Part shown: piece after piece, positions 1-64,000 of the stretch
How positions within the stretch are numbered: the stretch's first letter is position 1
Layout of the letters: each line of letters begins with the position of its first letter
NCBI GenBank assembly: GCA_046543335.1
Contig: JBKGZP010000001.1
Location: 12,234-76,233 of the forward strand
Source of the DNA: Halobacteriales archaeon
GTDB taxonomy: Archaea > Halobacteriota > Halobacteria > Halobacteriales > SKSH01
DNA length: 64,000 nucleotides
Direction of reading: 5' to 3'
The notes under the pieces: model-generated
Told to the model about the DNA's origin: nothing
Databases searched by the model: none
Seen by the model: only the letters and a program-made list of their open reading frames with translations
Program-made: the position numbers and the translations under genes

Positions 1-225
1 GGGGGCCGCGACCACGCCGCGGTAGTGGGTGGCGATTCCCTCGGCCTCGAGGCGCTCGAAGTTGAACGCCCCCATCGTGCAGAGGCTGGCGCCCTTGTCG
101 GGGATCGGATCCGGCATCCGGCCCCAGTCGAAGACAGAGTAGGCGTCGGTGAAGGTGAACGTCGCGCGGCCGAGGCGACCCGCCGCCGCGGGCGTCTGGA
201 CGTCGATCTCCTTGACGCTGGTCAC
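1..225 (-). CDS. purC: SAICAR synthetase (N-terminal part; runs off window start)
   Basis: Manual translation from GTG at 225: MTSVKEIDV...[43 protein letters not shown], the typical haloarchaeal PurC N-terminus; not in ORF track. Confidence 0.9.
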
Positions 226-350
226 GGTCGCACGCCCCCCTCACCGGCCGTCGCGTCGGGCCCGTCCATGGCGGGGGGCCTATCGCCGGGGGCAAAGCCG
301 TTTTCCTCCGACCCGACGGTTTATTGCCGGGGCTCTCGACGGGCTCGTCC

Positions 351-1712
351 ATGCAGCGGCGAGGGGCCGGAGCCCCCCGCGGTCGCCGGCGGTCGTTCGG
401 CTTCGCGCACCGACCGGTCACCGACCAGCCGTTCGAGAACGCCCTCGAGAACGCCCGGACTGGCCGTCGGCTCTCCGTCGAGGACGCGGTCGCCCTCCTG
501 ACGACCGGGACGGACGTCGACGGCATCGACCCCGCACGCAAGGAGCGCGTCCTGGAGGCGGCTGACCGGCGCCGGGCCGAGGTCGTTGGCGACGAGGTCA
601 CCTTCGTCGCCAACCTCAACAACAACGTCACGACGGCGTGCAACACGGGCTGCCTCTTTTGCAACTTCAAGGATCCGGCGGGCGCGTTCGAGACCGACGC
701 GACGGTCGAGCACGACGGCTTCACGAAGCGACCCGCGGCGTCGCGCCGCATCGTCGACGAGGCGCTCGACCTCGGCATCTCCGAGGTGTGCTCGGTCTCG
801 GGGCTCCACCCGGCGTTCGCGTTGGACGACGAGCACCGCGAGGCGCTCGCGGCCCACGACGATCCCGCGGCGGTGAACTACCGACCCCCGTCGGCGTACC
901 GGGTCGACCCGGGCACCTACGTCGACCAGCTGCGGGCGATGAAGGTCGACGGGGTCCACCTCCACTCGATGACGCCTGAGGAGGCCGCCCACGCGGCCCG
1001 CGGGTGGGACCGCGACTACGTCGACGTCTACCGCCGACTCGCCGACGCGGGCCTCGATTCGGTTCCGGGGACCGCGGCGGAGGTCCTCGTCGACGAGGTC
1101 CGGGAGGTGATCTGTCCGCGCAAGATCGACGCCGCCGGCTGGGTCGCGGCGATGCGGGCGGCCGCGGCGGTCGGGCTCGACATGACCGCCACGATCATGT
1201 ACGGGCACGTCGAGAACGAGCGCCACCGCGCGATGCACCTCGAGGTCGTGCGCGACCTCCAGGCCGAGACCGGCGCGATCACCGAGTTCGTCCCACTGTC
1301 GTTCGTCCACCCGGAGACGCCGCTGTACGACTACGGCTACGTCGACGGCGGGGCCACCCGCGCGGAGGACGAGCTGATGGTCGCCGTCAGCCGGCTCTTC
1401 TTGGACAACGTCGAGCACGTCCAGTCCTCGTGGGTCAAGTACGGCGACGCCTTCGGGCTCAAGCTGCTTTCGTGCGGTGCCGACGACTTCATGGGGACGG
1501 TCCTGTCCGAGGAGATCACCAAGCGCGCCGGCGGCGACCACGGCGAGGTGCGCACGGTCGAGCAGTACGTCGAGATGATCGCGGGCGTCGGGCGCACCCC
1601 CGTCGAGCGCTCGACCGACTACCGCCGCCGTCGCGTGATCGACCCCGACGACGCCCCCCACGGGCCGGCGCTCGGCCCGCGCGCCGACGGGACGCCCATG
1701 CTGGCCGGGTGA
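351..1712 (+). CDS. cofH: FO synthase subunit 2 (radical SAM)
   Basis: CNTGCLFC radical-SAM motif, PGTAAEVL, MYGHVE, QSSWVK; adjacent to cofG/cofC. Confidence 0.93.
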   Translation: MQRRGAGAPRGRRRSFGFAHRPVTDQPFENALENARTGRRLSVEDAVALLTTGTDVDGIDPARKERVLEAADRRRAEVVGDEVTFVANLNNNVTTACNTGCLFCNFKDPAGAFETDATVEHDGFTKRPAASRRIVDEALDLGISEVCSVSGLHPAFALDDEHREALAAHDDPAAVNYRPPSAYRVDPGTYVDQLRAMKVDGVHLHSMTPEEAAHAARGWDRDYVDVYRRLADAGLDSVPGTAAEVLVDEVREVICPRKIDAAGWVAAMRAAAAVGLDMTATIMYGHVENERHRAMHLEVVRDLQAETGAITEFVPLSFVHPETPLYDYGYVDGGATRAEDELMVAVSRLFLDNVEHVQSSWVKYGDAFGLKLLSCGADDFMGTVLSEEITKRAGGDHGEVRTVEQYVEMIAGVGRTPVERSTDYRRRRVIDPDDAPHGPALGPRADGTPMLAG

Positions 1713-1730
1713 CGGCGGGCCCCCCGGGGG

Positions 1731-2831
1731 TCACGAGGAGCGCGTCGGGTCGTCGAGGCGGGTCCGACAGGCCTCGACGACGGCGCTCGCGGGCGGTCTG
1801 ACGAAGGCGCCGCCGTCGCCGTCGAGGAAGCGCTCGTAGACGGGCAGGCGCTCACGGAGGGGCACGCCCGCCTCGTCGGCGATGGCGCGCAGCTCCTCGA
1901 GGGCGGGCCACGCGTACGCCGGGTTGACGTGGTCGACGGTGACGGGGGAGACGCCGCCGAGGTCCTCGACGCCGCAGTCGAGCAGCTCGCGCACCCGGGC
2001 GAGGTTCGGCGGCACCTGCACCGCGACCTCCGGGGGGAGGACCGCCCTGGCCATCGCCACCGTGCGACGCATCGTCTCGAGGTCCGGCGACCCGCCGCCC
2101 CAGCGCTCGTTCTCGACGACCGGCTGGACGATGACCTCCTGCACGTGGTCGAAGCGCTCGTGGAGCCGGCGGATTGCGAGGAGGCTGGTCGCGCGGTCGC
2201 GGTGGTCCTCGCCGATGCCGACCAGGATACCCGTCGTGAACGCCACCCCGACGCGTCCGGCGTCGCTGATCGTGGCGAGGCGTCGCCCCGGCGACTTCCC
2301 GCGGGGGCCATCGTGGGCGCGCACCTCGGCCGTCGTCTCCAGCATCACGCCCATGCTCGCGTTGTACGGCGCCAAGGCGGCGAGCTGGTCGCGCGTCTGG
2401 TCGCCGGGGTTGGCGTGGGGCAACAGCCCCGCCTCCAGGGTCTCCCGGCAGACGTCGACGAGGTAGTCGTGGACGGTGTCGAACCCCCAGGCCGACAGCG
2501 TGGCGTGGAGGTCCGAGTACCGCGCGTCCGGCTCGTCGCCGAGGACGAACAGCGCCTCGGTGCACCCGGCGTCGACGCCGCGCTCGACGACGTCGGCGAT
2601 CGCCTCGGGGGCGAGCAGCTCGGCCGCCCCGGGGGGGTCGTAGAAGGTGCAGTAGGTGCAGGTGTACCGACAGGCTGTCGTCAGCGGGATGAAGACGTTT
2701 CGCGCGAAGGTGAGCGCCTCGGCCGCCTCGACGTCGGCTGGTCCGTACCGCATGGCGCGGCGGACGGCCGCCTCGTCGAGGTCGATGTCGACGCCGTGGG
2801 CGCGCGCACCGGGGATCGAGACGGGGGACAC
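1731..2831 (-). CDS. cofG: FO synthase subunit 1 (radical SAM)
   Basis: NVFIPLTTACRYTCTYC, PHANPG, QVPPNL, DLGGVSPVT.DHVNP. Confidence 0.95.
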   Translation of the reverse strand: MSPVSIPGARAHGVDIDLDEAAVRRAMRYGPADVEAAEALTFARNVFIPLTTACRYTCTYCTFYDPPGAAELLAPEAIADVVERGVDAGCTEALFVLGDEPDARYSDLHATLSAWGFDTVHDYLVDVCRETLEAGLLPHANPGDQTRDQLAALAPYNASMGVMLETTAEVRAHDGPRGKSPGRRLATISDAGRVGVAFTTGILVGIGEDHRDRATSLLAIRRLHERFDHVQEVIVQPVVENERWGGGSPDLETMRRTVAMARAVLPPEVAVQVPPNLARVRELLDCGVEDLGGVSPVTVDHVNPAYAWPALEELRAIADEAGVPLRERLPVYERFLDGDGGAFVRPPASAVVEACRTRLDDPTRSS

Positions 2832-2859
2832 GTGCCCGGAGGCACCGCTCGGGCGACCT

Positions 2860-3480
2860 TCAATCCCCCGGCGACCGCTCGACGCTCACCCGGCCGTCGG
2901 CGTGGACGATCCGGACACCGTGCGCCTCGAGCCACGCGCGAGCGCGCCCCTCGGCGTGCAATAGCACCTCCGCGAGGTCGGCGGGTTCGTCGACGTCGAC
3001 CCCGAGGCGGTAGGAGTCCACGGTCGTCAAGGTGGTTCCCACGGCCGCCGCCCGCTCCCGGTGATCGCGGATCGAGCAGCCGTGGTAGTCCACCCGGAAC
3101 GCCGGTTCGCGCACGACCAGGGCGTTCGTCCCACCGCCGAGGCCGGGCACCGCCACGACCGGCCCGGACGCCTCGAGCAGCCGCGCGATCGCCGTCGGCG
3201 TGGCGAGGGGGAGGTCCGCCATCACGATCGCCAGTGGTCGGTCAGCCCGAGCGAGGCGGTCGTTCACCGCCGGCGACAGCGGCCGCTCGTCGACGTCGAC
3301 GGGGGCGGCTACCCGGACGTCGGCCGTCGCGACGACCCGGGGGTCGCCGCCGCCGCCGGCGACGGCCTCGAGCACGTCGGCGAGCATCGCCTCGGCGAAG
3401 TCGTGGCGCTCGTCGGCGCCCAGCACCGGCTCAAGGCGGCGTTTCGGGTCGATCGCGTCGAACGGGACCAGGACGTCCAC
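2860..3480 (-). CDS. cofC: 2-phospho-L-lactate/PEP guanylyltransferase
   Basis: GTG start; VLVPF..KRRL, MADLPL, PGLGGGTNAL, DVDEPADL. Confidence 0.92.
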   Translation of the reverse strand: MDVLVPFDAIDPKRRLEPVLGADERHDFAEAMLADVLEAVAGGGGDPRVVATADVRVAAPVDVDERPLSPAVNDRLARADRPLAIVMADLPLATPTAIARLLEASGPVVAVPGLGGGTNALVVREPAFRVDYHGCSIRDHRERAAAVGTTLTTVDSYRLGVDVDEPADLAEVLLHAEGRARAWLEAHGVRIVHADGRVSVERSPGD

Positions 3481-3493
3481 GGCGGTTGTCGGC

Positions 3494-4663
3494 TCAGAAC
3501 AGGGGCTCGAGCTCCTCCGACTGGCGGCGCATGAGCGACTCGAGGTTCGAGTCGCTCGCGGCGCGGATCTCGTCGATGTTCTCCTTGGCCTCGATGGCGA
3601 CCTGCTGGAGCTCCTTGATGCGGGGGACGTTCGTCGCCCCGGAGAGCAACACGGTGCACGCCAGCGAGCGCGCGTTGGCGATTGGGTAGTCGCCACCGCG
3701 GACCTCCATGCTCCCGGTCTGCTCCTCGGTCCACTTGCGGCCGTACTCGATGCCCTTGCGGTTGAGGTGGTCCGGCGGTCCGCTGACGACGACGAGCGCG
3801 CGCTCGATGCCGTCGAGCTCGCAGGGGAGGGTGAGCCGACCGAGGACCGCCTTGCGGACGAGGGAGGTGATCCGGTTGGTCTTCTCGGCGGAGTCGAGCT
3901 GGTCGTCCGCGCCCGTGAACCGCGAGAGGAGGCCGCCCCGGTCGCGATCGAGCTCCTGGCGGGCGTAGCCGATGGTCGAGATGCCGCCGCTGCGGAGGGT
4001 GTTGATGATCTCGCTCGAGTCGACGACGCTCTCGCCGACCTCGTCGCCGGGGGAGACCTCACCCGCGTTGAACATCAGCCCGAACCGGGTGACGATCTCG
4101 TCGTTGATCTCGGCGTAGCTGTCCTCGATCGACTCGCCCGTCCGCCGCCAGGCGTCGTTGTCGAAGATCATCACGTTGTCCGCCTCGTTGACGAACGTCT
4201 GGAGCGATCGCGCGGTGTTCAGCGTGTAGATTCCCCCCTCGTCGTTGCTCGGGAGGATGCCGAGGCCGTAGACCGGCTCCTGGTACAGCCGCTTGAGGTG
4301 CTTGGCGAGCACGGGCGAGCCGCCGCTGCCGGTCCCGCCACCGAGGCCGGCGATGATGAGGAAGGCGTCGATCTCGTGGACCGGGACCCGGTCGATCGCG
4401 CCCTGGATCTCGTCGATGTCCTCCTCGGCGATCTGGGCGCCCAGTTCGTTGTCGGCACCGACCCCGTGGCCCTTGACGCGGGTCTCGCCGATGAGCATCC
4501 GGTTCTCCTCTGGGACCCACTCCAGCCCGAGGAGGTCGGCCTTGGCCGTGTTGATCGCGATGGCGGAGTTGACGACGTCGCCGCCGGTGCGATTGTCGTA
4601 CTCGAGGAACTTGTCGAGGATCTTCCCACCGGCCTGGCCGAAGCCGATCATTGCGAGTTTCAT
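3494..4663 (-). CDS. cetZ: Tubulin/FtsZ-superfamily cell-shape protein CetZ (CetZ1-like)
   Basis: MKLAMIGFGQAGGKI, GHGVGADNELG, GGGTGSG, FDND, VVDSSEIINTL; upstream of cofC. Confidence 0.93.
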   Translation of the reverse strand: MKLAMIGFGQAGGKILDKFLEYDNRTGGDVVNSAIAINTAKADLLGLEWVPEENRMLIGETRVKGHGVGADNELGAQIAEEDIDEIQGAIDRVPVHEIDAFLIIAGLGGGTGSGGSPVLAKHLKRLYQEPVYGLGILPSNDEGGIYTLNTARSLQTFVNEADNVMIFDNDAWRRTGESIEDSYAEINDEIVTRFGLMFNAGEVSPGDEVGESVVDSSEIINTLRSGGISTIGYARQELDRDRGGLLSRFTGADDQLDSAEKTNRITSLVRKAVLGRLTLPCELDGIERALVVVSGPPDHLNRKGIEYGRKWTEEQTGSMEVRGGDYPIANARSLACTVLLSGATNVPRIKELQQVAIEAKENIDEIRAASDSNLESLMRRQSEELEPLF

Positions 4664-4755
4664 TCTTGGTACCCCCTGTGCCCGGGGGACTATCAAAGGT
4701 TCGTACCCCGCTATCAGGCGGCGATATCGGACGGTGCAGCCGCTGAACGGTCGGC

Positions 4756-5679
4756 TCAGGTGGGGCTCGGCGTCTCGAGGCCGAGGTAGGCGGGGAGCGG
4801 CAGGAGCTCCGCGACGGGACGGCCGAGCCGGGCGACGGCGTTGTCCGCGGTGACGTTGTCGATATCGAGGGCCCGGCCCTGGTCCGCACCGAGGGGGAAG
4901 CCGGGTACCGCACCGGCGATGGACAGCCCGATCCTCGCCAGCCCGGTGGGAACCGGCAGCAGCCGGGCCGGCCGGCCCTCGGCGCGGTGGACCAGGCGGA
5001 CGATTTCGGACAGGGTGTAGACCTCGGGCCCGCCCAGCTCGTACGTCTCGCCGACGTGCTCCTCCCCGACGGTGGCCTCGGTGAGCAGGGGGGCCATATC
5101 GCCGACCCAGATGGGTTGGAACCGCGCGCGGGCACCGGGCAGCGGCGAGACGTACGGCCAGGCCAGCCGGTCCGAGAAGGGGGGGAACGAGACCCATCGA
5201 GTGAAGCGGACGAACTCGCCGCCCTCGCCGAAGACGACCGAGGGCCGGACGATCGTCCAGTCGAGGTCGCGATCGCGGACGGCCACCTCCGCGCGGCCCT
5301 TCGCGCGGAGGTGCGACGTGGTGGCATCGGGATCGGCCCCGATACCGCTCATCTGGACGAAGCGGTCGACGCCGGCCTCCTCGGCGGCGTCCAGGAGGTG
5401 CTCGGTTCCGCGGCGGTGGACGCCGTCGTGGGTCAGGCCACGAGGCGGCTCGAACAGCGGGGAGAGGGCGACGAGGTTGACGACGGCGTCGTGTCCGGAG
5501 AGCGCCTCGACCAGGCCGTCTCGCGCGGTCACGTCGGCCTCGATGCCGTCGACACCCGCCGGCAGCGCCTCGCCGTCGACGGTGCGCGCCATGGCCGAGA
5601 CCGCGTGGCCGTCCTCCGCGAGGTCGGCGCACAACGCGGATCCGATGAAGCCGGTCCCACCCGCGACGAGGACGCGCAT
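4756..5679 (-). CDS. NAD-dependent epimerase/dehydratase (NDUFA9-like SDR)
   Basis: GGTGFIG Rossmann motif, RPSVVFG, FQPIWVGD. Confidence 0.85.
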   Translation of the reverse strand: MRVLVAGGTGFIGSALCADLAEDGHAVSAMARTVDGEALPAGVDGIEADVTARDGLVEALSGHDAVVNLVALSPLFEPPRGLTHDGVHRRGTEHLLDAAEEAGVDRFVQMSGIGADPDATTSHLRAKGRAEVAVRDRDLDWTIVRPSVVFGEGGEFVRFTRWVSFPPFSDRLAWPYVSPLPGARARFQPIWVGDMAPLLTEATVGEEHVGETYELGGPEVYTLSEIVRLVHRAEGRPARLLPVPTGLARIGLSIAGAVPGFPLGADQGRALDIDNVTADNAVARLGRPVAELLPLPAYLGLETPSPT

Positions 5680-5773
5680 GGTGACGGGTTCGGCCCTGTC
5701 GGTCCTAAGGATTGTCCTCCACCAGTCGGCATCCGCGACGCTTTAGGCGACGGCGCTGGAGGCGAACGCAGGG

Positions 5774-6355
5774 ATGCTGTGCACGCTCGAGGGGCTCGAC
5801 GGCTCGGGCAAGACGACCGTGTGGCGACGGCTTCGCGAGGTCTACCCCGAGGCGACGTTCACCCGCGAGCCCACGCGTTCCTGGTACGGCGAGGCGGTGC
5901 GTCGGTCGGTGGCCGACCCGGCGGCGGACCCCCTCGCCGAGTTGTTCCTGTACTGCGCGGATCACGCCGACCACGTCGCGAACGTCGTCTCCCCCGCCCT
6001 CGAGCGCGACGAGCTGGTCGTCTCCGACCGGTACGTCGACAGCCGCCTGGCCTACCAGGGCGTCACCCTCGATGGTCGTCTCGACGACCCCGTGGGGTAC
6101 GTCCGGGCCATCCACGAGCCCGTCACCGTCGTCCCGGACCTGACGTGCTACCTGCGCGTCGACGTCGACACCGCCCTCGACCGCAGCGACCGGGACACCA
6201 AGTTCGAGCGTCGCGACTTCCTCGAGCGCGTCGACGCGGTCTATCGGTCGTTGGTCGAGGCCGAGCCGGGGCGCTTTCGCGTCGTCGACGCCACCCAGGA
6301 CCTCGAGGCGGTCGTCGCGGACGTCACGGCCGCCATCGAGGCTGCTCTGGCCTAG
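5774..6355 (+). CDS. tmk: Thymidylate kinase
   Basis: EGLDGSGKTT P-loop, TREP, SDRY.DSRLAYQG. Confidence 0.95.
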   Translation: MLCTLEGLDGSGKTTVWRRLREVYPEATFTREPTRSWYGEAVRRSVADPAADPLAELFLYCADHADHVANVVSPALERDELVVSDRYVDSRLAYQGVTLDGRLDDPVGYVRAIHEPVTVVPDLTCYLRVDVDTALDRSDRDTKFERRDFLERVDAVYRSLVEAEPGRFRVVDATQDLEAVVADVTAAIEAALA

Positions 6356-6669
6356 GCGTCGAGCGCCACCTCGACCTCCTCGGGCGAGGCGACCCAGAGG
6401 TAGTCGATGGTGACGCCGAGGGCGCCCGGGAAGGCGATGGCGAGCAGCCACGCGAGCGTGGGATCGCCGACGTCGACGCCCAGCCCGAGGACGCCGCTGA
6501 GAAGGAGCGTCGAGGCGATCAGGGCCAGCGGGACCGCGACGACCACGGCCGTCAGCGTGCCGACGCGCGAGACCGCCCACAGCCGCGCGAACCGGGTGGC
6601 AACCCCGGCAAGGACGGTGTTGGCGGCCAGCAGGAGGAGCAGCCCCGCGAGCGCGCCTACCGAGACCAT
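6352..6669 (-). CDS. Small membrane protein (about 3 TM), hypothetical
   Basis: ATG at 6669, 105 aa hydrophobic ORF filling the gap between tmk and E1-alpha. Confidence 0.75.
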   Translation of the reverse strand: MVSVGALAGLLLLLAANTVLAGVATRFARLWAVSRVGTLTAVVVAVPLALIASTLLLSGVLGLGVDVGDPTLAWLLAIAFPGALGVTIDYLWVASPEEVEVALDA

Positions 6670-6740
6670 GCTGGACCTCGGCCCCGGTCGCGTTTGTGGG
6701 TATCGGAACGGCTTTGCCCGCCCCTGTCCGGGTCGTGGAC

Positions 6741-7784
6741 ATGCACCGCGTCCTCGAGGGTGGCGGCCTCGACGCCGCCGGCGTCGACGACCCGACGGCC
6801 CTCGCGATCTTCCGGGACATGGTCCGCGCGCGTCGCTTCGACGAGCGGGCCCTCGCGCTGCAACGACGCGGCTGGATGAGCGGGTACCCTCCGTTTCGCG
6901 GCCAGGAGGCGTCGCAGGTCGGCGCCGCCCACGCCATGGCCGACGAGGACTGGCTCGCCCCGACGTACCGGTCGAACGCGATGCTGCTGGCGCTTGGGGT
7001 CGACATGGCCGACCTCCTGCTCTTTCGACGCGGTTTCGGCGAGTACCGCCGCGGTGACTGGCCGGCGGGCGTCCTGCCCCAGGCCGTCCCGATCGCGACA
7101 CAGATCCCACACGCGGTCGGGATCGGCATGGCCGCCCGGTACCGCGGGGGCGACCACGCCGTCGTGTGCTACCTCGGCGACGGCGCCACGAGCGAGGGCG
7201 ACTTCCACGAGGGCCTCAACTTCGCGGGCGTGTTCGAGTCGCCGACGCTGTTCTTCTGCGAGAACAACCACTGGGCGATCAGCGTCCCGGAGGGGCGCCA
7301 GACCGCGAGCGAGACCCTGGCGCAGAAGGCCGAGGCGTACGGCTTCCCCGGCCGGCGCGTCGACGGCACGGACCCGTTCGCGGTCTACGACCTCGTCGGC
7401 GCGACGCTTTCGACCGTCCGCGACGGCCGGCCGCACCTCCTCGAGAGCCTCACGTACCGTCACGGGCCGCACACCACGGCAGACGACCCGGGCCGGTACC
7501 GCGAGCGAAGCGCGGTCGACCAGTGGCGCCGGCGCGACCCCCTCGAGCGGGCCGAGGCGGCCCTTCGCGACGCGGGCGTGCTCGACGACGAGGCGCTCGA
7601 CGCCATCGAGTCGGCCGTCGAGGCGGAGCTCGAGGCGGCCATCGAGACGGCCGAGGCGGCCGAGCCGCTCGAACCGGGCGAGCCCGTCGACCACCTGTTC
7701 GAGACGGCCTCGCCGCGGCTTCGTCGCCAGCGCGAGGCCATCGAGGCGCAGGCCGCGTGCCGCGACCGGGAGACGGACGGCTGA
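6741..7784 (+). CDS. pdhA: 2-oxoacid dehydrogenase E1 alpha subunit (orphan)
   Basis: GQEA, TPP motif GDGATSEGDFHE...NNHWAIS, YRHGPHTTADD. Confidence 0.88.
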   Translation: MHRVLEGGGLDAAGVDDPTALAIFRDMVRARRFDERALALQRRGWMSGYPPFRGQEASQVGAAHAMADEDWLAPTYRSNAMLLALGVDMADLLLFRRGFGEYRRGDWPAGVLPQAVPIATQIPHAVGIGMAARYRGGDHAVVCYLGDGATSEGDFHEGLNFAGVFESPTLFFCENNHWAISVPEGRQTASETLAQKAEAYGFPGRRVDGTDPFAVYDLVGATLSTVRDGRPHLLESLTYRHGPHTTADDPGRYRERSAVDQWRRRDPLERAEAALRDAGVLDDEALDAIESAVEAELEAAIETAEAAEPLEPGEPVDHLFETASPRLRRQREAIEAQAACRDRETDG

Positions 7785-7790
7785 GCGGCG

Positions 7791-8021
7791 CTAGTCGAGG
7801 GTGATGTACGTCTTCGTCTCGTCGGCCCCCTCGATCGACTGGATCGTGTCCGAGACGAGGTCGAGGATCTCGTGCACCTCGTCGGCCTCGACCTCGGCGA
7901 TGAGGTCGTACTCGCCGGCGACGACGTGGGCCTCCCGGACCGCGGGGAGGTCGGTCAGCACCTCGAGGACCGACGGCGAGGCGGCCGCGCCCGTCTTGAG
8001 CAGCACGAAGGCGTACACCAT
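7791..8021 (-). CDS. Stand-alone Lrp/AsnC ligand-binding (RAM) domain protein
   Basis: 76 aa, AHVVAGEYDLIAEV...TKTYI; no HTH. Confidence 0.85.
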   Translation of the reverse strand: MVYAFVLLKTGAAASPSVLEVLTDLPAVREAHVVAGEYDLIAEVEADEVHEILDLVSDTIQSIEGADETKTYITLD

Positions 8022-8104
8022 CGGGCCGGTCGATAGGCCCCGAACCGGCAAAAGCGTTGAGCCACGGGGAAGTTTAATTGGGTCCCTCGCCAATCCCCGC
8101 ACAC

Positions 8105-8785
8105 ATGCGGTTCGTCATCATCGGCGCCGGTCGCGTCGGCCTGCGAACGGCGCGCGTGTTGCAGGAGGAGGGCCACGAGGTGACCCTCGTCGAGCGCGAC
8201 CCCGATCGCGCCGAGCGCGCCCGGCGGGCTGGCTTCACCGTCGTCGAGGGTGACGGGTCCCACGAGGACGTCCTGGACGCCGCCGGCGTCGACCGGGCGG
8301 ACGCGCTCGGTGCGCTCACGGGCGACTTGAACGTCAACTTCGCCGCCTGTCTCATCGGGAAGCACCACGGCTGTCGAACCGTGTTGCGCATCGACGAGGA
8401 CTACCGCGAGGACATCTACCGGAAGTACGCCGAGCAGGTTGACGACATCGTCTACCCGGAGCGCCTCGGCGCCATCGGCGCGAAGAACGCCATGCTCGGT
8501 GGCGACATCCGCGCCATCGCGGACATCGCGCAGAACCTGCAGGTCGTCGAGCTGAGGGTCACCGACCGGTCGCCGACGCGCGGGTACACCATCAGCGAGG
8601 TGCAGCTGCCGGCGCAGGCCCGGCTGCTCGCGTTCGGCAAGCGAGACGGCCCTCTCGCGCTGCCGGACCCCGACGAGACCCTCGAGGTGGGCGACCGGCT
8701 GGTCGTCCTGGCCGATTTCGACGTCCTGAGCGACGTCCGACAGATCGTCGTCGGCGAGCGCGAACCCGCCGTCCCGGGTGAGTGA
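8105..8785 (+). CDS. trkA: TrkA-family NAD-binding (RCK N+C) protein
   Basis: GAGRVG, GDGS, C-terminal P.PDETLEVGDRL. Confidence 0.88.
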   Translation: MRFVIIGAGRVGLRTARVLQEEGHEVTLVERDPDRAERARRAGFTVVEGDGSHEDVLDAAGVDRADALGALTGDLNVNFAACLIGKHHGCRTVLRIDEDYREDIYRKYAEQVDDIVYPERLGAIGAKNAMLGGDIRAIADIAQNLQVVELRVTDRSPTRGYTISEVQLPAQARLLAFGKRDGPLALPDPDETLEVGDRLVVLADFDVLSDVRQIVVGEREPAVPGE

Positions 8786-8787
8786 GG

Positions 8788-9018
8788 ATGGTCATCGCGT
8801 ACGTCCTGGTGAAGGCGAGCACGGGCGACGCCGACCGTCTCCGTGAGGAGATCGAGGCGTGCGACGGCGTCGATCGCGTCCACATCGTCGCGGGCGATGT
8901 CGACCTGATCGCTCGCGCCACGGTCGACTCGCCCGCCGCGGTCAAGGCGCTCGTCACGGGTTGCATCCAGGCGATCGACGGGGTGGCCGACACGAACACC
9001 TACATCGCCATGGCCTAG
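8788..9018 (+). CDS. Stand-alone Lrp/AsnC ligand-binding domain protein
   Basis: 76 aa, HIVAGDVDLIA...TNTYIAM; paralog of 7791..8021. Confidence 0.85.
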   Translation: MVIAYVLVKASTGDADRLREEIEACDGVDRVHIVAGDVDLIARATVDSPAAVKALVTGCIQAIDGVADTNTYIAMA

Positions 9019-9479
9019 CTGGCGTCGGCATCCCAGGCACCGGCGAGCAACTCGGCCAGCGGTGGGTCGTACTCGTAGCCGGGGATCGCCCCCTGGACGT
9101 ACGTTCCCTGCGTGAACTCCGCGAGGGCCTTGGCGTCGGCGACACCCCCCCGGGCATCGGTCGGCTCGATGGCGTACCGGACGGTGACGGCCGTGGGCGT
9201 CCGCTCGACGTCGACGGGGGCGGCTGGCGGCGACCGTGCCACGTCGTAGCCGTCCTCGAGGCGACGGGCCAGGGTCTCGGACCACTCCTCCTCGACGACC
9301 TCGGGGACGACGGCGTCGCGCACGCTCACCCCGAGGGCGGGGAGGACGACCTCCACGACGATCGTCTCGCCCTCGACGGTGATCGTCGCCGCCACCGCCA
9401 GGGTGGTGACGCGGTAGCTCCCGTCGACCCGTTCGAGGGCGGGGTGGTCCGCGAGGGCGTCTCGGAGGGCATCGTCCAT
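9015..9479 (-). CDS. Conserved haloarchaeal hypothetical protein (DUF5813-like)
   Basis: Acidic ORF with W.ETL.RRLED and GTYVQG.IPGY.Y motifs; alternative in-frame start at 9488. Confidence 0.75.
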   Translation of the reverse strand: MDDALRDALADHPALERVDGSYRVTTLAVAATITVEGETIVVEVVLPALGVSVRDAVVPEVVEEEWSETLARRLEDGYDVARSPPAAPVDVERTPTAVTVRYAIEPTDARGGVADAKALAEFTQGTYVQGAIPGYEYDPPLAELLAGAWDADAS

Positions 9480-9487
9480 GCGTGTCA

Positions 9488-9574
9488 TGCGAGGGATGGG
9501 ATTCGAACCCACGACGAGGCTGCCCTCAGCGGGTCTTAAGCCCGCCGCCGTTGGCCTGGCTTGGCTACCCTCGC
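9488..9574 (-). tRNA. tRNA-Leu (anticodon TAA)
   Basis: Acceptor GCGAGGG/CCCTCGC+A, anticodon arm GCGGG-CTTAAGA-CCCGC, long variable arm, GTTCGAATC T-loop; no encoded CCA, no intron. Confidence 0.95.
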
Positions 9575-9619
9575 GCGGATGCGGCTACGGTCGGCGCCGT
9601 TGAAATATCCGCCGTCCGG

Positions 9620-9904
9620 TCACCGGCGGGCGTAGACGAAGCCCATCGTCCCCACGAAGATCATGGCGATGCCGGCGTACAGGAACAGGTTGTACCCGTC
9701 GACGACCCAGTAGGGGGTGAGGATGAAGATGATGCCGAAGGCGACGACGTTGATGGCGAGCACCTTCGGCGAGCGAAGGGGCAACGCCGCGAGCATCGCC
9801 AGGACGAACACCGCGATCAGGACCTGCCCCACGCCCAGCTCGAGGAGCAGGTTGTCGATGAAGTTCAGCGGGATCGCGACCGCGGCGTCGCCCGGGAGTG
9901 CCAT
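9620..9904 (-). CDS. Small membrane protein, hypothetical
   Basis: 94 aa, three hydrophobic segments; TTAA-type promoter about 30 nt upstream. Confidence 0.8.
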   Translation of the reverse strand: MALPGDAAVAIPLNFIDNLLLELGVGQVLIAVFVLAMLAALPLRSPKVLAINVVAFGIIFILTPYWVVDGYNLFLYAGIAMIFVGTMGFVYARR

Positions 9905-9974
9905 CGGTGCCAGGAGATGGCCCCGAGGCGCCCATTAACGTTACTGTTCCTCCGGGGTGAGGTGCCCGATTCGC

Positions 9975-9984
9975 AATTCTTATG
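9975..9984 (+). promoter_or_regulatory. Probable TATA box of tRNA-Gly
   Basis: AATTCTTATG about 30 nt upstream of the tRNA 5' end in otherwise GC-rich DNA. Confidence 0.55.
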
Positions 9985-10012
9985 CGCCATTCGGCGGCTA
10001 GTGCCGGTACGG

Positions 10013-10083
10013 GCGCTGGTAGTGTAGCGGTATCACGTGACCCTGCCACGGTCGCAACCCGGGTTCAAATCCCGGCCAGCGCA
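10013..10083 (+). tRNA. tRNA-Gly (anticodon GCC)
   Basis: Acceptor GCGCTGG/CCAGCGC+A, anticodon loop CT-GCC-AC, GTTCAAATC T-loop; 71 nt. Confidence 0.96.
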
Positions 10084-10085
10084 CA

Positions 10086-10127
10086 CTATATAAATACGTT
10101 TTCCGGGTTCTGCTGACAGTTTTATTA
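10086..10127 (+). terminator. AT/T-rich tract after tRNA-Gly (probable archaeal terminator)
   Basis: TTTT at 10099-10102 and TTTTATTA at 10120-10127. Confidence 0.45.
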
Positions 10128-10398
10128 CCTGTGGTTATCGGTCGGAGGTGGTCGCCGTGAGCGCCCAGCGAGCGGTGCTCACGTCGATCGACCTCGACGC
10201 GAAGCCAGCGCACGTCGATGAAACTTTCCGGAGGATCACCCGCGCAGCGAAACCACCGCGGTGACGAATCACCGCGTGTCCGTCTCGCCCGATCCACGAC
10301 GGGGTGGCCCCGATCTCCCCCGCGGGGGCGGTCGATCGCGAGTGCGGTTCGTCGCTCGAGGCCCCATCGACCGAGCGACCCGCCGGGGCTCGGCGTGG

Positions 10399-11793
10399 CT
10401 ACTCGCCCTGCGCTTCCTCGCGGGCGTGCAACTTGGCACGCTCGCGGGCGCTCGGGTTGACGGACTCCTTGAAGGGGACGGTGGCGACCTTCGCGTAGAC
10501 CGGCTCGCCCGGCTCTTCGGCGTACTCGTCGGGCAGGTGGACCTGGAACTCGACGTCTGGTGCGTCGTCGACCTTGTAGGCGCGGTCGTCGAGCGGCACC
10601 CCGAGGGCCTCGAGCTTCTCGGCGGGGACGAACCCCAGCGCGATGTTCGTCTCGAGGTCGGGGTTGTACCACGGCGACGTCACGTAGCCGCACTCCTCGC
10701 CGGTCTCCGGGTCGGAGATGAGCCAGAAGTCCGGGGCGTAGTCGTGGATGGGCTCGCCGGCCATCTTGAGCCCCACGAGCTTCAGGTTGAACGGGTACTC
10801 GCCGTCCTCGATCAGGGCCTTCTGGCGCTCGAGCTCCTCCTTCCCGACGTAGTCGGCCTCCTTGTCGTCCGGGACGTGGTACCCCAGGTTGACCTGGAAC
10901 GGGGAGGTCTCGTGGTCCATGTCCTGGCCCCACGAGAGGATGCCGGCGGCGATCCGGCGGTGGTGCCCGGGCGCGATCACCTGGCCGCCGTGGTCCTTGA
11001 CCGCGTCGGCGACCGGGGTCCAGACGTCCTCGGCGTACTTCATCGAGTCGAGCACGTACACCTCGAACCCCTTCTCGCCGGAGAAGCCGGTCTGGCTGAC
11101 GAGGACGTCTCGGCCGTTGATCTCCGCCTCCATCAGACCGTAGTACGGGATGTCGCTGACCGCCTCGCCGACGAGGTCGATCATGACGTCCTCCGAGCGC
11201 GGCCCCTGGATCTGCATGGGCGAGACGTCGATCTCGTCGATCTCGACGTCGTAGCCCTCACCGACGTTGACCCCCTGGAGCCAGAGCATCAGCGTCGAAT
11301 CGGAGATGGAGAACCAGAACTCGTCCTCGGCGAGGCGCAGCAGGATCGGGTCGTTGAGGATGCCGCCCTTCTCGTTGCACAGGATGACGTACCGCCCGTG
11401 CATCGGCTCGATCTCCGTGGCGTCGCGCGTGATGACGTAGTTGACGAAGGCCTCGGCGTCCGGCCCCTTGACGCGGATCTGGCGCTCGACCGCGACGTTC
11501 CACAGGGTGACGGCGTTGACGAGGGGGTCGTACTCGGCCATCGCCCCACCGTCCTCGGGTTCGACGTACCCCCGCGGGTGGTACATGCGGTTGTACACGG
11601 TCGCCCGCCAGGCGCCCTCCTCGACGGAGAGGTGCCAGAAGGCCGACTTGCGTACCCGCGTCGAGATCAGCATCTCGATGCCGGGATCGCCCGTCTGCCG
11701 GAGGTTGCGTGGAACGAGTCGGTCGGACTGGTCCACGCTCGGGTGGTTGGGGTGGTCTTCCTGCTCCTGTTGGGCCGCGGGATTTTCGGCCAT
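10399..11793 (-). CDS. Stand-alone GcvT-family THF-dependent methyltransferase, DmdA-like
   Basis: R.RKS, TVYNRM, LWNVAVERQI, NDPILLRL.E.EFWFSISDS, QIQGP, TGFSGEKGFEVY, RIAAGILSWGQD; no gcvH/gcvP in the window. Confidence 0.85.
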   Translation of the reverse strand: MAENPAAQQEQEDHPNHPSVDQSDRLVPRNLRQTGDPGIEMLISTRVRKSAFWHLSVEEGAWRATVYNRMYHPRGYVEPEDGGAMAEYDPLVNAVTLWNVAVERQIRVKGPDAEAFVNYVITRDATEIEPMHGRYVILCNEKGGILNDPILLRLAEDEFWFSISDSTLMLWLQGVNVGEGYDVEIDEIDVSPMQIQGPRSEDVMIDLVGEAVSDIPYYGLMEAEINGRDVLVSQTGFSGEKGFEVYVLDSMKYAEDVWTPVADAVKDHGGQVIAPGHHRRIAAGILSWGQDMDHETSPFQVNLGYHVPDDKEADYVGKEELERQKALIEDGEYPFNLKLVGLKMAGEPIHDYAPDFWLISDPETGEECGYVTSPWYNPDLETNIALGFVPAEKLEALGVPLDDRAYKVDDAPDVEFQVHLPDEYAEEPGEPVYAKVATVPFKESVNPSARERAKLHAREEAQGE

Positions 11794-11878
11794 TACGACG
11801 AAAGTACGCGCCGAACACGCCTTAAACTCACATATTCGCTCCCGATTCGCGAGGGACGCGCGCTCGACCGATCGACAC

Positions 11879-12136
11879 TCAGAAGTCGTGGTCGGTCGGG
11901 GAGTAGTGCGCCCGGTGGACGGCGAAGAAGCCGAAGACGCCGACGGCCAGGAGCGGGAGACCGATGAGCGGGTTGATGAGCACGAGGACGACCCCGATGC
12001 CGGTCAGGATCACCGCCGCGATCTGGGCCTTCCGCTTGGGGCGGTTGCCACACTCCGGGCACTCGTCGACCGACGGGTCGATCGGCTCACCGCAGCGCTT
12101 GCACGGTTCGAGCGTCCCTGGTCCACCTCGGTCCAT
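11879..12136 (-). CDS. Small zinc-ribbon membrane protein
   Basis: CKRC-x10-CPEC followed by a hydrophobic hairpin; 85 aa. Confidence 0.75.
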   Translation of the reverse strand: MDRGGPGTLEPCKRCGEPIDPSVDECPECGNRPKRKAQIAAVILTGIGVVLVLINPLIGLPLLAVGVFGFFAVHRAHYSPTDHDF

Positions 12137-12231
12137 CCTCGAGCCGGGCGGACGTACGACGGGGGGTGGGTTAAGCGCTTGCGACCACCGCCGTCGACGT
12201 CCCTTTGGGCCTCCGGCTCCTGGTGGCGGCC

Positions 12232-12441
12232 ATGACATCGCGCACGATCCGCGTCGGAGGCATGGCCTGCGAGGGCTGCGAGCAGCGGGTACGGTCGGCG
12301 CTCGAGGCGCTCGACGGCGTCGAGCGGGCGCTCGCTGACCACGAGGCGGACCGCGTCGAGGTCGCGTTCGACGCGTCGCTGGTCGCCCCAGATGACCTCG
12401 CGGACGCCATCGAGGCCGTCGGCTACGAGCCTCGCGGGTGA
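12232..12441 (+). CDS. Heavy-metal-associated (CopZ-like) chaperone
   Basis: GMACEGC motif, C-terminal IEAVGY; 69 aa. Confidence 0.9.
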   Translation: MTSRTIRVGGMACEGCEQRVRSALEALDGVERALADHEADRVEVAFDASLVAPDDLADAIEAVGYEPRG

Positions 12442-12455
12442 CACCCGGCGGGACA

Positions 12456-12962
12456 ATGCGGTTCAAGGCGGTCCCGAGGCCGCCGGGGACGGTCGCCGAC
12501 CTCGAGGTGGCCTGGCGCGCGGTCGGCCTGGTGCCGGAGGGCGAGCGAAGCTGCTGTCAGCGGATCGCCGACCGGCTCGATGCCGTCGACGTGGACGAGG
12601 CCCGCCGGTGGCTGGCGCTCATGCGCGCGCTCGGCATCGTCGAACGCGGCCCCTCGGGGTACACGCGCACCCGGTCGCTACCCGCGCCGGCGACGCTCCG
12701 CGAGCGATTTCGCGATCGCGTCTTCGGTGTCGAGGAGGTCCTCCAGGCGGCCGACGGACGGGTCACCGAGGCGTCGGCCTTCGAGGCGCTCGAGCCCCAC
12801 GTGCCGCCGTGGGAGCGCCATCGGGCACCGAACGCGTGGCGCGATCGCTGGCGACGCCGCACTGGGGACCTCCTCGCGTGGGGCGCCCTCCTCGGGCTGG
12901 TCGAGCGAGACGGCGACACCTTCCGGGTCCCCCCGAACGTTATTGGTGAGTCGAACGCGTAG
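12456..12962 (+). CDS. Conserved haloarchaeal hypothetical protein (winged-helix-like)
   Basis: MRFKAVP...SCC.R, WL..MRALG, VP.WER motifs; typical codon usage. Confidence 0.7.
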   Translation: MRFKAVPRPPGTVADLEVAWRAVGLVPEGERSCCQRIADRLDAVDVDEARRWLALMRALGIVERGPSGYTRTRSLPAPATLRERFRDRVFGVEEVLQAADGRVTEASAFEALEPHVPPWERHRAPNAWRDRWRRRTGDLLAWGALLGLVERDGDTFRVPPNVIGESNA

Positions 12963-12972
12963 GGGTCCGCGG

Positions 12973-14187
12973 ATGTCCGATCAGCCCGAGGGGGTCGACT
13001 CGACGGCCGTGCAGTACGAGCCGATCAGCGTCAAGGATCTCCTCGTCGAGACGAAGGACACCTCCGAGCTCCTCATCGACCTGGCGTACTCGGCGGTCCT
13101 CCACGACAGCGCGGAGGTCGGGCGGGAGGTCATCGAGCTCGAGCGGGCCATGGACGTCCTCCAGATGCGCGCCAGGATGTCGCTCCTGCTCTCGGCGCGC
13201 AACCCGAACGAGGCCGAGCAGCTCGCGCCGGTACTGGGGATGGTCGCCGGCGCGGAGAAGATCAGCGACGCCGCGGGGGACATCGCCAAGGTCGTCCTCG
13301 ACGAGATGGGCCTGCCAGAGGCCATCCGGGCCGCGCTCCCCGAGGCGATCGAGACGGTCGCTCGCGGGTCGGTCGCCGCCGACGCCGCGGCCGTCGACCG
13401 AACGCTCGGCGACGTCGACCTCGAGAGCGAGACCGGCGTCCGCGTCATCGCGATCCGTCGGGGCACCGACTGGATCCTCAACCCGGGGCCGGAGACGCAC
13501 CTGCGCGGCGACGACGTCGTCATCCTCAGGGGGCCGATCGGTCCCCTGGGCGAGGTCCACGAGGCGCTCACCGGCGAGCCGTTCGAGGTGCACGTCGCCG
13601 GTGAGGAGCCGGTCCCCCCCGACCTCGAGCGGGCGGTCGACTCGATCGTCCTCATGAAGGATCTCAGCGAGCTCGCGGTCGACCTGGCGTACTCGAGCGT
13701 CCTGTTCGACAACGCCGAGCTGGCCGAGGAGGTCCACCACCTCGAGGTCGAGGTCGACGCGCTGCGGGCCCGATTCGAGGCGTGGACGCTGCAGGCCGCC
13801 GCGCAGCTCGAGGACCCCGTCCAGCTCCGCGGCCTCCTCCAGCTCGGTTTCGCCGCGGAGACGATCAGCGACGCGGCGATCGAGATCAGCGAGGGCGTCC
13901 TTCGCGACATCGAGGTCCATCCCGTCACCCAGGTCGCCGTGCGCGAGAGCGACGAGCTGATGGTCCGCGTCAGGGTCGAGGTTGGCGACCCCCTGGCGGG
14001 GACCGCGGTCGTCGAGGGCGTGCCGGAGGCGATACCGTCGATCAGCGTCCTCGCCGTTCGGCGCCCCGAGGAGGACTGGCTCTTGATGGCCGACGGGACG
14101 ACCACCCTCGAACCGGGCGACGTCGTCATCGGCAAGGGCACGCGCCGGGCGATCGGCGAGTTCACCGACCTCGCCACGAGGCGCTAG
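12973..14187 (+). CDS. Duplicated PhoU-like + TrkA-C domain protein
   Basis: Two repeats of KD.SEL..DLAYS.VL, each followed by a TrkA-C domain (VIAIRRG..W.LNP). Confidence 0.85.
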   Translation: MSDQPEGVDSTAVQYEPISVKDLLVETKDTSELLIDLAYSAVLHDSAEVGREVIELERAMDVLQMRARMSLLLSARNPNEAEQLAPVLGMVAGAEKISDAAGDIAKVVLDEMGLPEAIRAALPEAIETVARGSVAADAAAVDRTLGDVDLESETGVRVIAIRRGTDWILNPGPETHLRGDDVVILRGPIGPLGEVHEALTGEPFEVHVAGEEPVPPDLERAVDSIVLMKDLSELAVDLAYSSVLFDNAELAEEVHHLEVEVDALRARFEAWTLQAAAQLEDPVQLRGLLQLGFAAETISDAAIEISEGVLRDIEVHPVTQVAVRESDELMVRVRVEVGDPLAGTAVVEGVPEAIPSISVLAVRRPEEDWLLMADGTTTLEPGDVVIGKGTRRAIGEFTDLATRR

Positions 14188-14759
14188 AGGACGACGGTCG
14201 CCACGACGGAGAGCAGCACCACGCCGAGGATGTCGCACGTATTGGTGACGACCGGGATGGTGGTGTCGTCGGGGTCGAGCCCCATCCGGTACGAGATCCA
14301 CGTGGCGGCGATGGCGAGACTGACCGCGAGGACCGCCAGCGACATGCCAGTGACGAGCGAGACGACCAGCAGCTCGGCCAGACCGGGGTGGCCGGGGTAC
14401 GCCGCCAGCCCGATGGCGTACGTCGCGACGCCGAGGAGCGCGAAGACCGTCGCCGCCAGCGCGATGATCGCGAGTACGTCGACGAGGAGGCCGCGGTCGT
14501 CCGGGCGGAACGAGAGCAGGCCGAGGTGCAATCGCGTGGACAGCCGCGAGCTCATGATCGCGCCCAGGTTCCCGCCCATGGCGATCATCACCGGCACCAT
14601 GACGAGCAGCGTCGGGTTGCCGAGATAGGTCTCCTCGAGGGTCTCGAGGACGAGCCCGGAGCCCATCTCGAGGACGCTCAGCCCGACGAGAATCGGGAAC
14701 ATCGTTCGGACGATCGACCGGGTCGACCAGGTCGATCCCACGGGGTCACGCGCGGACAC
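14184..14759 (-). CDS. MgtE-type membrane-domain transporter subunit
   Basis: GGNLG.I.SSRLST, GLDPD...IPVVT..CDILG. Confidence 0.85.
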   Translation of the reverse strand: MSARDPVGSTWSTRSIVRTMFPILVGLSVLEMGSGLVLETLEETYLGNPTLLVMVPVMIAMGGNLGAIMSSRLSTRLHLGLLSFRPDDRGLLVDVLAIIALAATVFALLGVATYAIGLAAYPGHPGLAELLVVSLVTGMSLAVLAVSLAIAATWISYRMGLDPDDTTIPVVTNTCDILGVVLLSVVATVVL

Positions 14760-14760
14760 C

Positions 14761-15336
14761 TCACAGCACCCCCCTGACGACGACCACCGCGACGTACAGG
14801 AAGACGACCCCGAAGAGGTCGCCGAGGGTGGTCACGATCGGCCCGACGAGGTTGTCGGGATCGAGCCCCCGGCGATGCCCCCAGACGACGAGCCCGATGA
14901 GCCCGGCGATCATCACGATCGAGGTCAGCACGCCGGCGAGGAGGGTGATACCGACGAGCGTCGCCAGCGACGGGTCGGCGTCGAGGAGGACGGTCGCCAG
15001 TGCCCAGCTGAGCCCGCCGATGACGACCGAGATCGACAGCGCGTTGATCACCGAGGCAAGGATGGCGCTTCGGAGGTGGTCGTCGCGGAGGAGGCCGTCG
15101 CCGATGAGGCCCTGGTGGAGGCCCGTCGCGATGCGCGCGCCCAGCGCACCGTAGACGTTCCCCCGCGTCGCCAGGAACGCCGGGAGCAACAGCAATAGCC
15201 CCGGAACCTCCCGCAGGACACCGACCATGGCCTCCGTGCCGAGGACGGTACCGGCGAACAGTCCGCCCACGAGGCTGACCGCGAGGACCGCGATGGACTC
15301 TCGGTAGATTCGCCAGACCCCCCCGCGGACGGTCAT
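14761..15336 (-). CDS. MgtE-type membrane-domain transporter subunit
   Basis: ATRGNVYG, GLDPDNL.GPIVTT.GD. Confidence 0.85.
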   Translation of the reverse strand: MTVRGGVWRIYRESIAVLAVSLVGGLFAGTVLGTEAMVGVLREVPGLLLLLPAFLATRGNVYGALGARIATGLHQGLIGDGLLRDDHLRSAILASVINALSISVVIGGLSWALATVLLDADPSLATLVGITLLAGVLTSIVMIAGLIGLVVWGHRRGLDPDNLVGPIVTTLGDLFGVVFLYVAVVVVRGVL

Positions 15337-15769
15337 GCGCCCGAGGTTGACGGAGTGGTATGGTAAATCTGTTGAGGGTAGTGGGTTCTGCGGTAGAGAC
15401 GGTCCGGGGCCGCCGGCGGTCGCGATGGGCACTGCCGGGGCGAGGGTGCGCGGGCGTTGTCGGAAGCTCTGGGCGGTCGCGCACTTCGTTTCCAACCCTG
15501 TATCGGCCGACGAACCAAACTTCATCGAGCACGACGGAGGCCGCGAACACGGGGATGAGGACGTGGCGCTCCCCGGAATCTGTTCGCTTCTCGCCTGGGC
15601 TCACTCGCACAATCCCAAACGGGGGGCTACGCCCACCACCTCTCCCGCGACCAGTTCGGTCCCGCCGGCCGCCTTCGTCACGCTGGACCGCCGGTCCGCA
15701 GGACGCGTTTTGATGCGGATGGCCCACGGGCCGTTCGGTTGGCGGTGCGAGCGCGCTCGGCGACCCCGG

Positions 15770-17377
15770 TCAGGACGCGCGGCGGGGATCGACGTCGAGG
15801 ACCGTGCCGACCCCCTTGCTCTTGCCCTCGCGGAAGACGAAGCGCTGGCCGGGCTCGACGAGGTGCGGTCCGAACTTGAACCGGACCGTCGTCCGACCGG
15901 TGTCGCCCGGCAGCAGGTGCCGGTTCGCCGGCTCGAACCGCGCCGCCTCGCTGACCGTCTCGAGGTGGACCACCGGCTCGTACCCGGCGGTGATCTTCGT
16001 CGGGTGGTTGAGAACGACCACCTCGGCCTCGAAGGCGCGCACCGGGGTCGGGTCGACCGCCGGCGGCACGAGGGCCATTCCGCGCTCGACGGCGTCGGTC
16101 TCGATCCCCTTGAGGGCGATCCCCACGATCTGGCCGGCCCGCGCCCGGTCGACGCGGTGGTGGTGCATCTCGATCGAGCGAACGGTGACCGCCTCGAACC
16201 GGCCGTCGGGGAAGGGCCCGAGGAGGAGCTCGTCGCCCGCCGAAACCTCGCCGGAGCGGACGGTCCCCGAGGCGACGGGGCCGACGCCGGCGATCGTGTA
16301 CGTCCGGTCGATGTACAGCCGGAAGGCCCCGTCCCGCCCGGCGCGCTTGGGGAGGTCCCGGAACAGCCGATCGAGCACGTCGAGGCCCTCGAGGGTGACG
16401 GCGCTGGTCGCCACGACGGGAACGACCCGGTCGCCGATCTCCTCGATCGCCGCCTCGACACCGTGGCGAGCGACGAGCAGCGGCGTTCGACCGACCTCGC
16501 GAAGCAGCCGTTCGACCTCGCCGGTGACCGCCTCGAGGCGCTCGTCGTCGACGAGGTCGACCTTCGTGACGGCGACGATCGTCGGTAGGTCCGTCGCCAG
16601 CAGTATGCCGAGGTGCTCGCGGGTCGTCCGGGTCACGCCGTCGTCGGCGGCGACGGTGAGGAGGCCGTAGTCGAGCTTGCCGCCAACGAGACCCCGGATG
16701 GTGGTGCGCAGCCAGGGGTCGTGGCCGACGGTGTCGACGAAGGAGACGACGCGGTCGGCCTCCCGGACCACCGCCGCGCGGTCCTCGCGCCGCTCCGGGC
16801 GATCGAGGCGGACCGCCTCGTCGTCGGCGAAACCGTAGACCGCGTAGGAGATGTCCGCGGACAGCCCCCGGTCGATCTCGTGGGGTTTGGTGTCGAGGTA
16901 CGCCCGCGTCTCGCCGTCGCCGTCGTCGGCACGCCCCGTGATGAGGGTCCCGACCAGCGTCGACTTCCCGTGGTCGACGTGGCCCGCCGTACCGACCACC
17001 AGGTGGTCGTCGTCGATGGCCAGCACGGACCCCTCGACGACGGTGGCGACGCCGACGAGGCCGTCGCCGACGCGGTCGGTCTCCACCTCGGCGACGCGGG
17101 CGTCGGCCTCCTGGGCGAGGAGGCTGAGGACGTCCATCGACTCCGAGAACGCATCGGGGTCGATGCCCGCCAGCCCCCCGTCGTCCGTGACGCCGACGAC
17201 GTAGACCGCCTCGCCGCCACCGGAGAGGATCCGGTGGCGAAGCTGCGCGGCCAGACTCTCGAAGCGGCCCTCGGCGAGGTGGATGTCCTTGCTGAGCCGG
17301 GTCTTGAATTCGACGTTGCCGGACTCCGACTCCCCGTGGGCGAGGGCCTCCCGGAGGAGGGCCCGGTCGAGGGCCAT
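15770..17377 (-). CDS. Translational GTPase, GTPBP1 family
   Basis: GHVDHGKST, DTVGH, TKVD, TSAVT; EF-Tu-like barrels ending FREGKSKGVG; N-terminal NVEFK...GV.DDG domain. Confidence 0.9.
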   Translation of the reverse strand: MALDRALLREALAHGESESGNVEFKTRLSKDIHLAEGRFESLAAQLRHRILSGGGEAVYVVGVTDDGGLAGIDPDAFSESMDVLSLLAQEADARVAEVETDRVGDGLVGVATVVEGSVLAIDDDHLVVGTAGHVDHGKSTLVGTLITGRADDGDGETRAYLDTKPHEIDRGLSADISYAVYGFADDEAVRLDRPERREDRAAVVREADRVVSFVDTVGHDPWLRTTIRGLVGGKLDYGLLTVAADDGVTRTTREHLGILLATDLPTIVAVTKVDLVDDERLEAVTGEVERLLREVGRTPLLVARHGVEAAIEEIGDRVVPVVATSAVTLEGLDVLDRLFRDLPKRAGRDGAFRLYIDRTYTIAGVGPVASGTVRSGEVSAGDELLLGPFPDGRFEAVTVRSIEMHHHRVDRARAGQIVGIALKGIETDAVERGMALVPPAVDPTPVRAFEAEVVVLNHPTKITAGYEPVVHLETVSEAARFEPANRHLLPGDTGRTTVRFKFGPHLVEPGQRFVFREGKSKGVGTVLDVDPRRAS

Positions 17378-17570
17378 GTCGCTACCGAGCGTTGGTACCT
17401 GGCCTGTAAAAGGCTTCGCGTGAGTCCAACCGGTGCACAGTGGGTCCCAGCGCAACGTCCGCCTCGCGATGACGGCGATGGCCGTCCCGGGACCAGTAAC
17501 GGCACCCGGTCAATCGCCGCGCTAAATCGTGGGAATCGTTAACCCGACGGGACGCCAAGGAGTCGTCGCG

Positions 17571-17774
17571 ATGCCAGTCCACAAGGAGGTAACCATCACG
17601 GCGACCAGTCCGACGTCCTGGGAGGAGGCCGCGTTGAACGCCGTCGAGCGGACGCGGACGACGGTGGAGAACCTGCAATGGGCCGTCGTGCAGGACCAGT
17701 CCATCGAGATCAACACCGCTGACGAGCCGCAGTTCAAGACCAAGGTGAAGATCGGATTCGAGGTGGCCGAGTAG
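17571..17774 (+). CDS. Dodecin (flavin-binding)
   Basis: 67 aa, TSPTSWEEAA..AV.R...T..NL.W..V, K..V.IGF. Confidence 0.88.
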   Translation: MPVHKEVTITATSPTSWEEAALNAVERTRTTVENLQWAVVQDQSIEINTADEPQFKTKVKIGFEVAE

Positions 17775-17828
17775 CGACGCACCGACCCAACCGACCGAGC
17801 TTTGCCTGTGGGCCATTACCATGGAGAA

Positions 17829-17993
17829 ATGAGCGTCACCGGCCTGTGCGAGATCTGCGAGGCGGCACCGGCCAGACATCGGTGTGAGCGATGTGGCGCG
17901 GTGGTGTGCGACGACCACCACGACGCCCAGCTCGGGCTGTGCACGGTCTGCGCGCGCCAGGCGCGGGGCGGGCAGCCACCGGGACCGACCTGA
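17829..17993 (+). CDS. Small zinc-finger protein
   Basis: CEIC, CERC, CDDH, CTVC within 54 aa. Confidence 0.8.
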   Translation: MSVTGLCEICEAAPARHRCERCGAVVCDDHHDAQLGLCTVCARQARGGQPPGPT

Positions 17994-17994
17994 G

Positions 17995-18786
17995 TCAGGC
18001 GGCCCGCTCGAGGGCCCGGCGAAGGCGCTTCGCCTCGGACCGGGCGGCCGCGTCGAAGCCCCCACCATCGCCGGCGAAGATCACGCTGCGGCTGGCGTTG
18101 ACCAGGCCGACGCCATCGGCGAGTCCGAACTCGACGGCCGCCTCGAGGTCGCCGCCCTGGCTCCCGACGCCCGGCACGAGGAACGGGAGCGAGGGGGCGA
18201 GCTCGCGCACCCGCTTGAGCTCGTCGGGCGCGGTGGCACCGACGACGAGGCCGACGTTGCCGTGGCGGTCCCACACCTCGGCGAGCGTCGCCAGGCGCTC
18301 GTAGAGCGCGTCGCCCTCGGCGAGCGTCAACCCCTGCACGTCGGCGGCCCCGGGGTTCGAGGTCCGACAGAGCACGAACACCCCCGCACCCGCTCGCTGG
18401 AGGAACGGCTCGAGGCTGTCGCGCCCGAGCAGCGGGTTGACCGTGATCGCGTCGGCGAGGTCGACCAGGCGGGCGTACTGCCGGGCGGTATTGCCGATGT
18501 CGCCGCGCTTGGCGTCGAGCACGACGGGGACCCCCTTGCCGTGGGCGTACGCGATGGTCTCCTCGAGCGACCGCCAGCCATCGGCGTCCTCGTAGAAGGC
18601 GACGTTCGGCTTGTACGCGGCCACGAGGTCGTGGGTGGCGTCGATGATGCGCCGATTGAACGCCCACCGGGGGAGCTCCTCGTCGAGGAGGTGCTCGGGG
18701 AGCCGTCCGCGTTCCGAGTCGAGGCCGACGCAGAGCACCGAGGATCGCGCGTCGATGCGCTCGGCGAGGCGGTCGAAGAAGCCCAT
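17995..18786 (-). CDS. pyrF: Orotidine-5'-phosphate decarboxylase
   Basis: VGLD, KPN.AFY, DAKRGDIGNT, RTSNP, LVPGVGSQGG, NASR. Confidence 0.95.
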   Translation of the reverse strand: MGFFDRLAERIDARSSVLCVGLDSERGRLPEHLLDEELPRWAFNRRIIDATHDLVAAYKPNVAFYEDADGWRSLEETIAYAHGKGVPVVLDAKRGDIGNTARQYARLVDLADAITVNPLLGRDSLEPFLQRAGAGVFVLCRTSNPGAADVQGLTLAEGDALYERLATLAEVWDRHGNVGLVVGATAPDELKRVRELAPSLPFLVPGVGSQGGDLEAAVEFGLADGVGLVNASRSVIFAGDGGGFDAAARSEAKRLRRALERAA

Positions 18787-18892
18787 TGCCGGCGGGTCGG
18801 ACCTCGAGGGCTTAACGGAATCGACCTCGACGCTCCAAGTCGCCCGGGATGACCGCCGAGGCCTTCTTGGTGGGGGGCCGCCAAGGACCGGT

Positions 18893-19558
18893 ATGGTCGC
18901 CACGGCGGTGACGTTCGACCTCGACGACACGCTGGCCGTCGTCGCGGGCGACCGCGACGACATCCTCGAACGGGCCGCCAACGACGTCGGTGCCTCCGGT
19001 CTCTCGCGAGCGGCCTACCTGGAGGCGCACCGCCGCCACCACGCCAATCGGAGCCGCGCGCACATCTTCGCGGACCTGCTTGAGACGACGGGGCAGTCCG
19101 CGGTCGACCCCGACGTCCTCGCGGCGGCGTACCGCGAGCGCATCGGGGCGGCCCTCGAGCCCGTGCCCGGAGTCGACGCCCTGCTCGAGCGCCTCTCCGC
19201 CGAGCGCCCCATCGCCCTCGTGACGAACGGGCCGTCGCTGGCCCAGCGCGACAAGCTCGAGCGCCTCGGGTGGACGGACCGCTTCGACGCCGTCGTCATC
19301 TCCGGCGAGGTCGGGCGGGCCAAGCCCGCCGCGAGACCGTTCCACGAGGCCTGTCGACGCCTCGAGGTCGATCCAGGGACGACGCTTCACGTCGGCGACA
19401 GCCGACGGGCGGACGTCGCGGGGGCGCGAGCCGCGGGGCTATCGGCCGTGCTCGTCGCGGGCGAGGGGGACCGTCCGGCGGTGGACGTGCCCGTCGTCGA
19501 GCGCTCGAACTTGGCCGCCGGACTGGCCCGTCACGTCGCGTCCTGCTGTCCGGTCTGA
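18893..19558 (+). CDS. HAD-superfamily hydrolase
   Basis: FDLDDTL, VTNG, KP, HVGDS...DV.GA. Confidence 0.9.
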   Translation: MVATAVTFDLDDTLAVVAGDRDDILERAANDVGASGLSRAAYLEAHRRHHANRSRAHIFADLLETTGQSAVDPDVLAAAYRERIGAALEPVPGVDALLERLSAERPIALVTNGPSLAQRDKLERLGWTDRFDAVVISGEVGRAKPAARPFHEACRRLEVDPGTTLHVGDSRRADVAGARAAGLSAVLVAGEGDRPAVDVPVVERSNLAAGLARHVASCCPV

Positions 19559-19851
19559 GCGGCCCAGGTGGCGATCTCGTCGAGCGCTGCCTTGATTCGA
19601 TCTCCGGACTCGAACCGGACGGTCGGACCATCGGGTTCGCTCGCGATCTCGACCGCCTCCGGGCGGACGGCCACCGTGGCGAGCGCGATCCCACCGGCCT
19701 CGACGGCGTACGTCTCGCCGGCGGCGCACGCGAAGTGCGCTGGGTGGTCGAGCCCGTCGACGCGGACGGCGGCGAGCGGGCCGAGGTCGCGCCCGACGAG
19801 CTCCGCGAGGAGCAACTCCGCGAGCCGCGGTCCGCCCGCTGCGTCGCTCAC
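19531..19851 (-). CDS. Hypothetical protein
   Basis: GTG start overlapping the upstream stop (GTGA); acidic 106 aa. Confidence 0.6.
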   Translation of the reverse strand: MSDAAGGPRLAELLLAELVGRDLGPLAAVRVDGLDHPAHFACAAGETYAVEAGGIALATVAVRPEAVEIASEPDGPTVRFESGDRIKAALDEIATWAAQTGQQDAT

Positions 19852-20306
19852 GTCCCGGCCCCCTCCTCGATCGACCGTCGGACGGTCCGGGCCAGGTCGG
19901 CCACGTCGAGGCCCTCCCCATGGGCGTACGCGACGGCGGCGGCGTCGCTGTCGGTACCGAGGCGTTCTTGCAGCTCGTTGATGGCCGCGACGCTGTCGCG
20001 TCGGTCGTGGCCCGCGGCCTCGAGCGCGGCGAGGACGCGCTCGAACGGCGGTTGCGACCGGAGGAGGTCCGCCGGCGGCTCGTACCCCGTCGGGATGGCA
20101 ACCTCGCCGAGGTCGAACGCCGGGACGTACCCGTCGCCGTCGTCCTCGATGACACCCGCCTCGCGGCCGCGCTCGATGAGCCGGCGAACCTCCTCGGGCG
20201 TGAACCAGTCGCGATCGATCGCGAGGGCCGTCACGAACCCCGACGCCTCGAGGCGACGACGGCCGCGATGCTTGAAGGCCACGGCCAGCACGCGACGCAG
20301 CTCCAT
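19848..20306 (-). CDS. DUF2240-like protein
   Basis: LA..FK, ALAIDRDWF.PEE, FD...V.IP.GY.P. Confidence 0.8.
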   Translation of the reverse strand: MELRRVLAVAFKHRGRRRLEASGFVTALAIDRDWFTPEEVRRLIERGREAGVIEDDGDGYVPAFDLGEVAIPTGYEPPADLLRSQPPFERVLAALEAAGHDRRDSVAAINELQERLGTDSDAAAVAYAHGEGLDVADLARTVRRSIEEGAGT

Positions 20307-20384
20307 GTCCCTCCCACCGGCCGATGGTCGGGTAACGGTTTCCATCCCGATTCATTGAAGTTCGCCGCCGGCTGATGGGTGGGC

Positions 20385-20759
20385 ATGACCTTCCACGGAC
20401 GGTCCACGCGCAAGCGCACGGGCGGCCGCTTGCGCCCGCACCGGAAGAAGCGGTACCACGAGAAGGGCCGGCCCGCCGCCGAGACCGAGCTCGGCGCGAC
20501 CAGGGTACGGACGATCGACACCCGCGGCGGGACCGAGAAGCGCCGGGCGCTGTCGCTCGAGACCGCCTCCGTCACGACCGAGGCCGGCGAGACGGTGGCG
20601 GCGACCATCGAGGACGTCGTCGAGAACCCCGCGAACCCGAACTACGCCCGGCGGAACATCATCACCAAGGGCGCGGTCATCGAGACGAGCGAGGGCCGGG
20701 CCCGGGTCACCTCCCGCCCGGGCCAGGACGGCCAGGTCAACGCGGTCCTGCTCGACTAG
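20385..20759 (+). CDS. rps8e: 30S ribosomal protein S8e
   Basis: RS.RK.TGGR, NPAN.NY.RRNIITKGA.I, TSRPGQDG.VNAV. Confidence 0.97.
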   Translation: MTFHGRSTRKRTGGRLRPHRKKRYHEKGRPAAETELGATRVRTIDTRGGTEKRRALSLETASVTTEAGETVAATIEDVVENPANPNYARRNIITKGAVIETSEGRARVTSRPGQDGQVNAVLLD

Positions 20760-21751
20760 GGCCGCGGTGCCGCCTTCTGGAGCGCGGTCTCTGCGATGTT
20801 GCCGCCGTAGTCGGCGCTTCGCGACAACGAGTCGACGATGAGCCCCAGCGACTGGGCATGGTGAGGGTCGAACTCCCGGAGAAGTTGGTCGATCTGGCGG
20901 GTGTGCTCGTCGATATCGATGACCGCCGACCGGGACTCGTTGGCCAGGTCGACGGCGCGATCGGCGTCGTCGGCCAGGAGGGCCGCGACGGAGCCATCGA
21001 CGATGTCGACCGCGTCATCGTGCAACGCCTCGAGCGCCTCCCGGACGGACCCCTCGACGGGATCGAGCTTGAGTGCGATCTGGGCGATCTTGACGGCGTG
21101 GTCGGCGATGCGCTCGAGCTGGCGGGCCGACGAATGGTAGTCGAAGCAGTCCTCGCGCGTGATACCGAGCGCGGTGGCCGCGGCGGGCGAGCGGAGGGTC
21201 CCCCGGAAGATGCGCGACACGACGAGCCACAGCCGGTCGACGTCGTCGTCGCGCTCGATGACGTCCCGCGCGAGTTCGTCGTCGCTCTCGGTCAGGGCCT
21301 CCACGGCGTCGACGAGCATGGACGTCGCGATGAGGTGCATGCGCTCGACGGTGTTCGTGACCGACAGCTCGGGGGCATCGAGGAGGTCCTGGATGACCAC
21401 CCGGTCGGTCGTCTCCTCGAGGACCTCCACGCCGATGAGGTTCTGGGTGGCGCCCCGGATCGCCTGTCGCTGCTCGGCCGTGATGCGGTCTGCGGAGATG
21501 GTGATGACGTCGAAGCCGCTGACGTACATCGTCATCACCGCCCGCGTGAGATCGTCCCCGGTGAGGTCGGTCACGTCGAGCTCCCCCGAGGAGCGCTCCG
21601 CCTCGAGCCGGGTAGTGACGGTGAGGCTGTCGTCGTCATCGAGGAAGCCAAGCTCGGTGCCCGCGCTCACGCCGTTTCGCTCAGCCCACTCCTTGGGGAG
21701 CGAGACGGTGAACGTCGAGCCACCCGTGAGCTGGACCTTCCGGGTCTCCAT
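20756..21751 (-). CDS. phoU: Phosphate regulator, AbrB + PhoU domains
   Basis: METRKVQLTGGSTFTVSLPK.W, DD.VDRL, LERIADH; divergent from pst. Confidence 0.92.
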   Translation of the reverse strand: METRKVQLTGGSTFTVSLPKEWAERNGVSAGTELGFLDDDDSLTVTTRLEAERSSGELDVTDLTGDDLTRAVMTMYVSGFDVITISADRITAEQRQAIRGATQNLIGVEVLEETTDRVVIQDLLDAPELSVTNTVERMHLIATSMLVDAVEALTESDDELARDVIERDDDVDRLWLVVSRIFRGTLRSPAAATALGITREDCFDYHSSARQLERIADHAVKIAQIALKLDPVEGSVREALEALHDDAVDIVDGSVAALLADDADRAVDLANESRSAVIDIDEHTRQIDQLLREFDPHHAQSLGLIVDSLSRSADYGGNIAETALQKAAPRP

Positions 21752-21785
21752 GGGCACCCCTCGGGTGGATTCCCAATAAACGGTT

Positions 21786-21960
21786 CGATTTCTATATATT
21801 GAAGGGTGGGCTTGTCTGACCGAGCGGGAACGTCCGTCAGAACTGTGTTGGGAGCTGAATACGCATCGACGATACAGTCAACCGCGGGGGAAACCACCCC
21901 AATTTCCCCCTGTTACTGTTTGACTATATAGGGATATATATTAAACATAGTAGGTTACTT
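21786..21960. promoter_or_regulatory. Divergent phoU/pstS control region with repeated (C/A)TATATA boxes
   Basis: CTATATA at 21792 and 21924, ATATATA at 21934; inverted repeat GGGGGAAA-N9-TTTCCCCC at 21886-21910. Confidence 0.65.
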
Positions 21961-21986
21961 ACTCAAGCCTTGGCACTGTATCGCTG

Positions 21987-22946
21987 ATGGGAGGGCGGTC
22001 TACCCCACCGGTGACGAGGCGTCGCTTCGTCGCGCTCGCGGGACTGTCAAGCCTTGGGATCGCCGGCTGTCTCGACGTCCGCGGCCGCGATCAGGACGGC
22101 GTCACCCTCTCCGGTAGCAGCACGGTCTACCCCGTCGCCGAGGCGATCGCCGCGGCGTTCAGCCGCGAGAATCCGGCCATCACCATCTCGATCAGCCAGA
22201 CCGGCTCCGGCGGGGGGTTCTCGAACTTCTTCTGCCCCGGTATGACGGACCTCAACAACGCGAGCCGTGCCATCGCCGAGGTCGAGCGCGAGCAGTGCCA
22301 GGCGAACGGCGTGACACCGATCGAGTTCCAGGTCGCCACCGACGCCCTCACCGTGGTGGTCAACCCGGACGCCGACTGGATCGACTGCCTCACCGTCGAC
22401 GAGGTGCGCGAGATCTGGCGGGAGGGCGGCGCGCAGCACTGGTCGGACGTCCGCAACGACTGGCCCGACGAGCCGTTCGAGCTGTACGGCGCCGCCACCA
22501 CCTCGGGCACCTTCGATTACTTCCGCGACTCGATCCTCGGCGAGGATGCCAACCACCGGGGCGACTACTACGCGACCGAGCGCGACCGGACGATCGTCCA
22601 GGGCGTGCGGGGCTCGCGCTACGCGATGGGGTACTTCGGCTTCGCGTACTACAGCGAGAACCCCGACCAGATCAAGGCGGTCGCCATCGACGACGGCGAT
22701 GGCTGCGTCCTGCCCTCGCAGGAGACCGCCATGTCCGGCGAATACACGCCGCTCTCTCGCCCCCTGTTCACCTACGTGGCGAAGGAGTCCCTGGCGCGTC
22801 CGGCGGTCCAGCGCTTCACGCGGTACTTCCTCGAGCAGGCCGCAACGGCTGTCGTCGCCGATGTCGGGTACGTGCCGGTGACCGAGGCGGTGCGCGATGA
22901 AAACCTGGACCGCCTCGCCACCGCCATCGAGGAGGTGTCCTCGTGA
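21987..22946 (+). CDS. pstS: Phosphate ABC transporter substrate-binding lipoprotein
   Basis: Tat RRRF signal + IAGC lipobox, GSSTV.P, TGSGGG, SGTFDYF, Y.PLSRPLF. Confidence 0.95.
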   Translation: MGGRSTPPVTRRRFVALAGLSSLGIAGCLDVRGRDQDGVTLSGSSTVYPVAEAIAAAFSRENPAITISISQTGSGGGFSNFFCPGMTDLNNASRAIAEVEREQCQANGVTPIEFQVATDALTVVVNPDADWIDCLTVDEVREIWREGGAQHWSDVRNDWPDEPFELYGAATTSGTFDYFRDSILGEDANHRGDYYATERDRTIVQGVRGSRYAMGYFGFAYYSENPDQIKAVAIDDGDGCVLPSQETAMSGEYTPLSRPLFTYVAKESLARPAVQRFTRYFLEQAATAVVADVGYVPVTEAVRDENLDRLATAIEEVSS

Positions 22947-23866
22947 GCACCATCGACCTCAGCCGGTCCCGCGGGCGCTCCGCGCGAGCGACGTTCGCCC
23001 GAGCGGTGTTCGCCCTCTGCGCCGCGATCTCCATCCTGACCACCGCCGGCATCGTGCTCACCCTCCTCGTCGACGCGGTCGACTTCTTCGGGACCGTCGG
23101 GGTCCTGGACTTCCTCACGGGCACGACGTGGCGGCCGACGAATCCGCCGGTCAGCTTCGGCGTCCTGCCGTTGATCTCCGGGACGCTGGTCGTCACGGTC
23201 GGTTCGGCGCTGATCGCCCTGCCGATCGGCCTGTTGACGGCGATCTACCTCTCCGAGTTCGCCAGCGACCGCCGTCGGGCGGTCCTCAAACCAGCGCTCG
23301 AGGTGCTCGCCGGGGTGCCGACGGTCATCTACGGCTACTTCGCCCTGGTGTACATCACGCCCGCGTTGGACCTCGTCCTGCCGATCTCGACGTTCAACGC
23401 GCTGTCGGCCTCGATCGTCGTCGGCATCATGATCGTCCCGATGGTCTCCTCGATCAGCGAGGACGCCATGCACGCCGTGCCGGACTCGCTTCGGCACGCG
23501 GGGTACGGCCTCGGGGCGACGAAGTTCACCGTCTCGACGAGCGTCGTCGTCCCGGCGGCGCTGTCGGGCATCTTCTCGTCGTTCATCCTGGCGCTTTCGC
23601 GCGCGATCGGCGAGACGATGGCGGTGACGATCGCCGCCGGCCAGACCCCGCGCCTCGTCGAGTTCACCGACCCGGCAGGTACGTTCCTCGAGTCGATCCA
23701 GACGATGACCGCGGCGATGGTCCAGATCGGAGCCAGCGACGTGATCGGCGACTCGATCGAGTACAAGAGCCTGTTCGCGGTCGGCCTGACCCTGTTCGTC
23801 ATGACCCTCGCCATGAACGTCGTCAGCGAGTGGATCGCCCGCCGCTACCGGGAGGAGTACGAATGA
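22943..23866 (+). CDS. pstC: Phosphate ABC permease
   Basis: [21 protein letters not shown]. Confidence 0.95.
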
Positions 23867-24759
23867 GCACCGAGGACGCCCCATTCGGCCGCGTCAGCCG
23901 CGTCCGCGACGTCGTCTTGCGGAACGTGACGCTGGCGGCCACCCTCGTGGGGATCGTCTCGCTGGCCGTGTTGATGGTCTACGTCGCCATCGACGCCTTC
24001 GCGATCTTCGACGCCGATCAGGCCTCCTGGCTCGACCTCGGGTTCCTCACGTCGCCACCGCATCCCGACCCACTCCAGGCGGGCTACCTGCCCGCGATCG
24101 TCGGCTCGATCGCCCTGATGGTCCTCATCGCGGTGGTCACGTTCCCCCTCGGGATGGGCACGGCCATCTACCTGGAGGAGTACGCCAGCGGCGGTCCGCT
24201 GACCCGGGTGGTCCAGGTGAACATCGCCAACCTCGCCGGCGTCCCGTCGGTCGTCTACGGACTGCTCGGTCTCGGCCTGTTCGTCGGCCTCCTGGACCTC
24301 GGCTTCGGGACGCTGCTGGTCGCGGCACTGACGATATCGCTGTTGATCCTCCCGATCGTCATCATCGCCTCGCAGGAGGCGATCCGGGCCGTGCCCGACA
24401 CCCAGCGCCAGGCCAGCTACGGCATGGGGGCGACCCGCTGGCAGACGGTCCGCCAGGTCGTGATCCCGCGGGCGCTGCCGGGCATGCTCACCGGGACGAT
24501 CCTGGCGCTCGGTCGGGCCATCGGCGAGACGGCACCGTTGATCATGATCGGTGCGCCGACCGCGGTCTTCGGCATCCCCGACGGCCTGTTCAGCCGGATC
24601 ACCGCGATGCCGATGCAGATCTACACCTGGTCGCAGTACCCGCAGGAGGCCTTCCAGTACGGCATCGTCGCCGCCGCCGTCGTCGTGCTGCTCGTGGTCC
24701 TCCTCGGGATGAACTCCATCGCGATCTATCTTCGCAACCGCTATCAAATCCGAACCTGA
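23863..24759 (+). CDS. pstA: Phosphate ABC permease
   Basis: ATGA overlap with pst[22 protein letters not shown]. Confidence 0.95.
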
Positions 24760-24761
24760 TC

Positions 24762-25625
24762 ATGACACAGCGACAAATGGCCACCGGCGACGGCGATTCG
24801 ACCGACGACCGACCGAGAGCGAGGCCCGCCGAGGGCGGGTTGACCGAGGGCCGCGAGGTCCGGACGGCCTCGGCTCCGACCGTCATCGAGAGCCGGAACC
24901 TGTCGGTCTACTACGGCGACGATCGGGCCCTCGACGACGTCGACATCGCGATCCCCAAGCACCGGGTGACCGCCATCATCGGCCCCTCTGGCTGCGGCAA
25001 GTCGACGTTCCTCCGATCGATCAACCGGATGAACGACCTCATCGACGGTGCTCGCGTCGAGGGCGAGCTCCTGTTCAACGGCAAGAACGTCTACGATGAC
25101 GACGTCGACCCGGTCGCGTTGCGCCGGCGCATCGGGATGGTGTTCCAGCAGCCGAATCCGTTCCCCAAGTCGATCTACGACAACGTCGCCTACGGTCTGC
25201 GCGTCCAGGGGGACACGGACGACCTCGACGCCCGCGTCGAGCAGGCACTCAAGCGCGCCGCGCTGTGGGACGAGGTGGCCGACCGCCTCGACGAATCGGG
25301 CCTCGAGCTCTCCGGCGGCCAACAACAACGCCTCTGCATCGCCCGGGCGATCGCGGTCGACCCGGAGGTCCTGCTCATGGACGAGCCCGCCAGCGCGCTC
25401 GACCCGGTGGCGACCTCCCAGATCGAGGACCTCATCGCCGAGCTCTCGGAGGACTACACGGTCATCATCGTGACGCACAACATGCAGCAGGCCGCGCGCA
25501 TCTCCGATCGGACGGCGGTGTTCCTGACCGGCGGCGAGCTCGTCGAGTTCGGCGAGACGTCGCAGATCTTCGAGAACCCGGAGCACCAGCGCGTCGAGGA
25601 TTACATCACGGGCAAGTTCGGTTGA
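24762..25625 (+). CDS. pstB: Phosphate ABC ATPase
   Basis: [37 protein letters not shown]. Confidence 0.97.
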
Positions 25626-25658
25626 GCTTCCGCCGGCCCTCTCGCCTGGTCGGGTCGG

Positions 25659-26624
25659 TCAGTCACCGGTCGATACGGGTTCGCGGACGGCCTCGACTAC
25701 CTCGAGTTCGTCGTCGACGGTGAGCGTCAACGCCTCGCTGCCGAGCTCGAACGTGATTCGAGCCCGGAGCGGATTCGTGGACAGGATCTCCTCCTCGTAC
25801 TCCCACCCCCAGTCCCACGGGTCGGAGATGGCGTTGACCCCGTGATCGGTGATAAAATCGAGCACCTCCACCGAACCGACGAGGTGCATCGACGCGATGC
25901 TCGTGAGCACGAATCGACAGTTCGTACAGCGGGTCTCGAACTGGATGGCGTGCTGCTCGCCGCATTCGTCGCAGAACATGGTGCCCGGTTCGTGATCGGC
26001 ACACACCTCGATCGCTCGCTCGACGAGGGCCGAGCACCGAGGGCAGACGTCGTGTGCGGCGACGAGCCATTCGGCGTAGCCCCAGACGAACGCCGTTCTG
26101 AGGGCGTCATCGGCCGTTCGTCCGACGACTCCAGCGGGAGGCAGATGTAGCGCCTGGAGCGAGCCGTAGGTGTCGCGCTCGAAGGGGGTAGGCGGGATCC
26201 GCACGTCGCCGTAGAGGCCCTCGCACTCGGTGCAGTACCGTCCGAGCTGTTCCTGTGCGTACTCGACGACGACCTCCCCGCCACAGAACGGGCACTCCCA
26301 CCAGTCGACCGTCGTCGGCTCGACCATCGGGTCGCCGGTGACCGCCCCGGACACGACCGCCTGGATGACCCGGTGACCGGGCTCGCGGAGCGCGTAGCCA
26401 TCGTCGCGCTTCTCGACGAAGTGGCCGACGAGCTTGTCCAGATGGTAGTTGAACTGCTCGCCCTGGCGGAAGCCCACCAGATTGCGAAGCTCGGTGAACG
26501 AAAGCGGGTCGTCGCTCCTCCCGAGGGCGCGGAGGATATCGATCCGCGTCTCGTTCCCGAGGACGGAGAAGGCCGCCTCGGGCGAGAGCGTCCGAGGCAT
26601 ACCACCGTCGGGATCGGTCGACAT
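25659..26624 (-). CDS. ArsR-like HTH regulator with Cys-rich zinc-ribbon C-terminus
   Basis: AFS.LGNETR..IL..L, FNYHL.KL.G.FV.K; CPFC, CTEC, CPRC, CDEC, CTNC. Confidence 0.85.
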   Translation of the reverse strand: MSTDPDGGMPRTLSPEAAFSVLGNETRIDILRALGRSDDPLSFTELRNLVGFRQGEQFNYHLDKLVGHFVEKRDDGYALREPGHRVIQAVVSGAVTGDPMVEPTTVDWWECPFCGGEVVVEYAQEQLGRYCTECEGLYGDVRIPPTPFERDTYGSLQALHLPPAGVVGRTADDALRTAFVWGYAEWLVAAHDVCPRCSALVERAIEVCADHEPGTMFCDECGEQHAIQFETRCTNCRFVLTSIASMHLVGSVEVLDFITDHGVNAISDPWDWGWEYEEEILSTNPLRARITFELGSEALTLTVDDELEVVEAVREPVSTGD

Positions 26625-26690
26625 GCCGATCGAATACTACCGCCAGCGGCTAAAACCCGCTGGCGTCCGCTCCTCGAAGACCGAACGGGC

Positions 26691-27524
26691 TCAGTCGAGC
26701 AATGGGCGGCGCCAGCGCTCGAGGTCGCCGACCTGGTTGAACGAGTAGAGGTGTACCCCGGCGATGTCGAGGCGGTCGTCGTCGACGTGGGGGGCCAGCC
26801 CCTCGACGAGGGCGTCGGGCTCGTACCGACCCTTGCCGCCGAGGAGCTGGCGGACCATCCCGAGGATGCCCGTCGTCTTGCGCACGAACCGGACGGACTC
26901 GCCGACGCCGACCTTCCGAGCGATGCCGAGCATGCGCTCGGTGCGCATCACCCCGGGGACGCCGATATAGACGGGTAGATCGACGCCGAGGTCGCGGATC
27001 GCGTCGATCCAGTCCACGATCGCCCCGGAATCGAAGCACAACTGGGTGACGATGTACGTGGCGTGGGGGGCCTTCTCGAGGAGGGCCTCATCCAACGTCT
27101 CGTCGTCGATGATGGGATGCCCCTCGGGGTAGCCCGTGATACCCAGCTCGGGGAAGTCGAGCCCTCGCGCATCGAGATCCGTCAGGAGTGCGTAGGACGA
27201 GTCGTACGGTCCGACGGGTTCCTCGTTGTCGCCCCCTGGCACGAAGACGTCATCGATGCCAGCCGTCTGGAACCGCTCGACGAATTCCTCGAGACGATCC
27301 TCGCTTTCGACCGCCCGGGCCGCCACGTGCGGGACGACGTCGAAACCCCGCTCGGCCGTGGCGACCGACTGGTCGACCGTCAGGTCGAGGCCCTTCTCCG
27401 GGGAGGCGGTGATCGCCACCGTCGCCCCCTCGGGGAGGTCCTCGAGGGCTCCATCGAAGCCCATGAATGGCAGCAGCTCGAAGCGCGGATCCGCCAGGAG
27501 TCGGCCGGTTTGGGTGCTCACCAT
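26691..27524 (-). CDS. metF: Methylenetetrahydrofolate reductase
   Basis: FELLP, PHVAAR, GGD, GYPEGHP, VTQLCFD, HLYSFNQ. Confidence 0.88.
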   Translation of the reverse strand: MVSTQTGRLLADPRFELLPFMGFDGALEDLPEGATVAITASPEKGLDLTVDQSVATAERGFDVVPHVAARAVESEDRLEEFVERFQTAGIDDVFVPGGDNEEPVGPYDSSYALLTDLDARGLDFPELGITGYPEGHPIIDDETLDEALLEKAPHATYIVTQLCFDSGAIVDWIDAIRDLGVDLPVYIGVPGVMRTERMLGIARKVGVGESVRFVRKTTGILGMVRQLLGGKGRYEPDALVEGLAPHVDDDRLDIAGVHLYSFNQVGDLERWRRPLLD

Positions 27525-27572
27525 CGGGCCATCACGGCCTGCATGTCGGGTCCCGGGGCATAAATAGGCGAA

Positions 27573-28103
27573 TCACTCGTCCCGCCGGCGTCGGTAGGTG
27601 GCGACCTCGAGGTCGCCGAGGGGGTCGCGGTCGACGAGCTCCCAGACGTCGGGGTCGATCGTCGGGAAGCGAGCGTCGCCCTGGTACCTCCCAGGGACCT
27701 CCGTGATCACGAGCCGATCGGCCTCGGGGAGGAACTGCTCGTAGACGGACTGGCCCCCGACAACGTAGGCAACCTCTGCGGCCGTCGCCGCGGCGCGTTC
27801 GCGGGCCGATCGGCGGCTCGAGACCACCTCGACCGCCGTCTCGTCGTCGGGGACGTGGTCCTCGTCGACAACCGCCGCCGGTTCGCGCCGGCTCAGGACC
27901 AGGTTCGTCCGCCCGTCGAGCGCGTGCCCGAGTCGATCCACGATGGCCTCGTACGTGCGTCGCCCCATGATGACCGGAGCCCCGAGGGTGAGGCGACGGA
28001 AGTGCCGGAGGTCCTCCGGGTGGTGCCAGGGCATCTCGCCCTCGTCGCCGATCGTCCGATCCTCGGCGACGGCCGCGACGATCACCAGCTCGAGCCCGGC
28101 CAT
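27573..28103 (-). CDS. folA: Dihydrofolate reductase
   Basis: IG..G.MPW..PED..HF, VIMGRRTY, GGQSVY, GDARFP; TGATG overlap with thyA. Confidence 0.93.
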   Translation of the reverse strand: MAGLELVIVAAVAEDRTIGDEGEMPWHHPEDLRHFRRLTLGAPVIMGRRTYEAIVDRLGHALDGRTNLVLSRREPAAVVDEDHVPDDETAVEVVSSRRSARERAAATAAEVAYVVGGQSVYEQFLPEADRLVITEVPGRYQGDARFPTIDPDVWELVDRDPLGDLEVATYRRRRDE

Positions 28104-29098
28104 CACTCGGCCACGGCGAACCGGATGCGTGGATGGGGGTCGTAGCCCTCCAGCTCGACGTCCGCGGGACCGAGCTCGTCCAGCTGCTTGTCGACGATCC
28201 GAACCGTGGGTCGCTCGCGTGGCGCTCGCGTGAGCTGGGTGAGGAGCTGGGGGACGTGATCGTAACCCCGCTCGTCGGCCGGCTCGGCGGGGGCCTCCCG
28301 CTCGATCCATCGGCGCACCGCCCGGTAGTCGTCCGATTCGCTCGCCTCGGCCAGACGCGACCGGAACGCCTCGAGGTTGTCGCCGTACCAGGCGCCCCGA
28401 TCCCCCTTGCCGCAGTAGATGTGCGCGTCGGTCAACGAGTGGGCGAAGGTTCCCGGTTCGAACCCAGTCTCCCGGGCGATCACCAGGAGCAAGAGCGAGT
28501 AGGCGGCGATGTTGAACGGCACGCCGACGGCGACGTCAGCCGAGCGCTGCTCAAGCTTGAGGTTGAGTCGGTCACCCTGGACGTTGAAGGTATAGGTGTA
28601 GTGACACGGGGGGAGCTTCGAGACGGCGGCGTTCGCGGGATGCCACGCGCTGACGACGATCCGTCTCGAATGCGGCTCGTCGCGCAGCTTCCGAAGGACG
28701 TAGGCGAGCTGGTCGAACGTGCCCTCGTCGGTGACGCATGGATGGTCCGCGTCGGGCCAGGCCTCGCCGGGGAGTCGATCCTCCTCTGGGGGGATTGGGT
28801 ACCGTCGCCAGAAGCGACCGTACGCCGTCTCGAGACGGCCCTCCTCGTCGGCCCACTGGTCCCAGATCGAGGTCTGTTCGCGCAGCTCCCGGATGTGCTC
28901 CTGTCCGGAGAGGTACCAGAAGAACTCGTACAGGAGGGAGTCCCAGTACATCGCCTTCGTCGTCAACAGCGGGAACCCCTCGGCGAGATCGACCTCGTAC
29001 TCGTAATGGAACGTGGAGATCGTGTCGACGGCCGTCCGGTTCGGCTTGTACCCTCCCTCTCGGAGCACCGACTCGACGAGCGTCAGGTAGGTTCGCAT
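28103..29098 (-). CDS. thyA: Thymidylate synthase
   Basis: FPLLTTK, SRR..VSAW, LPPCH, QRSAD...GVPFNIA.Y, DAHIY. Confidence 0.95.
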   Translation of the reverse strand: MRTYLTLVESVLREGGYKPNRTAVDTISTFHYEYEVDLAEGFPLLTTKAMYWDSLLYEFFWYLSGQEHIRELREQTSIWDQWADEEGRLETAYGRFWRRYPIPPEEDRLPGEAWPDADHPCVTDEGTFDQLAYVLRKLRDEPHSRRIVVSAWHPANAAVSKLPPCHYTYTFNVQGDRLNLKLEQRSADVAVGVPFNIAAYSLLLLVIARETGFEPGTFAHSLTDAHIYCGKGDRGAWYGDNLEAFRSRLAEASESDDYRAVRRWIEREAPAEPADERGYDHVPQLLTQLTRAPRERPTVRIVDKQLDELGPADVELEGYDPHPRIRFAVAE

Positions 29099-29372
29099 GG
29101 CCTCTGTGGAGGCCACGGCGGGAGGGGGCTTAATCCATGACCCTCCGGGTCGTCGGTGCCCCGGTGGTCGCCTGTCAGTCGGTCCCACGCCACCGTATAT
29201 TTCAGTATCCTTATACAGACTGCCGTACTCTGTATGAACAGGAGTAATCCGCTACGTTCGTTGCTGTATCTCGGGTCGAACCGACCCGTACCGGCCGGGA
29301 ACTCCCCCCGATCGCACGGGGGCCGCCGTCTTCCGTCCTACCGATTCGGCATCGAGCCGACCATCCACAACC

Positions 29373-29552
29373 ATGACCAGATCTCACCGAAGCCGTATCT
29401 TCCCGAACGGTCCCGCATCGACCCTGTACGTAACGATCCCGGCCCAAGTCGCCTCGGACTCGCAGTTCCCGTTCGCCCCCGAAGACGAGGTCGTCGTCAG
29501 CATCGACGGCGACCGGGTCGTCGTGTCGGCGTCGGCGGTGGATGGTGAATGA
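29373..29552 (+). CDS. Small AbrB/SpoVT-like swapped-hairpin protein (59 aa)
   Basis: Manual translation MTRSHRSRIFPNGPASTLYVTIPAQVASDSQFPFAPEDEVVVSIDGDRVVVSASAVDGE; ATGA overlap with the next gene; not in ORF track. Confidence 0.75.
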   Translation: MTRSHRSRIFPNGPASTLYVTIPAQVASDSQFPFAPEDEVVVSIDGDRVVVSASAVDGE

Positions 29553-31747
29553 ACGCCATCGCGAAGATCGCCGACCCTCGACCGGATCTGATCCGCGTCC
29601 TCCACGTCGACGACGACGCGGCGTTCACGGCGCTCTCCAGCGAGGTGCTCGGTCGCATCGACGACCGGTTCCTCATCGACTCCGCGACCCGCGTGGACGA
29701 GGCGCTCGCCATGCTGGAGGATGGGACGTTCGACTGCGTGGTCTCAGACTACGACATGCCAGGTCGCAACGGGGTCGAGTTCCTGGAGGTTGTCCGAGCC
29801 CGGCACGCGGACCTTCCCTTCATCCTCTTCACCGGCAAAGGCTCCGAATCGGTCGCCAGTGAAGCCATCTCCGCGGGCGTGACGGACTACCTGCAAAAGG
29901 AGCGTGGGCTGGACCAGTTCGCCATCCTCGCCAACCGGGTCACGAACGCCATCGACCACCACCACTCGTCGCGGATCGTCCGGCGGAGCGAGCGGGGGCT
30001 GCGTCGCATCGTCGACGCGCTCCCGCACCTGTTGTTCGTCGCCGACGGGCACGGCACTCTCCGGATGGTGAATCAACCCCTGGCCGCCCTGTTCGGGGTA
30101 CCGGTCGACGAGCTCGAGGGGACCAAGCTCGCGGCCCTGGTCGGAGACGATCTCGCGCGTCCGTTGCTGGCGGACATCCAGGCCGTCATCGAATCCGAAG
30201 AGGGCCGGTGTCTGGACCGACTGGAGGTCGAAGCGGCCGACGGTCACATTCACCTCCTAGAACCCCGGCTTGAGCCGTACGACACCGAAGACGCGACGGG
30301 GGCCGTCCTCGGTATCGCGATCGACGTCACCGAGGACGATCGACGTGCGCGCAATCACGAGCGCACCCGCGAGCGGATGGAGTTGGCCCTCGAGGCGACC
30401 GGCTCGATCATCTTCGAGCTCGATCTCCAAACCGGTGATGTGGTCCGGTACGGCGATCTCGAGGGGAATCTCCACCTGGTTGCGGAGGAGGTGCCGACGT
30501 TGGCCGACTACCTGGAGCGCGCCATCCACCCCGATGACCGCGACGCCGTTCGGGAACACTTCGAACGCCTCCAATCGGGCGATCTCGAGGCGGTGACCCT
30601 ACGGTACCGAACGATGCCCGCTGAGGGTGTCGTCCGCTGGGTGAGTGCGAACGTCACCGTGCGGCACGACGAGCGCGGCGAACCCCGCTGGGCCGTGGGG
30701 ATCGCCCGGGACGTCACCGAGGCCGAACGGCACGAACGTGAGTTGGCGGAGACCCGCGAGCGGTTCCGGAAGATCCTCGCGTACTCGTCCGACTTCGTCA
30801 TGATCGTCGACGAGGACCAGACGGTGAGCTACGTCTCGCCCTCGGTCGAACACGTGATGGGCTACACCCCCGCCGAGATCCACGGAACCGATGCCATGGC
30901 GTTCTCCCATCCGGACGACCTGGAGGACGCCATGGCGGCGTTCGGAGGACTGCTCACGGAGCCCGAGGCGGAGGCCCGCCTCGAGGAGCGCTCTCGAACG
31001 GCCGACGGCGAGTGGCGCTGGGTCGAAGTCCGCGGGCGGAACTACCTCGACGATCCGCACATCGGTGGGTTGCTGGTCAACGTCCGCGACATCGACGAGC
31101 GCAAGCGACGCGAGACCGAACTCGCCCGACAGAACGATCGGCTCGAACAGTTCGCGAGCGTCGTCTCCCACGACCTTCGAAACCCGCTGAACGTGGCCAC
31201 CGGACGCCTCTCGATGGCCCGAGAGGCCGCCGACACCGATGACCTCGCCGCCGTCGATGGCGCCCTCGATCGGATGGCCGCGCTCATCGACGACCTGCTG
31301 GTGCTGGCCCGGCAGGGCCGACACGTCGGCCAGCGGGCGACGGTGACGCTCGGGACGGTGGCCGAGCGCTGCTGGCGGAACGTGGAGACGGCCGACGCGA
31401 GCCTCGTCGTCGAGGCGGACGTCGACATCTCGGCCGATCGGAGTCGGCTCCAACAGCTGCTCGAGAATCTCATGCGGAACGCGGTCGAGCACGCAGGTCC
31501 GTCAGCGATGGTGACGATCGGTGCCCTCGAGGACGGCTTCTTCGTCGAGGACGACGGTCCCGGCATCCCATCTGCGGAACGAGCCGACGTCTTCGAGCCA
31601 GGGTACACTACGTCGGACACGGGGACGGGCTTCGGCCTGGCCATCGTGCGGGAGATCGCCGAGGCCCACGGGTGGACGGTCGCCGCGACGGAGGGGCGCA
31701 CCGGCGGGGCCCGCTTCGAGTTCACGGGGATCGACGCGGTCCGATAG
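29549..31747 (+). CDS. Hybrid sensor kinase REC-PAS(x3)-HisKA-HATPase
   Basis: VLHVDDD, VSDYDMP, HPDD PAS motifs, VSHDLRNPL, NAVEH, DDGPGI, GTGFGL. Confidence 0.93.
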   Translation: MNAIAKIADPRPDLIRVLHVDDDAAFTALSSEVLGRIDDRFLIDSATRVDEALAMLEDGTFDCVVSDYDMPGRNGVEFLEVVRARHADLPFILFTGKGSESVASEAISAGVTDYLQKERGLDQFAILANRVTNAIDHHHSSRIVRRSERGLRRIVDALPHLLFVADGHGTLRMVNQPLAALFGVPVDELEGTKLAALVGDDLARPLLADIQAVIESEEGRCLDRLEVEAADGHIHLLEPRLEPYDTEDATGAVLGIAIDVTEDDRRARNHERTRERMELALEATGSIIFELDLQTGDVVRYGDLEGNLHLVAEEVPTLADYLERAIHPDDRDAVREHFERLQSGDLEAVTLRYRTMPAEGVVRWVSANVTVRHDERGEPRWAVGIARDVTEAERHERELAETRERFRKILAYSSDFVMIVDEDQTVSYVSPSVEHVMGYTPAEIHGTDAMAFSHPDDLEDAMAAFGGLLTEPEAEARLEERSRTADGEWRWVEVRGRNYLDDPHIGGLLVNVRDIDERKRRETELARQNDRLEQFASVVSHDLRNPLNVATGRLSMAREAADTDDLAAVDGALDRMAALIDDLLVLARQGRHVGQRATVTLGTVAERCWRNVETADASLVVEADVDISADRSRLQQLLENLMRNAVEHAGPSAMVTIGALEDGFFVEDDGPGIPSAERADVFEPGYTTSDTGTGFGLAIVREIAEAHGWTVAATEGRTGGARFEFTGIDAVR

Positions 31748-31783
31748 ACGGGTGGTCGGTTCTCAGGCCGCGACGGAGACCAC

Positions 31784-31814
31784 CCCAATTGATATTCGGT
31801 CGCTTTCAATTGGG
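31784..31814. promoter_or_regulatory. Inverted repeat upstream of fhs (candidate operator)
   Basis: CCCAATTGA-N13-TCAATTGGG ending 8 nt before the ATG at 31823. Confidence 0.55.
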
Positions 31815-31822
31815 AACTTGAT

Positions 31823-33538
31823 ATGACATCGCCCGACGACGAGGAATCCATGTCGACAGATTACGAGATTGCGAAGTCCATCGAGCCGAAGCCGATCTGG
31901 GAGGTCACCGAGCCGTTCGGCCTCGGGCGCGACGACCTTGAGCTCTACGGCGACGCCAAGGCGAAGCTCACGACCGACGCGGTGGAGCGGTTGCTCGAGG
32001 CCGAGGCCGAGGGCAAGCTCGTCCTGGTGACCGGGATGACGCCGACACCGCTCGGCGAGGGCAAGACGGTCACCACGGTCGGCCTCGGACAGGCGTTCAA
32101 CCAGCTCGACCGACAGACGATGATCTGCATCCGTGAGCCCTCCCTCGGACCGGTCTTCGGCATCAAGGGCGGCGCCGCCGGCGGCGGCTGGTCGCAGGTG
32201 CTGCCGATGGAGGACATCAACCTCCACTTCACGGGTGACATCCACGCGCTGACCGCGGCGCACAACCTCATCTCGGCGATGCTCGACACCCACATCGCAA
32301 AGGGCAACGCGCTCGACGTCGACATCAACGAGATCGTCTGGAAGCGCTCGATAGACATGAACGACCGCGCGCTTCGCCAGACCGTGATCGGCCTCGGTGG
32401 ACGCACCGGCGGGACCCCACGCGAGGACGGCTTCTTGCTCACGGCCGCCTCCGAGCTGATGGCCGTGTTGTGCCTAGCCAGCGACCTCGAGGACCTGAAG
32501 GAGCGCATCTCGCGCATCATCGTCGCCTATGACTCCGTCGGCGAGCCGATCACCGCGGGCGACATCGAGGCCGCCGGTGCGGCGGCGATCCTGCTGCGCG
32601 ACGCGATTCGGCCGAACGTCGTCCAGACGATCGAGGGCACCCCCGCCTTCGTCCACGGCGGCCCCTTCGCCAACATCGCCCACGGGACGAACTCGCTCAT
32701 CGCCGACAAGCTGGCCGCCGGCATGGGCGAGTACGTCGTCACCGAGGCCGGCTTCGGCTCCGACCTCGGCGCCGAGAAGTTCATGAACGTGGTCTGTCGC
32801 TTCGGCGATATGGCACCCGACGCCGTCGTCCTCGTGGCGACCGTCCGGGCGCTCAAGTACCACGGCCTCGATATGTGGCCGGCCGACCAGGACGAGCTAG
32901 CCGAGCCCGACGTCGACGCGGTCCGCGCGGGCTTCGAGAACCTCGACAAGCACGTGACCAACCTCCAGAAGTTCGGCGTCCCGGTCGTGGTCGCCGTCAA
33001 CCGGTTCCCCCAGGACACGGACGAGGAGGTCGAGGCCGTCTTGGAGCACTGCCGCGATGACCTCGGCGTCCGGGCGGCCGAGTCGACCGTCTTCGGCGAC
33101 GGTGGCGAGGGTGGCATCGACCTGGCCGAGCGGGTCATCGACGCCGCAGAGTCCGACGAGGCCGACTTCGGCTTCCTCTACGACGCCGACGCGCCGATCA
33201 CGGAGAAGATCGAGACGATCGCGACGGAGATCTACGGCGCTGGCGAGGTCAAGTACGTCGGCAGCGCCGAGGACGACATCGCCAAGCTCGAGGAGATCGG
33301 CATGGGCGACACGCCGGTCGTGATGTCGAAGACGTTCCACTCCTTCACCGACGACTCCACGATCAAGGGCGCTCCCACGGGCTGGGAGCTCGAGGTCAAG
33401 GAGGTCTACCCGTCGGCGGGCGCCGGCTTCGTCGTCGCGCTCACCGGCGACGTGTTGACCCTCCCGGGGCTGCCCGCGCGCCCGGCGGCCGCTGACATGG
33501 ACATCGATCCGGACGGCACCATCTCCGGCCTCTTCTGA
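31823..33538 (+). CDS. fhs: Formate--tetrahydrofolate ligase
   Basis: TPTPLGEGKT, PVFGIKGGAAGGG, NLHFTGD, HGGPFANIAHG, TEAGFG.DLG.EKF; alternative start 31850. Confidence 0.97.
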   Translation: MTSPDDEESMSTDYEIAKSIEPKPIWEVTEPFGLGRDDLELYGDAKAKLTTDAVERLLEAEAEGKLVLVTGMTPTPLGEGKTVTTVGLGQAFNQLDRQTMICIREPSLGPVFGIKGGAAGGGWSQVLPMEDINLHFTGDIHALTAAHNLISAMLDTHIAKGNALDVDINEIVWKRSIDMNDRALRQTVIGLGGRTGGTPREDGFLLTAASELMAVLCLASDLEDLKERISRIIVAYDSVGEPITAGDIEAAGAAAILLRDAIRPNVVQTIEGTPAFVHGGPFANIAHGTNSLIADKLAAGMGEYVVTEAGFGSDLGAEKFMNVVCRFGDMAPDAVVLVATVRALKYHGLDMWPADQDELAEPDVDAVRAGFENLDKHVTNLQKFGVPVVVAVNRFPQDTDEEVEAVLEHCRDDLGVRAAESTVFGDGGEGGIDLAERVIDAAESDEADFGFLYDADAPITEKIETIATEIYGAGEVKYVGSAEDDIAKLEEIGMGDTPVVMSKTFHSFTDDSTIKGAPTGWELEVKEVYPSAGAGFVVALTGDVLTLPGLPARPAAADMDIDPDGTISGLF

Positions 33539-33584
33539 CCCGAATCGGATCGCACCGTACGCACTTTGATTAGCGAGTGGGTTC

Positions 33585-34079
33585 ATGGGCGGGACGATGG
33601 CCGTGGAACCCGTCGGCGAGGACGGCACCTACGCGCGCTACTTCACGTACCTCGACGCGCACCTCCAGTTCGTCGTCCACGACGGGGCCGTCGTCGAGGT
33701 CTCCTTCCCCGATCGTCCCGCGGGGGAGGCCGTCGAGCAGCACCGGCTGTTCGACCGCGTCGAGGACTACCTCGGCGGCACGGTCGCCGACGACTTCGAC
33801 GACGTACCGATCGCTCTCGACGTCCCGGACGATGTCCGCCAGGTCCTCGAGGTGGTGCGCGAGATCCCCTACGGGACCGCCGTTTCGGTCGCCGAGTTAC
33901 AGCGGGAGATCGAGGGGCTCGACCCCGAGTCCGACGACGACGAGGAGTTCATCCGCGAGGCACTGGATCGCAACCCGACGCCGCTGTTCGTGCCGGACCA
34001 TCGCGTCCGCGACGCGCCAAGCGGGGCCCCGCCGCCGATCGAGCAGCGCCTGCGCTCGCTCGAGCGCATCGTCACCTGA
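33585..34079 (+). CDS. MGMT/Ogt-fold protein lacking the catalytic Cys (ATL-like)
   Basis: IPYG..VS, NP.PL.VPDHRV in place of PCHRV. Confidence 0.8.
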   Translation: MGGTMAVEPVGEDGTYARYFTYLDAHLQFVVHDGAVVEVSFPDRPAGEAVEQHRLFDRVEDYLGGTVADDFDDVPIALDVPDDVRQVLEVVREIPYGTAVSVAELQREIEGLDPESDDDEEFIREALDRNPTPLFVPDHRVRDAPSGAPPPIEQRLRSLERIVT

Positions 34080-34085
34080 GCGAGC

Positions 34086-35048
34086 ATGACGGCGCCACCC
34101 GGACCTATTGCGCTCGCCCGCCTCCGGGCCGAGGGACCATCCGCCGTCCCCGCCGTGGTCGATCCCCTGTACGACCTGCTCGACTTCCTGCCGCCGTCGG
34201 CCGTGGACGCCCTCGTCGCCGCGGTCGTGGTGATCCTGTCGTGGGTCCTGGGTCGAGCCGTCGTGCGTTTCGCGGGTCGACCCGTCGCGCGTCGCTTCGA
34301 GCGCCCGAGCGTGACCCGGGCGGTGTTGCAGATCATCCGCGCCACCGTGGTCGCCGTCGGGCTGATGATCGCCGCCGCGCTCGTGGGATTCTCCCCCGGC
34401 GAGATCTTGCTATCGGTGACCGTCTTCTCGGCGGTCCTGGCCGTCGTGCTCGCCCCCGTCGTCCGTCGCTTCATCGGCGGCATGTTCGTCCTCGCCGACC
34501 AGCCCTACGAGATCGGCGACATGATCGAGATCGTGGACACCGGGATGCGCGGCTTCGTGGAGGACGTCACCCTTCGGTACACCAAGTTGTTCACCCTCGA
34601 CAACACGTTCATCGTGGTCGCCAACTCGAACATCCTCGAGCGCGACATCGTCAACTACTCCGCCGAGGACAAGCGGACCCGCCAGGAGGTCGAGCTCGTC
34701 GTCACCTACGAGGGCGAGCTGAACGCTGCCCGCCGGCGCATCGAGGCGGCCACCGCGTCGGTCGATGGCGTCATCGGCGGCGGACCGGCCATCCGCATCG
34801 GGAGCACCCGGTACCCCGCCGAGCCGGTGTGCCTCATCGACGCCTTCGGTGACCACGGCGTCCACCTTCGGCTCCGGTACTGGATCCGCGAGCCGTTCGT
34901 CCTCTACCGCGTGCGCTCGGACGTCTTGGAGTCGGTCTTCGCGGCCGTCGAGGACACCGAGGTGGAGATCGCGTATCCGCACAGCCACCTGGTCTTCGAC
35001 GAGACGTCCGGCGAGCTCGACGTCGCCCTCAGAGACGACGGACCGTGA
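34086..35048 (+). CDS. Small-conductance mechanosensitive channel family protein
   Basis: PY.IGD.I, G.V.D.TLRYT, N.S, EIAYP. Confidence 0.88.
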   Translation: MTAPPGPIALARLRAEGPSAVPAVVDPLYDLLDFLPPSAVDALVAAVVVILSWVLGRAVVRFAGRPVARRFERPSVTRAVLQIIRATVVAVGLMIAAALVGFSPGEILLSVTVFSAVLAVVLAPVVRRFIGGMFVLADQPYEIGDMIEIVDTGMRGFVEDVTLRYTKLFTLDNTFIVVANSNILERDIVNYSAEDKRTRQEVELVVTYEGELNAARRRIEAATASVDGVIGGGPAIRIGSTRYPAEPVCLIDAFGDHGVHLRLRYWIREPFVLYRVRSDVLESVFAAVEDTEVEIAYPHSHLVFDETSGELDVALRDDGP

Positions 35049-35055
35049 GGGGCCG

Positions 35056-35460
35056 TCAAGGCGCCTCGACGATCACGAACTCGACGTCGACCTTGTCCTG
35101 GAGGTACTCGGCGACGTCCGGGTCGTCGACCAGCCGGTTGATCGCGCGCCGCCACCGCCCCAGCTGTTTGTGGCCGAGGACGACGACGTCTGCGTCCTCT
35201 GCGACGATCTCCTCGAGGATCTGGTCCTCGACGATGAACGCCCGGTCGACGTGGAAGCGGGCGTTCGGCAGGCGTCCGAACTCGGACTCGACGGCCGCCT
35301 TGAGCTCACGCCCGGTGACCTCTTCCCCGTAGTGGTAGAGGCTCACGTGGAGCACGACCAGCTCCGCCCCCCGGTCCTCGGCCACGTCGATCGCCTTCTC
35401 GAGGGTCCGCCTCGAGTGCTCGGTGAGCGGATAGCGGACGGGTACGAGGACAGTCGTCAT
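35056..35460 (-). CDS. Universal stress protein domain protein
   Basis: VLVPVRYPL, ADVVVLG. Confidence 0.8.
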   Translation of the reverse strand: MTTVLVPVRYPLTEHSRRTLEKAIDVAEDRGAELVVLHVSLYHYGEEVTGRELKAAVESEFGRLPNARFHVDRAFIVEDQILEEIVAEDADVVVLGHKQLGRWRRAINRLVDDPDVAEYLQDKVDVEFVIVEAP

Positions 35461-35545
35461 GTGTGGCGGCGGTCGGCCGGTTCGGGGGTGCGCCCCCGGC
35501 CGACTAAAGTTCCGCTGGTCCGTCCCCACTCGGGCATCGCCCGGG

Positions 35546-36148
35546 TCACGCCTCGTACGGTCGATCCCATCGCCCCGCGTGGACGACCTCCGCGAGGGGC
35601 TTGCGATCGCGCCGGTCGGCGGAGCTCACGACCTCGTCCTCGCCCGGCGGACCGATCGCCAGGGCGCCGATGGGATCGAACGCCTCGGGGACGTCGAACG
35701 TGGACCGCAGCGCCGTCCAGTCCTCCCGGGGAAGCCCGAACAACAGCGCCCCGAGGCCCTCCTCGACGGCCGCGAGCAGCATCAGCAACGCGGCCATGCC
35801 CGTGTCGACGTACCAGTACGGCACGGGCCAGCGGTCCTCGTCGCGGTCGGTCCAGCCCTTGTCAGGCTCGGCGTAGCGGTCGAGGTAGGCCTCCTTCGAG
35901 GCGAACGGCACGACCACCAGGGGCGCCCGCCGGACCGACTCGGGCTGCGGGTTGTGCTCGTTCGTCTCCCAAAACCGCGTCCGGTCGGCCTCGGCCTCGA
36001 GCACCAGGAACTCGAACCCCTGAGAGAACCCCGCCGAGGGGCCGGTGAGCCCGGCGCGAACGATTCGTTCGACCGTGTCGGCGGGGAGGGGCCCATCGCG
36101 AAACGCCCGCACCATGTGGCGTCGCTCGATGACCTCGTAGTACTCCAT
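35546..36148 (-). CDS. Nitroreductase family protein
   Basis: RRHMVRAF, PSAGFSQ, D.GMA...M.LAA...GLG. Confidence 0.88.
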   Translation of the reverse strand: MEYYEVIERRHMVRAFRDGPLPADTVERIVRAGLTGPSAGFSQGFEFLVLEAEADRTRFWETNEHNPQPESVRRAPLVVVPFASKEAYLDRYAEPDKGWTDRDEDRWPVPYWYVDTGMAALLMLLAAVEEGLGALLFGLPREDWTALRSTFDVPEAFDPIGALAIGPPGEDEVVSSADRRDRKPLAEVVHAGRWDRPYEA

Positions 36149-36191
36149 GGGGGCACGTTGCAGAGGGACACATTAGCGTTTGGGACCCCGG

Positions 36192-36767
36192 TCAGGCGGT
36201 CGACCGCGAGGTCTCGCCGAGGCGCCACAGGGCCCGCTGCAGGTCGACGAGGTCGACGCCGACGCGGTCGGCGTGCTCCCGGCAGATGCGGTGATAAGCG
36301 TCGTACGTGGCGACGTCGGGGGTGTCGGGGTACGGCCGGAGGACGAGGTGGGCCGCCTCAAGACCCGCCCACTCGCGCGGACCCATGACGACGTCCACCG
36401 TCGGCGCGAGGAAGAACAAGATCGCCGTCGCCTCCTCGAGGCCGACGCCCCGGAGGTCGGTCAGGTGGCCGAGGCGATCGGGCAGCGCCTCGGCGTCGAG
36501 CGCCGCCTCGACGGCCGGGAAGAGGATCGCCCCGGGGTTGTCCCTGAAGGCAGCCTCGACGCGCGCGCGACGCCCGCGGTGGCGGTCGTCGAGGTACCGG
36601 CGATGGTACCACCGGACGATCCACTCCAGGTCCCGCCAGAGCAACTCGCCGTCTCGTGCGGCACCCGGCAGCGTCTCGAGGCGCTCTCGCTCGACCATGG
36701 CGAACGGCTCCTCGCGCTCGTATGCCTCGACGAGCTCGGCCACGCGGTCCGCCGTGAGGTCGGTCAC
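36192..36767 (-). CDS. Hypothetical protein with a helix-hairpin-helix-like motif
   Basis: LTDLRGVGLEEATAILFF, DLQRALW. Confidence 0.7.
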   Translation of the reverse strand: MTDLTADRVAELVEAYEREEPFAMVERERLETLPGAARDGELLWRDLEWIVRWYHRRYLDDRHRGRRARVEAAFRDNPGAILFPAVEAALDAEALPDRLGHLTDLRGVGLEEATAILFFLAPTVDVVMGPREWAGLEAAHLVLRPYPDTPDVATYDAYHRICREHADRVGVDLVDLQRALWRLGETSRSTA

Positions 36768-36883
36768 GGCGGGTCATTCTCGCCGTCGACGCTTGAGCGT
36801 GCCGGGGGCCGTTCACCCCGTGTGTGAGAAAGATACATGCGCGTCCGGGACGAACTCCGTCCAGTCACGGACCTGACCCCACA

Positions 36884-38959
36884 ATGTCCACCGACCAAGA
36901 CGACCTCGTCAAGACGATCTGTCCGTACTGCGGCGTCGGCTGTGGCCTCCAGCTCGAGCCGGGGGACGAGCCGGGCGACGTCTCGATCAAGCCCTGGTTC
37001 GACGCGCCCGTCAACGAGGGGGCGCTTTGCATCAAGGGGGGCGCGTCGACCGAGGTGGTGAACCACGAGGAGCGCCTGACGGAGCCGCTCATCAGGGAGG
37101 ACGGCGAGTTTCGCGAGGCGACGTGGGACGAGGCGCTGTCGCGCGTGGTCGAGGAGATGGAGCGCATCCGCGACGCGTACGGGCCGGACGCGATGGGCTT
37201 CTTCGGCTCCTCGAAGGTGGTCAACGAGGAGAACTACCTCATCCAGAAGCTCGCGCGTCGATACGGGACGAACAACGTCGACAACTGCACCCGGATGTGC
37301 CACGCCTCGACGGTGTACACGCTGCGCCAGAGCCTCGGCGCGGGGGCGATGACGAACAGCATGCAGGACCTGATGGAGGCGGGCGACGTCTTCTGGATCC
37401 AGGGGGCGAACCCGGGCGAGCAGCACCCGATCGCGCACAGCAAGTACTTCCGCCAGGCCGCCCTCGACGACGCGACGATCATCCAGGTCGATCCACACGC
37501 GAACAAGACCACCCGCGACGCCGACATCCACCTCCAGCACAAACCCGGGACGGACATCCCGCTTTTGAACATCGTCATCAAGACCATCCTCGATGAGGGG
37601 CTGCACGACGAGGCGTTCATCGAGGAGCGCACCCGCGGGTTCGACCACCTGCAGGCGACCCTCGCCGACTTCGACATGCAGGAGGCCGCCGACATCTGCG
37701 GCCTGCCGCTCGAGGACATCCAGGAGGCCGCCCGGATCTACGCCGAGGCCGACAACGCCGCGATCTTCACCGGCATGGGGATGAGCCAGCACACCTGCGG
37801 CGTCGACAACGTCCAGAACGAGGTCAACCTCGCGCTCATCACCGGCAACCTCGGCCGCCCGGGTACCGGTGTCAACCCGCTTCGCGGCCAGAACAACGTC
37901 CAAGGCACCTGCGACGTGGGGGCCATGCCGAACGTCCTCCCGGGGTACATCAACGTCGACGACGACGCGGCGCGCACCGAGGTCGAGGCGGTCTGGGGCT
38001 TCGAGGTGCCGCCGGAGCCGGGGCTGACGAACGTCGAGATCTCGAACGCCATCGGCGAGCAGATCCACGGGCTGTACATCATGGGCGAGAACCCCGTGAT
38101 GAGCGAGCCCGACTCCCTCGAGGTCGAAAAGCGCATGGACGACCTCGAGTTCCTCCTGGTCCAGGACATCTTCATGACCGACACCGCCGAGTTCGCCGAC
38201 GTCATCCTGCCGGCGACCTCCTGGGCCGAACGCGGCGGGACGGTCACGAACACCGACCGACGCGTCCAGCTGATGCGCCCCGCGACGTCCGTGCCGGGCA
38301 ACACCCGCCACGACCTCGACATCCTGTGCGAGGTCGGCACGCGCCTGTTCGGCGAGGGCTTCGACTTCGACACCCCGGAGGACGTCTTCGAGGAGCTGCG
38401 CACGGTCGCGCCGATCTATCACGGGATCACGTACGACGGCCTCGGCCACGAGGGCATCCAGTGGCCGTGTTACGAGGTGGGCGACGAGGGCGACCAGTTC
38501 CTCTACGAGGACTCCTTCGACACGGATGACGGCCTCGGGGTCATCCGGGGCGTCCTCCACCAGGAACCCAAGGAGGTGCCCGACGAGGCGTACCCCCTCG
38601 TGCTCACCACGGGCCGCCTCGAGGAGCACTACAACACCGGCACGATGAGCACGCGGTCGCCGACGCTCCTGCGGCGCACCCCGGAGAACTTCGTCGACAT
38701 CCACCCGGCCGACGCCGAGGCGCGTGGCATCGAGGACGGCGACTACGTGAAGGTCGTCTCCCGCCGTGGCGCGATCGTCGTCGAGGCGAACGTCACCGAG
38801 GACATCAAGGCCGGCTCGATCTGGACGACCCCGCACTTCTCCGACGCCCGCGGCAACAACCTGACGAACAACGTGATGGATCCGCTCGCGAAGATCCCCG
38901 AGTACAAGGCCGCCGCGGCGGAGGTCCAGCCCGTCGACGGGGCGGTCGGCGACGACTGA
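36884..38959 (+). CDS. fdhA: Formate dehydrogenase alpha subunit (Mo/W-bisPGD, Cys ligand)
   Basis: CPYCGVGC..C [4Fe-4S], NCTRMCHAST, PLRGQNNVQG; no Tat signal. Confidence 0.93.
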   Translation: MSTDQDDLVKTICPYCGVGCGLQLEPGDEPGDVSIKPWFDAPVNEGALCIKGGASTEVVNHEERLTEPLIREDGEFREATWDEALSRVVEEMERIRDAYGPDAMGFFGSSKVVNEENYLIQKLARRYGTNNVDNCTRMCHASTVYTLRQSLGAGAMTNSMQDLMEAGDVFWIQGANPGEQHPIAHSKYFRQAALDDATIIQVDPHANKTTRDADIHLQHKPGTDIPLLNIVIKTILDEGLHDEAFIEERTRGFDHLQATLADFDMQEAADICGLPLEDIQEAARIYAEADNAAIFTGMGMSQHTCGVDNVQNEVNLALITGNLGRPGTGVNPLRGQNNVQGTCDVGAMPNVLPGYINVDDDAARTEVEAVWGFEVPPEPGLTNVEISNAIGEQIHGLYIMGENPVMSEPDSLEVEKRMDDLEFLLVQDIFMTDTAEFADVILPATSWAERGGTVTNTDRRVQLMRPATSVPGNTRHDLDILCEVGTRLFGEGFDFDTPEDVFEELRTVAPIYHGITYDGLGHEGIQWPCYEVGDEGDQFLYEDSFDTDDGLGVIRGVLHQEPKEVPDEAYPLVLTTGRLEEHYNTGTMSTRSPTLLRRTPENFVDIHPADAEARGIEDGDYVKVVSRRGAIVVEANVTEDIKAGSIWTTPHFSDARGNNLTNNVMDPLAKIPEYKAAAAEVQPVDGAVGDD

Positions 38960-39008
38960 GCCGTCACGCTATTGGTACCCCGCCGAGTCGACCCGGCCGA
39001 GTTCACCC

Positions 39009-39161
39009 ATGTCGAAACGCCTCGCGATCGTCGGGCTCGTCGGGATGGCCGTGTTCCTGCTCGCCACCCTCGCGCTGTTGGCCATGGGCGAGATGGTCTT
39101 CGCGGGGACCACGTTGATCCTGTTCAGCTTCTCGCTGTACCTGCGCGAGTCAAACAAGTGA
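39009..39161 (+). CDS. Small 2-TM membrane protein (50 aa)
   Basis: Manual translation MSKRLAIVGLVGMAVFLLATLALLAMGEMVFAGTTLILFSFSLYLRESNK; GC3-rich codons; not in ORF track. Confidence 0.7.
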   Translation: MSKRLAIVGLVGMAVFLLATLALLAMGEMVFAGTTLILFSFSLYLRESNK

Positions 39162-39225
39162 CCCGCCCGTCGTCGGCCCGCACACACTAAGGCGTTGGCC
39201 GTCGATGGGCCCCACAGAGCGCCCC

Positions 39226-39984
39226 ATGGCGAACGAGATGCATCCGGCGACCTTCGAGCAGCTCGGTGACCTCGAGGCGGAGTCCCCCACCCTCATCGAG
39301 GGCTTCCCAGGGCACGGCCTGGTGGCGGCGATCGCCGTCGACCAGGTCACCAACCAGCTCGGCCTCGAGCACTTCGGCAACATCTACTCCGACGACTTCC
39401 CCCCGGTGGTGACCTTCACCGATGGCCTGGTGCAGGACCTGGTCCGCGTCTACGCCGGCGAGAACCCGCCCGTGATGACGCTGAAAAGCGACCTCGCGCT
39501 CCCCCCGCAGTCGTTCGAACCCCTGAGCCAGTGCGTCCTCGGCGACCTGGCGACCGAGTTCGACCGGGCGGTCTTCCTCGCCGGCGCGGCCGCCGAGAGC
39601 GAGGAGCAAATCGGCGAGATCATCGGGGTGGCGACCGACCCGGCGGTCAAGGCTGACCTTGTGGATGCCGGCATCGAGCTCGGGGACGACCCAGGGCTCG
39701 TTGGCGGCGTCACGGGCGCCCTCGTGCGCGAGTGCTACCACGCCGGCATCCCGGCGGCACTGCTCGTCGTGCGCGCGCACCCGTTCCTGCCCGATCCGGA
39801 GGCCGCCCGATCGGTCATCGAGAACGCCCTGGAGCCGCTCGTCGACTTCGACATCGACACGGGCGAGCTCAAGGAGCAAGCCGAGGAAATCCGCAAACAG
39901 ATGCAACAGATCGCGGAGCACTACCAGCAGATGGCCGCGGAGCAGGAACCGCCCCAGCCGGCCGCGGCGAGCATGTTCCAGTAG
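39226..39984 (+). CDS. PAC2 / proteasome assembly chaperone family protein
   Basis: EGFPGHGLVA.IA, G..GAL, PDP.AA, L.EQAEEI. Confidence 0.88.
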   Translation: MANEMHPATFEQLGDLEAESPTLIEGFPGHGLVAAIAVDQVTNQLGLEHFGNIYSDDFPPVVTFTDGLVQDLVRVYAGENPPVMTLKSDLALPPQSFEPLSQCVLGDLATEFDRAVFLAGAAAESEEQIGEIIGVATDPAVKADLVDAGIELGDDPGLVGGVTGALVRECYHAGIPAALLVVRAHPFLPDPEAARSVIENALEPLVDFDIDTGELKEQAEEIRKQMQQIAEHYQQMAAEQEPPQPAAASMFQ

Positions 39985-39991
39985 CCGGTCG

Positions 39992-40531
39992 TCAGTGGTA
40001 CGCCTTCTCGCCCGCCTCGATCGCCACCTCGAGCCAGTTCTCAATCGGCGGCAGGGGGCACTCGTAGTGGTCGGAGTACGCGCACGTCGGGTTGTACGCC
40101 TCGTTGAAGTCGAGGATCCAGCGACCGTCGCCGAGGCGGTGGCGGTCCGCCTCGAGGTCGATGTACCGGCCGGCGCCGTACGTCTCCTCGCCGCTGGTCG
40201 CGTCCCGGAATGGCACCCACAGGCGGTCGTCGTCCGGGTCGGCCTTGTACGCCTGGAGGCCGACCATCTCGCCGTCGACCTCGAAGCGGAACTCGCCCCA
40301 GCGACGGTACGCCTGCTCGCCGCCGGTGCTCGTCCCGACGGTCACGGTCTCGGGCTCGTCGTGTTCGTGCAGCGACAGCTCGAAGCGGAGGTCGGGATCG
40401 ATGGGGAAGTACCGCAGCCCGTCGAACGCCTCGCGCTCGGCTGGCGGAATCGGCGAGTGCGGGTGCGATTTGAAGTACTCGTCCTTGTGCTCGCGCTGGT
40501 GGCGAAGCGCGTCCTGCCAGTCGGTGGCCAT
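39992..40531 (-). CDS. DUF1684 family protein
   Basis: PF.DATSG.ETYGAGRY, LDFN.AYNP.CAY...Y.CPLPP.EN.L. Confidence 0.9.
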   Translation of the reverse strand: MATDWQDALRHQREHKDEYFKSHPHSPIPPAEREAFDGLRYFPIDPDLRFELSLHEHDEPETVTVGTSTGGEQAYRRWGEFRFEVDGEMVGLQAYKADPDDDRLWVPFRDATSGEETYGAGRYIDLEADRHRLGDGRWILDFNEAYNPTCAYSDHYECPLPPIENWLEVAIEAGEKAYH

Positions 40532-40538
40532 GGCTGGA

Positions 40539-41249
40539 CTACGCGGTCGAGGCGTTCGACCCTTGCGGTCCCGGGACGACCGCCTCGGTGCGCTTGACGA
40601 CCAGCACCAGGAGGACGGCGACGACGATCAGGCCGATCGTGGCGGCCGTGTACGAGGTACCGATCCCGAGGCTCGCCGCGAACCCGAGCGCGGACGCCCC
40701 CGCGGCGAGGGCCGAGGCGAGACATCCCACGCAGGTCGCGACCCCCAACAGGCCCCCCAGTGCCGATCGGGGGGCGTTCGTCGACGCCCGCGCCAGGAGG
40801 TAGCCCAGTCCGAGGTAGCCCACCACCTGAAACGGCACGATCGAGAGGTGCACGCCCGCGAGCTCGACCACGACGAGCGGCCCCCAGCCGGGCACGGCCG
40901 GGACGACGGTGACGCCCACCGCGTCGCCGCCCAGGCGGAGCAGGCCGCTCAGCGCCGCCAGGGCGCCGGCGTAGCCGACGCCCAGCGCGATCGCCCACGG
41001 CGCCAGGCGGTCACGGGGCGTACCGACGCTCGAGACGGCTATCGCCACGGTGACGAGCCAGAACAGGGGGTGCGCGAGGCGCGTCGGGTCCACCACGTCG
41101 GGCTGGCGTACGCCGAGGTCGAGCAGGACGACCGCGAGGTAGCCGACCCCGACGAGCGCCCCCGCGAGGACGGCTCGCTTGAACCGTCGAAGCTCGACCT
41201 CGAACCGGGTCGATCTCGCACCGGCCGACGTCGTTACCTCGGCGCTCAT
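40539..41249 (-). CDS. Membrane protein at the end of the cba cluster (CxxC)
   Basis: Multi-TM, PGWGP and CVGC motifs; overlaps the upstream stop. Confidence 0.75.
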   Translation of the reverse strand: MSAEVTTSAGARSTRFEVELRRFKRAVLAGALVGVGYLAVVLLDLGVRQPDVVDPTRLAHPLFWLVTVAIAVSSVGTPRDRLAPWAIALGVGYAGALAALSGLLRLGGDAVGVTVVPAVPGWGPLVVVELAGVHLSIVPFQVVGYLGLGYLLARASTNAPRSALGGLLGVATCVGCLASALAAGASALGFAASLGIGTSYTAATIGLIVVAVLLVLVVKRTEAVVPGPQGSNASTA

Positions 41250-41461
41250 GGCGTCCCGGTGCCGGGGCTCGTCTCGAGTCGACCCGTCATGACCGCGCCC
41301 ACGTACACCCCGACGAGCACCACCACGACGACCAGCAGGTACGGGATGAGGGGCACGCTGATGCCGACGAACTCGGCCAGCGTCCGGAGCTCGTAGAGGA
41401 CGATTCCGACGATCGCCAGGCCGACCAGGAGTCCGCCGCGGGTGAAGGTGTCGTCGGTCAC
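41246..41461 (-). CDS. Small ba3-oxidase-associated subunit (CbaC-like)
   Basis: GTGA overlap with cbaA; ELRT motif, 2 TM. Confidence 0.7.
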   Translation of the reverse strand: MTDDTFTRGGLLVGLAIVGIVLYELRTLAEFVGISVPLIPYLLVVVVVLVGVYVGAVMTGRLETSPGTGTP

Positions 41462-43197
41462 ACCACCACCCCCGAGGCGAGCCACCCGAGCGCGGTCACG
41501 ATGAGGTCGATGGCGACGGGCACCGGGTTCCCGCCGGGGCCGAGCAGGCCGCTTCGTGCGACGATCGCCGCCACCGGCAACGCGTACGCGAGCAGGACGA
41601 GCACGACGGCGATCGCGGTCCACAGCCGGAGGTTGTCGAGGACGGCCGGGCCGTCGTCGGGTCCCGACAGTGCGGGCGGGAGGTCGGCCCCGTGGCCGAT
41701 CGATCGCGGGCGCCACATCGTCACGACGATGTTCGCTATGAACAGCGACGCCGAGAGGAACAACAGCGTGCCACCGACGGCGATCTGCAGGTTGAGCTCC
41801 GCGAAGCCGCCGAAGGCCGTGTCGTACGCGAAGCCCGCGTACTCGGGCTCGGCGGTGCGCCGGGGCACCCCCAGCAGGCCCTGGGCGTGCATGGCGTTCG
41901 ACATGAGACCCATCCCGACGAACCACATCACGACCTGCAACAACCCGACCTGCTGGCTCCAGATGGGCTGGTTGGTGATCTGCGGCCACAGCCAGTAGGT
42001 GGCGGCCATGAACGTCAGCGCGACCGCCGTCCCCACGGTGAGGTGGAAGTGGCCGGGCACCCACACGGTGTTGTGGATCAGGTAGTTGAGGTTCATTCCG
42101 GCGTTGACCATCCCCGAGAACCCGCCGGCGGCGAACATGAGCCCCGCGAGCGCCATCCCCGTGAACGCCGGGTCGCGCCACGGCAGGTGGCGAAGCCAGC
42201 CGAACAGCCCGGTCCCACCCCGGCGCCTGGCGCCGTACTCGATGCTCGCGACGACCGTGAAGGCGGTCAGGAGGCTCGGCAGCAACAGGAACATCGTGTT
42301 CGTCATGGCGATGACCTTGAAGCCCTCGGCGATCCCGGGATCGACGTACTGGTGGTGGATACCGACCGGCGTCGACAACAGCAAGAACAGCACGAAGACG
42401 ACCCGGGCGAGGGGATCGCTGAACAGCCGACCACCGGCGAGCTTCGGCATGACGGTGTACCAGAGCAGGTACGCCGGCATCAGCCAGAAGTAGACCACCG
42501 GGTGGCCGAAGAACCAAAACAGCGTCCGCGTCAGGAGGTTGTTGACGTGGTCGAGCACACCCACCGACCACGGCAGGAGGAACACGAGCACCGAGATGGC
42601 GATCGCCGACGTGGCGATGTACCACATCAGCATCGTCGTCAGCACCATGAACGTCTGCAGCGGGATGCGCTCGCCGGGGTTGTCCCGGCGCCATGCGACG
42701 TAGCTGCGGAAGTAATCGACACCCGCCATCCAGGAGCCGACGAGGAAGACCGCGAGACCGGTGTAGAACAGCGGGTGCGCCTGCAGCGGCGCGTAGAAGG
42801 TGAACAGCACGTCAGCGCTCATGTCGACGAGGTCGGTGAACCCCGCGAGGATCGAGATGCCGGTCATCGTGATGCCGAGTGACATCAGGACGTACCAGGT
42901 CCAGGTGAACCGGATGTCCACGACGGGCCGGTCGAGGCTGCGCGTGACCGCCCAGAGGAACAGGCCAACGAGGAAGAAGATGGTGAAGCTGATGACGAGG
43001 AAGACCCCGTGGGCCGTCAGGACGGTGTAGTAGTCCGCGGAGTCGATGATGCGCAACACGTCCGTGCGGTGGAGGGTCTGCACGATGCCGAAGAAGGCCC
43101 CCAGCGCGAGCGCGAGGAACGACCCAACGAGTGAGGCTCGCACCACCCTGGCCTCCTCGGGGAAGCGGTCGTAGAAGGAGCGCTCCGCCGCGCTCAT
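41458..43197 (-). CDS. cbaA: ba3-type heme-copper oxidase subunit I
   Basis: TAHG, WFFGHPVVYFW, GIHHQY, GHFH, G.PRR. Confidence 0.95.
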   Translation of the reverse strand: MSAAERSFYDRFPEEARVVRASLVGSFLALALGAFFGIVQTLHRTDVLRIIDSADYYTVLTAHGVFLVISFTIFFLVGLFLWAVTRSLDRPVVDIRFTWTWYVLMSLGITMTGISILAGFTDLVDMSADVLFTFYAPLQAHPLFYTGLAVFLVGSWMAGVDYFRSYVAWRRDNPGERIPLQTFMVLTTMLMWYIATSAIAISVLVFLLPWSVGVLDHVNNLLTRTLFWFFGHPVVYFWLMPAYLLWYTVMPKLAGGRLFSDPLARVVFVLFLLLSTPVGIHHQYVDPGIAEGFKVIAMTNTMFLLLPSLLTAFTVVASIEYGARRRGGTGLFGWLRHLPWRDPAFTGMALAGLMFAAGGFSGMVNAGMNLNYLIHNTVWVPGHFHLTVGTAVALTFMAATYWLWPQITNQPIWSQQVGLLQVVMWFVGMGLMSNAMHAQGLLGVPRRTAEPEYAGFAYDTAFGGFAELNLQIAVGGTLLFLSASLFIANIVVTMWRPRSIGHGADLPPALSGPDDGPAVLDNLRLWTAIAVVLVLLAYALPVAAIVARSGLLGPGGNPVPVAIDLIVTALGWLASGVVV

Positions 43198-43697
43198 TCG
43201 TCGTCACCCCCGTCGAACTCATCCGGCTGGACGACCTCGAGGGTGCCCTCCATGTCGTGGTGCCCCGCGCCGCAGTACTCGTTGCAGATGATGCCGTAGG
43301 TCCCCGGCTCGTCGACCTCGACGGTGATCCGGCTGACCTCGCCGGGGACGACCATCACGTTCGCGTTCGTCCCGACGACCTCGAAGCCGTGGATCACGTC
43401 CCCGGAGGTCACCTCGAAGGTGACGGTGCTGTCCGCGGGGACGACGATCGGGTCGGGCTGGAAGATGAACTGGCGGGCGACGACGTAGGCCTCGTACTCG
43501 TCGGGGCCGACCTGCTCGACGCGCGGGTCGGCGAAGCGCTCGTCCTCGTCGAGCGCGTCCGGGTTGAGGGGGTCGTCGGCCTCCGCGATCATCGCGATGC
43601 CCGGCCCGAGTGCCCCGTAGGTGACCGTCCCGATGAGCAACAGGATCAACACCAGGGCCATGCCGAGCCAGAGCTTCTCGTACGCGTGGACGTGCAT
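43194..43697 (-). CDS. cbaB: ba3-type oxidase subunit II (CuA)
   Basis: H.YEK.W, DVIHGF, CNEYCGAGHHDM. Confidence 0.95.
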   Translation of the reverse strand: MHVHAYEKLWLGMALVLILLLIGTVTYGALGPGIAMIAEADDPLNPDALDEDERFADPRVEQVGPDEYEAYVVARQFIFQPDPIVVPADSTVTFEVTSGDVIHGFEVVGTNANVMVVPGEVSRITVEVDEPGTYGIICNEYCGAGHHDMEGTLEVVQPDEFDGGDDE

Positions 43698-43699
43698 GG

Positions 43700-43876
43700 T
43701 CACCCGATGACCGTCAGGTCGTTGCCCAGGAACTCGACGAAGTAGAGGTACACCCACGATCCGAGCAGGATGACGAAGTACAGGGCGATCAGCGCGAGCG
43801 TCCCCCGCGGGCTGAACTCATCATCGATTGGTTCGGTTGTTGACACGCCCTCGGCGACGGGTTCACCCTCGACCAT
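43700..43876 (-). CDS. ba3-type oxidase small subunit (IIa/CbaD-like)
   Basis: P.GTL.LI..YF......W...YF.EF single TM; first gene of the cluster. Confidence 0.8.
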   Translation of the reverse strand: MVEGEPVAEGVSTTEPIDDEFSPRGTLALIALYFVILLGSWVYLYFVEFLGNDLTVIG

Positions 43877-43975
43877 GTTCGGGTGTTTTTGCTCCCTTGA
43901 GTTAATGCTAGCCCGGCTCCCGGGCGGTGGGAGCGGCAACAGACTTTATACGACGAGTCCCGAATCGCCGACCAC

Positions 43976-44158
43976 ATGGTCCTCGCCCCGGAGCGGGTGG
44001 TGCTGCTGGCCCTGCTGGGCCTGGTGCCGCCCGTACTGTACTGGCTCGACCGCGGCGACCCCGCGATCCTCATCGCGGCCGTGAACGTCGTGCTCATCAC
44101 GGCGAGCCTCGTGTACTCGATGGGCGGCGCCGAGCGATCGGCCTCCGTCGCCGCGTGA
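43976..44158 (+). CDS. Small 2-TM protein, probably ba3-oxidase-associated
   Basis: 60 aa with NV..I.ASL motif; TTTATA box about 26 nt upstream. Confidence 0.7.
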   Translation: MVLAPERVVLLALLGLVPPVLYWLDRGDPAILIAAVNVVLITASLVYSMGGAERSASVAA

Positions 44159-44178
44159 GGCGGTGATCGTCTCCCGCG

Positions 44179-46515
44179 ATGACGCCGTGCGCCTTCTGCG
44201 GGTCGCGCCCGACCGTCGACGGTTCGGCATACTGCAGCGACGGCTGCGCCCGTCTGGCCGACGACCTCGGTGCAATGGCACCGTCTTCCGGGGCGGCCGC
44301 GTCGGCATCCGAGACCACCGCCCCCGAGGCCGAGACGGCGTACCTCCACGTCGACGGGATGCACTGCGCGACCTGCGAGCGCTTCCTCGAACGGACCGCC
44401 GAGGAGTTACCGGGGGTCGTCGAGTCGCGCGCGAGCTACGCCACTGACACCATCCGGGTGGACTACGACCCCGGCCGCCTCGACGGCGACGTCCTCCCCA
44501 CACGCCTCTCGACGGCCGGCTACGAGGCGCGGCTGAAGGGGGAGGACCCGCCCGCCTCGGACGGGTCCGACCTCGTGCGGTTCCTCGTCGGCGGGGGGTT
44601 CTTCGGCATGATGACGATGCTCTGGTACGTCCTCTTCCTCTACCCGACGTACTTCGGTTACGAGCCGCTGGTCGACCTCGGCGGGGTCGACGGTCGCTAC
44701 CTCTTCGCCCAAATCTGGCTGTTCGCCTCGGTCGTGCTGTTTTACACCGGCTTTCCGATCCTCCGGGGGGCGTACGTCAGCCTCCGGGCCGGTCAGCCGA
44801 ACATGGACCTCCTCGTCGGGCTCGCGGCCTCGAGCGCGTACGCCTACTCCACGCTGGCGATGCTCGTCGGTCGCACGGACCTCTACTTCGACGTGACCGT
44901 GGCGATCGTCCTCGTCGTCACGGCGGGCGCGCACTACGAGACCCGGGTAAAGCGCCGGTCGATCGGGCTCGTCTCGACGCTGACGGCCAACCGCGTGACG
45001 ACCGCCCGTCTCGCCGACGGGTCGACCGTCGACGTCGAGGCGGTCGAGCCCGGCGACCGCCTCGCGGTCCGCCCCGGCGAGCGGATCCCGCTCGACGGAA
45101 CCGTCACCGAGGGGACCGCCGCCGTCGACGAGTCGCTGCTGACCGGCGAGTCGCTGCCGGTGACGAAGCGACCGGGTGACGAGGTCCGCGGCGGCACCCT
45201 CGTGACGGACAACCCGATCGTCGTCGAGGCGGACGCGGACCTGACGAGTACGCTCGACCGCATCGTCGAACTCCTGTGGGACGTCCAGAGCTCGGAGTCG
45301 GCCATCCAGCGCCTCGTCGACCGCGTCGCGGCGGTGTTCGTCCCGGCGGTCATCGCGCTCGCGGTCGTCGTCGGCGTCGGCCAGTTCGCCCTCGGGGCCT
45401 CGCCGACGCACGCGGCGCTGATCGCGTTGACGGTGCTCATCGTCACCTGCCCGTGCGCTCTCGGGCTGGCGACCCCCCTCGCCGTCGCCAGCGGCGTCCG
45501 CGACGCGGCGCGCCGCGGGATCGTCGTCACCTCCAACGCCGTCTTCGAGCACGGCTCCGCGATCCGGACCATCGTCTTCGACAAGACGGGGACGCTCACC
45601 GACGGGGCGATGGAGGTCGTCGACGTCGAGGTCGCGGATGGCGTCGCCCCGGAACGACTCATCGAACGCGCCGCCACCCTCGAGCGTGCCACCACCCACC
45701 CGGTCGCCGAGGCCATCGTGGCGGCGGACCCGGGGGCGGCCGACGGCGGGGCCGTCAGCGGTGGGGCACCCGCCGACGTCGAGGTGCTCGACCGCGGCGT
45801 CCGGGCGGTCGACGGCGACGCGCAGGTCGGCCACCCCGACCTGTTCGAGTCCCCCGCCTGGTCGATGTCCGGCGGGGTTCGCGACGCGGTCGACGGGGCT
45901 CGCGCCGCGGGGTGGGTACCCGTCGTCGTCGGCTGGGCGGGCGCCGTCCGCGGCGTCATCGCCGTCGGGGACCGCCCGCGAGAGGGGTGGGCCGACGTCG
46001 TCGATCGGGTGGCCGACGAGGCCGACCGCATCGTCGTGCTCACGGGCGACGACCCGCGGGCCGCCCGTCGCTACGAGGCCCACCCGGCGGTCGACGCCGT
46101 CTACGCCGAGGTCGCCCCCGCCGCGAAGACCGAGGCGGTGCGTCGGTTCGCGGCGCGCGAGCGCACGGCCATGGTCGGCGACGGAAGCAACGACGCGCCC
46201 GCGCTGGCGGCGGCGGACCTGGGGATCGCCCTGGCCGGTGGGACCGAGCTGGCCGCCGACGCGGCCGACGCCGTGCTCGTCGGCGACCGCCTCGACCGGG
46301 TGCCCGACCTGTTCGCCATCACCGCGGGGACGAACCGCCGCATCAAGCAGAACCTCGGGTGGGCGTTTTGCTACAACGCGGTGGCGATCCCGCTCGCCGT
46401 GACGGGGGTGATCAACCCGCTGTTCGCCGCCGTCGCGATGGCCTCGAGCAGCCTGCTCGTGGTGGGCAACTCGCTCCGGCCGGTGTGGTCCGGCGCGGAC
46501 GACCCCGAGTCCTGA
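44179..46515 (+). CDS. P1B heavy-metal (Cu) ATPase
   Basis: N-terminal CAFC..YCSDGC, HMA GMHCATC, TGES, CPC, DKTGT, HP, GDG.ND, YN, M..SS. Confidence 0.93.
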   Translation: MTPCAFCGSRPTVDGSAYCSDGCARLADDLGAMAPSSGAAASASETTAPEAETAYLHVDGMHCATCERFLERTAEELPGVVESRASYATDTIRVDYDPGRLDGDVLPTRLSTAGYEARLKGEDPPASDGSDLVRFLVGGGFFGMMTMLWYVLFLYPTYFGYEPLVDLGGVDGRYLFAQIWLFASVVLFYTGFPILRGAYVSLRAGQPNMDLLVGLAASSAYAYSTLAMLVGRTDLYFDVTVAIVLVVTAGAHYETRVKRRSIGLVSTLTANRVTTARLADGSTVDVEAVEPGDRLAVRPGERIPLDGTVTEGTAAVDESLLTGESLPVTKRPGDEVRGGTLVTDNPIVVEADADLTSTLDRIVELLWDVQSSESAIQRLVDRVAAVFVPAVIALAVVVGVGQFALGASPTHAALIALTVLIVTCPCALGLATPLAVASGVRDAARRGIVVTSNAVFEHGSAIRTIVFDKTGTLTDGAMEVVDVEVADGVAPERLIERAATLERATTHPVAEAIVAADPGAADGGAVSGGAPADVEVLDRGVRAVDGDAQVGHPDLFESPAWSMSGGVRDAVDGARAAGWVPVVVGWAGAVRGVIAVGDRPREGWADVVDRVADEADRIVVLTGDDPRAARRYEAHPAVDAVYAEVAPAAKTEAVRRFAARERTAMVGDGSNDAPALAAADLGIALAGGTELAADAADAVLVGDRLDRVPDLFAITAGTNRRIKQNLGWAFCYNAVAIPLAVTGVINPLFAAVAMASSSLLVVGNSLRPVWSGADDPES

Positions 46516-46529
46516 CCTACGGTACCGCG

Positions 46530-47229
46530 ACGAGCCCCTCGGTGGCGTTCGCGTGCACTCTCGTCCGGCGAGCGCGTGACGCTCCACCGGGCGAATCCCG
46601 GCGGCTCGGCGCCGTGGTCGACGGCGACCGTCGAGGTGCGATGGCGAGAGTCGGCGGTTCGGAGGTAGGGCAGCGTCCAGTAGCCGTGGAGGTGGCCCCC
46701 GTCGTCGGTCGGTTCGACGCGGGCCCATCGGATGCCGACCGAGCGCGACCCCGCGCCGGTCAGGACGTCCGCCAGGGCCCGCTCGGAGCACTCGACGTCC
46801 AGGAGCGCCTCGCGCACCTCGTCGTCGATGGACGGGTGGTCGTCGAGCAACCCCCGGACCGCCGCTCGGTCGTTCATCAGCCAGACGTCGAACGCCGACG
46901 TGGGGGTCTCGTTGGACGGGGTGGTCACCAGGGGGAACGCCCTCGACCGTCTCGATCGGGCAGGGGGGCGCGTCGGGCATCGCGTCGCCGGGGGAGTGGT
47001 CGTCCCACGAGTCGATCCGATCGTCGTGGGCGGCATCGTCGCCGACCACGGGCCGGTCGTTCGGGTGTGGCGACCCGTCGACACGGGAGTCCTCCTCGGA
47101 TGGCTCGACCGTCGGCGGGGTCGCCGGGCGACGGTGATCGATCCGACGCGCCCCGATCGTGACGCAGCCGGCGCGCACGCCGGTCGTCGATGCGGCCGCC
47201 ACCGCGAGGACCGATCGACGGGAGGGCAT
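46530..47229 (-). pseudogene. Frameshifted Tat-lipoprotein gene
   Basis: MPSRRSVL...AGC in one frame, continuing as PLVTTPSNETPTSAFDVWL...W.RVE..DDG.HLHGY in another; shift at the G5 run 46931-46935; no stop before the ATPase gene. Confidence 0.6.
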
Positions 47230-47298
47230 GGGCGAGACCTCCACGCTCGCCGCTGTAGGCCTCCGATTGGCTTCGATCGCCGTTTCACCGTCGCCACC

Positions 47299-48096
47299 CT
47301 ACACGAACGACAGCGGCACCATGACGAGCACGCCCACGAGGAACCCGACGACGAGCTCCCGCCTGCCACCGCCGGGGAGCTCGGCACCGGTGTCGAGCGC
47401 CTCGGGGATGAACTCCACGAGCACCAGGAAGATCATTGCCCCCGCGGCGAAGCCGAAGCCGTAGGGGAGGAACTCGCGAGCGATGCGGACGAAGGCGAAG
47501 GCGATCACGGCCCCGATCGGCTGCGGCAGGCTCGAGAAGACGGCCCACCAGACCATCCGCCACTCCGAGACGCCCATCGCCCGAAGCGGGATGGAGATGG
47601 CCGTCCCCTCGGGGATGTTGTGGATGGAGATGGCGACGGTCATGAAGATGGCCAGCACCGGGACGGTGAACCCGAGGAACATCGGTCCCGTCCCGAGGTT
47701 CAGGTCGGCGAAGGAGACGCCGACGGCGACGCCCTCGGGGAAGCTGTGCACGGTCAGGATCCCCAGGATCAACACGAGGTTCTTGAAGTCGGCCTCCGTG
47801 TACTGCCGGGGGTCGAGGTCCGCCCCCGAGATGACGACGCGCGCGACGACGACGAGCGCCACGCCAACGGCGCCCCCCACGCCGACCTCGACGATCGTCC
47901 CCTCGGCGAGGCCCTCGTCGACGAGGCCGAAGACCGAGGCCGAGACCATGATGCCGCCGGCCAGGCCCCACAGCAGGACGTTCCACCGGTCGCGGATGTC
48001 GTCGAGGAAGAAGAACGGGAGGGCCCCGAGCCCGGTCGCCAGGGCGGTGACGAACCCCGCGGTGAACACCAGGGTCAGGTTCGCGAGCAGCTCCAT
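47299..48096 (-). CDS. ZIP (GufA-type) divalent metal transporter
   Basis: HSFPEG.A.G, IHNIPEG, FAAGAM, E.IPE. Confidence 0.92.
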   Translation of the reverse strand: MELLANLTLVFTAGFVTALATGLGALPFFFLDDIRDRWNVLLWGLAGGIMVSASVFGLVDEGLAEGTIVEVGVGGAVGVALVVVARVVISGADLDPRQYTEADFKNLVLILGILTVHSFPEGVAVGVSFADLNLGTGPMFLGFTVPVLAIFMTVAISIHNIPEGTAISIPLRAMGVSEWRMVWWAVFSSLPQPIGAVIAFAFVRIAREFLPYGFGFAAGAMIFLVLVEFIPEALDTGAELPGGGRRELVVGFLVGVLVMVPLSFV

Positions 48097-48160
48097 CGAC
48101 GATGTGGTCCCTCGGCGGTGGTACCCGGTCGCGCTACCTACGCGTTCCGGTTGCCGGGGC

Positions 48161-48595
48161 TCACGCCGGCGCCTCGGTCGTGCGAACCGTCAGGACCGGC
48201 ACATCGGCCAGACGGACGATCTTCTCGGTGACGCTGCCGAGGAGGTACCGGTCGAGCCCCGTCCGACCGTGGGTCCCCATCACGATCATGTCGACGTCGC
48301 GCTCGTCGGCGAACTCGAGGATCGCCCGATGCGGGGTGCCCTGCAACACCGTGCCCCGGACGTCGTCCAGCCCGGCCGAGCGGGCACGCTCGACGGCGTC
48401 GGCGATGGCCCGATCGGCGGCGTCCTCGAGGGACGCGTAGATGTCGACGACGCCCGCCTCGGTCCCGACGCCCGTGTCCACGACCGAGACCACCTCGAGC
48501 CGGGCACCGTAGGCCTCGGCCAGGTCGACGGCGTGGTCGAGCGCCAAATCGCCGGGACCGCTCCCGTCGGTCGGGAACAGGATGACCTCGTACAT
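48161..48595 (-). CDS. Universal stress protein
   Basis: IL.PTDGS, MGTHGRTG..R.LLGSVTE. Confidence 0.92.
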   Translation of the reverse strand: MYEVILFPTDGSGPGDLALDHAVDLAEAYGARLEVVSVVDTGVGTEAGVVDIYASLEDAADRAIADAVERARSAGLDDVRGTVLQGTPHRAILEFADERDVDMIVMGTHGRTGLDRYLLGSVTEKIVRLADVPVLTVRTTEAPA

Positions 48596-48705
48596 GGCGA
48601 GACGTGGGCACCGCGACGCCATAGGTCTGTGCCATGCCCCTCCCGGTTTTCACGAACTGGGAATCGCTTCGACCCTTCTTGAGCGGGATCCGCGTATCGT
48701 TTCGT

Positions 48706-48948
48706 ATGGCACTGGCACAACGACGGGTTCCGATCAACGTCGACGACCTGCTGGAGGCGATCGGTGGCACCCTCGGCCTCGTGGCGATCGCCCTGGCCGT
48801 GCTCATCCTCGGCTACACGCTGACGGAGACGGCCGGCGCGGACGTCTCTCCGATCCTGCTGTCGACCGCCCTGTTCGCCTTGCTCGTGCTCGTCAGCCTC
48901 CGTCTGGCGAGTCGATTCATCCCGCAGCCGAGCTGGACGACCCGGTGA
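48706..48948 (+). CDS. Small 2-TM membrane protein
   Basis: 80 aa, two hydrophobic helices, typical codon usage. Confidence 0.65.
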   Translation: MALAQRRVPINVDDLLEAIGGTLGLVAIALAVLILGYTLTETAGADVSPILLSTALFALLVLVSLRLASRFIPQPSWTTR

Positions 48949-49081
48949 GGACTCCCGCCACCGGGGACTCATGAGGGGCGCGTGACGACGGCGAGTGAAT
49001 CGGTCCGGTTGCCGACGCGCTCGTGCCGAGTTCCCGGGAACCGACGCCGCGTTCTTGTGGTCGGCGTTCGTAGCGGAGGTC

Positions 49082-49501
49082 ATGTACGAGACAATCCTGA
49101 TCGCCTTCGACGGGAGCGAACCCTCACGACGGGCGCTCGAGCACGCCTTCCTCGAGGCGTCGGGGCACGACGCGACCCTCCACGCCGTCTACGTCGTCGA
49201 CACCCATCGGTACGCCGAACCGGCGCTCAGTGCGAGCGAGCTCAGGACCGACGCGATCGAGGAGTGGGCCAAGTCGGAGCTCGAGGCGATCGAGGCCGAG
49301 GGGGCCGACCGCGGGGTGGCGGTCGAGACCGCCTGTCGCCACGGGACGCCGCATCAGACCATCGTCGCCTACGCCGACGATATCGACGCCGACCTCGTCG
49401 TGCTCGGCTACCAGGGTCACGGCCACCGCCGACACGGTCGGATGGGCAGCGTGACCGATCGCGTCATCCAGCAGCTGACGCGGCCGGCCCTCGTGGTCTG
49501 A
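49082..49501 (+). CDS. Universal stress protein
   Basis: ILIAFDGS, VLG..G, MGSVT.RV. Confidence 0.9.
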   Translation: MYETILIAFDGSEPSRRALEHAFLEASGHDATLHAVYVVDTHRYAEPALSASELRTDAIEEWAKSELEAIEAEGADRGVAVETACRHGTPHQTIVAYADDIDADLVVLGYQGHGHRRHGRMGSVTDRVIQQLTRPALVV

Positions 49502-49507
49502 GCGGGT

Positions 49508-49732
49508 TCACCGGGTGGTATCGAGGCCGCCGACCCGGTAGATGAGACAGCGTCGAGCGAGGCCGGTCGCGATGAGGATGGTGCCGACGACCAGCGCGAT
49601 GGCGGCGATCCACGCCTCGAGGGCGAGGTAGTCGGCCAGCCCCGTGACGCCGACGACCGCCAGGAGCGCTCCCAGGACGAGGCGGAGCAGGCGGTCCCCG
49701 TCGCCGACGTTGGTGGTGCCGATCCGTGCCAT
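49508..49732 (-). CDS. DUF2892 (YgaP-like) membrane protein
   Basis: NVG..DR..R, TG....C..Y...G..T. Confidence 0.85.
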   Translation of the reverse strand: MARIGTTNVGDGDRLLRLVLGALLAVVGVTGLADYLALEAWIAAIALVVGTILIATGLARRCLIYRVGGLDTTR

Positions 49733-49811
49733 AGCACCGGTACCATCCCCGCGGGGATGACGGTTTCGTCGCCGACACCCGGAACCGGACACCCCTTTAC
49801 CCGTCCGGCCG

Positions 49812-52400
49812 ATGGGACGCCCCGTGTCGACGCCCGAGCACGCCCTCGACCCCGACGAGGTCCTCGAGCGCCTCGAGAGCGATCGCTCGGGGCTGCCGTC
49901 GACCGAGGCGACGCGCCGCCTCGAGACGCACGGCCCCAACGAGATCGCCCGGGGGGAGGTGCGCTCGCTGGCGGCCATCCTCGCCGCGCAGTTCGACAAC
50001 TGGCTCATCTGGATCCTGTTCGGTGCGGCGGCGCTGTCGGCCCTGGTGGGCCACCTCGTCGACGCGGTCCTCATCGCGGCGATCCTCGTCGCCAACGGCA
50101 TCTTCGGGTTCGTCCAGGACTACCGGGCGGAGCGAAGCCTCGAGGCGCTGCGCGAGCTGGCCACGCCGTCGGCGACGGTCCTGCGCGACGGCGAGGCGAC
50201 CGAGGTGCTGGAGACGGAGATCGTCCCCGGCGACGTCGTGCGCCTCGAGGCCGGCGACGTCGTCCCCGCCGACGCGCGAATCCTCGACGCGACCGAGCTG
50301 GCCGTCGACGAGGCCGCGTTGACCGGCGAGAGCCTCCCCGTCTCGAAGGGCCCCGCGGCGGTCTCCGCGGGGACCGACCTCGCGGAGCGAACCTCGATGG
50401 TCTACAAGGGCACCAGCGTCGCTCGCGGGCGCGCGACGGCGGTCGTCGCCGCCACCGGCATGGAGAGCGAGCTCGGTCGGATCGCCACGTCGCTCGAGGC
50501 GACTGGCGAGACGGCGACGCCGCTGCAGGTCGAGCTGGACGTCCTCGGCCGACGCCTCGGCCTCGGGGTGCTCGCCCTGTCGGTGGCCGTGGCGGCGCTG
50601 CTCCTGCTCGAAGGGACGGACGCGGTCCAGGCCGCCCTGACGGCCATCTCGCTCGCGGTCGCCGCCGTCCCCGAGGGACTGCCGGCGGTGGTCACCCTCA
50701 CGCTTGCCCTCGGCGTGCGCACCATGTCGGCGGAGCGGGCCCTGGTCCGCCACCTGCCCGCCGTGGAGGGCCTCGGGAGCATCGACGTCATCTGCACGGA
50801 CAAGACGGGAACGCTCACCCGCGGGGAGATGACGGTGGAACGCCTCTGGGTGCCGACCGAGGCGATCGAGGCGGGGGTGGCCGACCTCGAGGACTCCCGG
50901 GTCGACGCGCTCGCGCGGACCGTCGCGCTTTGCAACGACGCCACGGATATCGACGGCGACCCGACCGAGCGAGCCCTGGTCGAGGTGGCCGAGCGCCTCG
51001 GCCTCGACGTGGCGTCACTCCGCGAGCGCCACCACCGCACGGCTGAGGTGCCGTTCTCCTCGGAGGAGAAGTGGATGGGGACCGTCCACGGCGAGGCCGG
51101 TGGACACGTCAAGGGCGCACCCGGGGTCGTCCTCGATCGGTGCTCGCGAGTCCGCACCGCAGACGGAGTGGAGCCGATGACGCCGACGCGCCGCCGACAC
51201 ATCGAGGCGGCCGTCGAGGCCTTCGGTGAGGATGCGCTGCGGGTGCTCGCCGTCGCGCAGGCGCCCGAGGCCGAGTGCCCCGACGACCTCCACGACGAGC
51301 TCACCTTCGTCGGTCTCGCTGGCATGCTGGACCCGCCGCGCGAGGAGGTCCGACAGGCGATCGCGGCCACCCGCGGGGCGGGCATCGAGGTCAAGATGAT
51401 CACCGGCGACAACGCGCGCACGGCCGTCGCCATCGCCGAGGCGGTCGGCATCAAGGCGCACGTCCTCGAGGGACGCGAACTCGAGGCGATGGACGACGAG
51501 GGGCTGCGCGAGCGCGTCGGCGACACGTCGGTCTTCGCCCGGGCGACCCCCGAGCACAAGCTTCGCATCCTCGACGCATTGCAGGCGAACGGCCACCGGG
51601 TCGCGATGACCGGCGACGGCGTCAACGACGCCCCCGCGATCAAGAACGCCGACGTCGGCGTCGCGATGGGCATCCGTGGGACCGAGGTCGCCCGAGAGGC
51701 CTCCGACATCGTGCTCCTGGACGATAACTACGCCACGATAGCGCGGGCCATCGAGCGTGGTCGCGCGGTCTTCGACAACATCTGGAAGTTCGTGGCGTAC
51801 CTCCTCTCGGCAAACGTCGCGGAGGTGGCCATCGTCGTCATCGCCTCCCTGTTCGGCTACCTGATCCTGCCCGCCGTGCAGCTGCTGTGGATCAACCTGC
51901 TGACCGACGGCCTCCCCGCGCTGGCGATCGGGGTCGACCCCGAATCGGGCGACGTCATGGCGCATCCGCCGCGCTCGGCCGACGCGGGCATCATCGGCCA
52001 CCAGATGCTCGCGCTCATCGGTGGCCTCGGTGCGGTCACGACGGCCGTCATGCTCGGGCTCATGTTCGTCGCGCTGGGGGGCGCGGAGACGACGACGGCG
52101 TACGCCATGACGGTGGTCTTCACCGCGTTCGTCGTCGCCGAGTTCGAGAAGCTGTTCGTCATTCGATGGGTGCGCGAGACGCCGACGTGGTCGAACCGGT
52201 TCCTCGGCGTGGCGATCGGCGCCTCGCTCGCGGCCCACCTGGCGATTCTGTACACGCCGCTATCGACCTACTTCGGGACCGTCGCGCTGGGGGTCGAGGG
52301 CTGGGGTCTCATCGCGGTCGCCCTGCTCGTCTGTCTACCGGGGCATCTCGTGGTCGCCATCCTCGCGAGGCGGTTGCCCACGGCCTCGACGGCCGCCTGA
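49812..52400 (+). CDS. P2A-type cation (Ca2+-like) ATPase
   Basis: TGES, PEGL, DKTGT, KGAP, DPPR, TGD, GDGVND, QLLWINL.TDG.PA. Confidence 0.93.
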   Translation: MGRPVSTPEHALDPDEVLERLESDRSGLPSTEATRRLETHGPNEIARGEVRSLAAILAAQFDNWLIWILFGAAALSALVGHLVDAVLIAAILVANGIFGFVQDYRAERSLEALRELATPSATVLRDGEATEVLETEIVPGDVVRLEAGDVVPADARILDATELAVDEAALTGESLPVSKGPAAVSAGTDLAERTSMVYKGTSVARGRATAVVAATGMESELGRIATSLEATGETATPLQVELDVLGRRLGLGVLALSVAVAALLLLEGTDAVQAALTAISLAVAAVPEGLPAVVTLTLALGVRTMSAERALVRHLPAVEGLGSIDVICTDKTGTLTRGEMTVERLWVPTEAIEAGVADLEDSRVDALARTVALCNDATDIDGDPTERALVEVAERLGLDVASLRERHHRTAEVPFSSEEKWMGTVHGEAGGHVKGAPGVVLDRCSRVRTADGVEPMTPTRRRHIEAAVEAFGEDALRVLAVAQAPEAECPDDLHDELTFVGLAGMLDPPREEVRQAIAATRGAGIEVKMITGDNARTAVAIAEAVGIKAHVLEGRELEAMDDEGLRERVGDTSVFARATPEHKLRILDALQANGHRVAMTGDGVNDAPAIKNADVGVAMGIRGTEVAREASDIVLLDDNYATIARAIERGRAVFDNIWKFVAYLLSANVAEVAIVVIASLFGYLILPAVQLLWINLLTDGLPALAIGVDPESGDVMAHPPRSADAGIIGHQMLALIGGLGAVTTAVMLGLMFVALGGAETTTAYAMTVVFTAFVVAEFEKLFVIRWVRETPTWSNRFLGVAIGASLAAHLAILYTPLSTYFGTVALGVEGWGLIAVALLVCLPGHLVVAILARRLPTASTAA

Positions 52401-52523
52401 GCAGGCACCCCCCTCTTCGGTCGCCGAACGGGGGCCGACGCGGGGAGGAACCGTACATCACAGATATATCCATCATAAATTTTATTGTTTGTTCGGGTGA
52501 AGCCATCTGCAGGAGGGCCACCA

Positions 52524-52949
52524 GTGTACGACAACATCCTCATCGCGACCGACGGCAGCGAGATCGCCAAGATCGCTGCCGAGCACGGCATCGAACTCGC
52601 CAAGGCCACTGGGGCCACGGTACACGCGTTGTACGTGGTCGAGACCCAGGCGCACTACATCCTGACCGTGGGCCTCGGCGACGAGGACATGGCCGAGTAC
52701 CGCGAGTACGGCGAAGACGTCGTCGAGAACGTCGTCGAGGTCGCCTCGGACACAGGTATCGACGGCGTCGGCGTCGTGAAGTCCGGCGGCGTGGCCGACG
52801 AGATCGTCGAGTACGCCGAGGAGCACGACGTCGACCTGATCGTCATGGGCGCCACGGGCCGCAGCGCCGTCGACAAGTACCTGATCGGATCGACCGCCGA
52901 GAAGGTGGTGCGCACCGCCGAGTGCCCGGTCCTGACGATCCGAGAGTAG
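52524..52949 (+). CDS. Universal stress protein
   Basis: GTG start after GGAGG; ILIATDGS, MGATGR, IGSTAEKV. Confidence 0.9.
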   Translation: MYDNILIATDGSEIAKIAAEHGIELAKATGATVHALYVVETQAHYILTVGLGDEDMAEYREYGEDVVENVVEVASDTGIDGVGVVKSGGVADEIVEYAEEHDVDLIVMGATGRSAVDKYLIGSTAEKVVRTAECPVLTIRE

Positions 52950-53064
52950 CGGTCCTCGTTCTCATCGGCCCGACTGTCACTGCCGATGGCCTCGTGTCGA
53001 CCCGTCGACGGACCTCGTCGCCGAGCGCGTGAACGGAAAACCCGAATGAGTATCCGACCGTCGG

Positions 53065-54885
<1,821 letters not shown>

Positions 54886-55265
54886 GCTGTACCCCCGTAC
54901 CGGTTGGATTCGACCGTCCCATTCTCATGGTGTTGCTTGAGGTCGTTCGTGCTCGGTGGTTTGCCGTCGATACGTGTCGGTTGGTTGTTATGGCTTATTT
55001 TGGTGGCTTTTGTTCACTATTGGCACCCTGAAACGACTTTTTTGTTTCGGTATCTTGGCATGCGAATGCTGGTTCCACCGTTTCCATCGTGGAATAATAC
55101 CCTCAGCGCGAAAAATCGCCCGACTGCGTCGGGGTCGTGGTCGAGTCGCTCGGCGACCGGTCGGGCGAACTACCTCCGCACGTGTGAGCGAGCATGGGCA
55201 GTTGGTCCCGGTGATAACTGCCGTGAGAAATATCGGCGATACCTGTCACGTTCGGCTAGAACGCC

Positions 55266-55556
55266 CTACCGACCCAACAACAGGAAGAGTCGGCCGAAGC
55301 GGTAGGGCGTCGCCGCCATCGAGACGATGTACATGGGTCCGCACAGCAGGACGAATCCGGCTCCGATAATCATCAGCGGTGCGGCGAGCGTGGGTAGAAA
55401 CGGCATCGAAACGATCGCCAGGATCCACAGGATCGGTCCGATCGCCAGGACGTACCCCGTGAGAAGCAACCCCCGCGATTTCGGGTCGAAGGCGCAGTTC
55501 GGGCACACCTTCGCACCGGTCTCGACGTCGTAGCCGCAGTTGGCACAGGTCTTCAT
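55266..55556 (-). CDS. Small zinc-ribbon membrane protein
   Basis: CANC-x10-CPNC followed by 2 TM. Confidence 0.75.
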   Translation of the reverse strand: MKTCANCGYDVETGAKVCPNCAFDPKSRGLLLTGYVLAIGPILWILAIVSMPFLPTLAAPLMIIGAGFVLLCGPMYIVSMAATPYRFGRLFLLLGR

Positions 55557-55684
55557 GGTGTGCGCCGGGTCGTCCCAGCTACGTCCGCCATTTGCCAGGC
55601 GTTGTCAAGTCCGTTTCGACCCAGCAAGCCGTCCCGCCGGCGGCGTGAACCTATAAGTACTCATTCCGACTGTATCCGGTCACT

Positions 55685-56905
55685 TTGCCATCGGATGCGG
55701 GCGACGCGCCGGGGGAGTCCGCCCTGGAGGTACTCTTCTACCACACCGAACGGATTCGGTTCGTCTACTGGCGGCAGTTCTCCGGGGCGAAGCCCACCGT
55801 CGGCCTCGTCGGTATCGTCGCCATCGTCGCCTTCATCACGGGCCTTTCGAACCTCAGCCAGCCCACCGTCGCCATGGAGGGGCCGGTCGCGGCGGTCGTC
55901 GACGTGCCGGAGGGGCTGGTACGAATCTGGGGCGTCGTCTTCTCGTTCTTGCTCGGCGGCCTCGTGGTGGGACTCAACCGCCGAAAGCGCGTCGTGTGGT
56001 ACGTCACCGTCGCGGTGTTGCCGCTCGCAGGATTGCTCCCGCTCGTCACGTTACAGGTCACCGACGTCCTCCTCCTGTCGCTGGTGGCGGTGGCCCTCCC
56101 GCTCCTGGTCATCAACCGAAACCAGTTCGATCAGAAGGTGGAGCTGTCCCCGATCCAGATCGCTGCACTGTCGTCGATCGTGGGCGTGCTCGCGTACGGG
56201 ACCATCGGCTCGTACGTCATGCGCGAGCAGTACATCGGCATCGAGAACTGGACGGACGCGCTTTATTACGTCATCGTGACTATCGCCACGGTGGGCTATG
56301 GCGACGCGACCCCGCTCACTCAGGAGACCAAACTGTTCACGCTGTCGTTCATCGTCATCGGAACGGGCGCGTTCACCGCCGCGATCGGCTCGTTGCTCAT
56401 CCCCGCCATCGAGTCGCGAATGGCGGCGGCGGTGGGCAACATGACCCCCTCCGAGTTGCGCCTCCTCGAGGACCACGTGCTGGTCCTCGGCTACGGCGAA
56501 CTCACCGACCCGATCCTGGAGGAGCTCCACGACGAGGTCGACCTCGTCGTCGTGACCCCCGACACCGAAGCCGCCTCGATGCTTCGCGACCGGGGACTCA
56601 GCGTGCTCACCGAGGACCCGACGGAGAAGGAGACCCTGCTAGACGCCCGGATCGACGTCGCCCGCGGCGTCGTCGTCGCCACCGAGGACGACGCCGAGGA
56701 CGTGCTGGCCATCATCGCCGTCAAGCAGACGAACCCGGACATCTTCATCGTCGCTGCCGCGAGCGACCGTCACCACGTCGACAAGCTCGAGGACGTCGGG
56801 GCGGACGAGGTCATCAGCCCGACGGTTATCGGTGGGCGGATGATCGGCCAGTCGGTCATCGAGCGAGCCAGGTCGCCACCGGAGACGGGCGACGACGCGG
56901 GCTGA
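55685..56905 (+). CDS. Potassium channel with RCK domain
   Basis: TVGYGD selectivity filter, C-terminal TrkA-N domain; TTG start uncertain. Confidence 0.9.
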   Translation: MPSDAGDAPGESALEVLFYHTERIRFVYWRQFSGAKPTVGLVGIVAIVAFITGLSNLSQPTVAMEGPVAAVVDVPEGLVRIWGVVFSFLLGGLVVGLNRRKRVVWYVTVAVLPLAGLLPLVTLQVTDVLLLSLVAVALPLLVINRNQFDQKVELSPIQIAALSSIVGVLAYGTIGSYVMREQYIGIENWTDALYYVIVTIATVGYGDATPLTQETKLFTLSFIVIGTGAFTAAIGSLLIPAIESRMAAAVGNMTPSELRLLEDHVLVLGYGELTDPILEELHDEVDLVVVTPDTEAASMLRDRGLSVLTEDPTEKETLLDARIDVARGVVVATEDDAEDVLAIIAVKQTNPDIFIVAAASDRHHVDKLEDVGADEVISPTVIGGRMIGQSVIERARSPPETGDDAG

Positions 56906-56977
56906 CCCGTCCCCATCGTTCCACCGGCTAGCGGGGCAACCAACGCAACTTATGGCGAGCGGGGGTCATGGCGTGGC

Positions 56978-58819
56978 ATGGCCATGCACGGGGCCACGCC
57001 GGTCGAGGACGCCCTCAGGCGCCTCCTGTTACCGGTGTGCGTCCTGGCCGGGATGATCATCGTCACCGGCTTCTTCTTCCCCGAGTTCGTGGGCACGGAG
57101 GTCAGCGGCGAGGTCTGGCTGGCCCTGTCGCTCGTCTTCGTCGGCGCGGGACTGGGCTACCTCGCGCTGTTACCACTCGAAGGGGCCGGATCGGAGGCGG
57201 CCACCACGTCGGAGGAGGCCTACCTGCTGCGGATCAGGCGGCTCTCGTTCCGAGCGACGCTCGTCGAGTTCTTCGATCGGCAGGACCCGGTCGCCTTCGG
57301 GGTCCCCGTCGGGGCCATCATCGCGTTCTTCCTCGCCCAGGTGTTCGCGCCCGGGGCGACCCTCGACACCATCGAGGCCGTCCAGGCCGTCTTGCTCGGC
57401 GACCTCGGCTGGCTGTTCATCGGCCCGATGCTCCTCGCGGTCGTCGCCGCGGCGTCGTTGCTCCTGGGACCGTGGGGCGACGTCCGCCTGGGCGGTCCAG
57501 ACGCCGAACCGGTCTACACCTACCCCGTGTACTTCACCATGTTCTTTACCGCCGGCATCGCTGCGGGGATCGTCTTCTGGGGTCCGGCGGAGGCGCTGTT
57601 TCACTACGACAGCCCACCACCGTTTTTCGACGTCGAGCCGCGGTCGGACGCGGCGATCACGGCCGCGTTGACCACGGCCTTGTTCCACTGGGGTGTCTCG
57701 GCCTGGAGCGCCTACATCGCGCTCGGGGTGCCCATCGCGTACTTCGTCTACCAGCGCGACGCCCCCCTGCGCGTCTCCGCGATCCTCACCCCCTTCCTGG
57801 GTATCGACGGTCTCGACGGCGTCTGGGGCCGGCTCGTCGACGTCCTGGCCATCTTCGCCACCATCGGCGGGATCGCCACCTCGGTGGCCCTCGTCGGCCA
57901 GCAGTTCCTCACGGGGATCGCCTATCAGTGGGGTGTCGCGACGGGCGACCTCGGTCCCGTGGTGTTCGTCGCCGGCTTGTCGGCCATCTTCATCCTCTCC
58001 GCGCAAAGCGGGGTCCACCGCGGTATCCGTCGGATCGCCAACGTGAACATCGTCCTCTTCGCGCTCCTCGTCGGGCTTCTCCTCCTGTTCGCCCCTCGAT
58101 CGTTCGTCCTCGCCGAGGGTGGGACGGCGTTGGGGCGGTACGCGACCGAGTTCGTCCCACTCAGTCTCACCTTCGGCGACGAGTGGGTCACCGACTGGAC
58201 CGTCTGGAACTGGGTGTGGTGGTTCTCATGGGCGCCGTTCGCCGGTCTCTTCCTGGCGGCGCTCTCTCGCGGTCGGACGATCCGAACGGTCGTCCTCACC
58301 GGGGTGGTCGCCACCTCGCTGGTGACGATGCTCTGGTTCGTGCTCATGGGGGCAACCTCCTTGCAGCTGCAACATACCGGCGAGGTCGACGTGCTGGCGG
58401 CGATGGCCGCCGAGGGAGGGTCGGAGGCCGTCGCTGGGTTCCCGATCCTCGACGCCCTGCCCCTGAGCGAGCTGCTCATCTTCCTGTTCCTGGGGCTGAT
58501 CATCGTCTTCATGACGACCTCGGCGGACACGTCGACGTTGGCGGTGTCCATCCTCGCCTCGAGGACCCACCTCGCGCCGACGACCGGGGCGATCGTCTTC
58601 TGGGGGATCTTCCAGGGGGTGGTGGCGGTCGCGGTCCTGCTCGTCGACGGCGGGACGGCCCTGCAGACCGCGGCCGTCTTGACCGGCGGCCCCATCGCCG
58701 TGGTGGCCGTCGTCGCGCTGATCGGGCTCGCCGCGTCGCTCCGCGGGGCGGAGGATGCCGACCGAACCGCCCTCGGCGCGCTCTGGGCGATGGTACGCCG
58801 GGCCCGAGGGAGCGACTGA
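56978..58819 (+). CDS. Divergent BCCT transporter with an N-terminal 2-TM extension
   Basis: MFFTAGIAAGIVFWG, FHWG, W.WWFSWAPF.G.FLA.LSRGRT, TSAD. Confidence 0.9.
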   Translation: MAMHGATPVEDALRRLLLPVCVLAGMIIVTGFFFPEFVGTEVSGEVWLALSLVFVGAGLGYLALLPLEGAGSEAATTSEEAYLLRIRRLSFRATLVEFFDRQDPVAFGVPVGAIIAFFLAQVFAPGATLDTIEAVQAVLLGDLGWLFIGPMLLAVVAAASLLLGPWGDVRLGGPDAEPVYTYPVYFTMFFTAGIAAGIVFWGPAEALFHYDSPPPFFDVEPRSDAAITAALTTALFHWGVSAWSAYIALGVPIAYFVYQRDAPLRVSAILTPFLGIDGLDGVWGRLVDVLAIFATIGGIATSVALVGQQFLTGIAYQWGVATGDLGPVVFVAGLSAIFILSAQSGVHRGIRRIANVNIVLFALLVGLLLLFAPRSFVLAEGGTALGRYATEFVPLSLTFGDEWVTDWTVWNWVWWFSWAPFAGLFLAALSRGRTIRTVVLTGVVATSLVTMLWFVLMGATSLQLQHTGEVDVLAAMAAEGGSEAVAGFPILDALPLSELLIFLFLGLIIVFMTTSADTSTLAVSILASRTHLAPTTGAIVFWGIFQGVVAVAVLLVDGGTALQTAAVLTGGPIAVVAVVALIGLAASLRGAEDADRTALGALWAMVRRARGSD

Positions 58820-58830
58820 CTCGTCGGATT

Positions 58831-60096
58831 CTACTCGACGTCCGGGACCCACCCGGCCGGTCGGACGTTGGCGATGGAGGTCTCGTAGCCGGCGTCGGCG
58901 ATCGCGCCGGTGATGTCACGGGCGTGGCGCGAACCGGCAGTCTCGACCTGGAAGACGAGGTACGCCTCGCCGACGGCGAGGTCCTCGACGGCGCGCTCGT
59001 GGCGGACGGTCCGAATGTTGGCGTCGTGCGCGGCCAGGATACCCGCGAGCTCGCTCATCTTACCCGGGACGTCCCTGATCCGAACGCGCAGTTGCAGGAG
59101 TTGCTGGCGCTCGGCGAGGGCGTGATCGAGGACCATCTGCAGCATCGGCATGTCGAGGTTCCCGCCGCTGAGGACGGGGACGACCGTCTCGCCGGCGACG
59201 TCGACGTCCTCGTGCAACATCCCGGCCACCGTGACCGCACCGGCGCCCTCGACGAGTTGCTTCGCGCGCTCCAACAGCAGGAGGATCGATCGGGCGATCG
59301 CCTCGTCGGAGACCTCGACGACGTCGTCGACGTGACGGTCGATCAGCCCGTACGTCAGCTCGGAGATGCCACCCGTGGCGATGCCGTCGGCGATCGTGTC
59401 GACGGCCGCTCGCGATTGGGGGCCGCCCTTGTCGAGGCTGTCGGCGACCGTGGCCGCCGACTCGGCCTGGACCCCGACGACGCGCACCTCGGGGGCGAGG
59501 GTGGCGAGGGCGGTCGAGAGGCCGCCGATGAGGCCACCGCCGCCGATGGGGACGATCACGGTGTCGACGTCGGGGACCTGCTCGTACAGCTCGACCCCGA
59601 GGGTCCCCTGCCCGGCGACGATGAGCGGGTCGTCGTACGCGTGGACGAACGTCGCCTCCGGGTTCGCCTCGGCGAGATCGAGGGCGTGTGCCATCGCGGC
59701 CCGAAAGTCCCGGCCGTGTAGCTCGACCGCCGCACCGTATCCCCGCGTCGCGTCGACCTTCGTCTGGGGGGCGGTCGTGGGCATGACGATCGTCGAGTCG
59801 ATCCCGAGACGGGTCGCGGCGAGCGCGACGCCCTGGGCGTGGTTCCCCGCGCTCGCCGCGATGGCGTGCTCGATGCCGTCGGTCTCGAGCGCGAACCTCA
59901 GCTTGTTGTACGCGCCGCGCGGCTTGAACGAGCCCGTCCACTGGAGGTGTTCCATCTTGAGGAACACGCGGGCGTCGACCATCCTCCCCAGGGAGAAGCT
60001 GCGCTCGATGGGCGTCCGCTTGACGACGGTTCGGTCGTCGAGGCGCTCCAGTGCCGCCTCGATGTCGTCGAACCCCACCGCCGCGCCGTCGGCCAT
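58831..60096 (-). CDS. ilvA: Threonine/serine ammonia-lyase with C-terminal ACT domain
   Basis: TGSFK.RGA, ASAGNHAQG, GGGGL, TIADG, SGGN. Confidence 0.93.
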   Translation of the reverse strand: MADGAAVGFDDIEAALERLDDRTVVKRTPIERSFSLGRMVDARVFLKMEHLQWTGSFKPRGAYNKLRFALETDGIEHAIAASAGNHAQGVALAATRLGIDSTIVMPTTAPQTKVDATRGYGAAVELHGRDFRAAMAHALDLAEANPEATFVHAYDDPLIVAGQGTLGVELYEQVPDVDTVIVPIGGGGLIGGLSTALATLAPEVRVVGVQAESAATVADSLDKGGPQSRAAVDTIADGIATGGISELTYGLIDRHVDDVVEVSDEAIARSILLLLERAKQLVEGAGAVTVAGMLHEDVDVAGETVVPVLSGGNLDMPMLQMVLDHALAERQQLLQLRVRIRDVPGKMSELAGILAAHDANIRTVRHERAVEDLAVGEAYLVFQVETAGSRHARDITGAIADAGYETSIANVRPAGWVPDVE

Positions 60097-60198
60097 CACC
60101 CCCCTCGATGCGGGGGACCCTAAAAAGCATCGGTGGGTCGGATCACCGTCATTGCAGCTTGGGAAATCGGTAAATACCGACGATCGATACCCCCGAGT

Positions 60199-60549
60199 AT
60201 GCCCCCGACTGGCCTCCTGCTCGTCATCTCCGCGGTCAGCCTGGCGTTCGCTCTCTGGGGATCGATCATGGTCGTATATCCGAAGTTGGCCTTCAAGCTC
60301 GAGAACATCCTCCAGCTCCGGTCGGCGGAGTTGAGCTTCCTCGGTCTCATCATGCACAAGAGCGCCGGCGTGCTCCTGATCGCGGTGATGCTCCTCATCC
60401 CACTGTCGTACGGCCTCGTGATCCCCACCATCGCGGGACTCCTCGGGGCGGCCATCCCGCCCGTCTACTACAAGCGCACCCGTGGGGTGTTCGTGGTGCA
60501 GGGTCTCGACGGGGAGGTCACCGGTCCCGACACGTCACGGTTGGTCTAG
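60199..60549 (+). CDS. Small membrane protein
   Basis: 116 aa, about 3 TM; TAAATA box upstream. Confidence 0.65.
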   Translation: MPPTGLLLVISAVSLAFALWGSIMVVYPKLAFKLENILQLRSAELSFLGLIMHKSAGVLLIAVMLLIPLSYGLVIPTIAGLLGAAIPPVYYKRTRGVFVVQGLDGEVTGPDTSRLV

Positions 60550-61439
60550 GGGAGCGAGAGATCGATCCCTTCGAGCTCGCCGGCCGCCTTCACGGCGTTC
60601 CAAAGCAGCATCGTGATCGTCATTGGTCCGACACCACCGGGCACGGGCGTGATCGCCCCGGCGACCTCCTTGGCCCCCTCGAAGTCCACGTCGCCGACGA
60701 GTTCGTAGCCCTGCTCGTTGTCGGCCTCGACGCGGTTGACGCCGACGTCGATGACGGTCGCCCCCTCGGCGATCATGTCGGCGGTGACGAACCGCGGTCG
60801 ACCGACGGCAACGACCAGGATGTCGGCCCGACGGGTCTTCTCGGCGAGGGCTCGCGTCCGCGAGTGACAGACCGTCGTGGTGGCGTTGCCCTGGGGGCCC
60901 TTCTGGAACAGGAGGTTGGCCATCGGCTTGCCGACGATGTTCGACCGACCGACGACGACGGCGTCGGCCCCCTCCGTCTCGACGTCGGCCGCGGCGAGCA
61001 GCCGCTGGATGCCGTGTGGCGTCGCGGGCTTGAAGCGCGCCTCGCCGGCGACGAGGCGACCGACGTTCTCGGGGTGAAACCCGTCGACGTCCTTGCGCGG
61101 GTCGACGTGTTCGAGGATGGCGCCGTCGTCGACGTGGTCCGGCACGGGCATCTGCACGAGGATGCCGTGCACGTCGGGGTCCTCGTTGAGCTCGGTCACC
61201 GTCTCGAACAGCGCCTCGGCCGGCTCGTCGGGATCGATCTCCCGATGGATGCCGTTGATGCCGACCTCCTCGCAGGCCCGTTGCTTCATCGAGACGTACG
61301 TCGAGCTGGCGGGGTCCTCGCTCATGAGCACCGTGGCCAGCCCCGGCGTCACGCCGTGGCCCTCGAGCTCCGCGATGCTGTCCTCGAGGTCGGCTCGGAT
61401 GGCATCGCCGACGGCGTTGCCGTCGATGATGTCGGTCAT
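60546..61439 (-). CDS. folD: Methylenetetrahydrofolate dehydrogenase/cyclohydrolase
   Basis: YV..K, GILVQ.P, KDVDG.HP.N, GRSNIVGKP, DVG.N, TPVPGGVGPMT. Confidence 0.97.
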   Translation of the reverse strand: MTDIIDGNAVGDAIRADLEDSIAELEGHGVTPGLATVLMSEDPASSTYVSMKQRACEEVGINGIHREIDPDEPAEALFETVTELNEDPDVHGILVQMPVPDHVDDGAILEHVDPRKDVDGFHPENVGRLVAGEARFKPATPHGIQRLLAAADVETEGADAVVVGRSNIVGKPMANLLFQKGPQGNATTTVCHSRTRALAEKTRRADILVVAVGRPRFVTADMIAEGATVIDVGVNRVEADNEQGYELVGDVDFEGAKEVAGAITPVPGGVGPMTITMLLWNAVKAAGELEGIDLSLP

Positions 61440-61701
61440 GGGCGAGCCACCCCCGGGCGACGCGGATCGGTCGACGGGCGGTCGGTGGGGGTCGAGTCGG
61501 GGGAACGCGCGCGGTGCATGGTTCGCTCGCCCGCGGTGGTTGCCCGCCGGCCGGGCCCGCGGGCCGACCCGGCCGCCCGGGGGTGATGCCCCAGTGCTGC
61601 CTCCGGTCGACCCTTCGCGCGGGCGATACAAACGCCCTCCGAATCCTCGACGTCGCGCGCGGTTGGCCGCGCTTATCATCTCGGCCCCGATAGCCGGGGG
61701 C

Positions 61702-62592
61702 GTGACGCGACGGATCGGCGCGGCGATGGTCCTGCTCGCCGCCGCGGGCTTCGGCACGATCGCGGTCTTCGGCAAGCTCGGGTTCGCGGCGGGGTTGAAC
61801 AACGCGACGATGCTCGGCTTCCGGTTCCCGATCGCGGCGGTCGTGTTGTGGGCGGTCGTCCTCGCACGTCGGGGTCTGCCCCGCGTGCCTCGGCGTCAGG
61901 CCGCCGGTGCGCTCGGCCTCGGGGTGGCGTACACCGTCCTCACGGGGGCCTTCTTCTGGGGTCTGGTGTACCTCACCGCCGGTCTGGCGGTGATCACCCT
62001 CTACACCTACCCGATATACGTCTTCATCATCGCCGTCGTCCTCCTCGGGGAGGCCGTCACCCGACGGAAGCTGGTCGCGCTGCTCCTCGCCATCGGTGGT
62101 GTCGTCGTGATCGTCGGCCTCGATACGAGCGGTGTCGACCCGCTCGGCCTGGCGCTGGTGTCGGCCGCCGCCGTGGCGTACGCGGTCTACACGACGGGCA
62201 GCCGCGTCGCGGTCGCGGACCTCAACCCGGACGTGCTCTCGACGCTCGCGATGACGGGGGCGGCGGTCCTGTTTGCCGGCTACGGCCTCCTATCGGGGAC
62301 GATGTTCGTGCCATCGAGTACCGATCAGTGGGGTGTGGTCATCGGCCTCGCGTTGCTCGGAACCGCCGCGCCGATTACCCTCTTCGCGTACGGGCTCGAG
62401 CGCGTCGAGGCCAGTCGCGCGAGCGTCCTCACCACTGCGGAGCCACCGGTCGCGGTCGCCCTCGGCGTCTTGCTCCTCGACGAGAGCCTCTCCCCGGGGG
62501 TGCTGGTTGGAGGGGCGATGGTGCTGGGCGGCATCGTGCTCATCCAGTCCGAACGCACCGCCGCCCCGCCCGCGGTTGCGCCCCCGGAGTGA
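61702..62592 (+). CDS. DMT/EamA-family transporter
   Basis: About 10 TM, YTYP and EP motifs; start could be GTG 61702 or a downstream ATG. Confidence 0.88.
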   Translation: MTRRIGAAMVLLAAAGFGTIAVFGKLGFAAGLNNATMLGFRFPIAAVVLWAVVLARRGLPRVPRRQAAGALGLGVAYTVLTGAFFWGLVYLTAGLAVITLYTYPIYVFIIAVVLLGEAVTRRKLVALLLAIGGVVVIVGLDTSGVDPLGLALVSAAAVAYAVYTTGSRVAVADLNPDVLSTLAMTGAAVLFAGYGLLSGTMFVPSSTDQWGVVIGLALLGTAAPITLFAYGLERVEASRASVLTTAEPPVAVALGVLLLDESLSPGVLVGGAMVLGGIVLIQSERTAAPPAVAPPE

Positions 62593-62778
62593 TCCGACGC
62601 AGCGACCCACTCGGTGACCCCACGGCCCGCCGGAGTTCCCGAATGGCGGGGTCAATCGCAATAATTACTACAGGACCCTGAGAATTTCGACCATGGTTCT
62701 TTTGAGCACAATCATCCACCGAGACGTCGACGAGGGACGGGTCGCCCCGACGGCCGACCTCGTGCGGAGGTGGTGCCG

Positions 62779-64000
62779 ATGAGCGACCTGCCGTCGTACG
62801 CCCGGACGGTCATCCTGGGGGCGGGGATCGTCGGCAACAGCGTCGCGTATCACCTCGCCGAACAGGGTCGCGAGGACATCCTGCTCGTCGACAAGGGCCC
62901 CCTGCCGGACCCCGGCGGATCGACCGGCCACGCCTCGAACTTCATCTTCCCGGTCGAGCACTCGAAGGAGATGACGCACCTCACGCAGGACGCCCGGGAG
63001 CAGTACCGGGACATGGACGTGTTCACCGCGTCGGGCGGGATCGAGGTCGCCCGGACCGACGAGCGCATGCACGAGCTCAGGCGCCGGGTGCAGTCGGCGA
63101 AGGCCTGGGGCGAGCCCGCGGAGCTGCTCACGCCCGACGAGGTCAAGGAGCTCGTTCCCTACATCAACGAGGACATCATCAAAGGCGGCTTCTACTCGCC
63201 GGACGCGGGCGTGTGCGACCCGCTCCGCGCGGGCGAGGTCATGCGCGCCCGGGCCCAGGACAAGGGGGCGCTGGACCTCGCGCCGAACACCGAGGTCGAG
63301 GACATCGTCGTCGAGGGTGGCGCCGTGCAGGCGGTCGTGACCGACCGGGGCACCGTCGAATGCGACGAGGTCGTCATCGCCGCCGGGCTGTGGAGTCCGA
63401 AGCTCGCGAAGATGGCCGGCGTGGAGATCCCCCTGACGCCGGCGGTGCACCAGATGATCAGCGTCGGCCCGATCGACCTCTTCGAGGAGGGCGAGGGCGA
63501 GATCAACTACCCGATCGTCCGCGACGTCGACACCCAGATGTACGAGCGCCAAAGCGGCAACGACATGGAGGTCGGCTCGTACGAGCACCGGCCGATCCTC
63601 TGGGACGTCGATGACGTCCCCTCCATCGAGGAGGCGCCGCTGTCGCCGACGCAGCCGCCGCTGACGCAGGACGCCTTCGAGCCGTCCATGCAACACGCCC
63701 TCGAGATCATGCCGGAGGTGCTCGACGACCCGAACGTCGAGATCCACCACGAGATCGACGGGCTCCTGTCGGTCACGCCCGACGGGGGTCCGCTCGTGGG
63801 TCGCCTCCAGGACGTCGACGGCCTGTGGTCGTGTGCGGCGATCTGGATCAAGGAGGGTCCCGCCTTCGGCAAGGCGCTCGCCCAGTTGATGACGCGGGGC
63901 TACTCCGACATCGACATCCACGCCTCGGACGTCAACCGGTTCTACGAGTACGGCAACTCGCGCCGGTTCGTGAAGAACCGCTCCCACGAGGGCTACCAGA
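62779..64000 (+). CDS. Dimethylglycine/sarcosine dehydrogenase-oxidase family flavoprotein (partial, runs off window end)
   Basis: Manual translation: GAGIVG, GGSTGHA (FAD-linking His), AVHQM, MYERQ, TPDG.P..G; SD GGAGGTG upstream; not in ORF track. Confidence 0.9.
   Translation, partial: MSDLPSYARTVILGAGIVGNSVAYHLAEQGREDILLVDKGPLPDPGGSTGHASNFIFPVEHSKEMTHLTQDAREQYRDMDVFTASGGIEVARTDERMHELRRRVQSAKAWGEPAELLTPDEVKELVPYINEDIIKGGFYSPDAGVCDPLRAGEVMRARAQDKGALDLAPNTEVEDIVVEGGAVQAVVTDRGTVECDEVVIAAGLWSPKLAKMAGVEIPLTPAVHQMISVGPIDLFEEGEGEINYPIVRDVDTQMYERQSGNDMEVGSYEHRPILWDVDDVPSIEEAPLSPTQPPLTQDAFEPSMQHALEIMPEVLDDPNVEIHHEIDGLLSVTPDGGPLVGRLQDVDGLWSCAAIWIKEGPAFGKALAQLMTRGYSDIDIHASDVNRFYEYGNSRRFVKNRSHEGYQ

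Follow-up and report, generated by a model that had tools for sequence, protein, structure and literature searches.

The analysed stretch of 64,000 nucleotides of a Halobacteriales archaeon (hereafter the window) most probably holds a dispersed, family-conserved gene set for importing glycine betaine and oxidising its methyl groups on tetrahydrofolate (THF), a reading to which we give a probability of about 0.8 and in which we infer the activities, the direction and the substrate alike. This would be a known pathway in a variant form, together with one candidate new enzyme activity. The assembly under study (G000) comprises 1.76 Mb and is 78.8% complete. The genes considered are as follows.

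10399..11793, minus strand: stand-alone GcvT-fold THF methyltransferase AMT (P0001, 464 aa; PF01571)
26691..27524, minus strand: short, type-4-like MetF, predicted methyl-THF to methylene-THF oxidase (PF02219, 35.9 bits)
27573..28103, minus strand: dihydrofolate reductase DHFR, housekeeping, 48 bp upstream of metF on the same strand
28103..29098, minus strand: thymidylate synthase ThyA, a housekeeping methylene-THF consumer, with a one-base overlap with DHFR
29549..31747, plus strand: PAS histidine kinase with no established pathway role, in the slot of mttB in the relatives G201 and G203
31823..33538, plus strand: formate-tetrahydrofolate ligase Fhs (NF010030, 825 bits, cut-off 652)
36192..36698, minus strand: uncharacterised protein, divergent from fdhA, which it adjoins in several relatives too
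36884..38959, plus strand: formate dehydrogenase alpha FdhA (TIGR01591, 756, cut-off 666), with no adjoining beta subunit gene
52485..52949, plus strand: universal stress protein, a recurring BCCT neighbour, adjoining BCCT carrier 1
53065..54885, minus strand: BCCT carrier 1, with a WWIAWSPF aromatic segment (best model NF047988)
55685..56905, plus strand: potassium-channel/TrkA_N protein, found repeatedly between the two BCCT genes
56978..58819, plus strand: BCCT carrier 2 (best model NF047988)
58831..60096, minus strand: threonine/serine ammonia-lyase of IlvA/TdcB type, predicted to convert serine to pyruvate (TIGR01127, 434, cut-off 379)
60546..61439, minus strand: FolD methylene-THF dehydrogenase/cyclohydrolase (NF010764, 512, cut-off 477)
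61687..62592, plus strand: EamA transporter, its place conserved in the family; beside AMT/MetF in some other haloarchaea
62779..64000, running on to C8:77534, plus strand: dimethylglycine-oxidase-family flavoprotein P0002 (840 aa), followed outside the window by etfB and etfA

In the proposed route, the BCCT carriers would bring in glycine betaine and P0001 would pass one of its methyls to THF, yielding dimethylglycine and methyl-THF, which the type-4-like MetF would convert to methylene-THF. Further methylene-THF would come from the oxidation of dimethylglycine, and perhaps of sarcosine too, by ETF-coupled P0002. The C1 unit would then pass through FolD and Fhs to formate with a gain of ATP, FdhA would oxidise formate to CO2, and glycine would be led through GlyA and the ammonia-lyase to pyruvate.

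Every gene named in the initial annotation is an intact open reading frame where it had been placed. Gene calling gave about 45 genes in 10399-64000, and the stretch is therefore mostly unrelated housekeeping (about two thirds), in line with the interspersion described earlier. The clustering of the named genes is nevertheless beyond chance, with a probability of ~3e-8 for six independently placed genes within 55 kb of one contig, these genes having been picked after the fact. AMT, MetF, Fhs, FdhA, FolD and the flavoprotein occur in one copy apiece in the assembly, and both of its BCCT genes fall inside the window. Fhs, FolD, FdhA and the ammonia-lyase all score above curated NCBIfam cut-offs; a second IlvA-type copy lies on contig C9. 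The etfB/etfA pair, which the initial annotation suggested looking for beyond position 64,000, directly follows the flavoprotein gene, and glyA, suggested for inspection there as well, is present in the assembly on contig C12, away from the window.

Among 200 Halobacteria genomes surveyed, a P0001 orthologue was found in 39, and all 39 also carried MetF, Fhs and a PF16350 flavoprotein, as the proposed co-occurrence check had anticipated. The AMT and metF starts were no more than 5 kb apart in 28 of these genomes, and metF lay within 8 kb at 61 of 80 further loci. The gene order of the window is conserved in the family relatives G201, G203, G204 and G205, and compact clusters of the set are found in many genera; presence, linkage and co-occurrence of these genes are direct observations. 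In this window, AMT and metF are 15 kb apart, a distance that we counted against the pathway reading. The membership first drawn up held for AMT, MetF, Fhs and the flavoprotein but not throughout: FdhA is not specific to the C1 module (143/200 genomes match at the threshold used, paralogues counted), and ThyA/DHFR are housekeeping genes that in this family sit with metF in an operon-like arrangement. IlvA and BCCT were rightly included, being regular members of the betaine locus.

The best solved relative of MetF is 7XG9 (106 bits; other solved MTHFRs ≤31 bits), described as S6MTHFR, a methyl-THF-oxidising type-4 MTHFR (PMC11868366). MetF keeps Pro49, Tyr267, Phe269, Glu21 and Thr46 of that type and carries the replacements Leu48 to Ser, Arg78 to Ala, Phe215 to Ile, Cys219 to Val and Pro268 to Ser; the three type-4 motifs (Leu48-Pro49 with Arg78; Phe215/Cys219; Pro268-Phe269) are incomplete, which we counted against the assignment. 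The 40 MetF genomes are the 39 AMT genomes plus G067, in which a LigM-like demethylase lies ~11 kb from MetF. MetF is present in all six carriers of a LigM-like gene. AMT or a LigM-like gene accompanies MetF in 40/40 genomes, and the converse also holds in 40/40 (LigM and, below, Rieske searches used a single query each and scored a restricted set of candidates in each genome). Both the MetF type and this exact match to methyl-THF-producing enzymes suggest that MetF runs in the oxidative direction, methyl-THF to methylene-THF, as the initial annotation proposed.

NF047988, the betaine BCCT model, scores best for both carriers, at 506 and 364 bits, neither reaching its equivalog cut-off of 650; the WWIAWSPF segment of carrier 1 is, we presume, linked to betaine binding. 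P0002 matches 1PJ5 over its full length (509 bits) with a DAO + FAO_M + GcvT architecture, and its H51, H224, Y255 and D548 correspond to His48, His225, Tyr259 and Asp552, which we take to be functional residues of the dimethylglycine oxidase family. It falls in a deep ETF-linked clade of its own, with etfBA adjoining its gene in relatives as in G000. It is the only PF16350 flavoprotein in G000, a point counted against the route at its third demethylation, for which a candidate sarcosine oxidase on C31 scores below all cut-offs.

P0001 shares with DmdA (DMSP:THF methyltransferase, 3TFH) the fold, the folate-site residues and a predicted redox-neutral transfer, and DmdA is its nearest characterised relative in both sequence and structure model. 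Its S162, E244, Y246 and D148 correspond to S122, E204, Y206 and D108 of 3TFH and are invariant among 41 sequences. However, P0001 reaches only 237.2 bits against the DmdA cut-off of 410 (NF009133) and is ~95 residues longer. The DMSP-contact Trp197 (to which W171 of the PMC7487153 alignment was mapped) is replaced by Phe237 in all 41, a weak test since some annotated DmdAs have Tyr. In a 19-row tree with a single annotated DmdA, the P0001 group, which carries an HHRRIAAG segment, stood apart as a clade of its own (100/100), whose sister group was DmdA together with Lrp-linked roseobacter AMTs. By score, Trp197 replacement and clade, the identification of P0001 as DmdA itself was rejected.

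What catalyses the first demethylation was judged from the 56 flavoprotein carriers, in which we found AMT only (30), Rieske only (16), both (9) or neither (1). This complementarity gave a Fisher p of 7e-7 by genome and 0.009 by genus, kin not being independent. Because 16 of the 17 flavoprotein genomes without AMT have a quaternary-amine Rieske oxygenase, and 23 of the 39 AMT carriers, near-complete genomes, have neither Rieske nor MttB, P0001 is a likely candidate for the first demethylation, from betaine to THF. The haloarchaeal Rieske has carnitine monooxygenase and related entries as its nearest solved relatives, and GbcA, far under cut-off, as its best NCBIfam model. Seven AMT-negative loci contained Rieske (6), monomeric sarcosine oxidase-like (6), IlvA (6), BCCT (6) and GlyA (5) genes, by gene content the textbook Rieske-led betaine route; AMT-led loci share its flavoprotein subclades and BCCT types. 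BHMT (PF02574) was absent from 58 haloarchaeal genomes, G000 included, MtgA was found in just 3 of 36, and the corrinoid cap domain in none of four MttB-only genomes. In the incomplete G000 assembly, searches for MttB, BHMT, Rieske and MetE domains and for corrinoid, RACo and MtgA genes found none, and Rieske PF00848 was missing from all five family relatives. That glycine betaine is the substrate of P0001 falls slightly short of an even chance.

It is unlikely, though worth weighing, that the pathway operates as described while the methyl donor of P0001 is a sulfonium (DMSP, S-methylmethionine, dimethylsulfonioacetate, trimethylsulfonium), the flavoprotein arm being fed by external dimethylglycine, sarcosine or creatine. 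The kinship with DmdA speaks for it, and such chemistry has precedent. A sulfonium is an easier methyl donor than a quaternary nitrogen, and no enzyme is known to us for the direct transfer of a methyl from quaternary nitrogen to THF. Creatininase genes occur at 6 of 80 loci, and other first-step enzymes co-occur with AMT in 16 of 39 genomes; in the nine with Rieske and the three with MttB and MtgA, P0001 would be redundant as a first step. Counted against betaine as the P0001 substrate, too, was that Haloquadratum walsbyi genomes carry a P0001-type gene, whereas growth of this species is described as not enhanced by betaine (PMC3102087), as was the marked specificity for DMSP and its close analogues ascribed to DmdA (PMC5395565). 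Against a sulfonium stand the DmdA comparisons above and the recurring neighbours scanned, which, unlike the roseobacter loci compared, include no acyl-CoA ligase, dehydrogenase or hydratase; it also leaves unexplained the near-constant Rieske in flavoprotein carriers without AMT. DMSP, initially regarded as an equally likely substrate, finds no support as such, since P0001 does not pass as a DmdA in these comparisons and the distribution across genomes favours betaine.

Distinctly less likely is a cobalamin-dependent MttB system, absent from the incomplete assembly, that makes the first step and leaves P0001 to another methyl donor or to accessory methyl carriage to THF. MttB is present in four of five family relatives (G201, G203, G204, G205), which was counted against P0001 as first step; G201, G203 and G205 also showed corrinoid and RACo genes, and G204 and G205 have these genes on other contigs. 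However, MtgA occurs in none of six family genomes, the MttB partner in all four relatives is core MetE and therefore indicates methionine synthesis, and 23 near-complete AMT carriers lack MttB. Close relatives interleave this branch at three slots. In G000 these slots are closed, and contigs from two to three runs of a single study span them. Still less probable are folate genes that work mainly in the anabolic or reductive direction and draw C1 units from formate or glycine for the synthesis of thymidylate, purines and methionine, a proposal made in 2017 for Halodesulfurarchaeum: metF follows thyA and dhfr on the same strand and Fhs and FolD are reversible, but this MetF is missing from 160/200 genomes, resembles an oxidising MTHFR, tracks methyl-THF-producing enzymes exactly, and meets no MetE domain found in G000 to consume methyl-THF. 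A pathway merely read into unrelated neighbours, for which the housekeeping share and the common FdhA-like genes might speak, is very improbable and largely refuted by the conserved order, the compact clusters and the perfect co-occurrence.

Bacteria are known to oxidise betaine via THF, and for haloarchaea parts of this route were described in 2011 and 2017. Bacterial aerobic catabolism (GbcAB Rieske, dimethylglycine oxidase/dehydrogenase, sarcosine oxidase, GlyA, serine dehydratase) shares BCCT import, a DMGO-family flavoprotein, GlyA and the ammonia-lyase with our set, and its Rieske version exists in other haloarchaea; G000 has a stand-alone THF methyltransferase and MetF in place of Rieske. 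The haloarchaeal DMGO-BCCT linkage was described by Anderson et al. 2011 (PMC3102087), where the oxidase and carriers alone are named in the text available. SAR11 has the same enzyme series (folD, fhs, fdh) and AMT/metF pairing, SAR11_1264 adjoining SAR11_1265 of unknown substrate (Sun et al. 2011, PMC3160333), but uses BHMT for the first step. In Sphingobium SYK-6 (ligM-metF-ligH), too, a THF-dependent demethylase is coupled to Fhs and to a MetF that oxidises methyl-THF (Yu et al. 2025, PMC11868366; archaea unmentioned in the main text and five of six supplements), whereas the demethylase here is DmdA-like, the MetF motifs are partly kept and there is no operon. The alignment of Hernandez et al. 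2020 (PMC7487153), who set apart a 'non-DmdA' clade, contains near-identical haloarchaeal sequences, e.g. AEM59334.1, for which the accessible text gives neither substrate nor gene context. MtgABC and MtgBCDE (PMC12478193) share the net conversion of betaine to methyl-THF followed by MetF2, and their methionine link resembles the relatives' MttB-corrinoid-MetE branch. The expressed C1 cluster HTSR_1736-1752 of Halodesulfurarchaeum formicicum HTSR1 (Sorokin et al. 2017, PMC5437934) has fdhA, fhs, metF, folD, etfAB and a GcvT-domain protein in common with G000 and, unlike it, MttB, an MtrH-like and a corrinoid protein; it was read there as formate assimilation to methyl-THF plus glycine cleavage. 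HTSR_1750, reported as the most abundant protein, would by gene order only be the P0002 orthologue.

Hypersaline habitats contain glycine betaine as one of their major organic solutes, and the question of its degradation by haloarchaea dates from the 2011 oxidase and carrier gene findings. From the comparison emerge two complete candidate routes, one led by a Rieske oxygenase and one by a methyltransferase, and for the latter a named candidate, P0001, one small soluble protein. More tentatively, P0001 may found a glycine betaine:tetrahydrofolate methyltransferase family, with close relatives in bacteria: a single-protein entry without oxygen or cobalamin in about one fifth of Halobacteria, which would draw ATP and electrons from the methyls of the main brine osmolyte. 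In the family of G000, betaine would also serve methionine synthesis through a distinct MttB-corrinoid-core-MetE branch, which G000 would have lost, with the catabolic branch kept. If P0001 does act on betaine, it would be a fourth kind of first step besides GbcAB, BHMT and MtgB, would give a function to a DmdA look-alike liable to be miscounted as a DMSP demethylase, and would suggest a new reading of the published, highly expressed haloarchaeal C1 cluster.

The genes called in the initial annotation were all recovered as intact open reading frames at their called positions, and four of them (Fhs, FolD, FdhA, ammonia-lyase) scored above curated cut-offs. The flavoprotein starting at 62779 (840 aa) scored 509 bits over its full length against the Arthrobacter dimethylglycine oxidase. 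The ETF genes sought past 64000 lie directly after it as etfB and then etfA, and glyA, absent from the window, was located elsewhere in the source assembly (G000), on contig C12. That assembly is 1.76 Mb in size and 78.8% complete, and its contig holding the window is 98.8 kb long. Its proteins are acidic, it carries F420 biosynthesis genes, and its nearest protein matches are labelled Halobacteriota or Halobacteriales. Six core genes are each single-copy in G000, and the probability of finding six such genes within one 55 kb is ~3e-8 for genes picked post hoc; this value and the conserved gene order in relatives ruled out chance clustering. Because the dispersed order is common to four family relatives (G201, G203, G204, and G205), the stretch is an inherited arrangement and not an accident, yet it is no operon.

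Several other genes were observed in and beside the stretch. The F420 biosynthesis genes cofH, cofG, and cofC adjoin one another (window:324-3500), and the stand-alone FdhA might use F420 as its acceptor. Cytochrome oxidase subunits I and II (window:41458-43757), which match aa3 models weakly and are likely of the ba3 type, show aerobic respiration in G000. Genes for tRNA-Leu and tRNA-Gly lie at window:9488-10084, with the tRNA-Gly gene 315 bp from the end of the gene for the DmdA-like methyltransferase P0001 (AMT; 10399..11793, minus strand), possibly marking an old insertion site. Directly after etfA, genes for an aldehyde:ferredoxin oxidoreductase (AOR), YqeC and molybdenum-cofactor proteins were found (G000:C8:79333-89900, L001). 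In several relatives, too, the AOR gene adjoins the genes for the flavoprotein and ETF; its product could remove leaked formaldehyde.

The co-occurrence anticipated in the initial annotation was borne out among 200 Halobacteria genomes of ≥90% completeness, in a presence/absence profile that covers related genomes and rests partly on single-query searches. Orthologues of P0001 (65-83% identical) were found in 39/200 genomes, and all 39 carriers also had MetF (40/200 overall), Fhs (69/200), and a flavoprotein with the PF16350 domain (56/200, a count replacing a similarity-search count of 44/200 whose threshold missed paralogues). The starts of AMT and metF are ≤5 kb apart in 28/39 genomes and ≤30 kb apart in 32/39, and metF and fhs lie ≤35 kb apart in 34 of the 39 AMT carriers. 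Within ≤8 kb of AMT, 80 further loci contained metF (61), folD (36), BCCT (34), ilvA (28), and flavoprotein (27) genes. The loci from the genome scan were archaeal only, and the locus maps leave out three loci of one genome (L080-L082, G018). Compact clusters, such as that on Haloarcula marismortui pNG700, also contain genes of folate synthesis (FolC-FolP fusion, pabAB), and some include glyA as well. Six families without Pfam domains recur in these clusters (L034:5970-7226, L049:16742-17764, L037:11111-11692, L050:10125-10541, L038:15338-15568, and L034:7487-7753), none of which was detected in G000. Two named Natrialbaceae plasmids (L058, L059) carry the same MetF type with folD, pabAB, folP, and purU in place of fhs, adjoined by VOC-family genes.

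MetF scored 106 bits against 7XG9 and ≤31 against the other solved MTHFRs. In the accessible text of its description, 7XG9 is a Sphingobium enzyme that oxidises methyl-THF and pairs with THF-dependent demethylases, with Pro49 and Phe269 reported to block NADH (PMC11868366). Its motifs are partly retained in MetF, which keeps Pro49 and Phe269 but not Leu48, Arg78, Phe215, Cys219, and Pro268. Genes resembling the O-demethylase genes ligM/desA occurred in 6/200 Halobacteria, each with MetF. The sole MetF genome without AMT (G067) has such a gene ~11 kb away, and the presence of MetF matched that of a predicted THF-dependent demethylase (AMT or LigM-like) exactly across the 200 genomes. From these sequence patterns, we infer that methyl-THF from either transferase would be disposed of by MetF. 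G000 itself also has a LigM/DesA-like gene (G000:C31:10890-12215, L163; 309 bits to DesA, cut-off 800), next to two genes that visual inspection identified as FAA-hydrolase-like and amidohydrolase-like.

DmdA was nearest to P0001 both by sequence (139 bits) and by fold (TM 0.85 over target), and the DmdA folate-site residues are kept. The structure model is of moderate quality (mean pLDDT 67.4; residues 63-75 and 277-305 <50) and uninformative on the substrate pocket. Assignment as a DMSP demethylase was rejected by three tests: the DmdA-model score was 237 against a cut-off of 410, Trp197 of DmdA is Phe in P0001, and in a small tree P0001 belongs to a separate clade beside DmdA. No dmdBCD-like genes recurred among AMT neighbours in the loci scanned. 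Five further accessions with the motif of P0001 are presumably bacterial. Hernandez et al. 2020 aligned them next to sequences near-identical to P0001, and the accessible part of that paper assigns these sequences no function (PMC7487153). Roseobacter plasmids carry another putative demethylation pathway (L055:8324-13055, L056:8322-13121), a cassette of an Lrp regulator, a DmdA-like AMT 41-43% identical to P0001, OsmC, enoyl-CoA hydratase, and acyl-CoA synthetase; a roseobacter AMT used as query had no match in the viral contigs scanned.

The flavoproteins cannot oxidise a quaternary amine, so betaine breakdown has to begin with an oxygenase or a methyltransferase. Among the 56 flavoprotein carriers, 30 had AMT only, 16 a Rieske oxygenase only, 9 both, and 1 neither. 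Among solved structures, the closest match of the Rieske protein is carnitine monooxygenase; its best NCBIfam model is GbcA, with a score far below cut-off. AMT-negative loci match the known aerobic betaine route, with Rieske, flavoprotein, BCCT, and ilvA genes in 6/7 and mostly a sarcosine-oxidase-like gene and glyA as well. AMT-positive loci have the same downstream genes, drawn from the same subclades, with AMT and metF in the place of the Rieske gene. Cobalamin-dependent MttB was found in 7/200 genomes, MtgA in 3/36, and BHMT in none of 58; 23 of the 39 AMT carriers lack both the Rieske oxygenase and MttB. MttB without a corrinoid cap domain or MtgA was seen in four near-complete genomes (G022, G071, G073, and G119), as an orphan.

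The simplest reading of these gene patterns, to which we assign a probability of roughly 0.45, is that P0001 stands in for the Rieske oxygenase and would transfer the first methyl of betaine to THF. Against it, we know of no precedent for direct methyl transfer from a quaternary nitrogen to THF, and if betaine is the substrate, AMT would be redundant in at least 12 genomes. Nor could a G000 gene be assigned to the sarcosine step, as the candidate oxidase on C31 scored below all cut-offs. The accessible parts of two reports also count against betaine: DmdA is highly specific for DMSP (PMC5395565), and growth of H. walsbyi, whose genomes carry the AMT gene, was not enhanced by betaine (PMC3102087).

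The oxidation of methyl groups by way of THF is an established route in SAR11 (PMC3160333) and Sphingobium (PMC11868366), and a haloarchaeal link between oxidase and carrier was described in 2011 (PMC3102087). The C1 cluster of Halodesulfurarchaeum, reported in 2017 as highly expressed, was read in the reductive direction (PMC5437934). Our literature search, with most subscription journals outside its coverage, returned no THF-dependent betaine methyltransferase, full haloarchaeal module, archaeal AMT-MetF module, or Rieske/AMT alternation. What is new here is a variant of a known pathway and one candidate new enzyme activity.

MttB occurs in 4/5 relatives from this uncultured family. In G201 and G203, mttB, a corrinoid gene, and a block of RACo, DUF1638, and core MetE (342-345 aa in the family relatives) are interleaved at three places of the stretch.

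MttB-branch genes in the family relatives
G201, C1:117145-124286 and 141360-142754, branch genes
G203, C12:36045-37490 and 59023-66538, branch genes
G205, C7, branch set on another contig than the stretch
G204, C27, mttB with metE outside the stretch

No MtgA was found in the family relatives, and therefore the MttB branch likely makes methionine from betaine without feeding THF. In G000, all five branch genes are absent from the three slots and from the rest of the 78.8% complete assembly. Misassembly at these slots was not supported, as contigs from two sequencing runs (X1 and X2) bridge them and those from a third (X3) bridge two; all three runs come from one study, and X1 is possibly the source sample. 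G000 has either lost the MttB branch or carries it in the missing fifth of its genome. Since neither the branch genes nor a MetE domain of any kind was matched in its assembly, this archaeon may depend on outside methionine.

Follow-up and report, generated by a model that had tools for sequence, protein, structure and literature searches.

Our analysis suggests that P0002, a 464-aa DmdA-like protein with a GcvT fold encoded in a 64,000-nucleotide stretch of a Halobacteriales genome (the window), may well be a glycine betaine:THF methyltransferase that converts betaine and THF to dimethylglycine (DMG) and 5-methyl-THF. Glycine betaine is a major osmolyte of brines and oceans, and breakdown is committed once its first methyl group is removed. 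If this reading is correct, a salt-loving archaeon would have a betaine breakdown route that needs neither oxygen nor vitamin B12, and in about a fifth of Halobacteria genomes (49 of 251) the P0002 family would supply the missing first step. Demethylation of a quaternary amine would also be a first for a GcvT-fold enzyme and would carry the chemistry of DmdA and LigM beyond S- and O-methyl donors to quaternary N-methyl ones, and a function would become available for sequences that are labeled GcvT or "non-DmdA" and that are able to inflate counts of DMSP demethylation. We infer the chemistry and the substrate from what the analysis established directly, namely, the gene, its fold, its position in the tree, and its genomic associations.

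The gene for P0002 occupies positions 10399..11793 on the minus strand and starts with ATG. It is a real gene: its codon signature (GC3, 0.96; D+E, 19%) matches that of the other real genes of the window, and the plus-strand frame over the same positions was rejected as a shadow frame. Pfam detected GCV_T (135.6 bits; cutoff, 25.6) and GCV_T_C (26.9 bits; cutoff, 25.9) and no other domains, and with these domains and its three-domain fold, P0002 is a member of the GcvT-fold/aminomethyltransferase folate-binding superfamily. An initial sequence-only reading had described a 464-aa GcvT-fold protein with the motifs YNRM, WNVAVERQ, NDPILLRL..EFWFSISDS, and ILSWGQD; the open reading frame, the two Pfam domains, and the AF2 fold bore this description out, and all of the motifs are present. 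The N-terminal extension of approximately 40 aa that it reported is also real, but the acidity ascribed to the extension is not, given that 8 of the 40 residues are D or E compared to 19% for the whole protein. The extension instead carries a family motif, PxNLRQ[ST]G, which was located by alignment at codons 28 to 35 (11689..11712, minus strand). This motif (P28-x-N-L-R-Q-[ST]-G35) was kept in all 120 haloarchaeal homologues and, allowing N or Q at position 30, in the majority of 119 bacterial and eukaryotic homologues; the region was gapped in 8/8 DmdA-clade rows, and the motif is absent from DmdA and GcvT. A TATA-like box, TTTAAG, lies 27 nt upstream of the ATG (11821..11826, minus strand), and its position suggests that P0002 has its own, nearly leaderless transcript; we take the box to be a putative promoter element based on haloarchaeal promoter geometry. 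A sigma-70 promoter scan of the sequence gave no match, as expected for an archaeon. The gene is solitary in this genome, with a small Zn-ribbon open reading frame on one side and, on the other, a convergent tRNA-Gly(GCC) gene (10013..10084, plus strand), which has no functional part here and recurs in the same neighborhood at loci L012 and L013. No operon was found around P0002 in this genome, and its pathway partners lie on the same contig, 15 to 52 kb away.

In the mechanism that we propose, betaine would be imported by a BCCT transporter, and P0002 would move the first betaine methyl group straight to THF without O2, cobalamin, or H-protein. The resulting 5-methyl-THF would be oxidized to methylene-THF by a short MetF (277 aa; 26691..27524, minus strand; PF02219), a predicted 5-methyl-THF oxidase. 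From there, carbon could reach CO2 via FolD, the methylene-THF dehydrogenase/cyclohydrolase (60546..61439, minus strand), the formate-THF ligase Fhs (31823..33538, plus strand; NF010030, 824 bits; cutoff, 652), and a formate dehydrogenase whose alpha subunit, FdhA, is encoded at 36884..38959 (plus strand; TIGR01591, 756 bits; cutoff, 666). One or more ETF-linked flavoproteins would take DMG to sarcosine and glycine. Positions 62779..64000 (plus strand) encode the N-terminal portion of a flavoprotein resembling DMG/sarcosine dehydrogenase (DAO, FAO_M, and GCV_T); its gene continues beyond the window, and the genes for EtfB and EtfA come next on contig C8. Serine and pyruvate would then be formed by SHMT, encoded on C12, and a serine/threonine ammonia-lyase (PALP plus ACT; 58831..60096, minus strand) that is the orthologue of the cluster IlvA. 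The window encodes two BCCT transporters. One (53065..54885, minus strand; PF02028; TIGR00842, 475 bits, above the 407 cutoff) has the glycine betaine uptake BCCT model NF047988 as its best match, at 506 bits and below the 650 cutoff, and the second is encoded at 56978..58819 (plus strand; PF02028). The betaine cluster is broken up in this genome, and its pieces lie on the same contig.

The genome assembly is 1.76 Mb in size and 79% complete, and it holds five GCV_T-family genes: P0002, a gcvT on C16, the DMG dehydrogenase-like flavoprotein on C8, a LigM-like gene on C31, and a fifth gene on C40. A sarcosine oxidase-like gene (33%) is also present on C31. Queries for MttB, RamA-like, MtgA-like, Rieske, and BHMT proteins found no match in this genome, and given its 79% completeness, an alternative betaine route could have been missed. 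Orthologues were named from Halodesulfurarchaeum, whose known members are strict anaerobes, which fits the oxygen independence of the proposed step.

GcvT and DMG oxidase give methylene-THF, and neither requires MetF. We compared 251 Halobacteria genomes, of which 250 were at least 95% complete and one was the genome studied here. The P0002 gene was present in 49 of the 251, and the MetF family (PF02219) was present in 50, namely, in all 49 gene-positive genomes and in 1 of the 202 others (G086); the window-type MetF orthologue was found in the same 50 genomes as the whole family. MetF as a housekeeping methionine gene was rejected given that PF02219 was not found in 201 of the 251 genomes. 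In G086, approximately 11 kb separate MetF and a LigM/DesA-like gene, and a second MetF in G166 lies immediately downstream of a LigM/DesA-like gene, so both extra copies accompany a family known to make methyl-THF. The P0002 orthologue and MetF were within 5 kb of each other in 33 of the 49 genomes; another 4 genomes had them separated by more than 100 kb, and 3 had them on different contigs. Given that the pair is kept when far apart or on separate contigs, linkage alone is not enough to explain the co-occurrence. MetF tracks the P0002 gene and not the DMG oxidase-like gene, given that it was found in 0/25 genomes that carry the oxidase-like gene and lack P0002 (oxidase-only genomes).

The MetF of the window had S6MTHFR as its best PDB match (7XG9; E value, 2e-29; next match, 2e-6). 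As shown by Yu et al. (2025; PMC11868366), S6MTHFR oxidizes methyl-THF and couples with THF-dependent demethylases. Across 58 haloarchaeal MetF rows, the catalytic E, D, and Q were kept in 58, 56, and 58, respectively. We applied the three S6MTHFR motifs (L48-P49; F215/C219; P268-F269) as the criterion for a type 4 MTHFR; P49 was kept in 58/58 rows and F269 in 57/58, and the sites lost were L48 (to S), C219 (to V), and P268 (to T, A, or S). The direction of the haloarchaeal MetF is one that we infer, given that the catalytic and two NADH-blocking residues are kept and the full type 4 motifs are not. Collectively, the co-occurrence with MetF, its likeness to S6MTHFR, and the oxidase-only genomes point to methyl-THF as the likely product, and we consider it very likely that P0002 forms methyl-THF, whichever donor it uses. 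The sequence-only reading had proposed a DmdA-like, THF-dependent methyltransferase that acts independently of glycine cleavage, and the tree, the fold, and the presence of MetF in 49/49 gene-positive genomes all argue for that proposal.

The donor is suggested by what lies next in the pathway. An FAO_M-bearing DMG oxidase/dehydrogenase-like gene was found in 73 of the 251 genomes, comprising 48 of the 49 gene-positive genomes and 25 of the 202 others; the one gene-positive genome without it, G249, has truncated neighbors at its locus. All but two (G081 and G257) of the 25 oxidase-only genomes, or 23/25, had a gene closely orthologous (E<1e-100) to a single Rieske oxygenase at 2.6 to 10.6 kb from the oxidase, and this gene also occurred in 11 of the 48 gene-positive, oxidase-bearing genomes. 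A pair of P0002 orthologue and MetF, the Rieske oxygenase, or both were present in 71 of the 73 oxidase-bearing genomes, as would be expected from displacement at the step before DMG. The Fisher p value of 1e-8 for this pattern overstates it, given that kin among the genomes, and genes moving as a cluster, are not independent counts. Exclusion is incomplete given that 11 of the 49 gene-positive genomes have both the P0002 gene and the Rieske gene. Thirty genomes combine the P0002 orthologue, MetF, and the oxidase with neither Rieske nor MttB. In ten oxidase-only clusters that we inspected, eight of them with Rieske, the oxidase and mostly BCCT and the ammonia-lyase were kept, often with SHMT and a gene resembling that for monomeric sarcosine oxidase; neither a P0002 orthologue nor MetF was seen in these ten.

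The Rieske protein has the CxxC pair of the Group V quaternary-ammonium oxygenases (a group described in PMC10952381). Its nearest structure is CntA, it is also near Stc2, and it reached 136 bits against a GbcA cutoff of 670; with CntA nearest and the score this far under the GbcA cutoff, it is a predicted onium oxygenase whose betaine specificity is unproven. The BHMT family was found in 0/251 genomes. MttB was found in 7/251, and its co-occurrence with the P0002 gene in 7/7 is the main complication for the displacement pattern. The sequence-only reading held that P0002 supplies a betaine-to-DMG step otherwise missing, and these distributions of oxidase, Rieske, BHMT, and MttB support such a role. 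Given methyl-to-THF chemistry, glycine betaine is a likely substrate in view of these genomic associations.

Gene neighborhoods point in the same direction. Within 10 kb of 80 haloarchaeal loci, the best of 536 loci on GTDB contigs, the neighbors were MetF (58 loci), FolD (37), BCCT (35), serine/threonine ammonia-lyase (34), the DAO+FAO_M+GCV_T flavoprotein (32), Fhs (15), SHMT (11), and Rieske (4), all of which are lower bounds given that many loci end at contig edges and that an ORF filter was applied. For bacterial-type loci, 80 metagenome loci were found with the family member P0356; annotation covered the 52 that span 3 kb or more, and 28 shorter ones were dropped. The gene lay near DMG/sarcosine dehydrogenase-like, soxA, MetF, BCCT, GbdR-like, or DgcA-like genes in 34 of the 52, and none of these markers was present in the remaining 18. 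Many of the bacterial-type loci are near-relatives of one another. Loci L181 and L191 have the order BCCT-DMGDH-gene-BKACE-carnitine 3-dehydrogenase, and L189 has the same order without BCCT in view; the carnitine 3-dehydrogenase CdhA of these three loci reached 649 bits (cutoff, 592). Carnitine breakdown via CdhA and BKACE ends in betaine. The order is soxB-soxA-gene-MetF at L153 and gene-MetF-Fhs-peptidase M19-DUF5943-flavoprotein-FeS protein at L155, an arrangement that goes by the name of dgcAB operon. At L159, L161, and L162, the gene lies between BCCT and a GbdR-like gene (357 bits, under the 480 cutoff).

We considered that the same methyl-to-THF chemistry could serve another or a broader range of onium or N-methyl substrates, such as proline betaine, carnitine, butyrobetaine, dimethylsulfonioacetate, or DMG. 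This possibility shares the evidence for the chemistry, including the MetF co-occurrence and the S6MTHFR match, and several observations fit it: paralogues of P0002 (about 70% identity) occur in 13 of the 49 genomes, suggesting substrate divergence; CntA and Stc2 are the closest matches to the Rieske counterpart; a butyrobetaine-hydroxylase-like gene lies upstream of the P0002 orthologue at bacterial locus L157; and the co-occurrence with MttB suggests a division of labor. However, 48/49 genomes already have a DMG oxidase/dehydrogenase-like gene, often as two paralogues, the carnitine dehydrogenase operons yield betaine, and the ammonia-lyase and SHMT neighbors point to a glycine/serine carbon skeleton. 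We therefore regard a different or broader substrate as possible yet rather unlikely.

A second consideration was that P0002 could be a folate-binding accessory protein that catches formaldehyde or methylene units from oxidases, much as GcvT-type domains do in DMG oxidase, SoxA, and Tdm. It has the same fold as these domains, its gene nearly always occurs with DMG oxidase-like genes, and Hernandez et al. (PMC7487153) threaded orthologues on DMG dehydrogenase. The place of P0002 in the superfamily bears on this. Trees were built from 39 rows with IQ-TREE and 75 rows with FastTree, picked mostly by similarity to P0002 and containing no characterized LigM, Tdm, or P. ubique DmdA sequence. IQ-TREE placed P0002 in its own family clade (support, 100/99), inside a DmdA-like superclade (100/99), outside the DmdA clade (100/100), and separate from GcvT and the SoxA and DMGDH folate domains, and the 75-row FastTree agreed with this placement. 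Grouping of the family with DMGDH C-terminal domains was rejected by the AU test (p = 1.2e-6), and a grouping with DmdA was weakly rejected at a borderline p of 0.045. Given the rejected DMGDH grouping, that the oxidases have their own GCV_T domain, and that MetF follows the P0002 gene and is found in no oxidase-only genome, an accessory role is improbable. A DMG dehydrogenase/oxidase identity, the published "DmgdH" label, was itself rejected given this AU result and that P0002 has no DAO or FAO_M domain. An aryl O-demethylase of the LigM/DesA type was also rejected given that P0002 was far under both model cutoffs, with 36 bits for LigM (NF047885; cutoff, 580) and 45 for DesA (NF047633; cutoff, 800).

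By these tests, P0002 belongs to a widespread, uncharacterized DmdA-like family that is not DmdA, GcvT, LigM, or DMGDH. A word-based search returned 4,683 proteins at E≤1e-20 among 7,998 scored, the best 120 matches being 76 to 100% identical and haloarchaeal wherever named; a HMMER search of 50%-cluster representatives returned 274 at E≤1e-30. Searching from the family member P0125 returned 6,127 at E≤1e-60 among 7,999, including named Proteobacteria and two EukProt proteins. In the IQ-TREE tree, the haloarchaeal rows were nested among bacterial rows (100/100, 96/85). The description of the enzyme as archaeal in the sequence-only reading was hence too narrow, given this nesting and the presence of the family in eukaryote datasets.

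A true DMSP demethylase, with methylmercaptopropionate as its product, would agree with the closest relatives of P0002, given that DmdA was its best HMM, PDB, and structural match. The best NCBIfam model was DmdA NF009133 at 237 bits; the GcvT models NF001567 and TIGR00528 reached 153 (cutoff, 300) and 133 (cutoff, 235.85), and those for Tdm and SoxA ranked after GcvT, all below cutoff. The closest PDB sequence was P. ubique DmdA 3TFH (E value, 2e-39), followed by GcvT 1WOO (3e-36). These scores upheld the initial view that P0002 resembles DmdA more than GcvT. The AF2 model (pLDDT, 90) had Z scores of 36 to 45 to GcvT-fold family structures, with DmdA 3TFH at the top (369/369 residues aligned; 1.7 Å; Z, 44.6). 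GcvT 1WOS reached a Z of 43.3, so close to that of DmdA that the fold by itself cannot tell the two apart; LigM reached 25. However, the 237 bits of P0002 fall short of the 410 cutoff for DmdA, two annotated control DmdAs reached 600 and 681 bits, and identity to DmdA is 26 to 33%. Our alignment of 120 haloarchaeal, 119 other family, 8 DmdA-clade, and 2 GcvT rows showed Y67, N68, E103, R104, N147-D148-P149, S162, E244, Y246, S287, and D291 to be near-invariant in the 239 family members. Most of these are common to the DmdA-clade rows, whereas the two GcvT rows differ at most positions: D148 and E244 occur in every group, and Y67, N68, E103, R104, N147, P149, S162, D165, S287, and D291 are DmdA-like rather than GcvT-like. 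The family also has features of its own, with the loop APGHHRR (274 to 280) where DmdA has CPNxIER and the conserved aromatics Y217, Y218, Y352, F356, and W375. At the W197-equivalent site of DmdA, P0002 has F237 and the 8 DmdA-clade rows have W (3), Y (3), or F (2); the Trp/Phe site as a DMSP discriminator was rejected given that it varies inside the DmdA clade, so that an exclusion of DMSP by this substitution would be weak. No dmdBCD cluster was among the recurring neighbors of the best 80 of 536 loci, where an AMP-ligase occurred in 6, and in the genome studied here (79% complete), queries for DmdB, DmdD, and AcuI gave 29 to 36% matches on other contigs only and no methanethiol oxidase was found. 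With the score below cutoff, the separate clade, the replaced loop, and the missing dmdBCD neighbors, DMSP is unlikely as a substrate and a true DMSP demethylase improbable; of the two donors first suggested, betaine has found support and DMSP has not.

A second glycine cleavage T-protein is very improbable, even though databases annotate P0002 homologues as GcvT and the scores of GcvT structures come close to those of DmdA, given that P0002 is under both GcvT cutoffs, lies outside GcvT in the tree, and has His278 aligned to the conserved GcvT Arg (E. coli 223), which has a role in lipoyl-arm binding. As the sequence-only reading noted, no gcvP or gcvH is present nearby among the filtered ORFs of the window; the true gcvT (406 bits; cutoff, 300) and gcvH (169; cutoff, 117) are on C16, where a gcvP-like ORF, judged by eye, adjoins them.

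Returning to the betaine:THF methyltransferase that we favor, several points weigh against it, among them the unproven specificity of the Rieske protein, the co-occurrence with MttB, the incomplete exclusion, the partial type 4 motifs of MetF, the 18 bacterial-type loci without markers, and the kinship of the genomes. Quaternary ammonium groups donate methyl less readily than sulfonium groups do, and the N5 of THF is a weak nucleophile. Betaine routes described so far depend on O2, homocysteine, or cobalamin (GbcAB, BHMT, and MtgBCD, respectively; Mausz et al., 2025; PMC12478193). H. walsbyi carries a P0002 orthologue, yet betaine did not enhance its growth (Anderson et al., 2011; PMC3102087), which counts mildly against the betaine reading. 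The same source describes, for four haloarchaea, DMG oxidase-like genes that adjoin BCCT genes, in a passage that names no first step. We give about an even chance to the broader proposal that the P0002 family is a fourth betaine-demethylation route, built on a single-protein, O2- and B12-independent betaine:THF N-methyltransferase that would have passed from bacteria to haloarchaea, where it would take the place of the Rieske enzyme, and would be common in marine bacteria and present in eukaryotic plankton with a presequence-like N terminus.

The sequence-only reading knew of no characterized archaeal example. We found no characterized family member, and no paper on strains A-GB1 and A-GB7, in the mostly open-access literature covered. 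Haloarchaeal orthologues are, however, already in print: Hernandez et al. (2020; PMC7487153) assign those of Haloarcula, Haloquadratum, and Halopenitus to a subclade labeled "non-DmdA" and "DmgdH" and point out that a DMSP-contact Trp is replaced by Phe; many true DmdA rows of their own alignment have Tyr at this site. By visual comparison, their row AEM59334.1 corresponds to HAH_RS18290 of H. hispanica, and CAJ51984.2 and others are close. Their "DmgdH" clade is the same family as P0002, with a label that came from threading and a grouping that our tree rejects; neither substrate nor gene context is given in the passages on this clade. Sun et al. (2011; PMC3160333) described SAR11_1265/SAR11_1264, a DmdA-like AMT paired with metF, and guessed a second DMSP demethylation step. 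Four further articles (PMC7857596, PMC4325475, PMC11332174, and PMC13595746) served as background only.

Among characterized systems, DmdA (P. ubique 3TFH, a DMSP:THF methyltransferase) is like P0002 in being a stand-alone three-domain GcvT fold of the same superclade, with shared YN, ER, NDP, S, and ExY residues. P0002 is unlike it in its N-terminal motif of the ~40-aa extension, APGHHRR loop, extra aromatics, and betaine-pathway rather than dmdBCD neighbors. The DmdA chemistry is described in a review (Bullock, 2017; PMC5395565). LigM/DesA with S6MTHFR (ligM-metF-ligH of Sphingobium SYK-6; PMC11868366) similarly pairs a GcvT-fold, methyl-THF-forming demethylase with a divergent MetF; the words "archaea" and "halo" are absent from the main text of that article, and its readable supplements are without Halo, Natr, archae, or DmdA. 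LigM and DesA cleave aryl methyl ethers, and P0002 reached only 36 to 45 bits on their models. The Rieske monooxygenase GbcAB/BmoAB, BHMT, and the cobalamin-dependent MtgB(CD) carry out the same overall step that is predicted for P0002, betaine to DMG, and MtgBCD also gives methyl-THF, for whose oxidation a dedicated MetF2 is proposed (PMC12478193). Compared to these three described routes, the P0002 route would use one GcvT-fold protein, without a Rieske center, homocysteine, or a corrinoid.

A haloarchaeal Rieske oxygenase of Group V type, to which CntA is nearest, was found in 34 of the 251 Halobacteria genomes, and a DMG oxidase-like gene was present in all 34. We consider this oxygenase (6483-7670 of locus L026; also in loci L103-L108, L113 and L114) a candidate for a betaine monooxygenase in archaea. 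The clusters read contained no recognisable reductase partner. Some of the Rieske-type clusters also encode a DUF8073 protein (7567-8700 of L062; 17602-18792 of L093), which occurs at 29 of the 80 query-gene loci, has a very high Atlas score and belongs to an archaeal cluster. Genes for bacterio-opsin-activator-like HTH proteins often adjoin the DUF8073 gene, whose product is perhaps a regulator of the betaine pathway; it was not found in the window's own genome, which is 79% complete.

In the window, tRNA-Leu(TAA) and tRNA-Gly(GCC) lie directly beyond the 3' end of the query gene (9488-10084). This order recurs beside the query gene in loci L012 and L013, and relocation of the gene is therefore shared among members of the lineage. 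A thymidylate synthase gene (28103-29098, minus strand) lies near the MetF gene.

Second copies of the query gene, with approximately 70% identity and in some cases in tandem, are carried by 13 of the 49 genomes that have it (e.g., L049, 9974-13189), and their substrate may be another betaine. The Natronococcus isolates A-GB7 (L047) and A-GB1 (L055) both have the query gene with BCCT; the "GB" in their names may denote betaine enrichment, and our literature search found no paper on either strain. Orthologues were also present in eukaryote datasets (P0125, P0276, P0292 and P0358, two of them from EukProt), with N-termini that, judged by eye, resemble mitochondrial presequences. Judging from these sequences, plankton may possess a mitochondrial betaine demethylase.

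Genome G166 contained 13 GCV_T-family matches. The haloarchaeal LigM/DesA-like genes (contig C31 of the window's genome, 10890-12209; L210 and L211), two of which adjoin or stand near MetF, are candidate archaeal aryl O-demethylases. A separate DmdA-like clade on plasmids (L095 and L096) scored 359-379 bits against the DmdA model; its Lichenihabitans member neighbours MetF, PurU and FolD, and its Phaeobacter member neighbours OsmC, enoyl-CoA hydratase and acyl-CoA synthetase. In the small haloarchaeal genome G034, a cluster (L115; contig C1, 1764000-1783999) encodes MttB, RamA-like and MtgA-like proteins, MetF, FolD, Fhs, FdhA, ETF and DMG dehydrogenase. The query gene lies 170 kb from this cluster, which looks like a cobalamin route operating in parallel with it.
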